From assembly GCA_965178125.1 (NCBI GenBank), contig OZ237744.1:1-64000 (forward strand): a stretch of 64,000 nt of DNA, written 5' to 3'. Under the pieces are notes generated by a model that had not been told where the DNA came from, did not search any database, and was given only the letters and a program-made list of their open reading frames with translations. The position numbers were made by a program, and so were the translations under genes. The DNA comes from Bilabrum cf. latius. Lineage: Eukaryota. Of this stretch, positions 1-64,000 are shown one piece after another (the stretch's first letter is position 1; the number at the start of each line of letters is the position of its first letter).

Positions 1-985
1 ACCCTAACCCTAACCCTAACCCTAACCCTAACCCTAACCCTAACCCTAACCCTAACCCTAACCCTAACCCTAACCCTAACCCTAACCCTAACCCTAACCC
101 TAACCCTAACCCTAACCCTAACCCTAACCCTAACCCTAACCCTAACCCTAACCCTAACCCTAACCCTAACCCTAACCCTAACCCTAACCCTAACCCTAAC
201 CCTAACCCTAACCCTAACCCTAACCCTAACCCTAACCCTAACCCTAACCCTAACCCTAACCCTAACCCTAACCCTAACCCTAACCCTAACCCTAACCCTA
301 ACCCTAACCCTAACCCTAACCCTAACCCTAACCCTAACCCTAACCCTAACCCTAACCCTAACCCTAACCCTAACCCTAACCCTAACCCTAACCCTAACCC
401 TAACCCTAACCCTAACCCTAACCCTAACCCTAACCCTAACCCTAACCCTAACCCTAACCCTAACCCTAACCCTAACCCTAACCCTAACCCTAACCCTAAC
501 CCTAACCCTAACCCTAACCCTAACCCTAACCCTAACCCTAACCCTAACCCTAACCCTAACCCTAACCCTAACCCTAACCCTAACCCTAACCCTAACCCTA
601 ACCCTAACCCTAACCCTAACCCTAACCCTAACCCTAACCCTAACCCTAACCCTAACCCTAACCCTAACCCTAACCCTAACCCTAACCCTAACCCTAACCC
701 TAACCCTAACCCTAACCCTAACCCTAACCCTAACCCTAACCCTAACCCTAACCCTAACCCTAACCCTAACCCTAACCCTAACCCTAACCCTAACCCTAAC
801 CCTAACCCTAACCCTAACCCTAACCCTAACCCTAACCCTAACCCTAACCCTAACCCTAACCCTAACCCTAACCCTAACCCTAACCCTAACCCTAACCCTA
901 ACCCTAACCCTAACCCTAACCCTAACCCTAACCCTAACCCTAACCCTAACCCTAACCCTAACCCTAACCCTAACCCTAACCCTAA
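1..985. repeat. Terminal telomeric array (CCCTAA)n, ~164 units (TTAGGG type)
   Basis: Perfect CCCTAA repeats from the window start to 985, C-rich strand on +, as expected at a left chromosome end. Confidence 0.99.
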
Positions 986-989
986 AGTC

Positions 990-1454
990 GTGGATAAGAT
1001 GGTGGGACGCACGGAGCTGAATGTACGCGAGCTGCAGAATGTCAGGAGCAGGGGCGTGCTCAATCGCCGTGATGCTGGCACCGTTCTCGAAATGCTCAAC
1101 AGGAGGATCGCGGCCGTCAAAGCAACCCTCGAGCGAGAAGAAGCAGCGGCACGCGCTCCTCGAGACGCACCTCGTGGCGGAGCCAGGCCCCCCAATGCTG
1201 GAGGCGCTGCGACACGCCAGAGGCACTACGCATACCTGATGGCTGCCAACACAGCCGCATCGTCGGCGGCGGCAGCACAGGCAGCAACCCAAGCAGCAGC
1301 ACGGGCAGTAGCAGGAGCTGCCGCAGCTGCATCAGAATCAGCTGGGGCGGCAAGCGCTTCGCGTGCTCGTACTCATCAACTTCAACAAGCTTCCGCTGAT
1401 GCAAGAGTAAGTGCGACACAAAGAGAGGCATCAACCATGAGTACCCTGGATTAA
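990..1454 (+). CDS. Telomere-abutting ORF, possibly 5'-truncated; coiled-coil then Ala-rich hypothetical protein
   Basis: The frame is open directly from the telomere junction (cct aaa gtc gtg gat aag atg) and ends in TAA at 1452-1454. There is no room for a promoter and no recognisable domain. Confidence 0.4.
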   Translation: MDKMVGRTELNVRELQNVRSRGVLNRRDAGTVLEMLNRRIAAVKATLEREEAAARAPRDAPRGGARPPNAGGAATRQRHYAYLMAANTAASSAAAAQAATQAAARAVAGAAAAASESAGAASASRARTHQLQQASADARVSATQREASTMSTLD

Positions 1455-1526
1455 GCGGCCTCAAGTTGATGGACTTCAAGCTGAGATGGCCACTAATATC
1501 TACTTTGATTGACTTCTTCACGGTGC

Positions 1527-2369
1527 TATCTCGGCCGCAACACATGCAATCGCTGCGTTTCAAGTGTCTCATCGTATGTACACATCATGGGGCACACAAT
1601 GGTGTCCATGCATATCGACTCCGGATCCACCCCCAGACGGCACCCGGCCCTGACGGATTTCACTGACCCTGCGGAACCGCGGCGCCGCGGGCAGAACGGG
1701 TATGTTGCGGGTGTGTTCCCTGCTCCATGCACCGTGGCACATCAAACACATCGAAAACCGCGATCCAATACGCCCATCCGAGACCGCAAACGGCCAGTAC
1801 TCCATTTTACTGACTCGGGGCAAAATCGCCGTCAGTGCCGCCAGTAAAATCCACTGACTCGACCATATCTCGGCCGCAACACATGCAATCGCTGCGTTTC
1901 AAGTGTCTCATCATATGTACACATCATGGGGCACACAATGGTGTCCATGCATATCGACTCCGGATCCACCCCCAGACGGCACCCGGCCCTGACGGATTTC
2001 ACTGACCCTGCGGAACCGCGGCGCCGCGGGCAGAACGGGTTTGTAGCGGGTGTGTTCCCTGCCCCATGCACCGTGGCACATCAAACACATCGAAAACCGC
2101 GATCCAATACGCCCATCCGAGACCGCAAACGGCCAGTACTCCATTTTACTGACTCGGGGCAAAATCGCCGTCAGTGCCGCCAGTAAAATCCACTGACTCG
2201 ACCATATCTCGGCCGCAACACATGCAATCGCTGCGTTTCAAGTGTCTCATCGTATGTACACATCATGGGGCACACAATGGTGTCCATGCATATCGACTCC
2301 GGATCCACCCCCAGACGGCACCCGGCCCTGACGGATTTCACTGACCCTGCGGAACCGCGGCGCCGCGGG
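1527..2369. repeat. 339-bp subtelomeric tandem repeat, ~2.5 copies
   Basis: Units start with tatctcggccgcaacacatgc at 1527, 1866 and 2205 and differ by only a few substitutions. The third copy stops at ~2369. Confidence 0.97.
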
Positions 2370-2505
2370 GAGCTATGGCCCAACTCAGAGTTGTAACCTA
2401 GGTTTTCAAGCATGCGCTATCAGAATATATTGGTCTTGTTCCCTGACGCGCGCTAGCGTAAAAGCCGAAAATGGCCGACCCTAAGTATAAGTTGACCCCC
2501 TGATA

Positions 2506-2637
2506 CCCTAACCCTAACCCTAACCCTAACCCTAACCCTAACCCTAACCCTAACCCTAACCCTAACCCTAACCCTAACCCTAACCCTAACCCTAACCCTA
2601 ACCCTAACCCTAACCCTAACCCTAACCCTAACCCTAA
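2506..2637. repeat. Internal telomeric tract (CCCTAA)22
   Basis: Perfect repeats in the same orientation as the terminal array. Confidence 0.98.
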
Positions 2638-2640
2638 AAA

Positions 2641-3177
2641 GGATGGGGCCATTGTGCCTGTGCTGGTGCAAGCAGGTTGGGAGTGCGGGCGCTGGATGGG
2701 GCCATTGTGCCTGTGCTGGTGCAAGCAGGTTGGGAGTGCGGGCGCTGGATGGGGCCATTGTGCCTGTGCTGGTGCAAGCAGGTTGGGAGTGCGGGCGCTG
2801 GATGGGGCCATTGTGCCTGTGCTGGTGCAAGCAGGTTGGGAGTGCGGGCGCTGGATGGGGCCATTGTGCCTGTGCTGGTGCAAGCAGGTTGGGAGTGCGG
2901 GCGCTGGATGGGGCTATTGTGCCTGTGCTGGTGCAAGCAGGTTGGGAGTGCGGGCGCTGGATATTAGGGTTTTTAGGGTTAGGGCAAGCAGGTTGGGAGT
3001 GCGGGCGCTGGATGGGGCCATTGTGCCTGTGCTGGTGCAAGCAGGTTGGGAGTGCGGGCGCTGGATGGGGCCATTGTGCCTGTGCTGGTGCAAGCAGGTT
3101 GGGAGTGCGGGCGCTGGATGGGGCTATTGTGCCTGTGCTGGTGCAAGCAGGTTGGGAGTGCGGGCGTTGGATGGGGC
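2641..3177. repeat. 53-bp G-rich subtelomeric satellite, ~10 copies
   Basis: Unit ggatggggccattgtgcctgtgctggtgcaagcaggttgggagtgcgggcgct at 2641, 2694, 2747, 2800, 2853, 2906, 2959 (altered), 3010, 3063, 3116, plus a partial copy at 3169. Confidence 0.97.
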
Positions 3178-3399
3178 ATAGGCAGTCAGAAGTGATCGAT
3201 GTTCGTACGCCTTCAGAAGTAAGAATAACAAGAATGCAAATATTGCTGCGCTTGTGGAACTCATGCTGTGGCTAGTGAATGTTTTCAATCAGAGACCCCC
3301 CCATTACCGTAGCGGGGGGGAAGAAGCCTCAGCTGTTAGGGGACCTGCACGACCCAGCGATTTTGGTACAGCTAGTACCAATTTACAGACGCCTCTCGC

Positions 3400-4172
3400 T
3401 CAATCGACATGACCAGATAGGGCCTTTTTCCTATCCCTTGCTGTCGCTCGGCTGAGCGCCTTAAGTTTGGATCGCGCTTCCAATTGTGCTTGCCTAACAT
3501 TCACCTCGCTCATAATGGCTACCCGCCTTGGGTCCCGTTTTTGGGTGGACATCGCAGAAGCACATGCGTACACTACAAATCCTAGCACCAAAAAGGCCAC
3601 TAGGACGCACAGTCTTGCTGAAAACTCTTGGACATGCGGTATTTCGCTCCTGTCTCCGAAGAATGTGGAAGCGTTTGCTATGGTGCCAAGTCGCCAAGCT
3701 AAATCTGCCAGAGCACCCGTTCGTGGACCCCCTCGAACATACTCTAGAGTATCACCAAGCAAGCAGGTTCCCATTAGTACCCAGTCAAACACTGATGCAA
3801 TAAAAAAGCCTTGCTGCACGATGTGGCTGTGTAGTGCCCCGCCCATCAACAGAAACAGCAGCACTATCCCAACCCCGGGCGCGGCAACAAGGCAAAGAGC
3901 AGTAATAAGTTCTAAGCCAGCAGTCGCAAGGACAAACTCTAGAGGGTATCCGAACAGAAGCATATTTGTATCAGTAATCTCCTTGTCCTGTCTGGCCTTC
4001 TTCACTCCGCTATAGCCGATTATGATAGCCTGCGAACATTCTCATGCAAGTATACATCAAAGCAGCACTTTTCGGTACAATTGACAATCCATGTTGGAGC
4101 GGCAAGGAAGTTGCTGTTGCCTGAGTAGCGCCTCACACAAGTTGCACGGAGCAGTAGAGATGTTGTTAGCAT
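3400..4172 (-). CDS. DoxX-like multipass membrane protein; predicted intron 4030-4136
   Basis: ATG at 4172 gives MLTTSLLLRATC, then a GTGAG..TCGCAG intron, then AIIIGYSGVKK...AGLELITALCLV...LLMGGALHSH with several hydrophobic helices. Ends in TGA at 3400. Confidence 0.6.
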
Positions 4173-4409
4173 TTGGCTAGTGCACAGAGATGGTTCTGAG
4201 TAATACTTTGATCGTACGACCTTGTTTCAGGATTAAGATTCGCTGTATTTCTGCTTCGAAAGCTTGCCGTGAGTATCTTCGCCAATCATGAAATGATATG
4301 ACGAGTGCACCGAGCACAAGGTCAGCGTGGCCGTTTGTCGGTATTCGTGTGGCTAGTTTGGAATAAAACATTCAATTTGGTACGCTGCATCGGACAGGTT
4401 GGTGACACG

Positions 4410-7400
4410 ATGCCGAATCGCTTCAGGAAGGGCGATAATCGTAATCGTAGGTCCAGTGGACCAGGTGGTGGCAGCAATGCTAGAGGCCAGTACGATCAAT
4501 CCGGTGAACAGTACCAACGGCGACACAGACACCGCGTAGTTGGGATTGATCGACAACTGCCTGGATCTAGAGAGTCGCAAGGTCCCTATACTGGTGTTCA
4601 AAGCTCAAATGCTGCTTATCGCGCCGGTGGCCACAATCGATAGCGCATGCAAGGGGCAACCAGCCGGTTCCTTTACACTCCCCAAGGATAGGTTATGTCA
4701 GCTGTTGATACACGAGGTGATTCCAGGGCTTCTGGCTTCGGGCGCTCTCCGGACCGTTCCACTTCAGGCTACAGAAGCAGTCACCGAGTCGATGCCCCGA
4801 TCGAGACTACTGAATCCAGTTGGCAGGAGCGCTAGGTTTTTGGTAACGGCAATTCTAGCATTATACCAACTGCATCTGGGCTACTACCGACTCCAACACA
4901 GGCAACGTTACAGCGGAAAGGTGTTGCTTCGCATCTCGCGGCTCGGTTGGTCGTGTAGTCACGGCCTCCGCCGCCTCCCCGAGTGCTTGTGGACTCCAGG
5001 AGCGTTGCTGCTGGGCATCATAGAGGAAATATACCTGCTTCACATCTTCCTCCGCCGCCACCTGGTGCAAGTGCTGGTTCTGGCTTTAGGCAGCATCCGG
5101 GGAAACCTGCCGGGCAGCGCTCCAGAGCGTCTGCATCGAGAGGTTTGCTAGTCGAGTTGGGGGGCCGTATGCCATCACTAGCAGATACACATCATCCTGA
5201 GGCCGCAAGAAATGGTACTACTCATCCCGGCAGCACGCGCCATGGGGCTCCAGGTGGGAGCGAGGTTCGTCCGCCTGGCCCGCCAGGGTTCCTAGGCGCT
5301 GCTGCGAGGACTAGAACTGGACCAGTTCGGCCCACGGGGGAATACTTAGCTCGCGGGATGCAGCATGCAAAATAGCCGCAGAGATCAAGCGGCCGATTCG
5401 GCTGGATTCCGAGTCCCGAAGCTGGAAACTAGACTTGGGCAGCGCAGTATCGAAGCCACGTGCCAAGACCGCCCCCTCCTCCCCAAGTGCACGGCGGCTC
5501 TCGCAAGGTGCGACACCAGGGGCAGTCTCTAGATCTTGGTAATCGCCTCGCACGCTAGCATGGCAGCAAACTTCACGTTTCGATTCCAGCTGCGGCTAGT
5601 AGATCAGGGACGTCCTTGCTTGGGCGCCCGACTATGTCTAGGTCACGCTAGTCCTAGTCGCGGGATGGCGCAGAAGACATCGGAGTTAGTCCAACCGGGG
5701 AGGAAGTCAACGATGCATCAGAAGACTGGGGAGAGGTTAGGAAACAGATGCTGAGGAGAAGAGCCGCTTTATTTGCTCGCTAGCGAGCTCAACCTGTACC
5801 TTAGCATCACGGCTTGGCCGGTACCGGCTAGCAGGGCCAAGCCAGTGCTCCACGCAGCTCTCGATGGGGGCCAAGCGTGCGCGTCGACGCAGAAAAAAAG
5901 GATAAAGTTGGTGCAGCGCGGCGTTTGACAGCTTCAGGGATAAAGCCAGCCCGATTCCAGCTGATTGCACTCTCCCGCCGATTAGACCAGGGGGCACCTT
6001 CGCGCCCTGAGACTAGCATATCTGAAATTTTGCCTCCCAGCGTCGAGCCTAGCAAAGGGGAACACGAAGCTGTGTATACTTCCCCCCTGCAGTAGCTGGC
6101 ATTGGCATGCAGACCAAACCATGATGATAAGGTTGCATCGCCTGCAGAGGTGCCAGATGTGCCGGAGCCAGGCTAGCTAGCTGCGGCTTGGCTCGACTTT
6201 GACTAGCATGCAGTAGCTGAGCACGATAGCGCTGGGTGGGTAGGGTTGTGGCCAATTCCGTCAAGATCCGCTGTAAATGACGCTATGGCGCGACTACGGG
6301 AGCGGGAGCAGTTGCTGTCGCAAAGCATACAGCTCCAAGAGGAGTCCATCCTTGCTTCTCAGAAAAGCATCGAGAAGTCCAAAGATGGACTTGTTGAAGC
6401 CTTGAATGACGTGGTACCGTCGGTAGGCAGCTTGGCGCAACGACCACAGGCTGGGATGGATGACTTATGGCAAGCAGTGTAGGCAGTCACGCGCGAGCTA
6501 TCATTCCAGACCGACAATATCCATGATGAGTACGACACAAAGGTCGCCTCTCACGATGCTTCAGGTGGCCCAAAAGCTACGACAACCAACGTAGGTCCGA
6601 CTTGCAACACCCAGCGGACTCTCTTGCTATCTCGGCTCCGACATTCAAGTGGACACAAAGGCAAAGATACGCCGCTCCGATGCACTGGCAGAACTCCAAT
6701 GCTGGCACGGCTGCATAGTCTGTACCTCTTGGGAGCAAGTCTGGACTAGTCTGGATCCGGCAGCAGCCATGTCGAAGAGACACCGTCCGCTTGGCGTTTT
6801 GCATCCCCACGGGCACGTGCTGATCGATGCAGACTAGCTGCGGAGTGGGTCTCGGGCAGCGGTGCTGCCAGGCTCCAGACGATGCACCAGGGACCCGTGG
6901 GGCTGCTGCGACTAGCTGAGCAGCTAGATTTGAAAGCAAGTACCAGCGAAAGCTTGCATGGCCATGACGACTTGGTGTCTCGTTGGGTAGCAAGATCTAG
7001 CACCATGCAAAGCGCCAGGTATGTCTGCGACAGTCCTGTCCATTAGGCAATAGCAGGGCTTGGAGTTTAGAGTCATTGCGGTGATCTTCCTGGGCTAGCA
7101 GCGGCGAGGTAGTTTCGGTCTGTTGTTGGACTAGCGCCCGCCATTTTGCTCAACATGGGTGCGACCGCCTTGTCGTCGAATCTGGCCCTTGCGAGGACAT
7201 CCTCTTCTCTAACGACGCCCTCAAGACTACGTGCACGCCAGAGATTGCAGGGCTCACGTAGATTTCTTCGTCGCTGCGCACAGATGATAAGGAGTTGTAG
7301 CGAGGAATTATCTGTTGCTGCTGATACTGCTGCCTCGGTCTAGCAGGATCCATGGTGCGATTATTGGGAGGATACTGCTTGGGTTCACGCGGACGAAAAT

Positions 7401-8960
7401 TCCATAGTTCGCCAGCAGGCTTTGCGATGTATTGACGGAGTCGCACAACCTGCCGCTGGCAATTTCGTGGAGCCTTCCATCGGTTTCGAGGACCCATCAC
7501 AAGTTCGTGCTTGTCGATCCGTTGGTCCAGCACGGCATCAGCTTCGTACAGAAAGTGCGAGCACTGTCACCACGTAGCTTTTGCGAAGGCAGTAGAGCCT
7601 CCAGAGTGCTCGAAACTCAATTCTAGCTGGAGGATTGCAGATCATCATGTCTAGTGAGCAGGCGCTACTTGAGTACCGCACAAGACTTGTACACTCTCGC
7701 GGCTGGGCGGCCGTATCGTCAGAGTTTCCGCCGGAACCGGGCTTTATGCCGTTGTAGCTGAGCGGGCTTAAGGAAGCTGGAGGATACTCGCGAAGTGGTG
7801 TAGATTCTCCGCGTTCACTTCCGCACGGTGTAGTCTTGGCGAATGCACAACCTCGTACCGGTTCATCTCGTCTATAGCGAGCCGTGCAGAATACATGCGA
7901 GTGGAACGATCTTAGCGGTGCATTCGGGCTAAAGCAGCAGAAAACTGATCAGTTGCTTTGCCTGCGCAATGAGATGATGCGTTGGCCCGGATTCTTTCTG
8001 CGCATGCCTCCGCTGGACAACGATATGGAGTGCCCATTGGTCCCGATGCTTCCGGACGGAACTCCGATTTCTGTCCTGGCGTGGTCATCGGGGTGGCACG
8101 TGGACTCATCCAGCAATTCGGGCTCAAGCATAGCAGCCTTGTAGACGGCCTCTTCGGACTTTGTTGTCGCATCGGACTGGCAGGCTAACACTGCTTCCGT
8201 CGGTGTTCAGTCTGCGTGGAAACCCCACGTCACACATGGTGATGCCTAGCATCCTGCCGAGGAGGTTCCGATTCTTGCAGCAGATGCCGTTCATTCTGGC
8301 AGATGGCAGGCGTTCGGAGGGACACCAGGACTGTTCGAGGTCGTATCTCAGCCGACGTATGCCATGAGGATTGGTTGGCACAGCCGGAGTTCTGCTGCTG
8401 TTGTTCCAGCTCAGGCACCACGCGAAGCTCCTTTTTGTCGGCATGCACAGGACCGCACCAATGACCATGAAGCGATCAGCAGCACAAAATGCGAGCCAGC
8501 TTGGAGCTACGCAGAGCAGCTGGTGTTCTTCGAACGTTTTCTACACTACCCGAAAGACTTTCAAAGAATCGCATCATTCTTGCGTCAGAAGTCGGTCAAG
8601 GATTGTGTTGCATTCTACTACCTGGTTAAACATCGCGCCTGTCTGAAACAAGCACTGCGCGCTTACTCCATTGCCTAGAGGAAGCGCGCCGTGCGTTTGA
8701 GTGCATAGATTGCCATGGCTTGTGCCTTCAGGCTGGGATGCACTGGGCAGAGTGGCAGGTTCACGCACAGTATTGCTGTGCAAGACACACAAGCGGATGG
8801 CATGGATGATGTCGGTGTGCCACTTGGTGTTGAGCTGACGTCGTCTGCCTACCCGGCTCAACGACTTGTTTCGCATGGGCCCGGTACGCCTGAGTGGTGG
8901 TGTAGAATGTTTGGCTTCCCTGCAAGTTTGGGCAAGCCGTCAAGCCGGTGGGTCGGTTGA
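4410..8960 (+). CDS. Large low-complexity nuclear protein with an NCoR/SMRT/Snt1-type SANT domain (~1516 aa with TAG=Gln)
   Basis: ORF-track pieces 4305, 4983, 5877, 6246, 7146, 7884, 8364 and 8715 share one frame, and only TAG separates them where read. SANT motif WSYAEQLVFFERFLHYPKDFQRIASFLRQKSVKDCVAFYYLVK. Ends in TGA. Confidence 0.75.
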
Positions 8961-9849
8961 AGCTGATCGAAATGAACGGACAGTGTGCATATACCGCCTG
9001 TCCGTTTCAGCTCGCATGTTTAGGGCATACGCTGCGTTAGCATGTCTTAGAGGGCGCTAGGGGATGTGAGAATCACTTCCAGGAGTAGCAGTGGTGGTGG
9101 CGGTTGGTTTCTTGTAGGATCGCGTGGAGTAGAGACGTGCTAGCTTGGGCCTGCATCGGACCCGATGTAGTGTACGACTTGCTTGCGTATATTACGCTGT
9201 GGCTTGTCATCAACAACATGTTGCATGCAGCATGCATGTTGTGCGTGCAAGCAAATATTCCTGCCCCCGGTCCCGCGGACCCACTGGGCTTCACCCCGAA
9301 CGACTGGTTATACACCGGTCCGTCTTCTGAATGCGGTATATCTTTTATATTACAAATGTACACACCACTTTCTCAATGTACGTCGACTGGCAACGTCACT
9401 GCATGGCATACACTTCCCGTTACCCGCCCTAGGGTCTTCATGAGCTGCTCCCTGCATCGCCACCTTGACCCTATCCTCACAGCTTGCACGTTCAGGTCTT
9501 GGCCGACCTGCCATGAATCCCATCCATCAGACCGACTCTTGGCTTCTCCTGCGCGCTACTGGCTGCCACTCGCGTCTCCCTGGTGCCTGGCAACTGGAGC
9601 CCCATCCTCCCATAATGTTCTCCCATTGACACCGCACTGTCGTCGCCTGTGCCGGTGTCCCCCTCTTGTTCCTCTCCACCTCGTCGGCGTCCACCTCGAC
9701 TCCCGGCTCATCTCTGCTCCCCGTCCAAGTACACGAATGCATGCAGCATGCACATTACCTACATTCGTCACCCCACAACTCGGAGCCAAAAAAATTCAAA
9801 TCAGCCCAACTCGGACTTCTTTGCCGAACGAGCAACTCCTTCTGTTTGA

Positions 9850-10499
9850 ATGGCATCTGTAAATGTACTTGGAATGAAAGTAGTCGGTAACCCAGCCACA
9901 ATGGCTGAGGGATTTTAGTTCGATATCACTTTTGAGTGCAAGTCCAAATTGGACGATGGTGAGGCATTGTCGAGCTTTGCAACATTGAGCCGGAAATCCG
10001 CAAGTCTACGCCTTCTCGTCCAGTTCGTTTAACCTGCAGACCTTGAATGGACGGTTGTATACGTCGGGTCGGCTGACAGTACTGATACTGATCAAGAGCT
10101 CGAGAGCCTTCTTGTAGGTCCTGTGGAAACTGGAATTAGCAAGTTCTCATTGAAAGTGAGTAAAACATTGACATCTCCAAGTAGTCCCAATTTCCTAACC
10201 CTACAATTCAAGCGCTGGTGCATCGTGAAAAACTTGCTTTGGCCCAAGAATCGCAGACGGAACCTCCCGACATGTCGCTGATTCCCAAGAAAGACCTACT
10301 CGGGGTAACTGTTGTTTTGGTAACATGCAGCTACAAAGAGCAAGAATTTATTCGAGTCGGCTACTATGTGTCGAACGAGCTTGCAGAGCCTTTGGCAGAA
10401 GGCGAGCCAGTGCCTGACGATACTAAACCCGCCAGCGTGCTGCGTAATGTCCTCGCCGATAAACCACGGGTCACAAGGTTTCCCATTGACTGGAGTTGA
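9850..10499 (+). CDS. ASF1: Histone chaperone ASF1; introns 9959-10039 and 10156-10256
   Basis: [15 protein letters not shown]...F(TAG)FDITFEC...[12 protein letters not shown]...[28 protein letters not shown]...[11 protein letters not shown]. Ends in TGA. Confidence 0.96.
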
Positions 10500-10560
10500 T
10501 GATGATATTTTTCAGGTGCAATGCTTTCATGCGGCAGACTGCTAGTCGTATTCAGTCAAA

Positions 10561-11961
10561 TCAAAGCGAGTTCAACGCAGCATGCATCGTGCTTGCAGGG
10601 TACTCGCTGCCAGCCTCCAATCCCAGTGTTCTCCTTTCCTGCATCATTTGGGCCTCTTCTATGAGTTTCCAGTACGGCGGTACTATCACATGCGCATCCA
10701 TAGCGTCCACATCGTGCCAGCTGCTGCTGCTGATCTGCAGCGGTCTACTGATGTCGACGACGCGACATGCAGCACTAGCTTGCCGTGCCGCCCTCGCCAG
10801 CGAACTCTGAACACCCTCTAATCGCAGCTATGCGACTCCAACAGGATGATCGCGCGAGAGTGCGACCAGGCGGCCGATGGTCTTCGGCGGGCTCGCAGCG
10901 GCGTCGTGTCCAGCATCACATACTGTGGCCGATCCGCTGGGAAGCTACAAAAAGCCGTCAGAATCCTCTAGACCCACGAGGCTCTCAAAGTTTGTGTTGC
11001 GTGATAAACTACTAGAAGTAGCGAGGCTCTGCCGAAACTCGTTCTCTTGCAGCTGCCCCTGCAGAGCCTCGGTCAACAAGCGCTTGCCTTCGCCAGAAGG
11101 GCTCAGCACGACCGCGAACAGGCGTTTTCTCAGCAACCCCTTGAAATGACTTCTAGCCACCAACTCCTGACCAACGTAACACCCTTTCTCGAATGAAACA
11201 GCACCAGTCTACTCCATATTCCATTCCAGAGGGACCCTATTCGAAACCGTGCCGCCTTCAAATATGCCAAATACAGCGAGAGTTGCTGCAGCACGCCGGC
11301 AGTTTTCTATGGCATCACGCTAAAGCATGTCAGGTATTGATACCGATCGCGGTTGGATCACTCGTCGCCCAATATCTCCTGACAGTGCGCGCGGATCCGT
11401 TCCGTGGAGTACGACTTCAAAATCATCTTCCTAGCTTACCTCGCCTGAGCTATTCAGCGAAAACTATATGAAAAGATCGGACCTTTCGTCTATTTTCACA
11501 CGCTTTCGTAGTCGCATGGACTTAAGAATCCGTACCACGTCGCTGGCAGCACTCTTAGCGCAGTCAAGCCACAGAGTAGGATACTTTGCCTGCTGGCTGT
11601 CAGATGCAACGCTGTCTGATCGCCAGACGACCAAATCTGCTAATGTTCTACCCTTAGAGTTGAGCATTGCACTTGCTTGCAAGCCACCGGGTGGAAGATC
11701 ATGCATGCCAGTGCTGTTGGTTGACAGCCCATTCACAAACTCTATGGCATCAGGGCCCCTGCAATCCAGACGGCCACGCGAGGAAATTCATGTATTTGTT
11801 TTACTAGTGAAGCTATTTCAATCGCCGCGTGCCGCACCGACTCACCGAACCTATACAATACGCCGCTCAGTCGTGATCCACGTCGAATGCAACATCCTTC
11901 CTATTTGTCTCGGTGTTCGGCTGAGTGCCTCCCTGCATTGATGGTGCGCGCGCTGTATCAT
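10561..11961 (-). CDS. IBA57: Mitochondrial Fe-S assembly factor IBA57/Caf17 (YgfZ family); intron 11759-11845
   Basis: RIV(TAG)[27 protein letters not shown] and the family signature [20 protein letters not shown]. Single frame through TAGs, ending in TGA at 10561. Confidence 0.9.
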
Positions 11962-12079
11962 ACCGCGTATGCAACCAAACGTAGCGCTGTTTGACGAGGA
12001 AATGACCATCATTGTTCCGGACCGCGTGCCCGTAATCCGGAGCAGTGCAGGGCCAACACTAGACCGCCCAGTAGAAAGT

Positions 12080-13568
12080 ATGGTTGCAAAATCTTCGAAT
12101 CAACTTATTTCAAGATAGTTGGTGGCCGGTTAGCCTTATGATCCGCGGTGGCTATGCTTGCGAATGACTGCTGGAGCGCAGTCATGGCAGTCAGCAAGCA
12201 TTGCTTCGGTGGTAGTTGAGCGGCTGGTGAGCAATTAACCAATATAATCGTTTCACTGCGACAACTTATGCCTATCCGTAAACCTCAATAGTAACTAGAC
12301 AACCGCAGGTGAATTCATACGACTACGTGCTAGGCGTGGCCACATCCCGAACTCGATCGGCGGGCTTGCAAACAAGTGGCGTTGATTGCATCCGCGCACC
12401 AGTCCATTCATCACCTGATTCAGTGCTCGAACACATCCATCGATTACTATCTGACAAGTGCGGATCGTCGTGCCGCTGCTGCGTGTACTTTGCCGAGTTC
12501 GAGTTGTTTGTCAGGAATTGGGGATCATCGACGTGTACGGCGATACTAAAACGCATTTCGGAGACGAAAAGCAGCTCTGTACAGTGTATTTGCGTGGAGC
12601 TAGATGTGAATAGGGTCTCAACGACCATGCTAAGAGTGATGGAGTCAAACGGGGCTGTTGTGCTCAACACTTCTTGCCACTACTCGGAGCTCGGCGCAGG
12701 TCAGGTTGGACCGCGATTGAGCGAGGCGCATTCTGCTGGAAGCACTTCGAAAGACGTATTTCGTCCGTCGCTGGCTGATTTAGGGACAGCATCCGAGGTA
12801 CTGAAACTGGAGAGGGAATCAGCTGGCGAGCTCTTGGCACCGGCACCTAGAAGCGAGGTGTCGAGCTATGCTGCAATGCTAACATCCGCCGTATCAGACA
12901 AACAAGTTGGCAAGCAGTATTCCTCCCAACACATGATCTCATCTGTTGCACGGTGGGGATAGCCACTGTCGAGCCGAGATGGACTGCAACCCTGTGCACA
13001 CGAGTACCTCATAATTAGGCGAATGGTGGCCTCATAGATGCAAGCGCGTGATTCGAAGGCGGCTTTGAGCTGGCCACCTCGTGCAGGAGGCGTGCATCGG
13101 CTGATTGCCATGGACAAAGCTTGGTGTGCCGCTGCTGGGTCTCGCTCAAAGCTGGCGGCAGCGAAGCGCCGCGATGGCGTGGCTGCAGACCTCACGGGTG
13201 ATCATTTAGTTAGCTCACAGACCGGAACGTAGAATACTGTCGGAATCGAAGACGTGGCCGTGACGAAAGGTCTTGACTCAGTCGAAACAGCTGAATTGCG
13301 CGCCAAGGACGAGCACTAGAGGACTGCCAGATCTGCTGTGGTGCTTCCGCACGAACGCCAGCGACACCTCGCTGAGCGCGTCTCGCACAACCACCCCCAA
13401 ACCAAGACGATGGAAGCAGAAACCCTTTCACTAGGGCGACACATTACGCCGGTAGGGTCCGGTGCGCTGATTTACTTGGAGGATGGGGATGGCGGGGGTG
13501 CCGCAGAGGCTGGGGGTAGCAGTAGCGAATCGGATGAGTCCGACGATGAAGACTTGGATGGCTACTGA
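12080..13568 (+). CDS. ELP5: Elongator complex protein 5-like; intron 12227-12308
   Basis: The C-terminal EH(TAG)RTARSAVVLPHE...GALIYLEDGD...SDDEDLDGY resembles the ELP5/Iki1 tail. Pieces 12309, 13038 and 13338 share one frame. Ends in TGA. Confidence 0.7.
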
Positions 13569-14311
13569 TTCCAGACGGCAGCGCAGTGCGGATTTGGTAT
13601 TGATCTGGATTCCCAACGTCAGAGTGGGAGCGCTGGAATTTCTCGATGGGCTCCGTCGTCGGTGATTGGTGCAGGCTATTCTAGTCTTCTTCTCGAATGT
13701 GGCAATGCATTGCTTGTGATGATGCGCATACGCTCTTTTTGTTGAGAGGAGGGGCAGAGATAGAGTATCTCCGTTGCATCCGGTCCCACATCGGATTGCA
13801 AGATGGTTGCAAGATGGCTCTTTCATGGATTGTGGGCCACGTATGGATCTTGGCACATCATCCAGAGAGCCAACGTCACCGACGCCGGCTACCGGCAGAC
13901 GAGCCTTAGAGGCCTCTTGGAAAGTCTAGACGCTAAAGTGTAATCCTCTAGGCCAGGATGTGCAGTGGCGGACTTGCCATGTTGAACTCCGGAGTATCCG
14001 GAATCCGGAATCAGGAAGCTTGGGTCCGGGTCTGCTGATACTTGATGCTTTTGGATTCTCATGCCGAAATTAACACGAAAATGAACCTAATTCAACTTTA
14101 CATACAGTAATGATCATCATACTACTTAAAGGGCTCATGGATGGGTTCCACTACAAGGCCATCACCACTCTGCTGCACTGTGCAGCCGGAGAGAACCATC
14201 CACACCCGATGCGTGGCAAGCACAGTCATCATCGCACCAGATCCACTGTGACTTCGACGCAAAGAATCGCTGAGGCGGCACGGAACGGCCAAGGATATCC
14301 GCCGACACACA

Positions 14312-17300
14312 TTAGACCTCCGAGATCAAGTACAGGGCAACCCCGGCCAGCACATACTTGGCACGCACCACTGCAGCGCTTTTCGCCTTAACACCCCCGG
14401 TTGATGTGGGCAAATCAACTTCACACCAGATACGCTCCCGCGACCCACTGACGTACACAGGAACTCGAACAGCAGCAGGTGGTACCTGGATTGATGATCG
14501 ATCAGCAAATCCAACCACGAACGCCGGGACAAGAGACAAAGCAGGATCTTGGCCGCTTTGCAAGGTTGCGTTGCAAGCTGCCGAACCAGAAGGCTACAAC
14601 ATATTGACTCCTGCAGCCCGCACACCTTCAATCAAAATGGGACAAGCGATACCCTAGCGCTGAGCCTGTGCCGCGGGGTCGGATGCAAAGACTGAGGCAA
14701 GCTCTAAAGTTGCTATATCACCACCGGTAGCTCTTGCAGTATGTTGGCGAAGCGAGTCTAGGAGGGTAGCAGGGCGCAACAGTTCACGAATACGCACAGC
14801 GAAGTCCCCAGAGAACAGCTTCGCGGCCAGTCCGCCGTCAAGCGCCTGGCGCCATCGTCCAAGCAAAGCGACTCGACGAACTGACAATTCTCGAATATAC
14901 CCGAGCACCGCCCCCCCTGCAGCACGCTCCAACGACATGCCATGGTCCTCTGGATCCCAGAGCTGACTCCACTGGCGAGGGACTCGACCACGAAGGATAA
15001 CGCGTGCCAGCAAACGACCCGATGCAGCCTACTCTCCAGAGGACGCACTTCCCACCGACTGCGTTGACCGCAGGAAAGCGTTGATATCACCGATGTCGTT
15101 TTGCACGCGTCGTACCAACTGGATGCACGTGTTGATTTCTCCAGCAATGAAGGTAGAGAGAGGGTCTGATCCCGATCGCGCCGGAACCGGAGAATCATCA
15201 AGGCGCACACGTACCCCATTCCACTCCACCACGCAAGCTTGAAGCAGGTCAAGATCTTCTTGCCTTAGCTCAGCACCATCCATCGGCTTTGATGCGCCCA
15301 AGAATTCTCGAAGATCTGCCTTCAAGTCATCCACCTGCCCTTGCACCTGCGCCGCTCCCACGTTGTCCGGCAGCCTCAACATCGAAGGTGGGGAATCAAA
15401 CGGAATTGAGAGGAAAATCTCACGGGCCCTTTCGAACGATGCGGTCTCCAGCATTGGAACACCGCGGCACAAAGCCTTCCCACCTCGCAAAAGGCCCGGG
15501 CCAAAACTAGCTTTGATAAATGTGAGCAGTACCTTTTGGTCATACACGTTATCTAGGCGCCCCCCATATGCAACTAGTGATAGAAGCCCGTGCAACTCCT
15601 GCCAAGGAACCCGCTCAACATCTCCACGACAAGCTCGGAGGGCCCTCTTAATGATGTCCTGGCCAGCTCGAAGGTCTGCGATACTAAATTCATACGGTTT
15701 CGTCCAGCCTTGTGGCACGTACTGTTTTCTCTCCTCCACGATTGAATGGATCCAAGCGAGTACAAACATGAGCTGCGCGGACAGCTTGTCGGCACCGTCG
15801 AACTCGGCAGGACCCAAGGTGCTGAGCACTCTTTGCACGCCGTTGGATAGCCCGGGGGATGGCTCGAACGAGACTTTCAGCGATTGCTGCAGAAGTAGCT
15901 TGGGAAGACCAGGGTGCGACTCTGTACTTAGCCATAACCGGAACCTTAAGTGCACATCTCCATCAGAGGCAGCATCCTACCCACTTCCACTTGTAGGCTG
16001 GCTTCGTTTAGAAGTAGATGCCCGCACCATCACATCACGCTCCAGATCTGGCAGCCAATGCGGCACTAAGTGGACGTTCTTCAAGCAGACCCAGTGGCCC
16101 TTTGCTGCAGCAGACTGGATGATTGAGAGCACGTCGTCCTAGGCATCGCCCCCCATCGCGACTTCAACAAACTGGAAGTCGCCTGATGATTCTGCGTATG
16201 CCGCATGTGCATGTTTGCGCAGCTCAGAGGTCGGATCTGCCCCTGAGGAAGTGACCAAGACGATGGGAACCCTTGGATTCGCGTCATTCGCCAGCGTACC
16301 GAAATCACTCAGTGCTACTAACTAGGATCGTTCGGGCCCAGCAATGACTCGCGACAAATACGTTTCCACACTCTAAAGGAGCTTATCAGGTCGCAAAACA
16401 CAAGATACAGCGACTATCTCGAAGGGCTAGAGGTCGCGCGCTGAGCCGGGCATTCCGACTGGGCCATCGAATGGTTTCACTGAGTCACACCAATCCTACC
16501 AATCTGAGGTAGAGAACACTCTGTTCGACTTTGGGCCAAGCGCATTGCACAGAGCCGACCATACAGGCTTGGCAGCATCTGGGACCCACGCTGGAGTCTC
16601 AGCAGGGGAACTCCCACTGCTGGTGGCCATGCCACAAAAAATTCGCCAGAGTGGATCGGGTATTGTAGCCGGGAAGGCAGCTCGAGCAAGAATCAAGGAT
16701 GACATCACTCTATGCTTCGATTTAACCGCCCTGCCAATCTCAGCAATAGTATTTCTGGCCAGCGCAGACAGAAGCTGTTGCAGTCTGCCCGCAGCATCGC
16801 TCCTAGAGGATCCGGTAGATCGAATAGTGCGACTGAAGACGCCCGAAAACCAAGACAAGGAGAACTGGTACGTCGGGTCAAGCGAAGCGAGGGCCTGTAC
16901 AGCGAAATAGAGACGACTTCCAGCTTGTGCGAGGGGGTGGTACTCCATTCTTTGAGCATCCAGCTCATGCTCGGCCTACTTTCCGTCCTACAGTGCAATT
17001 TCGATCGCGCTGGCTTGCTGCTTGGTCTTGGTCAATGAAGCTACCAGTGGATCATTTTCTAGAATATCGTCGCCTGCGGACGCCAAAGTTGTGATCAGTG
17101 TTTGCTCCATCTCTGCAAGTTGGCCGTTTAATCGCTCTTTTGTCTCAAGAAGCTCGGTCTTCTTCGCCTCAAGCTCTGGTACTTCCATGCGAACTGCAGA
17201 GCTCAGAAGCTGACCAGAGAGCCCTGTAGCCGTCACAGTGAAGTCTACGCGTTGCACCATTGATGCTTGCAAGGGGCTGAGCGAGACAGTAGAGTCCCTG

Positions 17301-20300
17301 CAAAACAGCAACATTTTGAAGTCCGGGGACACTTCAACGACTTTCTCGGCGACAGGAACAGCCCTACGGCCAGAAGCAAGCACACGCTCATTGCGCAGGT
17401 ACGCATGAAACAATGCAGGGACATCGCTACAATTCTATACGAGCAGTGTCTTGCCAAACTTAAGAGCCAGCTCAAACTAAAGCTGAAGCCGCTAGTCCGT
17501 GACCCCAACAGTCTCCACGCTATTGGATTCGACTGATAGAATTGACGAGGTGGGGTCGTCACTGATTGGCTTCACAAGCTAACTAGACATCCAAGCTAAC
17601 GCAGCACCGTCTGGATCTACCACAAATGGCGAAAGGTGCGAAGATGCGAGCGACAGCATGAACAAGCCATTGTCAAGACTAAGGCTATCAGCGGGGAGCC
17701 CATTTCGCCTCCATGCTGCGACCTAGGTCTCTGAAGACAGCATATCTTGCAAAGACACGGCACACTGCCCTCCTGACTCGCCTGCACCAGACTCTGGTGA
17801 CGTGCCTTCGTATAGTCCCTAGTCGACCATGCTTACAACCCATGCAGACAACAAAGACGCACGCACGTCTTCAGACACTCCTCCAAGAATAACGCAAGAT
17901 AGACCTGCAAGCATTGCTGCAGCTGGCAGCTAGGTGAGCCTAGACCCGAAAGCGTCCATGCGGGACTTCCATCGGGTAGATTCACCGCCGAGCTTCTCCA
18001 GCAACGTAGAAGCTCGAGCAAGGGTTGCCTCAGCTTGCTCTAGCTGTATTCGCAACGTCTCAGCTTGCGCAGTGAGACCCTTGTAGTCATTCTGCAAGCG
18101 CTTGACTCGCTCATCAAGCTTCAGCAGCTCTTTCTCATTGTTTGCCAGCGCTTCCTCTGCTTTGAGAACGTCTTGCTTTGCGGCATCATGTTCGCGCTCC
18201 AATGGCTCCACAGTGCGAAGAACACGGCTGAAATCTAACGTGGCTTGTACCCAGGCCGCTAAGGGCCCAACTGCCGCGCTGGCAGAGTACGCGCGGTCCG
18301 GCTAGAAACTAGAAGCCTTCTTTCGAAGGACGTCTCGAACCTTGGCTTGGACATCCGGCGTGACCCTTCGCGGATCGTAGTTCAAGATTTCATCAACTAC
18401 TCCACGCTTTCGCAAGAATCGCCTCATACTATGCCACGACGTATCACCGACTCCTAGAAGCTTTAGTACTGCCTCCAAAATATCACAAACTGTTGTTGGT
18501 GGCGATGCCAAAGAGCTCACAAACTGCAGATCCTTCGCGTTCACCTTGCCAACAGCCTCCTGCGCCTACTCAAGTTTTGGCCTGATTTCCGCAAGTTCTC
18601 CATTAATTTGGTCTTCTCTTTCCTTTGCTGCTGCCTTGGCCGCGCTGCTTTTCTGCCGGAGCCCCTCAACTTCCTACTTCCTGGAAGCAGCGACTTGAAG
18701 TGCACTCGTGATCTCATCCATGGCCCTGTCTGCGTCGTGCTGCTTGGCTTCAAGCTTGCTCCTGCTGTCTTCTACTTTAGATGTGAGCTAGTCGACGACG
18801 GCCTCGGCTTCGGAAAGCTTGTGCAGGCCTTTCCCAAGATGCGAAGCTTCAGACGTAAGCTGCCTCACCATGCAGAAGTATAGTTTTCTGGTCGCCATCA
18901 AAGCTTGATGCAAGCGACGGGCGGAGTAGAGAGAACTTGGTACGTCTGGCCTTGATCGCAATTCCTTGAAAATGCGCAGCAAACTCTTTCGAAGACTCTT
19001 GCTTCCGTCTGACGACATGGGCGGCACCGCTTGGCCAACTTGTGGTTCTGTAGATCCACTAGGGGCTACATACCCAAGAGATGCTTCCATTTCGTTCGGA
19101 GAAGCTGAGCCACCGATCGGCGCTGGTAATACGAGGCGTGGGAGCAGCGCGATCGACGTTGGCTGCCACGATGAAGACCAAACCACCTGAGCCTTTGAAG
19201 TAAATGCTGGGTTAGACCTCACAGACGGTACGAAAGCTGTTGACTGAGGCTGCATGCAGACGAATATGTGCAAATTTGCAGACAGCCTTGCTTTGAAAGC
19301 CTCCAAGAGCTCATCAAAGCTGGACGGGACGTCCTAACCACCATCACCAGCATCTTCCAGGTGCTCTTGCAGGGCTTTAAGCTATGACGCAAGTTCATCC
19401 CCCGAAAATAACTGTGTAGCTTCATCCGGAGACGACACAAGAGAGTTTGCGAGCTCGAGCGTTTCGCAAACCCCGCTCGACTTGGTATCAAAACCAGGGC
19501 TTTCCGCAACCAGTGCACTCTCATCTACATAAAGAACAGAACAGTCACCGACGACAGCCGCATTTAGGATTGCATCCACAAACACCGATTTGAGCTGCTT
19601 TCGAGAAAATCGTTGAGCTCGATGTGGCTCGTACCACTTTCCGCCGCGAGCAAAAGTAAGCAACCGAAGAGTCTCCTTGCGACCAACTCCGGGCGTGCCT
19701 ACGACTAGCGCGTGACCGCTAGGGGCGCAGCTGGCAAGAACGAAATCAAGTGAAACGGCAAGCTTGACAACTTCTCGAACAATCTGCAGATCAACTTCGA
19801 CGTCGTCCCTGGCTTGTAGCCTCACAAGCCTACGCAGAGCCTTTGCAACGCCTTTGTCATCTACTGGAGCTCTCTGCGACCCTGTCTGCGTTAACCAATC
19901 TGGCTGACCACCCTCTCTCAGCGTCGCGCTTGCCTGAATCATGGTGCCACCATCGCCCTCGTCATCACTGGCCTGGGCAAGAACCTGAAGAGGGAGAGAT
20001 ACGAAGTTCTGTTCCACGGTATCTTCTGATTGCGATGCAAGCGAAAGAATCACATCACGCAGCTGCGAGACAAGCGACTGAGTATCTTCATTTGCTGTGA
20101 AGCGATCCAAAAAGATCTTGCAAGCCTCGAATGCAAGACAGTTGCACCAGCTATTGGCAGCATTCGACGCGGATGCCCCTGCAACTCGCTGTATGTGGCG
20201 CACGTACTATAACGCTGAGAAGATCCATTGGTGCAGCGATCGAGGAGACAATGTCGCAACACTGCCAGCAGGAGCAGATCCCGTGGCCGTCGTTGTTGAC

Positions 20301-23300
20301 TCTGAGTGCAACTGCACGCGGCTCCACAAGTCTACTGCAGCGGGGACAAACTCATCTGCCGATACCCACCTACTCACTCTGATTGGCTCGGGCAGCAACT
20401 GATTGCAGCAATCATAGTAGCACCGAACCACTCCGTTGAGCTCCTCACGGTCTGGCTGATTTACATGGCATATTCGCATTGCACCAGCAAGACGTTGACT
20501 CAAGTCGTGACGACCCCCGGCCGATCCTACTGACGACGGCACCAGCGTTCCAACAAAGACAACCTTCGATAGGTCGACCTGAATGAACTCGCCATCACCA
20601 TCATAAAATCCACCTATCGAGCAGATCTGCTGCACGAAAGAAATGAAAAGTGCAGTGCCCCATTTGTCTGGCTTCGACACGTTCAAGTCTTTTAGCAGAA
20701 TAAGCAGGTTTTCAGAATTCCGTGGACGTAGAACAGAACCGTCACTGGTTGGAACCACTGAGCATACACGGCGCAGCAGACCCTCCAGATCTCGCGGCCC
20801 ACTACCAGCAGTGCAGTTGAATTGCGCAACTGAAGTGGAGTGCAGATTGAGCGCCAAGTCGCGAACCATGGCCCCTTTACCGCATCCAGGTGGACCAGTC
20901 AGCAGGATCGGTCGCTGGCTTCCTGCTCGGCGATTGGATGCGTTCGTCGAGGCGCTAGCTCCAAACCCATCGTTCCGCAACCAACTCGAAATGGTATCTT
21001 TCCAGACCTAACCGCTTGGAGTCGGAAGGAACTACTCGCCGCGACGTACTTTTGACCATAGCTCTTCGCTACCATCCGGTAACTCGCTGTCTAGTGATCC
21101 AGGCTGGTGCAAGGACAGCCCAGAGGGATCAAACAGCGAGCATCGACAATCAAATGAAACCGGGAGGTCAGCGACTCGAACAATTTCTGCAGCAAGTCTC
21201 CGAGCGACACCATAGCGGAGCGAGCCGCACAGACCCCTTATGCAACCGAGAGCAAAAATTGCCGGGCACACTGAGGCCTTGCTGTTCTGAAGCAATAAGC
21301 CTCTGATCTACGCCAGAGCAGACTCCACTGCACCTACTAAGGTTGTCTACACGTCCATATCATCCGGAGAAAGTCGCCTGAAGAGCTCGATTGCAGGCAG
21401 CAACACATGCGACTCGCAGTCACTCACGGTCTCCTATGCAAAGCCATCCTGAACAACAGACTATTTCCAAGAAGCTACAATCCTCGAGATATCCATATCC
21501 TCGTCGGAAAGGAAAATGATCCCCATCCGCGAGATGGTCGCTGGGGAGGCATGCTGCAAGTCGTGAGTCTCGAAAATGAAGTTGACGTGGTCGCCAAAGC
21601 TAATGCGCTCTCCTGAAGGCAGCGTCAGCAGTCGATTGTCATCGAGAACAGAATTGAGGCTCTCGATCCATTCAGGATCAACATCTCCATCGAGAACAAC
21701 CCAAGCCTTTCGCATAGCAGAAGCACTATCATCAGCCTTTGCAGCAGCACGAGCTGCCTTTGTAAGCACTCCATCGCGGAACTCGCGGGTGTCGTGATCC
21801 ATGCGACCCAGTAACTCTGCCCGAGACATAGCTTTCGGGTTGATAGCATGCAATTCAACGCTGTATCCGAGGAACTCCATGGCTCGTCTAAGAATCCGCC
21901 ACAAAGAGGACTTGCCGCTACCTGCCGGCCCAACGACAACGCATCCGATACGCTGGCCTAACGACTCGTAAAGCTACAGGACCTTCTTAGCCTAGCTCTC
22001 ATCCCACACCATACCCGCAAGGTCTGGAGGAGCCGCCTGTGGCTAATCGTCTCCGGCGCCTGATGCAGCACCGAGTGCCTATCCACCCAGAACCTATTGC
22101 ACCGCACGCAACACGTCTTCAAGCTGCAGGTCCGATGAGGGTATTCCCGGAAACACGTCTGCCAAGATACCGAGAAAAATGCTGGCATCTGAAGCGCTAA
22201 GCTTTGATAGGATATTGATACGAATAGCCTGAATGAGCAGCTCGGCCTACTTTTGGTCGTCGCAATGGTCGTCTTGGGTAGCCAACAAGCGTCCAGATGT
22301 ATTCAGGCATGTCCTCATAGCCCGCAAGCCCCAATCATAGTGCGACTACCGTGACAGAAGCTCTCTGCTGAGCGTGAAGAGAGATACAAGTCTTTTTGAC
22401 AGATCCTTCGCGACAGAAAAGCCCTCAGCGAAGAGCAGTACCTCAGCTATAAGCTCGAGATCTGGTCGAGTCATGGCAACAGGGCGGAAAAGTTGTTTCA
22501 AGTTGTCAGGAAGCTTGGAACGACCCCCGTACCCTTTGCCAGCCGGATTGAGTGTAACAAATATCCCAGAGTCGGCGTCAACTGCCAGTCGCCTGCCGAG
22601 AAGCTCAATTGCAGCTTGTCCGCGCTTGATGGCAGTCTAAATCGTTTGGATTTGCTGAGAAATTGCGGACAGCTAATCAGGCAGCAGCCTGTTGAACTCA
22701 TCGAAACAGCCCCAAGCCCCAGACTGCACCAAGCCGGTGAAGATTCGGCCCATGCTGCGGAAGTCAATGCCTTCGTCGCAATTGAACACAAGCACCTATC
22801 TACCCAGTTGCCCTCCAAGTGCTTTCACACTTTCAGTCTTTCCAGTTCCCGCTGGCCCGTACGGGTTTCCACCATAGCCGAGTGCAAGCGCTTGGGTCAG
22901 AGTCATGTAGCAGCGATCAGTGAGTGGGGTGTGGACAAGTCGGGCTGAATTCCCTTGGTACTCGTAGGTGTAGGCAGCCGTTGCAGTTGCCATACGTGCT
23001 TGGACAAGGGCAGCAGCATCTACTCCAGACAAGACGGAGTGATTCCGAAGGCCCTCAGTCGCAAGGAGCGCAAGCGACTCGCGTCTTCCAGCAAATGTGC
23101 TTCGATCAGATGAGACACTCTCAAATCGCAGTTGCTTCTGCCACAACCAATCTGATGCGGACGAGCAACGTCCTTTGATGAGCACGTCACACACATCGGC
23201 TGCGTGGATGGTATCAAGCAAGACGCCCTTGAGCTTGAGGAGCTGCACATGGTTGGCACCACGTCGTAGGACAGTCAACGCCTTGAGTTCAGCAGCCAAC

Positions 23301-26300
23301 GACATCTGCAAGTTCTGCAGCTGCGCAGCTGGATCGCCGCTGTTCAGCGCCTATTCAACTCGCAAGCAAAACAGAATCTGGTCCGACACCGACAACGCCT
23401 ACCCGGAGAAAGAATCGAGTTGAGCCGCATCTACTGGACTTTGGTCAATGCCGCTGGTACCAAGGCGTGATTGGCGTTTCGCAAGAGCTGCGTTGATGTC
23501 TTCTGCCACTGCAGCAGCTGATGACTTGGCGAGGTCACCTAGCCACACCTCAATCTAGGTTTCCATCGCAACTGGCTTAGTTAGGACCACTGTCTCACTT
23601 GACGAGGCTTTCACGGCGGTAATGCGTCGGTCAGGACCGACCTCTATCCTGTGAATCCCTTGAAACAGCTTCTTCAAATGCGCATGGACAACATCAATCC
23701 GCTTCGACTACCCAAGCAGCTCAAGAAGGTCTTCGTCGCCAATGAAATAAAATCGAGGCATGGCTTGACGCTTCGTCTCTAGGAAGTCTGACAGAGCCTT
23801 CTAACATCGCTCGAGTGCTGCGACGCTTCCACGCAACTCCTTCATGTGCTTGGTATGCTCTCCAAATTCCAGCACTGCAAGGAGCCTCTACTTCTTGTTC
23901 AGAGTTAGCATCGCAGGCTGGAAAGAGCCATCAACCTTCCTGAAGCGAGGCAGCTCGCTTGGAAGCGATCCGGCCCCAAACACAGGTTGCAGGTAGACCC
24001 ATTTGCGCTGTAGCAACTGCAACTGCTGCAGGCGCTCCAAAAGCTGCGATAACCTGGCTTCGTGAGACAGTGCAGCGTCAGAAAAATTTCCAAAAAATGG
24101 TGAATCCTTCAGTGATGCCACCACCGATTGCTAGTCACCAAGGTCGGCGAAGATTTCTTGCCACGATTTGACAACAGGAACCTTGGTACCATCCGCCGGA
24201 GACTCGTAATCAGTAAACTGGAGCCTGGCAGATTCAAGCCATGCCTTGGATTCGTTCAGAGTTTCTCGAATCGTGATCTCACCCTGAGCTTGTGCAACGA
24301 TGCTCTTGAGCTCTTTCATGCGTTCGGAATCTATCAGTGAGCGCAGTACCGGACCACGCACCAAGTCTTCGGCTTGAAGAGACTCGATTCTAGTACTGGT
24401 TGGTAGTCCAGCGCACGCGAAAGCTCTGGCCCAGTGCTGCGTTTGGAACGCCTCCCCTTTCATGAGTTTCAGGCCAGGCATTGCTGACTGTACCCAATCG
24501 CATTCCAATGTTGCTCTGCGAATAGGCTCTGATGTGGATGACTTGCCGCGGGATTGAGCAAGCCTTTCATCCCTGCTCCACTTGTCGGCGAGGTCCCCGA
24601 GCTCGAACAATTTTGGTCTAAACGACAACCAGTCCATCGACGTTAACTCCCGAAGACCTGCTCGCCACTCCTCTAGAGTTTTCCAATCTGCAAAGTACTG
24701 CACAATGTTGCTCTGCAGTGAGGCAGCCACGGACTGGCCTTCAAATGGAATGTCGAATGCTTGGCACGACTGTTGTAATTCTTCTGCCTTGTCCACTTGC
24801 CGTTGCGTCTTCTCCAGCCAAGACTTCATCTGCTACAGCACAGAGCCATAACGCTCACCGTACCAAACACCTTCGTCTGCACACAGAGAGGGGTCAGCCA
24901 AAGCTTCAGACCCAGGCCGGACTGCCTACCATCTGCTCTGCAAACTCTCACACTACTGCCCGAAGCCGTCAGCTTCCTCTCGAAGACGACCGGCAATCTC
25001 CTCCCTCTGCTCACCAATCAGGCCTTCGAACGCCACAATTCGTTGATCAAGCGCCCTCCAGTCCTGCTTGCAAGACTTGATGCGACCCTTTAATTTATCT
25101 AGACCGCCTTTCCGCGGACCAGCTGCAGCGCCGGAAGCCGACATGAGGGAACCGACGACCTTCCTGCTATCATCAACTGACTTGAGCGAAGACAAGATAT
25201 GGGGTGCTGACGATTGGACAGATTCGCGATCCACCTACGCTTGCTTAAGCTCTGCAAGCGATGATGGCCTTTTGGAAAGACCAGCGATTGAGTCCGCCAA
25301 AAACTGTTCAACGGCCGACAACTTGTCACCAAGGTGCGCAAGCATCATGTCAACCATCTACTCGGCAAACAAGTTGATGGCATCCTCCAGGTCATTGCGC
25401 AAGGGTCCCAGACTCATGCGAACGCAGTGGACCCGTTCCAAGTCTGGTACTGAACTGGCATCACGCTTGAGCTGCTTGACGTGTGTGAGCGCTTGGCTCC
25501 ACATCTGGATTGGAATGGCCGCGATCTGCTCGCTGCCTCGCTTGCCTGAATTCGGCTCATCCTGCGCATTGCGCAGACCAAGGAGATTGCGAACGGCAGG
25601 GGCAGCGCTGGGTTGCGTGAAAAAAACTGCGTATTGCTCCCATTCGCCACGAAGTGCGTCAAGTCGCCGGGCAAGTCTTGCGAACAAAAACTCGGCTTTC
25701 CTGTACACCTGGACCAGTGATGCGTTATTGAGGCTAGCCATACGCGCAAACATGTCACTGGAAGCACCATGAAGGGGTGCAAGTTCGCTGGGCAGCACGA
25801 CAAATCTCTTCAGAGCCCGGTAATACTACGCACGAAGCTCTTCGAATGGCGGCACGGTGACCAGCGTTCCGCTCTTTCGAGAAATTGCAACTTCGCATCG
25901 AATGTCGGGCAAACTTTCGTTCAGGGATTCTAATCCAAGCCGAAAAGGAGCTTCAAGAGCCTTGAAGATCTGCATATCCCAGTGCTACAGCCATGCAGCT
26001 GCGGCTGGTACCGTGCGCCCAATCGAGGACACAATGCTAGCCGAAGGTAGAAGCCCCACATCAACTAGGGTCCTTGCGATCGTAGTGCGCACCTTGGTGT
26101 GCAGGTCCAGGAATCCATCACGTCCATTGGTCAGGTCACAAGAAAACATCTTGCATACTGTGCGCGCAATCTCCATGTGCCCAGTCCGGATAATGCGATT
26201 GGCAGTTGCGACGCGCTCAGCACAACCTTGCAGGTCATCTACACGGCCCCAGAGCTGCTGGCTATCCCGACCATGGCCTCCATGCAACTCGCTTGCTTTG

Positions 26301-28365
26301 CCCACGGCTGCTTCAAAGTCGACTAATGGCTGCAGCAAAAGTGGTTTCGTGCACGGCACAATGATGGAGCCAAGCGAATTGTAGAATGCTCCGATTTTCT
26401 TGAGGGCGACAAGGTGGCGGTGTCGCGCCTCCATGGTGGTCAGTGAGGCGATCGCGCCGTCGGGAATCGGGACACCGAGCTCTGCCATTCGGCGGGTGCT
26501 GCTGGTCGCACGCAAGCCAGAGTCAGACACACCAATCGCCATGTTTCCAGTCCCGTCGAAACTCACGACATCACGACCTTCTTGCTCGCTTGCTGAGACC
26601 TCTTGTGCTGCAGACCACAGGTGAGCGGACTACTTGGCTGCGGCTAGTGCTCGTGAGCGAACCGATCGCAGCTATGACTGGACCCTGCCTGGCAGCTGGG
26701 GTAATGATCCGAGCACGCGATGCACAGCCTCAGCTTTCGAAACGATCGAACGCGCTCGAGTGCATAGTGCTGCCGCCTCACTGCCAGTTGTGGAAGCATC
26801 TGCGAGTCGGGAGGCAACCCGAGTGCATTCAGCATCCATATGTTTGATACAGTTTTGCACAGCCTGCCCCGCGTCCTCAAGTGGACCGGCGCATTGCGCA
26901 CCCACTCTGGGCCTCTGCACTAGGTATTGGCAGCGGTGGACCGCAGAGAGCGCCGCGGTCACGCTGGTCACCTCTGCTTCTGAGGCTGAACCCCCCTGCC
27001 CTGCAGCGTAGGCTTTCAACCCGGATGTAGTGCTGCCAGCTGCCTGCCCGGCTAGCTCGCGGTTGATGAGGTTGGCAAGCCAACGCCCTGCAGCTGCTTC
27101 AGTGGTGCCCAGCGCATCATCAAACCGCCGCACCGCTGCACTCCAGCTAGAATTCCCATGCCTGCCCGGGCGCAGAACATCAGCAACCTACAGCGATTTA
27201 CACGCCGATTCTATCGCTGACAGTTCTACTCCTGGGATCCTCGACCGGATGAGTTCGTCAATTGAAGCTCGAAGGCGGAAAGAATCGGTGCAGCGCCTGG
27301 CCACCAGCTGCAGCTCGCGCATGTTGCTGGTGCTCGACTCACTTGGTTGCCAGGGTTCTCTCCGAGATGCCGTGGTCGCCCAAATGACGGCCGTAAGCTC
27401 CTCTTGTGTGCGAAGCCAGGCTCCCAGCACGCTTGCCGCTGCTCTGCATCTCCTTGCCTCGACAGATAGCCCCGGGCGCAACTGCGTGTGCCACAGCATC
27501 TTCGGGTGACCCACAAATACTCTCGCCCACTCAATGATAGCAATTGATACAGATTGCATGGTTCGCTCCACATCGGCCTGGCCAAGCACCCCCTAAGTCG
27601 TGCGCCAAAGAGAATCGAGGACCTCCCTAGCCGAATCGACGGTCGAGGTGGCGACACTCGGGCGAGCCGCAGCAACACGCCTAGCGAATGATTCATCACC
27701 CCTGGCGACAAGACCTCGAAGAGCATCGATAAGGGAGTCTACTTGATTGGCAGAGCGCTCCGTGTCCCGACTGCGGCTAGCTCGAAGGGTCGTCGCGACT
27801 GATCGCAGCTGTTCGAACCAATCGCCCGACCCGGTTGACTATTCCCGCAGACTGCTTGGCTTCATCGAGGCAAGTTCGCTGATAGCCTCTCGAATAGACC
27901 GAGTATCAGCACTGTTGGAAGAGCTGCTATCCAGCATGTGTTCAAGATGTGCGACCACAGACTGCGGAATGCTACCGCTGACGCTAGAAAGTAGTATTTT
28001 CGGCTCGCCATTGCTGCGTAGCCCCTCTTTGATCAGGTGAACTTCAGCGACCACACCAGCCGCTTCTTCTGCGTCTGTATCGGACCGGCTGCCAAGCCCA
28101 AGTGTGGCTGTGCACGTCTTCCCGTCACTGCTGGGCCTAGCAACCAGCACGGCCACACTGCGACAGAATCAGTGGGACAAAAATCAATCAACAAAGTCTT
28201 CACAAATTCCACAGTAGGAGTGCAGGCAAACCGAAAAGGGCGAGCATTGATTCAATCCACGCACCTGGGATCTTCAAGGAATGCACGCAGGTTTCCCAAA
28301 GATTCTTTGGAGTCTAGAGCACAGCCAGTAGCAGATTCTAGTAACAATTTCACAGAGCGTTCCAT
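14312..28365 (-). CDS. DYNC2H1: Cytoplasmic dynein 2 (IFT dynein) heavy chain, ~4648 aa; intron 28158-28264
   Basis: About 20 ORF-track pieces from 14312 to 27839 share one frame, and every piece end checked is a TAG. Motifs: AAA1 [19 protein letters not shown]2 [34 protein letters not shown]3 GPPGCGK, AAA4 [31 protein letters not shown]. Ends in TAA after ALYLISEV. Confidence 0.95.
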
Positions 28366-28589
28366 TGCACACGGAGACAGCAGTCTAGTATCCGTTTCGA
28401 GCCAAAGACCGGTGAACGTGACCGGTCGATTGGAACGGCCGCATGCCGAGGTTCGCTGCCACTGGCACAGGTTCGATCGGGTTCCTTCGTGGCGGGGCCC
28501 CAGCCGACAACCACACAGTTCAATCTCTGATTTCTCAGCGCACAACAGCAGTTGAGGATACCTGTGATCGACTTGTGCATATCAAGGCA

Positions 28590-31500
28590 ATGGATCGTGC
28601 GGATGATAATGACTTTGGGTTTGGCTCGTCCGACATGCTGGGTGAGCTGGATCTCGATGGTCTTGCCGCTGAACTCGGCGTGGCAGCAGCATCCGATGAA
28701 GGCGCTGAGGAATTCGGTGTTCCTGACGATGAAAGCTCGGGCCAATCTGCAGACAAAGGGGCAGATTCGAGCGTTGGTGCTGGATTTGCTGAAGAGCAAG
28801 AGTTGAACGAAAGCAGCACGGATTAGAATGACGGCTAGCCATCCTCAATCGTTCTCTATGAGGATTAGAAGGTGTATCCATCTCAAGCAGAGATCTACGG
28901 GCATGATGTTACAGTTCAAGTTGAGGATGAGGATGCTCAAGCTGTGGAAGAGCCGCTTGTCGCGCCAATATCATCCTCAAGCATTGCGGTTGGCGAGGCC
29001 GGCATCCCAGAATCCGTGGTGAGTCGCTGGAAAGCTTTCTAGCATATGCTGAATAAGTTTCTATTGCTACTCTATACCGTTCCTGTTTGCCAACCGATCT
29101 TGCGCAGTACGACATGGACTTCTGTGCGGCTCTCATGTCGATTCCTGCCAGTATCCGAAAAATCGCCGTGCTTGGGCACTTGCACCACGGCAAAACAACA
29201 CTATGCGACGCTATCATTGAATAGTCACATGCTCAATCCTGGAATATCGGCAAGTAGCAGCGAAGGTACACTGATGCTCGGAGGGCTGAGCAGGAGCGTG
29301 GTGTATCGATGCACGCAACAGCGTACAGCCTTGTGGTTCGCTCGATGGAAGACAAGAGCTTCCTTCTCCATCTCCTGGACTGTCCTGGCCATCCAGATTT
29401 CGAAGCTGACGTCGAAGCTGCGGTGTCTGGCTGCGATGGGGTGCTGCTTGCGGTGGACTGCATCGAGGGAGTGCGACTCGGGACTCGGCGCAGCATCCAG
29501 CATGCAGCCAATGCTGGGTGTCGGATCACTCTTGTGCTCACCAAAATAGACAGGCTGATTCTTGAGACCCATGTACCGCCCGAAGACGCCTATGCCTAGC
29601 TCCTTGCGGTTGTGTCTGATGTCAACGCCGTGCTTCGCGATGTGGCCGTTGCTGGCAAGCTCGCTCAGAGGGTGGACCCGCGAGACGGGTCAGTTCTCTT
29701 TGCGGCAGCTCAACACGCTCTTCTGTTCTCGCTTCCCTCATTTGTGAGCCAGCACGCCGCACTAAGGGCGCAGCAAGTTCGAGCCAAGAAGAAGAAGAAG
29801 GTAGCCGCAGCGGGTGCTGCTGAGGCAACGTCAATCAGCGTTGCCAGACTAGCTCGTCGGATGTGGGGCGACTGGAAGTACAACGTGCGGACTCGCACGT
29901 TCATTTCAGACGATGCAGTCAAAGCTGCGTTGGTTGCCGCTGAAGAGGAGGCAGCACTGGGTGGCCCCGGCCAGGTACACAGCGATTCGAAGGGGCCTAG
30001 ATCAGGTGCAGCTGGCCAAGCGATGCCGTCGGATGCCCCATCTGCTTTCGCATTCTTTGTCCTCGAGCCGCTGTGGAAGCTTTACTCCGAAGTACTTACC
30101 GCGGAGCCCAGTGAGCTTGCACCGACCTTGCGACAGCTCGGTGTGCGCCTCCCAGCCGCTGCCTGCAAAGAAAACCCGAAGACGCTCTTGAAGTTGGTCC
30201 TTGCGCAGTGGCAAGGCTCCTCGGCTTGCATTGGGAGCAGTCTTGGCTTACATTGCCCACCCCCTGAAGTTGCAGCCGCACACGCCGCACCGGATTCTTC
30301 AGCTGCCGTAGCTCACGTTCTCAAGGCTGTCCCAGAACACGATAGTGACGATTTTAGATATCTTGTGGCCGTTAGTGGTGGCACCCTCAGTCAAGGCGAC
30401 AAACTCTTCGTGCACCGTGCAGGTGGCCACTCAACTGCAGTCGAGGTCAAAGAGATTGCTCTATGCCATGCTCGCTTCGTCACGGTCGTCTCGAGGGCCC
30501 CTGCTGGCAACATTGTGCTTTTGAAGTTAGCTGGCGACGTGGTGCTTGAATCGAGGCAATTTTTGTCTACTTCAGACTCCAGCCCACGACAGGCTGAAGG
30601 TGAGACTACTGGTGACAGCGCCGTTGCTGTTGTGAAAGTGTCTGTCGAACCAGTAAAACCATCAGAGCTGCCAAAGCTTGTTGCAGGGCTTCGCAGGATG
30701 CAGTCTGCATTTGCATCGTCAGTCACTCGTGTCGAAGAGAATGGGGAATACTCAATTTTCGGACGCGGTGAGCTTCACCTCGATGCAATGCTTGAGGAGT
30801 TGCGTGGCTCATTCGCTAAAATCGAAGTTAGAGTTACGGACCCCTCCACCCCATTCAGGGAGTCTTTGAGCCAGTCGTCTGCTGCCCGCGCACGGGCTAC
30901 TTCATTGAATGGCCTCAATACACTATATGCAGTCGGAAGCCCACTCGATCAGGGGGTTCAAAAGGCTTGTGATGAAGGAATGATATCGGCATCGTATGGG
31001 AGCAAACCCACAGCGATTGCCACGCGCGACTTATTGCGGACGACTTTTGGATGGGATGCATTGGCATCAGTGTCAGTAGTTGGCTGCGGGCCGAACGACT
31101 GCGGCCCGAACCTTTGCATTGATGACACGCTTCCAGGCTTACCTGGCAGTCAGCTTCTCAAGTCGTGCTACGAATCAGTTCTCAGTGGATTTCGATGGGG
31201 ATGCTAGCAAGGGCCTTTGTGCGAAGAGCCACTTCGAGGCATTGAATTTAAGATTGTTGAGGCACAGCTTGACAGCGATCTCAGGAAAAGATCCCCTGGT
31301 CAGCTTATCCCAGCCTTTAGGAAAGCCACTTTTGCATCTGTACTGTTGGGTGATCCGATACTATTGGAGCCATATTACGCTGTTGAGATCATCGGCTCTG
31401 CATCAGCGGTCGACATCGCAGAAGGTATAGTGACCAAGCGTCGAGGCCGAGTGGTGTTGTAGAATCCATGCCAGGGATCACCTTTGATTTGTCTGCATGC

Positions 31501-31783
31501 GTACATTCCTGTTATTGATTCTTTTGGATTTGAAACAGATGTGCGCACTGCAACTAGTGGTCAGGCCTTCGCAGTATGCATCTTTGATCATTGGGAGAAA
31601 GTTCCCGGTGATCCTCTGGATAGTAATGTTCAGCTCAAGCCTCTTGAACCCAGTTCTCTTCATGAGCTGGCGCGAGAGTTTGTGGTTAAGACGCGCCGGA
31701 GGAAAGGATTGCAGGAGGAAGTCATGGTGAAGCCCTACTTGGAAGCTGAAGTTCTTGAAGAACTTGCTCACATGAATGAATGA
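28590..31783 (+). CDS. EFTUD2: U5 snRNP 116 kDa GTPase Snu114/EFTUD2; intron 29019-29107
   Basis: Acidic N-terminus, IVLYED(TAG)KVYPSQAEIYG, GHLHHGKT, DCPGHPDF, VEPVKPSELPKL, GPLCEEP, DSFGFETDVR, FDHWEKVPGDPLD, KTRRRKGL. Ends in TGA. Confidence 0.96.
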
Positions 31784-32602
31784 AAAAGCTAGTGAAGTGT
31801 TCGCATTTACCAATAATTCAGCAAAGTTTGACTGTTTGATTCTGTGATAGCGTTTAACCCAGGTTTCGAGCCACCAAGCGAAGCTCTGACCAGTCATGTA
31901 AACAATTACTCGAAGCTTCATAATGATTATGTATGCATCTACTATTGTGTTCGCCGGTACGCTTGCTTATTCGATGATCCGACAAGCAGAGCAAATAAAT
32001 GGGTACAAGCGTAACATTTCTTCATTCGACTCTAAGAATATTTTGCTCACATAAACAACTGACAAGAATGCTTTTAATAGTAAGAAGGACCGATGATGGC
32101 ATTTTGTGTAAAAAAAAATGAGAGCTCGCATTGGACGGTTTAGACTACCCAAATGCAAATACAACCTGCAGTGGTAGGTTTCTGGCATCACTTGGGCTCT
32201 TTAAGCCTCGAGCTTGATTCCCTGAGACAAGGCGAACTGAGTCGAGTCATTTTTGCTTGGGTAAACACAAAGTAGAAGCCAATTGGTTAGGGTTAGCTCT
32301 TCAAACGAATGAAAGGGCGAAATGATGTAATTATATATAAACCGTCAAATCGATTCTTAAAACTACATCAATCAAATCTTCTCCCTTTATCAGTGCATTT
32401 GACACTTTTTCTCAGAGTCTGACTGCGTGCTTCCACCATATAAAATGCCGATTCTACTGCCACTAACATCAACAGATCTGCTCCTACCACTTGTCTATGA
32501 AGAGGATACACGACCATTATTTTAGACAAGGTATTTATATAAGTCTTGCTCTATAGACATGGAGGAATAAGTTCACAAATCATAAAACATGACAATTTTT
32601 AT

Positions 32603-33985
32603 TCAAGAAAGTGTTCCTACATTTCTCGAAGTTTTCCAATCCAAAACTTTTTTCATTCCCCCGTTTGACAATGCTCGAATTAGCTTCTCCTCAAGCATTC
32701 CTGCCTGGGCGATTCCAAGCTAAACTCGAGTGCCCTCAATGTCTGCTCTCGAAACTCCACCCGCTCCGGCCTCCACCAGACCCCGGCGAAGGTCAAATGC
32801 CGATCTCAGCTGACGAACTGCATCAACTTGATCTCTAGTGGCACTTCGCGACCCAGAAAAAGCGTCCTTAGCCAATTCGACGCCAAGCACAGCTTTTGCA
32901 GCTGCCTGCTCCTTCGTGTCACCACTTTCCGCTGCAGCTTTCTGGTACTAAGCTAGGGCCGACAGTGCTTCTTCATCCTTTCCAGCAAGTCTGCATGCTT
33001 TTGCTAGGCAAGCAAAACCTCTCCCAATGTCCGGCACATCCGAGTCTACATCCGACTCTCTACTCTGGCCCCCAACAGCCGTTTCCCTCTCCAATTCCTC
33101 CTGCTTGCTGGCCTTCAGAGACTCACACAAAGCAATGTACTACCTAGCCAAGTCAGCGGCCTCATCGATATCACCATTGCGAAGGGTGAGGGTTGCACAC
33201 GAGTGCAGGCACTCAGCTTCTTCCTTGCGATCGCCGCAACCTCGAGCTGCTGCCAACGCTGCTCTGATGTGCTCAACAGCAGCATCAAGATCATCAGACT
33301 CTGTGTACTCATCGGCTAGCTTTGTGTGCAACTCGATGAGCGAAGAGAGTGCTTGCTGGCGACGGCGAGCGAGCCCACTCTCCTCCGCGACCTGTGCGCA
33401 TCTCTCCAAGAGGGCAGCTGCGCTCGCGTAGTCTCCAGCCCTGCGGCACAGCCCTCCAAGTTTAGACGTTACTTCCAGCTCAGCTTCGTTGGACCCACAC
33501 AGGCGAGCCGATCCCAGGGCCCGCTCAAGCATCAAGACCGCAGTGCGGAGATCTCCTCGCTACGCAAAGAGGTCCCAACCGAGCCTAAGCATTCTGGCAG
33601 TGACGCCCTCGAGGTCGCCGCTACGTTTCTCAATATCCGCAGCTCGCAGCTCATCTGCTGTGAAGTTAAGGGTTGCATCATCAATAGGCGGGCAGATATC
33701 GCTATCCGTTGCGACTCCATTCGCTCCAGAAGCAGGGTCGGAGTTTGCACCGGTACCGCGGTTGGTATCCTGTCGGTCCATCAGGCTGACAATATCAGAG
33801 AAGGGATCCGGGTATCCTTGCACGAGCAAATCAACGCACGTGGATCGAAACTGCGGACTTTCTCGAGATATCGCTGGGTTCTTTATGATTGCTCCTGCTC
33901 CCCTTCCGCGTTCTTTGAGTTCGGGCTGCAGAAACGCGGCAGTGCCTTTCTTGTGCTTTGATCGAGCGCGCCTCGATTCTAGCAT
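32603..33985 (-). CDS. TTC29: TPR-repeat flagellar protein, TTC29-like (~460 aa)
   Basis: CVDLLVQGYPDPFSDIVSL near the N-terminus, TPR-like helices, and C-terminal TRV(TAG)LGIAQA...VLDWKTSR. Pieces 33560, 33140 and 32948 share one frame. Ends in TGA at 32603. Confidence 0.7.
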
Positions 33986-34173
33986 TTCTAATTGACCCTA
34001 TCAAGAGAGCTTACGAGAGGTGCGTTCCTTAGCTGTGCGAGTGGCTGGCCAGGTGCCGCGCAGGGGATCCGTTGGAAAGTTTCAGCTCCGAATCAATTCA
34101 GGATGCGCCCTTTGGTGGTGCTTGCACTATCTCTTGCGTCGCGACAGTATTCAATCCCCTATTGAGGCCAGTT

Positions 34174-34212
34174 GCAAGCAAGCAAGCAAAGCAAGCAAGC
34201 AAGCAAGGCAAG
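34174..34212. repeat. (GCAA)n microsatellite
   Basis: gcaagcaagcaagcaaagcaagcaagcaagcaaggcaag. Confidence 0.85.
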
Positions 34213-34231
34213 CCGACTTGCCACAGCTATT

Positions 34232-35419
34232 TCACTTGCTGCCCCACAGTTGCACGGTTGCTGCAGCCCCCACAACGCACGCCACAAGCACCAGACACCG
34301 GATGCGCGCCCGGCGGCGGGCCCCCAAGGCAGCTGCACGAGCCTGCCGCCGGGCCTGCAACAACGCGCACGTGCCACACCTCCCCGACAGTCTGCCCCAC
34401 TCCGGGGCTGGCAGCATCTCCAGTTTGACACGGGTCATCGTCCTCCTGCTCTCTGACGTCTCCGCGAGTACTCCAGCCCTCGTGCCGAGCGCCGTCCCAA
34501 GCTGCTATCTAGATATGTCACCACCGGTATCGAGCAGCGGCGGCCGCACAGGTTGCTCCATTTCGCACAGTCTTGCCCTGGCATGACCCAGGTATCCCAT
34601 GAGCGGTAGGAAATCGTCCGGATACTGAAGTGTTTCACGACTAACGCGCTTGGAAGCGGCAAAACTCTGCCTGGGCCTGCGCAAGGACTGTGCATCCCCA
34701 CGCGCTGCCTGCTCAAAGCGAGGGTGTCTAACAAGCAGCGGCTCGGTCATATGTGCAAAACGTGTCCCCCAGCCACAGTCGGAACTATCGTCACTGGCAT
34801 TAGGGGCACCACTGGCAGTGCAAAGTGTGTCACCATGATTGGCAATGCAAGGACGCCACTGACAGTGGGGCCACTCATCTTGCTAGCACAATGCTCCACA
34901 GGCCATCTCCAGCCATTTCCGATGCTCCCACGGAATTAGTGCCCTAAACGGGTGCATGCAGTACAACATGCGCTTGATTGTGCCGTCCTCCGACCAATCC
35001 GGTCTCGGGGCATTGCTGTGTGGCTGCAGCCCTGCTGCAGATACAGATGAATCCCAACCGATCCAAGCAGCCCACTCCATCGCTACGTCGTACACGGGGC
35101 TCGTTGGGGGAGGCATACACTCATGGTACTCCAAATAATGCGCAAGACCCTCTGTCCAGTACAGATTCTCGAGTTGAAACGCTGCACACCCCATCGACTT
35201 CTGGTGACCAGGTCCTGCCGTACAGTTGCCAAACCTGCAGAAAGAGTAGCCATTCTCCCACTCCCGAATACATCCAGCCATTCTGAAGAAATCAATGAGT
35301 AGTGTGATCCAAGCTTGTTTTCCTTCTTGACTCCAGCAGTAGTCAGAGAGCTTCAACCACGCACCTGGCTGCGGTGGCGCTTGCGATTTGCCCCAGAAGC
35401 CTAGCTCTACGTCCTCCAT
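34232..35419 (-). CDS. Hypothetical protein (~395 aa) with a Cys/His motif domain and a C-terminal hydrophobic anchor
   Basis: Pieces 34883, 34505 and 34232 share one frame joined by TAG. Motif GYSFCRFGNC...MG...WTEGLAHYLEYHECMPP; tail CLVLVACVVGAAATVQLW. Ends in TGA. Confidence 0.7.
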
Positions 35420-35606
35420 TTACGAAGTATCAACACTCTTCATAACACACGCATAGATGGTTTGTATTGATACAAGTCCCCGGGGAGATCTACGAATAGC
35501 GAAAGGAATTGAACCGGAAGTAGCACTGCTGGCAGTTGCACCTTGCCAGTGGCAGAGCCAAGTTCGAGGTGGCTGCTGTCATCCATTGAAACGCGGACAA
35601 GACAAC

Positions 35607-36368
35607 ATGGGGAATAGGACAGCCAAACCGGTCGTTCGGTACGAAGACGTGGTAGGAAGCATGAGCGATGATGTATTCAGATAGATGCAGGCAGCGTTCG
35701 CCAAGGGAGCTGAGGGCTCAACAGAGTTAACGCAGGAAGCTTTTTGTGACTCAGTGAGTGACAAGATTGTATAGTTGGGGATATGCTCGCATCAAAAAGT
35801 GACGAGCTCAACTAATTCGGTTCATTTCCCCGTTCTTGCAAGGGCATATCTTCTTTTTCCAAGCTTTCCTCCATATTATTCCTGTCAGGTAGCTGCTCCT
35901 TTGCGCGACAAATGGGGAGCAGGAGTTGCGGAACGTTTATTTCAAGTGATGTGCACGAATGGAAAGGCTGTTCTGAGCTGGGAAGAGTTTGCCTAGGGTG
36001 CTTGGGTTTGCGCTTGCGGGAAGCAAGACCAGCGAATGCTTCTATTGTTCCGAATGTTTGATCGCGATAACGACGAGAAGGTTACGAAAGATGATTTGGA
36101 ATCTACGCTGGCAGCAATCACTTGCAAGGGGGGTCCTTTCGAGGACGCGGTCGCGCCTGCGGAGGCCACAGAGGTTGGCAGCCGATCTGCAGCAGGAGCA
36201 GCTGGAAGGACACCGCCGTTGATATTCTTGCTGCAGAGCGGCTTGCTGGTCGACATGTACGCCAGCAGAGATGGGACAATATCGTTTCCCTCGTTCAAGA
36301 GCTGGGCCGAAACCGACAGAGAGATGCTGGCGTTTGTGCAGGACCTGGGTGGCGTGGTGGGGTCATGA
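35607..36368 (+). CDS. EF-hand calcium sensor (NCS/calcineurin-B-like), possibly myristoylated; intron 35754-35888
   Basis: Starts MGNRT; contains ERLFQVMCTNGKAVLSWEEFA(TAG)G and LLFRMFDRDNDEKVTKDDL. Ends in TGA. Confidence 0.8.
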
Positions 36369-36535
36369 TTGAACTCCTTACTACGTGTTGATTCAATAGT
36401 ACGCATAAGACTGAGACGGTGGCACCAGACCGCATGTGCTTTAGCCGCATCTGCAGGTAACGTGGGGTTGCAACGCCGATCCCATGATCCTGCTGCATCC
36501 AGTTCAGTGGAATCCACGATGTCCACCGCTGCACC

Positions 36536-39500
36536 TCAGAGCTCCACGGGCTTCGCCTACGGCTTCCTGAAATGCCTCATCTGCGCTCCGGGCGCCTGCG
36601 GCTTGAATGGTGCCATGGCTCCGTACGGCCTGGCGAGGCCAACCTCCGACGGAACATAGGCGTTGAACCGGGGCTATGCCGCGGTGGGGGCCCCTTTGGC
36701 TGTCCTCGGTGCCGCTGCCTCCGCCGCTCGCTTGGCGGCCTCCTGCAGCCTCCAAGTTTCCTTCTCCTCCTCCCTTAGCAGCATCCTCTGCGCCCGCTCC
36801 GTCGGTGCATCCCCGGGGCCCTATTTCACCGGCATCATGGTGGGCAGCCCGTCCGGCCCAATGACTTCCTCACCCTCTCCTCCCATCGTCCCCTGCCCTG
36901 CCCTGGCCCTGTCTCGCGCCTCTGAAAGCTCCTCGTCCGCCTGCCCCTTCTCTTGCTGCAGCTTGACGGCCGCCGCCTGCCACATGCTCAGCTCGCTCAC
37001 GGCCGCCATCATCTCCCTCGTCAGGGCGCGGATCTTTCCTTGCAGTGCCGTCACACGGACGGCCCTCCCCGAAGCCTCCTCCCTACCCCCTTTGGCCTGC
37101 GTCCTCAGCTTCTCCGCCACGGCCGTGACCTCCTCCAGCACAAGCTCCTTCTCTAGCAGCTCCTCCCGCTTGCTGCCCAGCCGCGCCTCGAGCTCCTCCA
37201 CAGTGCCCCGCAGGTTGTCCTCGTCTGGGTCCTGCCCCTCCAGGGGGGCCCAGCGGTCCGCGAGCCCAGGATCCTCGAGCTCCTGCGCCAGCCTGACCGC
37301 CGTGTCTCTGGCGTCCCGCACGTCTTTCTGCAACGTCAGCACCTTTTCCGCGAGCTCCGGCAGCCTGGGGAACTTGGCCCTGGACAGCCGCAGCTGCCTC
37401 TGCAGCTCCCTCTTCCTGAGCTCGAGCCCCTGCATGCCGCCCTCGGACTCCTTCATGGCGGCCTCGCCCCTCTGCAGCGAGTCCTCGTGGGCGGCGCTCT
37501 TCTCGTATAGCACGCACAGCTCGTCGTTCCTGTCGATCACCTGCACGCCAGCGAAGTTTCTCGCTTCCACAGCGGCCTCGTACTGCTGCTTGAGCTTGAG
37601 CATCTGCTTCTCGGCGCGCGCGATCACGCCCGTGAGGCGGTCGATCTCCCCCAGCTGGTGGCTCACCGCCTCCTGCCTCTCCCGGAACACGGCCCGCTCG
37701 CGATTGCACTCGGCCCTCCTGGCCTTGAGCCTCTCCTGCGACTTGGCGAGCGCGTCCTTCTCTCGCTGCAATGCCTGGTCCTTGGCCCCGCTCTCGCTCT
37801 GTAGGATCTGCAGCTCGTGGGCCAGAATCTTCACGCGCTCCTTCCTCTCGGCGAGGGCCTGGGCCGCCGCCTGGATCGCGTTCACGTAGCTGTTTCGCTC
37901 CGCCTTCACCGCCTCGTACAGCTCCCCCGCGTGCTTCAGCCTGGCCTCCACCTCGGCGTGCTGCTTGGCCAGGTCGTTCAGCGCCAGCCGCTTCATGCCT
38001 CTCTCCTCCTCCGTTGCGGCGATGTCCCTCCTGACCTTCTCGAGCTCCCGGGCCTTGGCATCTCTCGCCTCCTTGAGGTCTTGCATCTGCCGAGTCGCCC
38101 TCGCCTCCTCCCCCCTCCACCCGTCCCTCTCCTCCTCCAGCCGCCGCTCCTCCGCGAGCACCTCGTCCAGCGCACGCTTGCTCCTAGACTCCTTGCCCAT
38201 CTGCTCCCGCACCTTGAGGGTCAGCAGGTCTAGCTCCGCTGCCAGGGCCTCCAAAGTCCGCTGCTTCTCCTCGTGCTCCCGCCGGAGCCCCCGCAGCGTG
38301 GCCTGCGACTCGTTCACCGCTGCCTGGGCCTGGGGCAGCACGGCCCGCGCCTAGTTCGCCAAGTCCACGCGCCGCCTGAGGTCCTTGAGTGCCCTCGAAT
38401 ACCTGCTCTGCCTGGCCTGCTGCCCCTGCACCGCCGAGCGGAGTCGTGCCTCCGCCCTCGCCGCCCGCAGCTGCGCCTCCTTCTTCCGGTCTACCAGCTC
38501 GGCCTGCTCGTCCCTAAGGCTCCGGATGCTTCGCTCCACCTCCGCGGCATCGTGCTGCCGCTCCTGTACGTCTCTGTGGTGCGTCTGCAGCTGTTCCTCG
38601 GCCGCTTTCTGCACGGCCTTCGTCTCCTGATGCTTGGCCGCCGTCTCGACCCGCCGCTGCTCCGCCTCGTCGCGCTTGGCCCGCAGGCGCTGCACCTCCA
38701 GCCGCACCTGCTCTAGGGCCTTCTGCACGCTGCCCAGCTGCTTGCCCAGCCTGTCAGGGTTGGCCCTCACTCGGCGCCACTCGGCTCGCATGGTCCGCAG
38801 CTGCGATTCGCCTCCCTCGGCCGAGGCTTGTGCCGCATCCAGGCGGGATGTGAGCCGCGCCCTGTGGGTCTGCAAGTGCTTGTGCCGGCTCTCGGCGGCC
38901 GCAAGATCGGACTGCGGAGGAAGAATTGGGGAGCAATCGTGCAATAGAAAGGGGGTGGGCGCATGAACAGAACAGGACAGTCCCTGCGCGCTGGGCAACT
39001 CAGGGCAACTCAGTCGACGGCGATAGCTCACATCTGTTGAAGCGATCTGCGACCGCAGCTCAGTGAGCACTGGCTCGACCAGGTCTTCATTTTCTTTCCG
39101 CACCGCCTTAAGTTCCTCTCGTCGCGCTGCCTCTCGCTGCTGCAACTCGCTCAGCTCGAGGTGCAAGGTTCCATTCTATCGCTCGGCTTCAACCTGTTCC
39201 GAAAGTGCCTTCTCTTTATCTTCAACCAGCCTGCGAACATCATGCGCTAGCTTGTCTTTCTCTAATCGGCTTTTCTCCAGCGCTATTCTCTCCTCTCGCA
39301 CGCCCTATCGCAAAGCGCGGGCCTTCTCAAGGAAGGATCGCTCGCGGTCGAAGCTATCCTTTACAGCATCGTGTAGCGCCGCAAGCCTATCCCTCAATCT
39401 ATCTGCCTCATCCTCAGACAGGGTTCCACTTGCGCGGGCAGCGTCGAGTTCAACGGCAGCGTCCTCCACGCGAACTGGTGGGAGAGACGGCGGCACCGCG

Positions 39501-39541
39501 CTAGCCGGGATTTCGTCCGATGCAGCAGGTGTTCCGGCCAT
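36536..39541 (-). CDS. CCDC146: Coiled-coil flagellar protein CCDC146/MBO2; probable in-frame intron 38912-39031
   Basis: [28 protein letters not shown] and [12 protein letters not shown]. The family C-terminus PRFNAYVP...[24 protein letters not shown](TAG)AKPVEL is reached only by reading through TAG. Ends in TGA at 36536. Confidence 0.88.
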
Positions 39542-39755
39542 ACTGGGCGCTGTAGTACAGTTAATCCAAGTCGATAATACAAAGAATCTTTGTTGTCCAG
39601 GAAGCTGTTCAGATTTATCTGTATTGCAACCTAAGTTTCCGTTTGCACGCACAATACACGCAACAATAAAATCCGATTAAATCCGCAAGCACCGGTGGAT
39701 TAATGCACTGCCACCATAGCTTGCAGTCAAAGCCCAGCGAGACAAATAACGAATC

Positions 39756-42700
39756 TCATACGGCAGGGCGCCTATCGGGCCAGTACACGAGCGTCATCCT
39801 GGCCTCCAGCTCCCCGTTGGCAAGCTCGTCGTGGTCCTCTGCTTCTGGCCCTCGGCCCGACCGGCCCCACGGACCCGCAGAGCCCCTGGTTTCTCCGGAA
39901 GCATTCGACCGGCGACCCGCGCTGCGCCCCCTGCCATCGTAGTCTGCACCACCCAGAAGCGCCGACTGGAGACTCGCGTCCGATTCCGATCGCTCTCTGC
40001 CCCCGCCACCCACCAACGAGGCAGCGTCGTCCATCCCGCCGAATCCACCGGTGGACGAGGCGATGGATCCGGCGCGGCTTCTTCCTGCCACGGACCCCCG
40101 CCGCGATCGCGAGCCCCACCGCCTTCCCTTCCCCCCACGACTGCCGCCGCCACCGTCCCCGTTCACGGATCCGGAGCCGAAATCAGCGTCCGAGACGGCG
40201 GAGGCGCGGCTGTCCGATCGCGTCCGACCAAACGCGCCGCCCGCCGCCCCGCCCGCCGCCCCGCCCATCAGGGAACGTTCACCAGAGCTCTCCGTCCGAC
40301 CGCGAACCGGCCTCCCTGCGCCTCCCTGGCTGGGAGCACCGGCGCGGCCACCACGTGCCCTTGCCCCGGCCCTCGCTCTCCCTCCGGCACCGAGCCTCCA
40401 CCGCCCGCCTCCGTTTCTCCTCCGCTGCACCTGCTTCCTGCCCCTGGGCCCCCAGAACACGAGCACCCCGGGCCCGCGGCGCAGGTCCCCGTCCCTCTGT
40501 GCCTGTTCCCCCGGCTTGAGCATGCTCGCCACGAGGTCGGCGCCGTCCTGCAGGTAGGTCGGCAGGGCGCCATGAGCCGGCGTCTGCTGCCCTGCAGCGC
40601 CCCAGCGACCGCGGCTTTTCTGCGCCGATGCCACTGCGGCATCTTGCTCCTCCATGGCCTGCAGCAGACTCCTGCGGGATGCTTGCCCGAAGGCAGTCTC
40701 CGGCTCGTCCCCGTCCCTAGACCGCTCCATGGCCTCCCTGTGCAGTGGGGGACCACGACCCGACCGGCTCCAGGGAACAGCGTGCTGACCGAGCACCTTC
40801 GTTCCCGAGCCAGTCCCGTCTCCCGTGGCGTCCATCAGCCCCGTGCCGGTTGCCCCTGCGCCCCCGTGGCCCTCCAGCAGTGCGGCCTCTGCCCCGCTCG
40901 GCCTGGCCTCTTCGAGCAGCCTCTTGGATAGCCTGCAGGCCCCGTGGAAGGGCACACGCACGGCCGACCCCACCTCAAAATCCAGTTGCTTCCTCGACAC
41001 GTCCATCTCCGCACGCGCCGCCGCCCGTCCCACCCTGGCCTGCGTCTCTTCGAGCCCAACGGCAGCCATCGCCACCTGCATGGGCTCGCGAAGGAGGGCT
41101 GCATTCGCGCTGGGCGGCAGCCTCTGCACGAGGAAGACCAAGTAGTCAGGGGGCGGCGAGAGTGGGGCGCCCAGCTGCACCGCAGGCTCCTCTTGCTCCT
41201 GGTCCCGATGCTCAAGTCTGGTCCCCTCTGCGGAGGGGCTCGCCTTGTGCTCGGCTGCACGATTCGCCCCATCTGTCGACTGGAGAGTTGCCGCGCTAGA
41301 GGTTTTCTGCTGCGATGCGCCTGCATTTTTCTTGGCCTCGTCTTGCAGCAGCCGGAGCAGCCCGCCCGGCGTGCGGGCCGCTCCCAGTCCAGCCAGAGCA
41401 GCCGTGCTGCTCGCAAGCTCATCCGGCGGCACCACAGCCCCTAGCCAGCCCCTTCCGGTCCTCGTGTCGGCATTGGCAGCACTCGCCCGAAGTGCTTGTG
41501 CAAGGGCAGCCATCGGTGGCTCCCATCCGCTTACACGCACAGGCGCAGTAGCGGCTTCGAGCAGATCGAGAGGCGACGGCCGGCCGTTGCCGTCGCACCG
41601 CTCCACCAGCGCCCGCCACAGTGCCATGCGGCGACCTGAAGGCGCGCGCAGAACTAGCTGCACGGCAGCTCCCAGGTCTCCTATCCTCGTGAGCATAAGT
41701 TCGAGCGCCTCCCGCTGCAGTTGTCCCCCTGTTGCAGCCTTGCTCCTTGCCTCTGCCTCCAGCTCGGCACGTTTCGCCTTGTTGCGAGAGGAGCGGGAGA
41801 GCCCGGCACGCTTGCTCCGCACTGCAGCCTCCTCGTCGTACACCGCCTGCGATTCCTAAAGCAGCAATCGCACACATGCCACAGCTACAGATCGTGAGGC
41901 TGCTGCAGCAATGGCTCCTATTTCCGAAATAGGTTCTTCCTGGCTCCCAGCGGCAGAAGATGCCGCACCACCGTCCCGCTCGCGAAGTCCATCAAAAAGC
42001 TTGAGCCATCTTCTAGCCCTGTCTAACATAGATGATGGATTGCCCGCTGCACACAGTCCCACTAGCTGCTGAGCCCGCCTTGGCATGGCTGCCAGGCCAT
42101 GCGCGAACAACAGCTCGTGGAGAAATCGCCTGTCCTCGGCAGAAAGAAGCTCGTCTTGCTTGCCTGGTTCGTCGGCTCCCAGTGCCCCAGGCTGATCGTC
42201 TCCCTATTTCCCCCCCGCGGGAATGCCCTCCTTGGCAGCTTCCTCGCCACTGCCTCTGTTTCCAGTCTTGGCCGCCTTTGGTTGAGACCACCCCGCTGGC
42301 CAACAGCCGGCGAGAGCAACGAGCAGCAGCAGTAAATCACGGCGCTTCCTGGCTGCCACCACGTTGGGAGTAACATCCTGCAAGGACGCGGCACCAGAGC
42401 TTGGCATAGGCGGTAGGCTGTCTGGGCCATGCTACTTGCGGTCCGATGGCGCGTGGTGCTGCAGTAATCGATGGACAAGGTCGGTGGCTTTCACTCGACC
42501 CGCACGCACGGCCCCAGCCAGCCACAAGGCAGCGTGTTGGCCCCATGCCTCGAGAAGCACGGGGCAGTATTCCACCAGGCTGCGGGCCAGGGCCCGGCGC
42601 CCCGCATCGTAGCCCATTTCGCCCTCACGGGCCTCTTTCTCACAGCGCGTGTCGCAGTATGTGCACGCCACTGCAGCCATCAGCTGCGACTCCACTGGAG

Positions 42701-45700
42701 CATTCAGTGACGTTTCCCAGTCCGACACTTGTGCCCCGGTCCACCCCAGCATGCAGTCGTCGCCCAGGTACTTTTCAGCTCCACTCGCAGGGCGCAGCAC
42801 TGATCCAGCGCTCACCTCTGCAAGCTGCTCCCCGAGCATAGCGCCTTTGAATTCTCCTACTTGCTCGTTTGCAGTGCCCGTGCTGCCTGCCCTTGCCTCT
42901 GCCATGGCCATGGCATAGCTGCGAAGAGACTCTAGCTGCTGGTTCAGGCTGGACCGGGCCTAGCCCGCGGCATGCGACAGGACTGCTAGCGACCGCAGCC
43001 TGGTGCTGGCTAGCAGCAGCGGGACCTGCATGGGCTCGCCATTGCTGCGGGCCGCCGAAGCTGCATGAAGCGTGCGGCGGACCGCTGGTTTTGAGATCGC
43101 AAGGAGACAATCTAGTGCAACCGAGCCCCTCCTTCGCAGCAGAGCTCCCGACAAAACTCGGGCATCCCTGCAAGACACCGCCAGGCCTAGCTGCAGCTGA
43201 TCACCGGTCTAGGCGGCACTATCAAGGCCCTCTCCCTGTGAAAGCACCGCGTCGGGCCCGGGCATGCCGCTGGCGACACCCACCGTCCACGCGTGCGCAG
43301 CGAGGAGGAATGCAGCCGGGGCCATGGAGGACAGGGCCAGTCCTGCGAGGCCGACGAGGCCCGCGCATGCATCCGACTCGCTCGCGGCAGACTCTGGATT
43401 GGAGTGAACTCCAGTCGTTCTGCACGCCATCGACAGCGCAACTTGCCGGTGGATGGCACTGTGCCCTTCGCCGGTAGCACCCCGACCACTGGCGGCCCCT
43501 TCGCTTGTGGTGGCGTCACGGTCTGCCTCTGAGGATCCTAGCCCGGCGTCGGTGTCCTCTGCGTATGCATCGATGAGGTCCCCGAGCCACGTGTGCAAAG
43601 TCGCGGCGCTGAGGATGCCGCGCCACTCCTCGCGCTCCTCTGCGGGCGAATCACCTCCGTTGGCGTCCGTGTCATCGTCCTCTTCGGGGGCCTGTCGGAA
43701 CGAAGGGAGTCCGGCGCCTCGTTGGGTAAGGCTTCCCGCTCGCTTGACCGCGCTGATCCACCGGCTGGCTGCAGCTGCGCGCCCTTCGGCACGCAGCCAG
43801 AAAGCCGCCAACACGGCTGCTTCCAGGCTGCGGTCTGGCACGCCCTCACGCGTGCCATCAATCTGTGCGCCTGTCTCAGCCCGTGCCGCATCGCCCGGTG
43901 GCACCTCACCGCCCGGACCGCCGATGCTGTCGCTTGCATCCTTGCACACCGTGGGCAGCGACAGCCACCACTGCAACTCGCCAAGCTGGTCGCGCCAGCC
44001 GCCGCCCACAGCCGCTTCTGAGGAGGGCGGCCCCTCGAGCAGTGCCGTTAGTATCCGTGAAACTGCAATGCGCTGCACCCTTCGCACTAAGGATCGGTCC
44101 AACGGCATCTGTGCGCGAGCTTCGGGCCACGGTGTCCTCGCATGTATGGAGGCCTGTGCAGACCCTGGTGCGGAAGCGGCCTCAAGTTTAGTTGGTCTGC
44201 CTGCATCGAGGGCATGCTGAACAGTGGAGCAAGCCTTTTCAAATTGCTTCCTCAGCAAAGCCTCGCGCACGATCTCGGTCGGCCCGACCGGCTTGGCGAT
44301 GAACACCGCACCCGGTGTGCGAACGAGCAACCAGAGGCGACCGTCCCACGCAGACTGGAGACCCGGCCCACCATCACTCAGGCCTGCGTGAGCTGGAGAG
44401 GGCGCTGTTGCGCCTGGCACTCGCCGGATGCTCAGCAATTTGCAGGAGCTTCCCTACCTGCTGTCCTCGCCTGCATTCGAACCACCATCGGCTGGCGAGT
44501 CTTCCGGTGCACTGCTAGCCAGATCAGATGCATCATCTGCAGGCCTGATCGATCTGTCCGATTCTTTAGATTCTTCTTCCACGCTAGTAGTCCCATTGCT
44601 GGCGGATGCGCCGCTGCTCTTCCAGGATAGCTAAAGCACAGCGAGTCGCAGAGAGGCTGGCCTCGCAGCTGGTGCAGCCTGCGAACCACCCGCGCTCTCC
44701 TCCGGTGCTTCCCCAGTGCTATCATGACCCGCTGGCAATGCTTCGGACTAATCACACCCTTCGTTCCAAAGCAGGACCGCGAGCCGGTCTGATCGCGCAG
44801 CCTGGCTGGCTGGTCCTCGCGCGGCATGTCCGGAGCATCTGGTCAGACCAGCGATTGCGCTGGGCATCCATGCCGTTGCGACGCACCGAAAGGAGGAGGC
44901 CGAATGCGCGTCTGAATCCCGCGGGTTTCCTGCAACTGATGACCCTGCGCTCGTGCTTCTGCTAGCTTCCTAGCGCTCCAGCACCCGCAACCGCCTGCCC
45001 CAACCCACTGCCAGACGGGTGCTCGACAGCCAGGCTAGACGGGGAGGGCAGAATCGATCCAGTGCCTCCCTTCGGCGGGCGTGCTCCGCCTCCTTACTGA
45101 CTGCTCCCCCGCTTGCTCTTGCAGCCGAGCCCCCGCTGCCCCCCGACTCAGCCGCAGGGACGGAGGGCCTCGTATCCACGCCCACCTTGAGGGGGGGCCC
45201 TCTGACGTCAGCGATGTTGACCTGCTGCAGGCTAGTCCAAGCCACGAAGGGGGACACGGGCCGGGCAGGGTCTCCGACTGTAGGCGCCCACGCAAGAGCT
45301 GTGATCTCGCCGTGCTCTTTCGACTGGTCTTGGAACAGGTGCCTGTGCGGCCACGGCTAGCCCTCAAGCGATCCCTGTGTGGATGCTCGCGCCGACCCGC
45401 CACTGATCGAAGGGCTAATCCCACCACCCAACGGATTCAACGGAAACATGCTAGTTGTTGACTTATCGGGGCTTGGATGTGGGTCATTTGTTGCAGGGGG
45501 CAGTCGGGGAGGGCGCACAAGCACAAACCTTCGCGATCTGCCCGGTACCACAGCGCCGGCGCTGCGCTCCAGAAGAGGATCAGCAGAGCTAAACAGCGAA
45601 TCGCCACTACTTCTATCAAACTTCTATCCAACGCATGGATGGACTGCCAGCGCACTCGACCGACCACCAAGAGGCAGCCGCGCGGCTGCACCGAACGCAG

Positions 45701-46129
45701 CCGAAGAAAACGTCAACGCTGGTTGGAGCCGCCGTAGTCCACCAGAATGCTACAGACAGACCTGACTCATACCCAGCATTGAATCTTCTCCTGTTGACCC
45801 GATAACTGTGCACTGGGTGTCGACGTCAAGAGCTGCAACGGCGCCCTCATGCCTGCGGGCCTTGAGCCCGATCCTACCGAGCCCATCAGCGATAACAATT
45901 TCTCCGTTACGGCATCCCAAGATCTGCATAGCATAAATTAGTGGACTAGGGGCCGAATCATGCTTGCATGTACGGCAGAAAGCTCGAATAATGCGCAGTT
46001 GGCAAGACTTACCAAACAAGAAGATCTCAATACAGACGCAGTGCAAGGGCTTTCTCGGAGCAATTTACCGAGCGATCCACCGACGGAAGAAACGATGTAC
46101 TCGTATTGCGAGCCTTCATGAGCTGACAT
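39756..46129 (-). CDS. VPS41: VPS41-like HOPS subunit with long low-complexity insertions (~2090 aa); intron 45924-46012
   Basis: N-terminal YEYI...SSCL/ILGCRNGEIVIADGLG...HEGAVAALDVD, then ALAVHP..RRFV, GEITALAW, FVAWTS, LAVGWG, VFIAKP..FEKA, and a degenerate RING-like FHGAC. One frame through TAGs, ending in TGA. Confidence 0.75.
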
Positions 46130-46265
46130 GAACCCTAACGCACAGCTGCAAGTATGCCGGTGGCTGCGAAGCTGTTGGTGCGCTCGTCATCGCCACGGTA
46201 GTTTGTGCGTGTGTGCGTCCGATTCAGCCTCGTGATATGATAGGCAAAGTTTATTACGTAACTCA

Positions 46266-49200
46266 TCAACCCAGCGCAAAGGACCGGAGCCTCACCTGCA
46301 AGAGCCCCGAGAGATCCCGCAGCACCCTTGGATGCACATAATCCAGCATCTCACCGTCGTCCACACCCGGAGCAGATTCACTACCGAGGTCTCGTCCTGC
46401 CATGGCCTTTAAGTCAGCTCCGAATCCCACCTCCACAGGGACGCCCACACTCAGCTCCTCCTCGCCCTCGCCCTCGCCCTCGCTCCCAGGGCTGGCACCA
46501 GGCATCGGCACCGCCCCCCCCGCGGCTTGCACGATCCCTGCAGCCACCCCTGCCGCCGCAGAGCCTTTCCCTCCCTGGAATGCCTCTAGCTCGGCCTGCA
46601 GCGGGGCCAGCAGACGAACAGATAGGGCCCTTGCTTTTCCAGCACGCGGAGCGATGGCAGGCGTCTCAGCTGCAGAGCCTGCACCAGCTCCCCCACCAGC
46701 CGAGGCATCTTCGTACCCTCTCAGGGCAAGGAACGCCAGGCCCTCCCTCCCCACAGATAGCCTGCCGCTGGCCTCGGGGGCAAGCGTTGAACCGGCCGCA
46801 TAGCCGCCCCGGGCTGCATCCATGCCAGCCAGCGCGGCCCGGCCCTCAAGAGCCGCAAGCAGCCCCGCACACGAACTGCTGGACCCTGGCTCGCAAGCCC
46901 ACCCAGGCCCAGACGGCTGAGGCAACACAGCCATGCCCGCCACGGCCTAGGAGCGGGTCCCGATCGCACTCATCACATGGGTTGGCAGTCGTGCTCGCAC
47001 AAACCGAGACAGCCTGAACGCAGCTGCGAGCACGAGGCCTGCCGCAGACCGGGGAGCGACGCCTTTCGGAGGCACAAGCGTACTGCCGCCAGCCTTGCCC
47101 TTCGGCTTGCTCTTCCATTCCACCCCGAGCCAGCATGCTTCCAGTCGGCGCGGAACTGACAGCCCAGGCTCTGACACGTCCGAGGACCCAGCGGAGCCCG
47201 CGCTCGCACTGCCCGCCCCGCTACGGGACCTCACTGTCGTTGGGTCAACGAATCCAAGCGGCACGCTCTGTAGTGTCCGCAGCAGCACATCTGCGCTCGC
47301 GAGCCGAGGCTCAGTCGCATCGGATGAGCTATTCCGCACTTGACCCCAAAGCCACAGAAACACCGATCGTGTCTGCGCGGCCACTTCCGTCTTCTCGAGC
47401 ATTGGCCCGAGTGCCGCCCGCCAGGCACCGACCGTGCGATCGGCGCCGGCTGCAATCGTGCGAATCAGCAGATCAGCAGCCCCTTGCGACACTGGAAGCT
47501 TTCGCTCACGATGAGCGGCTGGTGGTCCAGTCATTTTTTCCGCGGTCCGGGCCATGAGCTGGACGACATGGAAAGTCCGCAACGAGTTCGTCTGCGCGCC
47601 CTTGACTCCAGCCATTTCCAGCACGGCGCACAAGAAATCGAGGCACATGGCCACGGACAGCCGGTGGAAGCGAAAGAAGCTGGAAAACGATCTCTGCAGG
47701 CTGCTTACGCTGGTCAGCGCAGCCTCCCATTCAGATGCGAGCGATGCCTGGCTACCCTCCTCTCCTGCTCCACCGGCACCCGCACGACCGACTGCATCGG
47801 CAGCAAGAAGCTCGGGCGGGAGCGACTGTCGATGGGCAGGAAAAGCAACGCTATTTGACACATCGGCGGGTTTGGCTGCGGGATCCCAGTACAGCCCCCT
47901 GGCGTGCGAGTGCGCGTCTCGAAACTGCCTCATGGTCGGCATGGGAGCGAAGGAGCAGTCGATCTCCACGTTCGGTGCCCGCTTGGAGGAAAGCCGGCAC
48001 ACAACCCGAGCCACACGAGCACCGGTGCCGGCGCAGTACACTAACTCGACCCCACGCTCCTGCAGCGCCGTTGCCAATAGTTGAGAGCACGTAGCTGTGT
48101 TGATGGCGTCGCTGGGCGGGCACAGAAGCACCAGATCCACGTCACATACAGCCCGACCGAGAGGGAATGAACCGCTCAGGAGCGCCATGGCCGGCGGCAG
48201 CTGGATGCTAGCGAGGTCGCTTGGAAGGGCCTGACCAGCTCTGCAGCTTACAGGATCCTCTAGGAGAGAAGCAGGGTCGGCACCTGCGCCGCTTGCCGCG
48301 CCGCTGCCTCTGGCAGCTGCTCGACTGCCCGCAACGCCGCTGGCCGCAGCAGCTGCTGCAGCCAAGAGTCTAGCAGGAGGGCACGGCGGTAACCCGACCG
48401 CCCTTCCGACGACGTCGGCCCAAGCGTCAGCCACCATATCAATGCCATCCAAAGCAGCGCGGGTGAACGCAGGGGTCCGGATGCTGCCGAGAGAGGCCAT
48501 AAGCCGGGCCAGGCCCAGCCCGTGCTCAGCTTCACGGTAGAGAGGGAGGGCACCTGTGCACGTGTTTCGGACCGGCATCAGCTCGAGCGAGGATAGACCC
48601 TGCTGCTGAAGCTGCTCTAGATCCTCCGACTCCTTCCTTGCCTCTTCATCGGCAGGAGCGTCCAGTCTCGCGTCCTGCAGAGCCTCGATATGCTCCAGCG
48701 ACGGACTGGCTGCCTCCGGGGCGGACAGGTTGCGAATCATGGCTGGCTTGCCCAGCTCCACGCTCCCGAGTTCAGCGCTACGGTCGGGGGTGTCTCCTTC
48801 CGCGTCGCCCAGCAGGTTGTCAGGGCCACGCACATGCACGAGCCGCCACTGCAGCTGCGGCAGCCCAGGGGTTCTGGTGTAGCTCCTCAGCTCTGCTCGA
48901 AACGCCGCAAGGTTCCCAGATAGATCGTCCCAGGCCGTCAGGCGCGCAACGTTTGGCATCAAGGAAAGCAAGCCGCGCAGCATCGCACGCTTGAACCCAG
49001 GCGTGCCTCTGAACTGCTTGGCTCGCAGCTGCTGTAATTCGACCCCGGCGGCAGTAGGATCGATCCCATGCTACGCGCAGAAGGACTCAGCTGCCGCTCG
49101 CATGGATGGCACCCTGCACACAACGGCGTCAGCAGATGTACCGAACCCAGACAGAACGCCCTCGATGGCTCGAAGCACCTCACCTCCCTCGCCCTCCGAC

Positions 49201-52200
49201 CTACCAGTCAAAATCACCGCGGCAACTCTGGCCCTGCCCACCTGCTGCTTGAGCTCGGGGAGAGCCGGTCCTGGGAATACCGGAACTGGGGACTGCAGGC
49301 TCTGCGGCGACGCTAGAAACGCCTTGTTGTCCTTCATGCCTACCGTGTCTCCCCCATGCGTTAGGCGTGCATGCCGCCCCGAGAAATGTCCTGCAGACTG
49401 CAGGTTCACGCCAAACTCTTCGCGCGTCAGACTTGCCGCTTCTTCGGCGGACGGTCCGCACGCCACGGTGCAGTCAAAGTCGAAGATGTGAAGGTCTTGG
49501 ATGGATTGCAGTGCCACGGACTTGTACCATGGAGGGCATCTGTCGACAACAGTAGACTTCAGTATCCGGGCAAAGGCGCCTCCCGGAGCCGCACAGGCCG
49601 CGCAAGCCAGCATGCCTACAGTCACGCCAGACATGGCCTCTGCGCCCGCAACAGAGTCCAACCCACTGCCATTGAGCCCGTACAACGATGGTAGCCGTGA
49701 TTGGGGTGGACGAAGTGCCAGCGCTCTAAGCTCAAGCGCATCGGATTCCAACTCATCGTCGGGGTGTGACCTACGGCGAAGCATCTCCACCGGTGCCAAA
49801 GCGCCGACTGCACTCTTACGCTGAACAACCGCTTCGGATGAATTCCCGTCCGTACCGCCGCTGGACAGTGCCTGGCTGTTCTGGGAGACATAGTCAGCCA
49901 TGAGGGGGCCAACAGGCTGCGCAACGCCGGCTAGCCAGGCTGGAACTGGGTGCGGCACGAGCACGGTGGGCCAATGCTTCATTGGTACTGACACCATCTG
50001 CGCATCCACAAGCTCTCGGCGGTGGTAAACGGCCAAAGCATCGCTTCCTACGGGCTTGGGATGTGGTTCGCTGGCTACCTTGGCGACGCAAGGCAGCCAG
50101 GACGGCTACACTTGCTCCCAGCCTTGGGCTTCACGACCCCTGGATGGCTCCATCAACGATGCAACGATCATATCTCCAAGCTCGGCACTGCTTGATACGG
50201 ACGGATTGCCATCTTCAGCTAGCTCGGGCATCTTTTCTTGTACCAGCTGCATCCCAGTCTGCATAAGACGACCGGCCATCCCCGCAGCACAGTATTCCCT
50301 GCTTTTGCCTGAGCTGCGGATCGGCTGGTACCCAACACTGCCGACAAGCGTGACGGGCTCCCGTAGGATGTGGATCGTCACATTCTTAAATGATGATAGC
50401 CTACCGCCACCTGCGCCGGCATCCAAATCTCCGACTTCAGCATCTGCACCGTCTGCAGCGACAGTGAGGCGTTTGATCCACGCCTCATGCTTGGAGCTCC
50501 AAGTGAACGCAGCTACTGGTGGAGAGCCCTGCCCGCCATCAGCGAACGAGTCAGCCACTGCCGCATCCAAACCTCCAGCAAACAGCTCCGGAACTACTTG
50601 CTAGCAGAGCGCCAGCATCGCATTGCTGTGAACGGGCGAGCCTCGACCGGCTGTAGCAAGGGTCACGTGCGGGATCCTGTTTCCTCCGGGGCCGTGCTCG
50701 AGGTCAGCCGGCAATAGCCTGCGGTGATCGGCAGCAACTCTCGCCACTCCAGCGCTAAGCTTGGATTGTGCTCTCTCTAGAGCGCCGAATAGCCCGTGTG
50801 GAATAGAATCCGCGTGAACCATTGGCGCGCGCGCCTCTTCCGGACTGCTCCCGGTGGTTACATCCTGCTCAATGTGAGCGAGTCCGTCCACCAGAGACTC
50901 AGCATGCACCACCGCGGCTGCCACGGTGCTACTCGTAACGATCACTCTGGTCCGTAGTGGAACCATGCAGCCAAGGGGCGCTGCAGCCACATCCAGCGGG
51001 CTGGGTCGAAAGCGCAGCGTCAGATGGTCCCCATACAGTTTCCAGTCGTCCCTAGGGCTGAGAGCCTAGGTCATGCTCTACAGGCGGGCCCGGTCTGCGC
51101 CGCGCAGGAACACAGCGAGGTATCCTGCCCCCGGTCTAGCCTGCGCGATGATCTAGTCCTTCCAAGGGTTGCTTCTCATCTTGCCCAGCACATGGTCAAT
51201 CACTGGTGCTAGTGCTCTCCCTTCAAGCTGCGGGGCCGATGCATCCCTCTATCCATGTCCAGATTTCGACGGGTGTACGGTCGATGCAGCCAGTTCTTCG
51301 TTGATTCCAGGTACCGCCACGTCCTGCTTAAATCCAGTGGCATCCTTGGCCAGGGATGGCTGCTTGCCCAACGTGTCATGCATGCGGAGGGTGACCTCAG
51401 CTGGAACTGAGTGCGAGTTCCGGATGCTGAGTGCCACGGCAGCTCCTTCCGACGGGCAGTCGAACCGGAGCTCTACAAGAGGCACTCCAATCTCCCGCGC
51501 CTGCTTGGCGTAGAAGCTGCAGTCTCGCGTCTTGATGTTGGTGTTGTCAACGACAATCACGCGAACACGACCGCTACTATCTTGCAACAAGTCTGTGTAC
51601 ACTGCCTGACAGTGCTTGTGAGCGGCTTGTAGCATCCCGCCATCAAAGGCATAGGCAGCTGCTCCCTATCCTATGCCATACTCGAACATGGAGTCGGCAG
51701 AGCACACGTCCACGTCCCACGCAGATACCCCGTCGAAAGCATCGAGCCGCTCTTGCAGCGCAGCATTCGAAGTGGCAGCCTCGCGGACCGCATCCCTGAT
51801 CTCGCGGATCGCGGAGGATTTCCCGCTGCCTGACACGCCCCTGGTAACTACAGCCAGCTTGCCTGCCTACAGCAAGGCCTCCACAATGCGACCCTTGAAA
51901 TCAGCCGGAAGGGCGGGCGCTGGTCGAGATGAGTGGGTGGTAGCCTCAATGGTACTGGCGCCACTGGCTGCGACACCAGATGCAGCATCACTTGGCGATG
52001 ATGGGCCGACCTTAGCATCGCCTCCGCTGCTGCTGTCTACTGAGTGCAGCAACACCGCCACGAATCCGATGCGATGCGACGTTGCAGCCACAGCTGACTT
52101 GAGAGTTTCCTCAGCGATGCATGCGGAGGCAGCCGAGTGCTTGCCAACGAGGATGGCAGAAAGCAGGGCAACCCACGGAGGCAGAATCTACAGATTGTCT

Positions 52201-54035
52201 TCAGCATTTGCCGGGTGTTTCATGCCAGCAGGCGGGCGCGCCGTCAGAGGAGCGGCGGCTTGGACCTTCTTAAGGAGCTCACCTACTTGTTCCTCGTTCG
52301 CTGGATCCACCAACATGGGCAGCGAATCGACCAGCTACCAGTACGAATGATACGCGCCGTCTTCAGTTTCTTCTGGTATTCGCTGATGGTTCCACTCGTA
52401 CTTGGCATGGGCGCGCGCGGCCATTGCATTCCTCTACCCGGCCATCGACATCGTGCGGGCCAGGCCAACCAGTTCTGCGAGTCGGAGCTCTCCTGCAAGA
52501 GGCAAGTGTTGCCGCACGACCACGCTCCAGGGGGCCTTTTGCAGCTTTGTCATCGAGCTTAAGCTCTCTCTAGCAGTTGTAGCTACCGATGGACCTCCTG
52601 TGCTCGTTTCTACCCCTCCAGCCTCGTGCTTTGGCACGTCCTCGGGCACGGAACCGTCATGTTGCACGGCGGCGGCCGTCGGATAGAAGCGACCATCTTC
52701 CCTGGGCAGCAGCATACTACATAGCCACGCACTATTTGCTACGAGCAGGCTCTTTCCGAACGTTGCCAAGCCGGCGGATTCTTCCGAGGATGCGGCGCCA
52801 GCGGCAGTAGCGGCGGCAGGATCAGCTGCTGTCTCGTCTCCGTGGTTTCGCGAGACTGCATCATGAGCCGCATCAATAGCCTCGCCAGGAATCCCATCGG
52901 GCAATCCTTTCGAGGCTGCCCTGCGTAAGTTGATGAGCGTGACATGGGGCGAGTACGGCCTGCCTCCCCGTCCAGGTGGCGGTCGTGCCCCCGCACCACC
53001 GAGTGAGCTAGACGCCGGTGTCGCTGCATCAGCACCTTCGACTGGGATGTCATCCGCCTCAAGTACATGCACCCCAGCAGTTCGAAACGCTCTTGTTAAT
53101 CCTTCTCGGAGGTCCAACAGCCACTGAAGAGCGTCTTCTCCACCTGCAGGTCCCCTGGCTGGCTTTGCGTGCATGACTCGAGCTGGTCTGCCGAAAGTAC
53201 CGGGCCCTTGGAGCTCCATTCCCTCATGTTGCAGGACTTTTCTGCGTGCTGCTGCCAGAAGCTGGGGTGCACTTGTCATCACAACCTCTCTCGCTGCCTT
53301 GAGCTGCGCTGGCGTCTCAATCCTGAGCATTGACACCGACACGTGCAAGCGGTAGGGGGGTAGGCAGCTCGAGGCAAGCTTCGGCTCGGTTGCTGAGGCG
53401 GCTGCCTGGGCTGCCTTGCATGCTGCGACGATCGCCTCATCCTGGATACGCAGGCACAGGAAATAGTTCGGCCTGTCCTCCTCCCGAGGCACCATCACTC
53501 CTTCGCCGGCGTGCCTGGCAAGATTGTGGCTTTGGGGCTGGGGTCCTGCCGGGATTGGACCCGATCTGGAGGTCTTCCAGCCCGATTTGCGCCCTTTGTG
53601 CTAGCGGGTTGCCCTATCCTTTCCTGGTTGCCGAGTTGACTTGCTCTTGGAAGCCTTGCCCCCACGAGTGTCAGCGGAATCCGCAGACCTGGCTTCGATA
53701 CTTGCCTTTAGCTCTTCAACGACCTTATCGAGGGTGATTCCAGATCCTGTTGATCCAAATATATCATCTACACGTGATTTTTTGTCCCAAACGACCCTAT
53801 CTAGCAGTTTGACGTACATGATTCGATGCTGAACCAGGTCCTCCCAGGGCACCTTCGCAAATTCCTTTTCCTCAACTCCAGTGAATCGGTCCAGGTAGCC
53901 TATCTTGATCCAAGCTGAATCTACGATACCGTCCCATTTCAATCTGTTCAAAACGTCGTGCGCCGTTCGCATTCGAAGCTTCTTGTCCCCTTCGGGCCCG
54001 GATCCTGTTCTGCTGTTCCCTTTTTGCCCCGGCAT
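46266..54035 (-). CDS. Multidomain 'Swiss-army-knife' RNA repair / end-healing protein (~2590 aa): MJ1316, 2H, P-loop kinase, 2H, HAD, pol-beta nucleotidyltransferase
   Basis: Nine ORF pieces share one frame joined by TAG. Motifs: MRTAHDVLNRLKWD..IGYLDRFTGVEE; RPNYFLCLRI..LHVS..PHVTL; RGVSGSGKS..VCSAD..VDNTN; YGDHLTL..PHVTL; HIFDFDCT..ILTGR..WDD; GSFPLGRAVCDVD. The extreme 3' end is uncertain (possible GTGAG donor near 46295). Confidence 0.85.
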
Positions 54036-54421
54036 CTCGCGAAATAAATCGGAGCAATATGGACGGACAGATGGTAGTATGCAAAGAAGACTGGTTGAAT
54101 GTCTAGCTTTCGCAAATGGTGAATGAAAGCGCTAGCGAGAGATTCTCGAGAATCACCGGAACCAGGGGAAGGCTAAACCGGAACCTCAGGCTATCGCGAT
54201 TCGCGAAACCGAGAACGCATGATGTGGGGTGGCGGTGGTCTGCGCGACGTGTAGGTAGATGCCTGTGGAGTTAATCGCGCACGTGAGTGTGCTACGCAAT
54301 CAATAGTAATAGCAAATCAGCAAGATGCCCCGTCAGTATCAGCGTTGTCAAATTCCTCTCGGCAGGCCTAGTCGATCTCCAGTCCGTCGTCCTGGACTCC
54401 ACACCCCGTGACGCGCCTGGG

Positions 54422-57400
54422 TCACCTCCCTCCGCCGCCCGCTGCGACGGCCCTCTTTTCTCGCTCTATGAGGGCCTTTGGTTTCGGTCCGACAGGGTTG
54501 TCGAACCACCTGGCGATCTCGAACGTTGCCTGCTTCTCGGCCTCGATCTCCTTGGCGACCTGCGCACTTCGAATGCGCCTCTCCTCCATCATCCGGTGGT
54601 ACGCCTCTTGCTCGGGGGTCATCTTGCTGCCGTACTTCATCCTTCTGTAGCCGTCTAGCAGATCTTGAAGAAGGCTTGCTCTCTTTTTGGCACCCTTTTT
54701 CATCTCCTCTTCAAGAGCTTCTCTCTCAGCCTCGCGCCTCTCCACCTCTCTCCTCAGGTGACCGTCGGCCTGCTAGCCGATCTGCTGTCCCATTGAGGAC
54801 GATGGGGACAGTTTAAGCCGCGCAAGCGTGCGCCCAACGATTGCACTCTTGAAGTCCTCCTAATCCCTCTTGGACATGCGCGAGCACATCGCTTGGCGCT
54901 TAGCCCACTTTGCGTCCTGCTTCGCATCTCGTTTGCTGTACAGCTCCTGGTATCGCTTCTTGGCCTGCGCTAGTAGTTCAGCCTCCTCATCTACCTTGCG
55001 CTTGCGCTTGCGAGCCTCTTCAGCTGCCTTGTGCTTGCGGGCTTCCTCTTCCTCCTCGGCTGCCTTGCGTTTGCGCTTGCGGGCCTCCTCTTCATCGTCA
55101 GCTGCCTTGCGCTTGCGGGCTTCCTCCTCATCTTCGGCTGCCTTGCGCTTGCGGGCTTCCTCTTCCTCTTCGGCCGCCTTGCGCTTGCGGGCTTCCTCCT
55201 CATCTTCGGCTGCCTTGCGCTTGCGGGCCTCCTCTTCATCTTCGGCTGCCTTCCGCTTGCGGGCCTCCTCTTCCTCCTCGGCTGCCTTGCGCTTGCGCTT
55301 GCGGGCTTCCTCCTCATCTTCGGCTGCCTTGCGCTTGCGGGCTTCCTCCTCATCTTCGGCTGCCTTGCGCTTGCGGGCTTCCTCCTCATCTTCGGCTGCC
55401 TTGCGCTTGCGGGCTTCCTCCTCATCTTCGGCTGCCTTGCGCTTGCGGGCTTCCTCCTCATCTTCGGCTGCCTTGCGCTTGCGGGCTTCTTCTTCATCGT
55501 CAGCTGCCTTGCGCTTGCGGGCTTCCTCTTCCTCTTCGGCCGCCTTGCGCTTGCGGGCTTCCTCCTCATCTACGGCTGCCTTGCGCTTGCGGGCTTCCTC
55601 TTCCTCTTCGGCCGCCTTGCGCTTGCGGGCTTCCTTCCTATCCTCCTCCCTGATGTCCTTGTTCAACTGCTCTCTTTGCCTTCGTGCTGCTTCGAGGTCT
55701 CCTGCATTTACCCGAAGCAAAATGACAGCATCCCTGGCCTGCCTCTCGTCAAAAGCATCCAACAGCGCCTTCACTGCCTCCATCTTGCGTCCGGCAACCA
55801 AATGTCCATCTCTAGACTTCCAGTAAGCCCTGAGGCTTTTCATCGTCCGTAGTGCCCTGGCTAGCTCGTGCGAGTTGCCAACCCGAACACCAAGCCCTGC
55901 CTGCTGTTGCGCTCCCCGCAACATCAACTGCAACTCTTCGAGTCCGACCTTTTTCACCGCACTACCCGCCAAGTCTGATGAAACCCAGCCTAAGAAGCTT
56001 TCCCAGTGACGACGCCTCTCTTGCATAACAGTGAGTCCTCCATGGATGAGCTTCGCTGCCACGTTTGCGCGGAGCACCTGCTCTTGCCTGGCGACCAACG
56101 CTTCGCACTGTCGAGCAGCGCATAGGAGCCGCTCTCCGGCGAGAAGGCAGTCAGAAATAGACGAACCGTACGAGAGGTCTGCAATAGTATCGATGCATCT
56201 GCGCAGGTGGACAATGTCAAAGTCTGCTCCTCCGCTCGCTTCGCCGCCGTTGTCTTCGCTAGCAACACTCGCGGCTGAACCCCCAACCGCTCCGGCTCGC
56301 GATACGGGATCCTTGTCAGAAACACCATCGACTTCGAGAGTAGATGCACGTCCGATCTGAATTCTCGCATGTTCTACCACATGTCCGATCGCGCGAGACG
56401 ATCGAAGCAGTCGATTCAAAGTTGCTGCAGATATCATCCTAGGTGTGCTATTTGGCAGATTGTTCAGATCGTCCAGATCGTCCGCTCCGGTCCCAAACCC
56501 AAACGCAATCTGCATCAATCCTTCGGCCCTATATAACTTCGCCAACACAAACCTGACGTCCCGTACAGCTGCGTCGAATCCACAAAGGCTTTGGGCTTCG
56601 ACTGGTGATGGAAGCAATGTAATGCTTCTGGCCGCGTCATACACACTGCCGTGCTGGATACTCCTGGATTTCATGAAGAGGCTCTCCATCATCGAAGTCG
56701 GCACTCGCTTCACGCGCCCGGCCTCCTCCAGGCTCAATGCTTGCGATTCTGCGTGTCCGTTCGACTAATCAATGCTTGAAGGCCACACATAAGACTGCTC
56801 CACAGCTTCTTGAACAGAGACACAGAGGCTGCCTGAGCCCCGCTGTGCCTGCACGACGACTGGCTTGGCGTTAGAAGTTCCTGTTCTATCATCGTGATGC
56901 TACAGCTTCGCGTCCTCCTCATCAACCAGCGCACATGCTTCATCCACCAAGCGGCTAGTCCTGCTAACTGCATGCATGGACAACACTGCACCCAGCGCCA
57001 CGCTCAAAGTAGCTACCATGAGGCCCCAGTAGGCAGGGCTCGCTACCATTGCGAATGCAAGGCCCCATGCGAGGCTCATCAGGAGCCCGGCGCCAGTGTA
57101 GGCCACGGTACGGTTATCTTCAACGAGCTCTGCGTGCAATCCGACTCCGACTTGCCTGTATACAGGCAGCAATGCTACAGGAAATAGAAGCTGTCCCTAT
57201 CTCGAAGCATGCAGATCACCCATGAAATCCTTGGCAGCAGCATGAAACGGGTCAGCCTCAAACAAATGTCCTTGGTAGAGGAGCTGCACGCCATGCCCAA
57301 GCAGTACAGCAGCGACCAGCATCCAGCTCGCAGACAACCAGGCCACCAGTGTCAGCAAATCCCCGCTAGCAGCGTACTCACTTGAACCAATGATGACACC

Positions 57401-60400
57401 CGCGACAAAAAAGGTGGCAATCAAGCCACAGAACAATCGGATGACGAACAGGGGCACATCTCCACCGCGCACCAATGAGTATATCGCGATGCACACGATT
57501 GAGGCCACAAAAACGTACCCAGCAAGCAGACCCACCGTAACAGAAATGCTCTCAAACACCACATTTGCGGCCACAATGAATCCGCACAATATAGCCTAAG
57601 AAGTGATCAGGCCGCCGTACACGAACGTTGCAGAGCTGACCCTGAAGAGGCGCTCTTTCTCCGCCCCTCTACGACGTTGGGCTGCAGCACGGCGCGTGGC
57701 GCGACGATTCGTATGTTTGTCGCTCTATGCGTCTGGCAGGTACTCTGACACCTTGCTAGATGTTCGATGGCCACTATTTTGGGCCCTAAAGCAAGAACAA
57801 AGGCCGCAGAGCACGTCCCGCTCGTAGATCGCCGGCAGGTCCCAGGTGCTGTCGAACCACATGTACAGTGCTACGACCGACAATACGCCTGCTGGATACA
57901 TGAAAGCGACAAACAATAGAGCTAGCAGGATCGTGCTAGCTTGACTGTTCTCATCCACCTCAGCAGCGAATCGCACGATGGCAGGGATGTGACAAGCAGC
58001 ATGCAAGCACAAAGCCAACACGTAGAAAACGATCTGCATGACTTGCATTTGCAGCCTGCCGAAGTACATCGCTGTGCCGACATACCACAAAATACTCTGT
58101 AGCAACATGCCAGCACCATACCAAACCCATACCTGATCATCATCGTCGAGGCCGAGCCCAGCCACAACAGCAAAAGATGCGAGAAGCGCTGGCAGCACGA
58201 CAGCGCAGAGAAAAGTGTTTATCACCTCGGCCAGCAGGTTCATGCAAGCGCCTACCTGAGGCTCTGCGCGATGGTCTTCATGGGAATTACCCGAGGATCG
58301 GTCTACGGCAGCCTAAAGCTCGCCCAGTTCCGGGGGCTCTACTTCAGGTGTTGCGCTGTCTGCTGCCTGCACCTCAGCAGTCGAGGCACTTTGGTGTGAG
58401 TCGGTCCGGCGAGCTAAAAATCCAGGCTTCGAAACTTTTTTTAATGAGCTTGACTGATGCAGTGCCCCACTGTTGGAACGACCACCGCTCATGCCCTCTT
58501 CCAACGTATCTTCGGTTGACATGGACGCAGCAGGTCTCCTGGTTTTTTTCCAGCAGCATGCTACCAGACAACTGTTGGAGCCGCAGAGAATGTAGTCCGT
58601 TTGATTCAGCCGTTCCATTGCAACTGCTATGATAACGTATGCTCCGGGCAAGAAGTACAGTGCCGCTGACAGGATGTAGGACCGCGTTGCAAGGAACATG
58701 CAGAACCCGATGATCGCGCTGCCTGCAGCAAAAGCTGCCCCGCAGTAAATCGTATGCATCGAAGTACCCCTACCCATGTCATGCTCCACCTGGTGGTGGA
58801 ACAGGAAAAACAAAAACGCAAAGGCAACGATCGCCAGGGCGCACAGGCCGAATACCCACTGCGGGTGTCTGCGATTGATCAGCAAGACTTGGTCCTTGGG
58901 CACCACGTCAAGGTCTGCCTGCAGGATGCTTAGCACTACAATGGCAAGTGTAAATACACAAGTCAGCGCAGCAAGCAAGAATATCGGAGATGAAACGAAT
59001 TCGCAACAGGTGGACCCCACCATGCCGGCCCGCCTCGCTTGCACTGTTTGCACTTCCGACACGATCGACATCTCACGCGTCGCGCCCAGCAGATCCTCTC
59101 TATTCGGCGGTGCTTCAGCAGATGGCGAACTAGCGCTTGACCTCGCCTTCGCTTCTCGGATCCACGCTGCAACAGAGGCTGGTTCGCTGGGGCCTTTGCC
59201 CCCTGCCAGGCCATCATCGCTGTCGCTGTCGCTGTCGCTGTCGCTCTCAGCATGCTCAGAGAGTGGTTTTCCTGACCCAGATCCATGAAGATCTGATGCT
59301 GTGGATGCTTGCATCAACCTTAGCACGCTCAGCCGTGCGAGGTAGACCCCAAATGCGGCGTACGTCGCTGCCACGCCCAGCAGCCACAGTCGAGTGCCTG
59401 CAGACAGGAGGAGGAATCGGCTCGCGGTCATGGCAGCAATAACCATACCTGTGTCCTGAAATAGACCACCGCGGTACCCTAGTCCGGTCACGCAGTCCAA
59501 CAGGAGCACAACGAGAGCAATGACCCAGCCGAGGCCCCTCTCGTCGCCCCCTTCGCCGTCAAGCTGCGACACGGTTACCGCCAAAGCAAGGAGGACAACA
59601 ACCGAGCCCAGATACATCCAAACAGCCCACCACCATTTGCTTGCCCCTGCGGCCCTTGCAGCCTTTAGGTCAAGCCAGCTCTCCTTCGGTCTGGCTGGCT
59701 GCACCAGTAGGTACGGTTGCAGGATGTTTTCTAGCGGTACATCAGCTGGAGACTTGCTTTGCCCCGCCTCTAAATCCTGCGAATGCCGGGGAGAATCGCC
59801 AGCACCGGCACCACTTGCTGGAGGCGGCTTTAGTGCCGCTGCACGACCAGAATCTCCTTGTTCCTCGGCTGTTGCAAGGGGCTCATCGGACTGCGGCTTC
59901 GCCTCCACACTTCCAAGGACGCCTTTCTGCATGAGGTCCACGCTGTAGTGATGCTCCGATGTGGACCAAAGGAATACTGCAGCAGTGGAAAGCAGCGCGT
60001 TCACTCCCAGAAAGACCCAGGCCGTGTTGAGAAATGAGAAGACGTACGCAGGTTCATCCTCGAGCACGCCAGTACCAGGTGCCGTAGCAGATAGGTTTGC
60101 AGCGATCGAGACGTCTGGCTGCGACTATGTAAGATTTCCCTTAATTACGATCGAAAGCTCCAACGTAACGACTAATGCAATGGCAATAGCCACGAACAGG
60201 CAGGGCTGCGAGCAAGTGGTCGCAAGGCTGCGCCACCCGCTAGAGCACCAGCTTCGAAAAGCAGCAGCAACTAGGAAAAATGCAGATCCCAGGGTGATCA
60301 ATCCGATTCCAAGTAGAGATGGGTCCACATGCCTGATGAGAAGGGCGCCCCTGCGATTGAAGATGTGGAAGGTATTTCGGTTGCGACCACGGCTTGCGAT

Positions 60401-60793
60401 GTGCGCAGGCAGAAGAAGGGCCTGGTGAGCCTACTAGTAGTACTTGGGCGTAACCGATCTCAACATGTTCAGTTCTTTTCACTTCTAGAGTCTGTTAAGC
60501 ATTGTATGATAAGGATCAGACAGGATACTGGCAATCTCCTCTCACCACACTATAAGTAAAATGAAAGCTATCGCCTGGACAGCGAACAGTCCTAAAGTCG
60601 CCCAAATAAGTTGCTAGCACGACGCAACTATACCTGAAGCAGCAAAGTGTTGCTACCAAAAGGTACCACTGGACTTATACAGCACCAGCAGCGAAAAACA
60701 GAAGAACAGCGTGTATGGAATTCCGATGGAATACCACAGGGAGAGAAATTCCTGCCGCTGGTCGCTGTCGAACGATGATTCAAGCGTTTGCAT
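54422..60793 (-). CDS. Large multipass membrane protein, DEK1/TML-calpain membrane-domain-like, with a charged repeat tail (~2058 aa); intron 60351-60545
   Basis: Pieces 60125, 58313, 57725, 57197, 56900, 54860 and 54422 share one frame joined by TAG. Many hydrophobic helices; motifs RSWCSSGWR, YPAGVLSVVALYMWFDSTWDL and LLPVY..LAWGLAFAMVASPAYWG..AVSR. Confidence 0.75.
54990..55635 (-). repeat. 36-bp coding tandem repeat (~16-17 copies) encoding ARKRKAAEDEEE
   Basis: Plus-strand unit gccttgcgcttgcgggcttcctcctcatcttcggct, with occasional 6-bp (RK) expansions. Confidence 0.95.
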
Positions 60794-61209
60794 TGCACTT
60801 TATGCCACCGGGTGGACCTTTGGCCGTTTGGAGTGCTCTGGGAAGCGCAATCGAAATGGGACTGCGCGGAACACAATGCCGCGGCGCCGCGCATCGTCAC
60901 CACGGCCCGGGTGTTCGTTGGTTCCGCTGGGGCGCCCCAGCCAAGATTCATATCCAATCTATCTCGACAAATGTGTGATTTGAACAAGCAAGCAACTGTA
61001 AGGCTTAATGCAATCAGTAAAGCCAAGCTTTTCGGGCCCCGCCCACCTCGCGAGCCCTATCAAAAATGCAAGGCTATCATTCCGATTCGCACAGCAACTT
61101 CCCGATCGCTAGCGAACACCGACCACGGCACCGCATACTTAAGCACGTGCTGATACAGACCGATACACGGACATGTAGTCCCATATGTCACAAGCAAGAC
61201 CCTCCATCC

Positions 61210-64000
61210 TCAGGTGGATGTGCCCATACCGATGGCTGCCGCCTACGCTTTCCTCTCGGCCTCTGAGCCCTCCTCCACGGGCAGTGCGCCAGAGTACGTG
61301 CGGAGGGAAGGATCGCCACCACTGGCAGGGGCCACCTTGCCCTCGCCCTTGGCATCACCCAGCTCCGACAGCGAGATTCCACCGCGGGCACCGGGGGGCA
61401 GCCGACGGCCGCTGCCGGCCGTCTTCAGCCGCCTTCCAGCCCTGGAGGGCTACGGGCCGTGCATGGAACTCATCGCAGCGGCGGCGGCCCGCTCCGACGT
61501 CATCGCCGCTGCCGCCGCCCCGCTAGAACCTGCTGCCCCCGCAGCGCCCTGTCCCTGCAGCGGCACCGCCTGTCCGCCATACCCGTACCCATAGGCATCC
61601 CCTCTCACCTTCTGTGTATCCATGGTGCCCATTTTGCGCATGGAGGCGCCTCGACGGAGCAAACGCTGCGCTACATTGCGTGCCCGCACGGCCTCGCTGT
61701 GCTGGTACTCCTTGACACCCTCCTCGGTTACGGTCTGCCCCAGCATCGTGCCCTTGATGGCTTGCATTGTGCCAGCCACTACCCCTGTGTCGTCGTGCCC
61801 GGCGCCGGCAGTAACGGCGTCGAGGGTACCCGGCGGGGGACTTCCATGGAGCGGGTTGTCGATGTGGATGGAGCGGGCACTGGCCGCATCTGCACCACCT
61901 TGCTGGCCCATTGGGTTCGCCTGCAGCGGGGTGCCACCGGCCATGGGACTGCCGCCCATTTGCGCAGGCTTGGTTTTCGCCAGCATGGGCGCCCTGCCGC
62001 GTCCTCCTGGGCTCTGCATCGACCCGTCTGCGGACATCGCGCTGGCCCCGCGGCCGTGCCCTGCGGGCATGAGCTGTCGTCTCGACTACCCGTGGTGGCC
62101 TCCCTCACCGCCCGGAAGCTGGATGTGGCGCCGCGAGGCCGCAATCTCGAGGTTCCGCATGGAGGCGAACTGCGCCATCATCATCTGTCTGGTGCGCTGT
62201 GCGTGCTTGCGCATCTTCGAGTGGGGGTCGTGGTGGGTCGTGCAGCAGTTCTGCAGGACGCAGCCCACGATGACAAGGGCCACAAGCGATCCGGTCACGA
62301 TCAGCGCGATCAGGCCGGTCCGCGTGCCGAACAGCCAGTCAGATAGTTCTCCCAAGAAGCTGGTCGTCGGGAACGTGCTCGTAACTAAATCTTCTCTTGA
62401 TGCAGCGAGCTGCACGCAGCCGGGCCGCTGGGCATACACTGCGGCCCAGTAGGAGCCAGTCTGCGACCGCTCCGTCACGAGCAAAGAGGCCTAGCCGTCA
62501 GCAGACGCCTGAATGGCTGCAAAATCTGCGACCTGTCTTGGCAGCACCGTCGCCACCAGGAGGGCCGGCACGGCGCGCAGATCGTTCGGATCCACCGCCG
62601 CACCACCGCCGCCACCCACGCCTGTGCCTGGAAGGCCGATCACGACGGCATCATCGCCGTCGTCGGCGACACCAACACCCTGCCCGTTGTCGATGAACGC
62701 GGGTGCATCGGCACACATCATGTCAGAAGCGTTCGTGGACACGTTCACATCCAGCGGGTGTCCCACCTTTAGCCTGAGTGCCCTTCCGTTCTGCAGGGGC
62801 TGCTGCACCTTGACCAGCACTAGGTCGCCCTCGTTCATGTACTGCTTCTGGTCGCAGATCGAGCACAGGAAGTCGAGCGACTGTGCAGCGTCCACCAGTC
62901 GGCTGAAGTCCTGGAACCGCGGGGAGGAGCACAGCGCGTCATCGCTGCCCCAGCCGGGCAAGCACTGGCACTGCAGTGATCCACTAGCGTTCACCAGAGT
63001 GCCTGACCCGCCGCACCTACGAGCGGTGCAGAAGTCGATAGCGGGAGACCGCAGCAGCGGACTCCCAACCGCCGCGCCCGTTTCGGCCGCCTCACCCTCA
63101 TCCCCATCCACCACCACAGCGGCACTCGCGTTCGCCGCCGCCTCCTGAAGATCACACAACCGGTCCACGCTCTCCAGATCTGTGCCGGTGAAGTCGACAG
63201 AGCTGGCTTGCACCCGCCGCGTCCCGGCCTCCTGACCCTCTGCATCCTCTCGTGCCGCGAGTCGCTGCGCCTGCGTGCGCGCGGCTGAAGCAAGGTCAAA
63301 GCTCTCATCGGCGATTGCCATGAGCGACAGGTCCACGGCGGCGTCCGCCTTTGCGTCCCTGGCGTTGTGCACGCCGATCACGAGGAACTAGGCCGTGGGG
63401 TCTTCGCGCGACACGAGGAGCGTCTGCCTGTGCTGGCCCACCGGGGCAATGGCTGAGCTCGTCGGGGTGCCAAGGATGTCCCACCCGACCCCGCTAGCTC
63501 GCGAAGCGGCTGTTGCGTTGGGATCAATTGCCTGGCCGCCAGAGCCACCGCTGTCTAGAACAGCCCGCTGCAGCTTGCCGTAAAGTCCGTTGGCTAGCAG
63601 AGCCTGTGCTCTCGCTGCGTCCTCCGTCACATTCGTGGAGGCAAACGACACCACCGCCTCGGTCTCGCCCTCCAGCGCCCGGCGATACCCCGCATAGTCG
63701 TACATGGCCAAGGCACCGCTAAGCCGGGCGAGGGGGCGGTTCAGGCGGGATTGCTCGAATGAGGCCACAACCAGAGGCCTCGCCTGATGCGAGCCAGCCG
63801 ACCTCGCCAACGCCGAAGCGCGGATCATGTCCAGCCTGACTTGCTTCGTGGACACGCCCAGACGGTGGATGAAGTATCGCCACTCGCCGGGTACGATGGG
63901 TCCCGCGAACGCCACATCGCCGCTCTGCAGTGGCGGCGCCTCTGTCTCGCACCTGGCTCCCTCGAACCCGAACGCGCACTCGCATTGCTGCCTACACACG
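61210..64000 (-). CDS. Type I membrane protein with EGF-like domains (5' part outside the window)
   Basis: CECAFGFEGARC and CQCLPGWGSDDALC, then transmembrane segment GLIALIVTGSLVALVIVGCVL. Pieces 63388, 62491, 62086 and 61450 share one frame joined by TAG. Ends in TGA at 61210. Confidence 0.8.

Follow-up and report, generated by a model that had tools for sequence, protein, structure and literature searches.

Probable UAG glutamine codons alongside UAA and UGA stops in nuclear genes at a Bilabrum cf. latius chromosome end

The question raised by this locus is how UAG is read in its nuclear genes. The window, i.e., the whole 64,000-nt stretch analyzed (GC, 53 to 67%), was described in a first-pass annotation as carrying genes that are nearly all broken by in-frame TAGs while the frame is kept, and UAG was proposed to encode Gln. 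Under the standard code, the longest open frame is 707 amino acids (aa), but frames of 4618, 2628, 2102, 2018, 1552, and 1046 codons appear once TAG is taken as sense. Nothing comparable appears in the window when TAA is read as Gln (longest frame, 707 aa) or TGA as Trp (746 aa). Thirteen long frames together hold 17,842 codons with 165 TAG, 0 TAA, and 0 TGA, which bears out the description of genes broken by TAG alone. Reading the same DNA in frame +1 gives TAG/TAA/TGA counts of 195/58/268 and in frame +2 of 174/63/480, amounting to 121 TAA and 748 TGA off frame. This pattern, with TAG as sense, is far beyond chance. The TAG positions given at first pass were right wherever checked (9916, 29222, 13317, and five dynein sites). 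Code 6 (UAR = Gln) was considered and rejected. Given the CAA:CAG preference of 224:488 in these frames, some 76 in-frame TAA codons would be expected if TAA also encoded Gln, but none is seen against 165 TAG, and reading TAA as Gln opens no long frames. The features of the window are collected in Table 1.

Table 1. Features of the window and their in-frame TAG codons
Feature	Coordinates	Strand	Codons	In-frame TAG	Stop	Remarks
Telomere	1..985	.				164 perfect CCCTAA units (TTAGGG on the other strand)
Subtelomeric repeat	1527-2369					339-bp units
Interstitial CCCTAA	2505-2637
Subtelomeric repeat	2641-3177					53-bp units
Open frame	4302..8960	+	1552	29	TGA	No Pfam family
ASF1 histone chaperone	9850..10499	+		1 (9916-9918)	TGA	Coding pieces ~9850-9960, 10036-10150, 10254-10499, matching PF04729 profile positions 1-36, 37-72, 75-153; intron borders approximate
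CAF17/IBA57-like (GCV_T fold)	10561..11787	-	408	6	TGA
Spliced transcript, called ELP5 earlier	12071..14086	+	468 (from 12080)	6 (incl. 13317)	TGA 13566-13568	82-nt GT..AG intron 12226-12307
Cytoplasmic dynein-2 (IFT dynein) heavy chain	mRNA 14084-28157 + 28265-28383	-	4648 (from 28365)	60	TAA 14312-14314	Transcripts, homologues
Dynein-2 intron	28158-28264					107 nt, GT..AG; transcript contig
Snu114/EFTUD2 (U5 snRNP GTPase)	28525..31851	+	1034 (from 28590)	8	TGA 31781-31783	Transcripts, homologues
Snu114 intron	29018-29106					89 nt, GT..AG
TPR-repeat frame	32603..34000	-	465	5	TGA
EF-hand frame	35331..36368	+	345	5	TGA
CFAP58 (ciliary coiled-coil protein)	36536..39676	-	1046	6	TGA
Frame	39756..46064	-	2102	12	TGA	No family found
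Multi-domain RNA-repair-type protein	46266..54152	-	2628	15	TGA	MJ1316, AKAP7 2'5' RNA ligase-like, AAA_33, HAD_SAK_1 domains
Frame	54422..60478	-	2018	11	TGA	36-nt tandem array at 55017-55635 inside
Frame, runs off window	61210..63999	-	929	5	TGA

Such frames might still be artifacts if the TAGs were never translated, as in pseudogenes, or if they arose by assembly or sequencing errors or were removed by editing or splicing. Transcript contigs came from the public runs X6, X7, and X8, which belong to two studies, and were compared with the DNA-like run X1. Contigs of X6, X7, and X8 skip the introns at 12226 and 29018, and the dynein-2 intron is skipped in X6 alone; a single unspliced piece of X1 runs across the region. 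The dynein-2 coding exon runs unbroken for ~13.8 kb, from 14312 to 28157, with the frame kept as claimed at first pass, and a single X6 contig (record 3; 14,193 nt) follows the dynein-2 message collinearly from end to end, free of mismatches and gaps. Hence, the mRNA retains all 60 TAGs, and neither editing nor splicing removes them, as the proposed code implied. Contigs of the four runs match the window over 20 kb apart from two differences, each in one low-depth contig: T>C at 15751, which falls in a codon starting with A and not in a TAG, and a 5-nt gap at 19533. Comparisons between the runs and the window gave no support for untranslated TAGs. Frames of thousands of codons without TAA or TGA, proteins conserved up to their C termini, and the collinear dynein message refute this explanation for the window, and its probability is practically negligible; genes of this kind had already been judged unlikely all to be pseudogenes in the first-pass annotation.

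Homologue alignments identify Gln as the residue that fits the TAGs best. Opposite the dynein TAGs, 210 of 985 cells from 18 homologues hold Q (21.3%; background, 4.7%), the Gln enrichment (4.5-fold) that the proposed reassignment would lead one to expect. At least half of the homologues have Q at 10/56 TAG columns, 12/98 CAG columns, and 12/74 CAA columns, compared with 4/142 for GAG and 0/104 for AAG. As judged from these alignments, dynein TAG columns thus resemble CAG and CAA columns and those of no other codon examined. The five TAGs singled out earlier, at 22796, 22346, 23801, 23708, and 21974 (frame residues 1791, 1941, 1456, 1487, and 2065), indeed lie opposite Q in 15, 17, 18, 14, and 11 of the 18 homologues, respectively. 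Among dynein columns conserved at 85% or more, five TAGs fall on Q and one on E; the query's sense codons encode the conserved residue in 528 of 628 cases. In a pooled test with one vote for each of 69 TAG columns (dynein, 56; Snu114, 8; CFAP58, 5), Q was the best residue, with S second at -10.6, and won 4988 of 5000 bootstraps; L was outside the eight best residues and far behind in dynein alone. UAG is therefore a sense codon in the window, most likely for Gln, as frames, homologue alignments, and transcript contigs indicate, and the nuclear genes are very probably translated with UAG as Gln and UAA and UGA as stops, the pattern of translation table 15.

The assignment is less clear in Snu114. 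The TAG at 29222, within the motif IIE*SH that had been aligned to a Gln, does face Q in 21 of 41 homologues, and it is the only one of the eight Snu114 TAGs on a Q-majority column. Four others fall on near-invariant columns for K (40/41), K (41/41), R (39/41), and D (36/41), and taken singly the gene slightly prefers K, with Q at -2.2. By these alignments, Snu114 does not by itself show that UAG means Gln. The protein is very divergent, its sense codons agreeing at only 209 of 323 highly conserved columns; a TAG match of 0/4 at near-invariant columns is low even given this divergence.

In yeast and mammals, near-cognate tRNAs that read through UAG insert Gln, Tyr, and Lys. UAG might likewise be sense here without being purely Gln, being read as another polar residue (Lys or Glu) or ambiguously, by near-cognate decoding without a dedicated suppressor tRNA. 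This would account for the Snu114 TAGs on invariant K, R, and D columns and the K preference of that gene, for the CFAP58 TAGs on one R-top and one E-top column, and for a dynein TAG on a column that is E in 18/18 homologues; dynein TAGs are also found on L-, R-, and A-dominated columns. Against it, K and E make up only 5.5% and 11% of the dynein TAG columns, compared with 32 to 35% K opposite the query's own AAG/AAA and 36 to 40% E opposite its GAG/GAA. K is at background opposite dynein TAGs (54/985; enrichment, 0.99), K and E were each picked once in 5000 pooled bootstraps, and a CFAP58 fragment of a close relative (P0248) has Q at its one site comparable with a window TAG. On balance, we consider this reading unlikely and Gln the better assignment. 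Two further first-pass statements stand in part. ASF1 does contain the TAG at 9916, but the Gln alignment is not confirmed: three yeast ASF1 chains compared have E there, and the sequence FQFEITFEC invoked as the match occurred in no comparison. Likewise, the gene called ELP5 carries the TAG at 13317, but it matches no Pfam family, even at an E value of ≤1, and that identification is not borne out.

UAA and UGA are still terminators: neither occurs in frame, and the ends of dynein-2 (TAA) and CFAP58 (TGA) coincide with homologue C termini. Of the 15 frames listed, 13 end in TGA and 2 in TAA, and in no case is TAG required to close a frame. Transcripts or homologue C termini back up four gene ends, namely dynein TAA and Snu114, CFAP58, and ASF1 TGA. 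TAG is at none of them, although a sample of four does not establish that UAG is never a terminator, and this small number leaves some room for a dual, position-dependent UAG that is sense within genes and also a terminator. Context-dependent codes of the Condylostoma type have very short 3' untranslated regions (UTRs), and "sense stops" are depleted near gene ends. In the three or four genes examined here, by contrast, 3' UTRs on transcript contigs measure 68, 228, and 518 nt, and the final 100 codons of CFAP58 hold three of its six TAGs. One of these is 7 codons upstream of the stop and is read through into conserved C-terminal residues. A dual meaning is accordingly improbable, and a uniform reading of UAG as Gln is preferred. 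The available account of UAG-to-Gln ciliates similarly describes no sign of dual meaning, with UAG behaving throughout gene bodies as a synonym of the other Gln codons (PMC11687900).

Mechanistically, UAG would be read by a predicted tRNA-Gln with anticodon CUA; no tRNA gene lies within the 64,000-nt window. Anticodon CUA pairs with UAG and not with UAA and is one mutation away from tRNA-Gln(CUG). We infer from established knowledge that eRF1, the single eukaryotic release factor, which is likewise not encoded in the window, would have lost recognition of UAG while keeping UAA and UGA, and that new TAG codons may then have spread chiefly via synonymous CAG-to-TAG change.

The first-pass annotation had placed comparable codes in the fornicate Iotanema and in phyllopharyngean ciliates, in agreement with the literature. 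UAG-only-to-Gln codes are described in Iotanema spirale, Protocruzia tuzeti, Hartmannula sinica, and Trochilia petrani (PMC11687900, PMC5304391). In Iotanema, the code was deduced from conserved genes in which UAG stood in frame at Gln positions, tRNA-Gln(CUA) and an altered eRF1 were predicted, and UAA was called the primary stop (PMC5304391). Our case is alike in its UAG as Gln and UAA/UGA stops, in how the code is inferred, and in the predicted mechanism, but UGA is the commoner stop here. In addition, Iotanema is an anaerobic metamonad known from a transcriptome (PMC5304391), whereas our sequence is a GC-rich chromosome end that has a TTAGGG telomere, a CAF17/IBA57-like gene, and a dynein-2 grouping with Cafeteria. 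The other three species, with the same reassignment, are ciliates (PMC11687900). UAG is also uncoupled from a UAA stop in the rhizarian exLh and TARA phyllopharyngean ciliates (Leu) and in Scotinosphaera (Ser) (PMC11687900, PMC5304391). These resemble our case in the uncoupling, but the residue is Leu or Ser instead of Gln.

The window differs from the three ciliates in being a multi-gene, GC-rich chromosome end with CCCTAA telomere repeats, which confirm the TTAGGG telomere noted earlier. Ciliate telomere repeats are of the TTGGGG type, so that the repeat and the multi-gene GC-rich context argue against a ciliate macronuclear chromosome; the CAF17/IBA57-like gene would argue against a fornicate host. 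Code 6, with UAA and UAG as Gln, occurs in many ciliates, hexamitid diplomonads, and some ulvophyte green algae and shares UAG as Gln, but here TAA is absent from 17,842 codons and ends the dynein gene. We are probably dealing with the known table 15 code in a lineage new to it, one outside both the ciliates and the fornicates. In a dynein-2 tree with 18 homologues, the window sequence falls in a clade with Cafeteria (SH-like support, 1.000). Gene calls for the full-length dynein-2 proteins P0005 and P0029 used the standard code, and no in-frame TAG occurs at the GC-rich metagenome loci L001, L002, and L016; to judge from these sequences, the sampled nearest relatives keep the standard code. 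The independent origin suggested at first pass is thus plausible and partly tested. We regard as evenly poised the fuller proposal of an independent, fairly recent origin outside ciliates and metamonads, in a GC-rich, apparently aerobic flagellate akin to bicosoecid stramenopiles.

Few nuclear codes split UAG from UAA, those described comprising one fornicate and three ciliates for Gln and a handful for Leu or Ser (PMC11687900, PMC5304391). A further lineage is an independent replicate for asking what usually keeps UAG and UAA together and how a single stop can be lost by one release factor. If the origin is independent, the organism, for which DNA and RNA data exist, would be a tractable system for an eRF1 that drops UAG yet keeps UAA. 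Standard-code annotation would shatter nearly every gene of this genome, which needs re-annotation with table 15 ahead of comparative use.

A search of a 5.8-billion-protein collection returned no high-identity match for the window's dynein-2 and Snu114 proteins (best, 35% and 39%). CFAP58 of the close relative is present there only as the 243-aa piece P0248, derived from metagenome contigs and 86% identical to the window's CFAP58. This fragment stops exactly ahead of a position where the window has CAG, and its source probably shares the code change.

Read with the standard code, the window has no open frame longer than 707 codons. Reading TAG as a sense codon opens frames of 4618, 2628, 2102, 2018, 1552, and 1046 codons, and the control readings of TAA as Gln and TGA as Trp gave no comparable gain in the window (longest frames, 707 and 746 codons, respectively). 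In frame 0, the 13 long frames (17,842 codons) hold 165 TAG, no TAA, and no TGA codons, compared with 195, 58, and 268 in the +1 phase and 174, 63, and 480 in the +2 phase. TAG is therefore equally common in and out of frame, while TAA and TGA are kept out of the coding phase. Of the 15 listed frames, 13 terminate in TGA and 2 in TAA. With CAA and CAG used in a ratio of 224:488 in the frames, about 76 in-frame TAA codons would be expected if TAA shared the meaning of TAG; none was observed. That UAG is a sense codon here is close to certain. The first-pass annotation had claimed a reassignment of UAG to Gln in nuclear genes, and its TAG coordinates (ASF1, Snu114, dynein-2, and position 13317) all proved correct on re-reading. 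Its observation is confirmed, and its interpretation supported, by these frames and stop counts as well as by the transcripts and homolog columns described below.

Contigs matching positions 12001 to 32000 were compared with the window for four public sequencing runs (X1, X6, X7, and X8), disregarding uncovered X7/X8 bins and depths. X1 covers the 20 kb with a single unspliced contig that is identical to the window, and this run may be the window's own source. The contigs of X6, X7, and X8, which come from two studies, skip introns 12226-12307 and 29018-29106, and those of X6 only also skip 28158-28264; each of these three introns is bounded by GT..AG when read on the strand of its gene. Since introns left unspliced in X1 are skipped and the contigs begin and end at gene borders, we read the X6 to X8 contigs as transcript assemblies, the listed run kinds being guesses, with X6 marked "probably DNA" and none on record as RNA. 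Record 3 of X6 (14,193 nt) corresponds to 14084-28157 joined to 28265-28383, with no other letters and no gaps. Retention of the TAGs in mRNA, which the first-pass annotation had proposed to verify, is complete in this dynein-2 message (60/60, no differing letter), and editing or splicing-out of the TAGs is therefore excluded for the dynein-2 gene. The sole differences between the runs and the window, each in one low-depth contig, are a T>C change at 15751 in a codon other than TAG and a 5-nt gap at 19533. This gap, in an X7 contig of 849 nt (depth, 3.8 of 6.8), lies inside the dynein coding exon, where it would shift the frame; it could represent either a rare variant or an error of assembly. 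The X6 contigs for the convergent dynein-2 gene and its neighbor end at 14084 and 14086, respectively, so the two transcripts meet; this may reflect overlapping 3' ends or a mere assembly break. Near-complete identical copies of the stretch occur in runs X1 to X8, from four studies with four coded organism labels (A to D), and one organism may have been filed under several names or may be growing beside other cultures.

Gene models and large frames in the window
Feature	Coordinates	Strand	Codons	In-frame TAG	Stop	3' UTR	Basis or content
Dynein-2 heavy chain gene model		-	4648	60	TAA	228 nt	Contig joints
Snu114 gene model		+	1034	8	TGA	68 nt	Contig joints
"ELP5"-labeled gene model	12071-14086	+	468	6	TGA	518 nt	Contig joints
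RNA-repair-type protein	46266-54152	-	2628				MJ1316, AKAP7-type 2'5' RNA ligase-like, AAA_33 kinase-like, and HAD_SAK_1 domains
Predicted membrane protein, no family	54422-60478	-	2018				36-nt unit x17 at 55017-55635

The residue specified by TAG was assessed in dynein-2. The frame, with X at each TAG, was aligned to 18 dynein-2 orthologs of 120 listed matches after thinning of redundant frogs, and a TAG column was used only if at least half of the homologs were represented in it, a filter that removed 4 of the 60 columns in dynein and 1 of the 6 in CFAP58. Columns at TAG were enriched for Gln, as the first-pass annotation had anticipated: Q accounts for 210 of the 985 homolog residues opposite dynein TAGs (21.3% versus 4.7% overall), and the enrichment of every other residue among these 18 homologs is 1.6-fold or less. 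The organism's own CAG and CAA columns are the best control. The mean Q fraction per dynein column is 0.21 for TAG, 0.165 for CAG, and 0.18 for CAA, and none of the 11 remaining codons in the tabulation exceeds 0.087. Likewise, Q is found in at least half of the homologs in 10/56 TAG, 12/98 CAG, and 12/74 CAA columns, compared with 4/142 GAG and 0/104 AAG columns. In columns with at least 85% agreement among the homologs, TAG meets Q in five cases and E in one, a rate about equal to that at which sense codons of the query specify the conserved residue in such columns (528/628).

Snu114 (28525-31851), aligned with 41 of 120 listed matches, behaves differently. Four of its eight TAG columns are near-invariant for another residue (K in 40/41, K in 41/41, R in 39/41, and D in 36/41), one has Q in 21/41, one is a mixture of K, L, R, and Q, and two are unconserved N-terminal positions. 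Hence, none of the four conserved columns bears Q, which is low even for a divergent gene, and Snu114 taken alone fits K slightly better than Q, which scores -2.2. The protein is unusually divergent, its best match among those listed being 39% identical and its sense codons matching 209 of 323 highly conserved columns. The divergence and the odd TAG sites may reflect relaxed constraint, spliceosome coevolution, or a UAG that does not mean Gln at every site.

For CFAP58, 39 of the first 55 matches (at least 800 aa) were aligned together with P0248, a CFAP58 fragment from metagenome contigs, giving 40 sequences. The six TAG columns are Q-top (8/31), R-top (16/33), variable, devoid of homolog residues, E-top (27/39), and Q-top (12/37). 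This alignment supersedes a comparison with the Chlamydomonas chain that had one TAG opposite K. A comparison of the CAF17/IBA57-like protein with the human chain, which has W, L, L, and F at the TAG positions, was not counted, as it involved poorly aligned stretches and a single homolog, and the sole homolog of the RNA-repair-type protein in a length-matched search, from Salpingoeca rosetta, covered 9% of the query and was of no use for TAG columns. When the 69 usable columns were pooled with one vote each, Q scored best; S came next, at -10.6, the scores of R, E, A, and K lay between -16 and -18, and Q won 4988 of 5000 column bootstraps. In our view, it is highly likely that UAG means Gln here.

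The dynein TAA and the CFAP58 TGA fall at the C termini of the homologs. In CFAP58, a TAG seven codons before the stop coincides with the Q of a "KPQP...IEL" tail, and the conserved terminal residues come after it. None of the four supported gene ends in the window is a TAG; UAG may also terminate some genes. A position-dependent code is disfavored by the long 3' UTRs and by the TAGs near real stops.

According to one study, a sense UAG with UAA kept as a stop needs the anticodon CUA (PMC5304391). Most likely, a copy of tRNA-Gln(CUG), the likeliest source, would have acquired this anticodon through a single change, and eRF1 would have lost recognition of UAG while keeping that of UAA and UGA. 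The eRF1 of Iotanema carries T32G in the GTS motif, according to the same study, which discusses the eRF1 positions equivalent to human T32 and L69 for Iotanema and the rhizarian exLh (PMC5304391). The 64-kb window contained no tRNA gene, no Rfam family, and no eRF1.

An exhaustive CFAP58 search returned P0248 (243 aa), which is 86% identical to residues 379 to 621 of the window's CFAP58; the metagenome contigs that carry it measure 12.9 and 13.1 kb. Exactly where the window has TAG at residue 441, P0248 has Q, and its last residue immediately precedes a position that the window encodes as Q (CAG). A call of 243 aa from a gene of about 900 aa on a 13-kb contig would be expected of a standard-code gene caller if the gene of this relative likewise carried in-frame TAGs, which it probably does. 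P0005 and P0029, dynein-2 proteins from the homolog search, are full length under standard-code calling, and in-frame TAG is absent from the closest GC-rich metagenome loci (L001, L002, and L016; 44 to 45% identical in the dynein motor), so the code change seems limited to the small lineage of the query itself. The loci most similar in the metagenome scan of the dynein motor are AT rich and full of in-frame TAA and TAG and therefore look ciliate-like; no close relative was found among these dynein-motor loci. In-frame stops also occur in other metagenome dynein-2 genes. In L015, in-frame TAA and TAG mainly face Y or F residues in the query, a pattern reminiscent of a UAR = Tyr code; in L019 and L047, in-frame TGA lies opposite R, and TAA or TAG lies opposite Q or the window's TAG.

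In a FastTree phylogeny of the dynein alignment, with taxa confined to search returns, the query groups with P0005 and P0029 (SH-like support, 0.974), and this group joins Cafeteria roenbergensis (support, 1.000). The best named matches of Snu114 among those listed are oomycetes, and the Snu114 tree places the query next to a single protein, at the tip of a very long branch. A stramenopile position related to the bicosoecids is thus a lead rather than a result. The known ciliate telomere repeats differ from those of the window, and the telomere repeat together with the multigene, GC-rich chromosome end makes a ciliate unlikely; the CAF17/IBA57-like gene and the tree position argue against a fornicate. 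One paper lists UAG-only-to-Gln codes in Iotanema spirale, Protocruzia tuzeti, Hartmannula sinica, and Trochilia petrani and reassignments of UAG to Leu or Ser in other lineages (PMC11687900). The window shares the code of these four species (the table 15 pattern), which is thus already known in kind. Searches of the accessible literature yielded no account of a UAG-only-to-Gln code for stramenopiles or any further GC-rich flagellate, and prior publication is possible.

The window is a eukaryotic chromosome end. Positions 1 to 985 consist of 164 perfect CCCTAA units, and subtelomeric repeats come next; between 1527 and 3177, a 339-bp unit occurs in 2.5 copies (99% alike), followed by 22 interstitial CCCTAA units (2505-2637) and by a 53-bp unit in 10 copies. 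From 4.3 kb on, genes are densely packed on both strands, with ASF1, a CAF17/IBA57-like gene, dynein-2 heavy chain, Snu114/EFTUD2, TPR and EF-hand genes, CFAP58, and the large RNA-repair-type multidomain protein being recognizable; the name ELP5 given to the 12071-14086 gene by the first-pass annotation lacks Pfam support. Dynein-2 and CFAP58 belong to families of ciliary proteins, from whose known roles the organism probably builds a flagellum. The GC content of the window is 52 to 56% up to about 36 kb and 56 to 67% thereafter, and near 36000 the GC3 of the frames also climbs, from 0.50-0.61 to 0.61-0.79. GC-richer genes have a smaller share of TAG among their Gln codons (CAG, CAA, and TAG: 62, 6, and 6 in CFAP58; 112, 81, and 60 in dynein). 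In the predicted membrane protein, the 36-nt units encode a repeated acidic-basic dodecapeptide.
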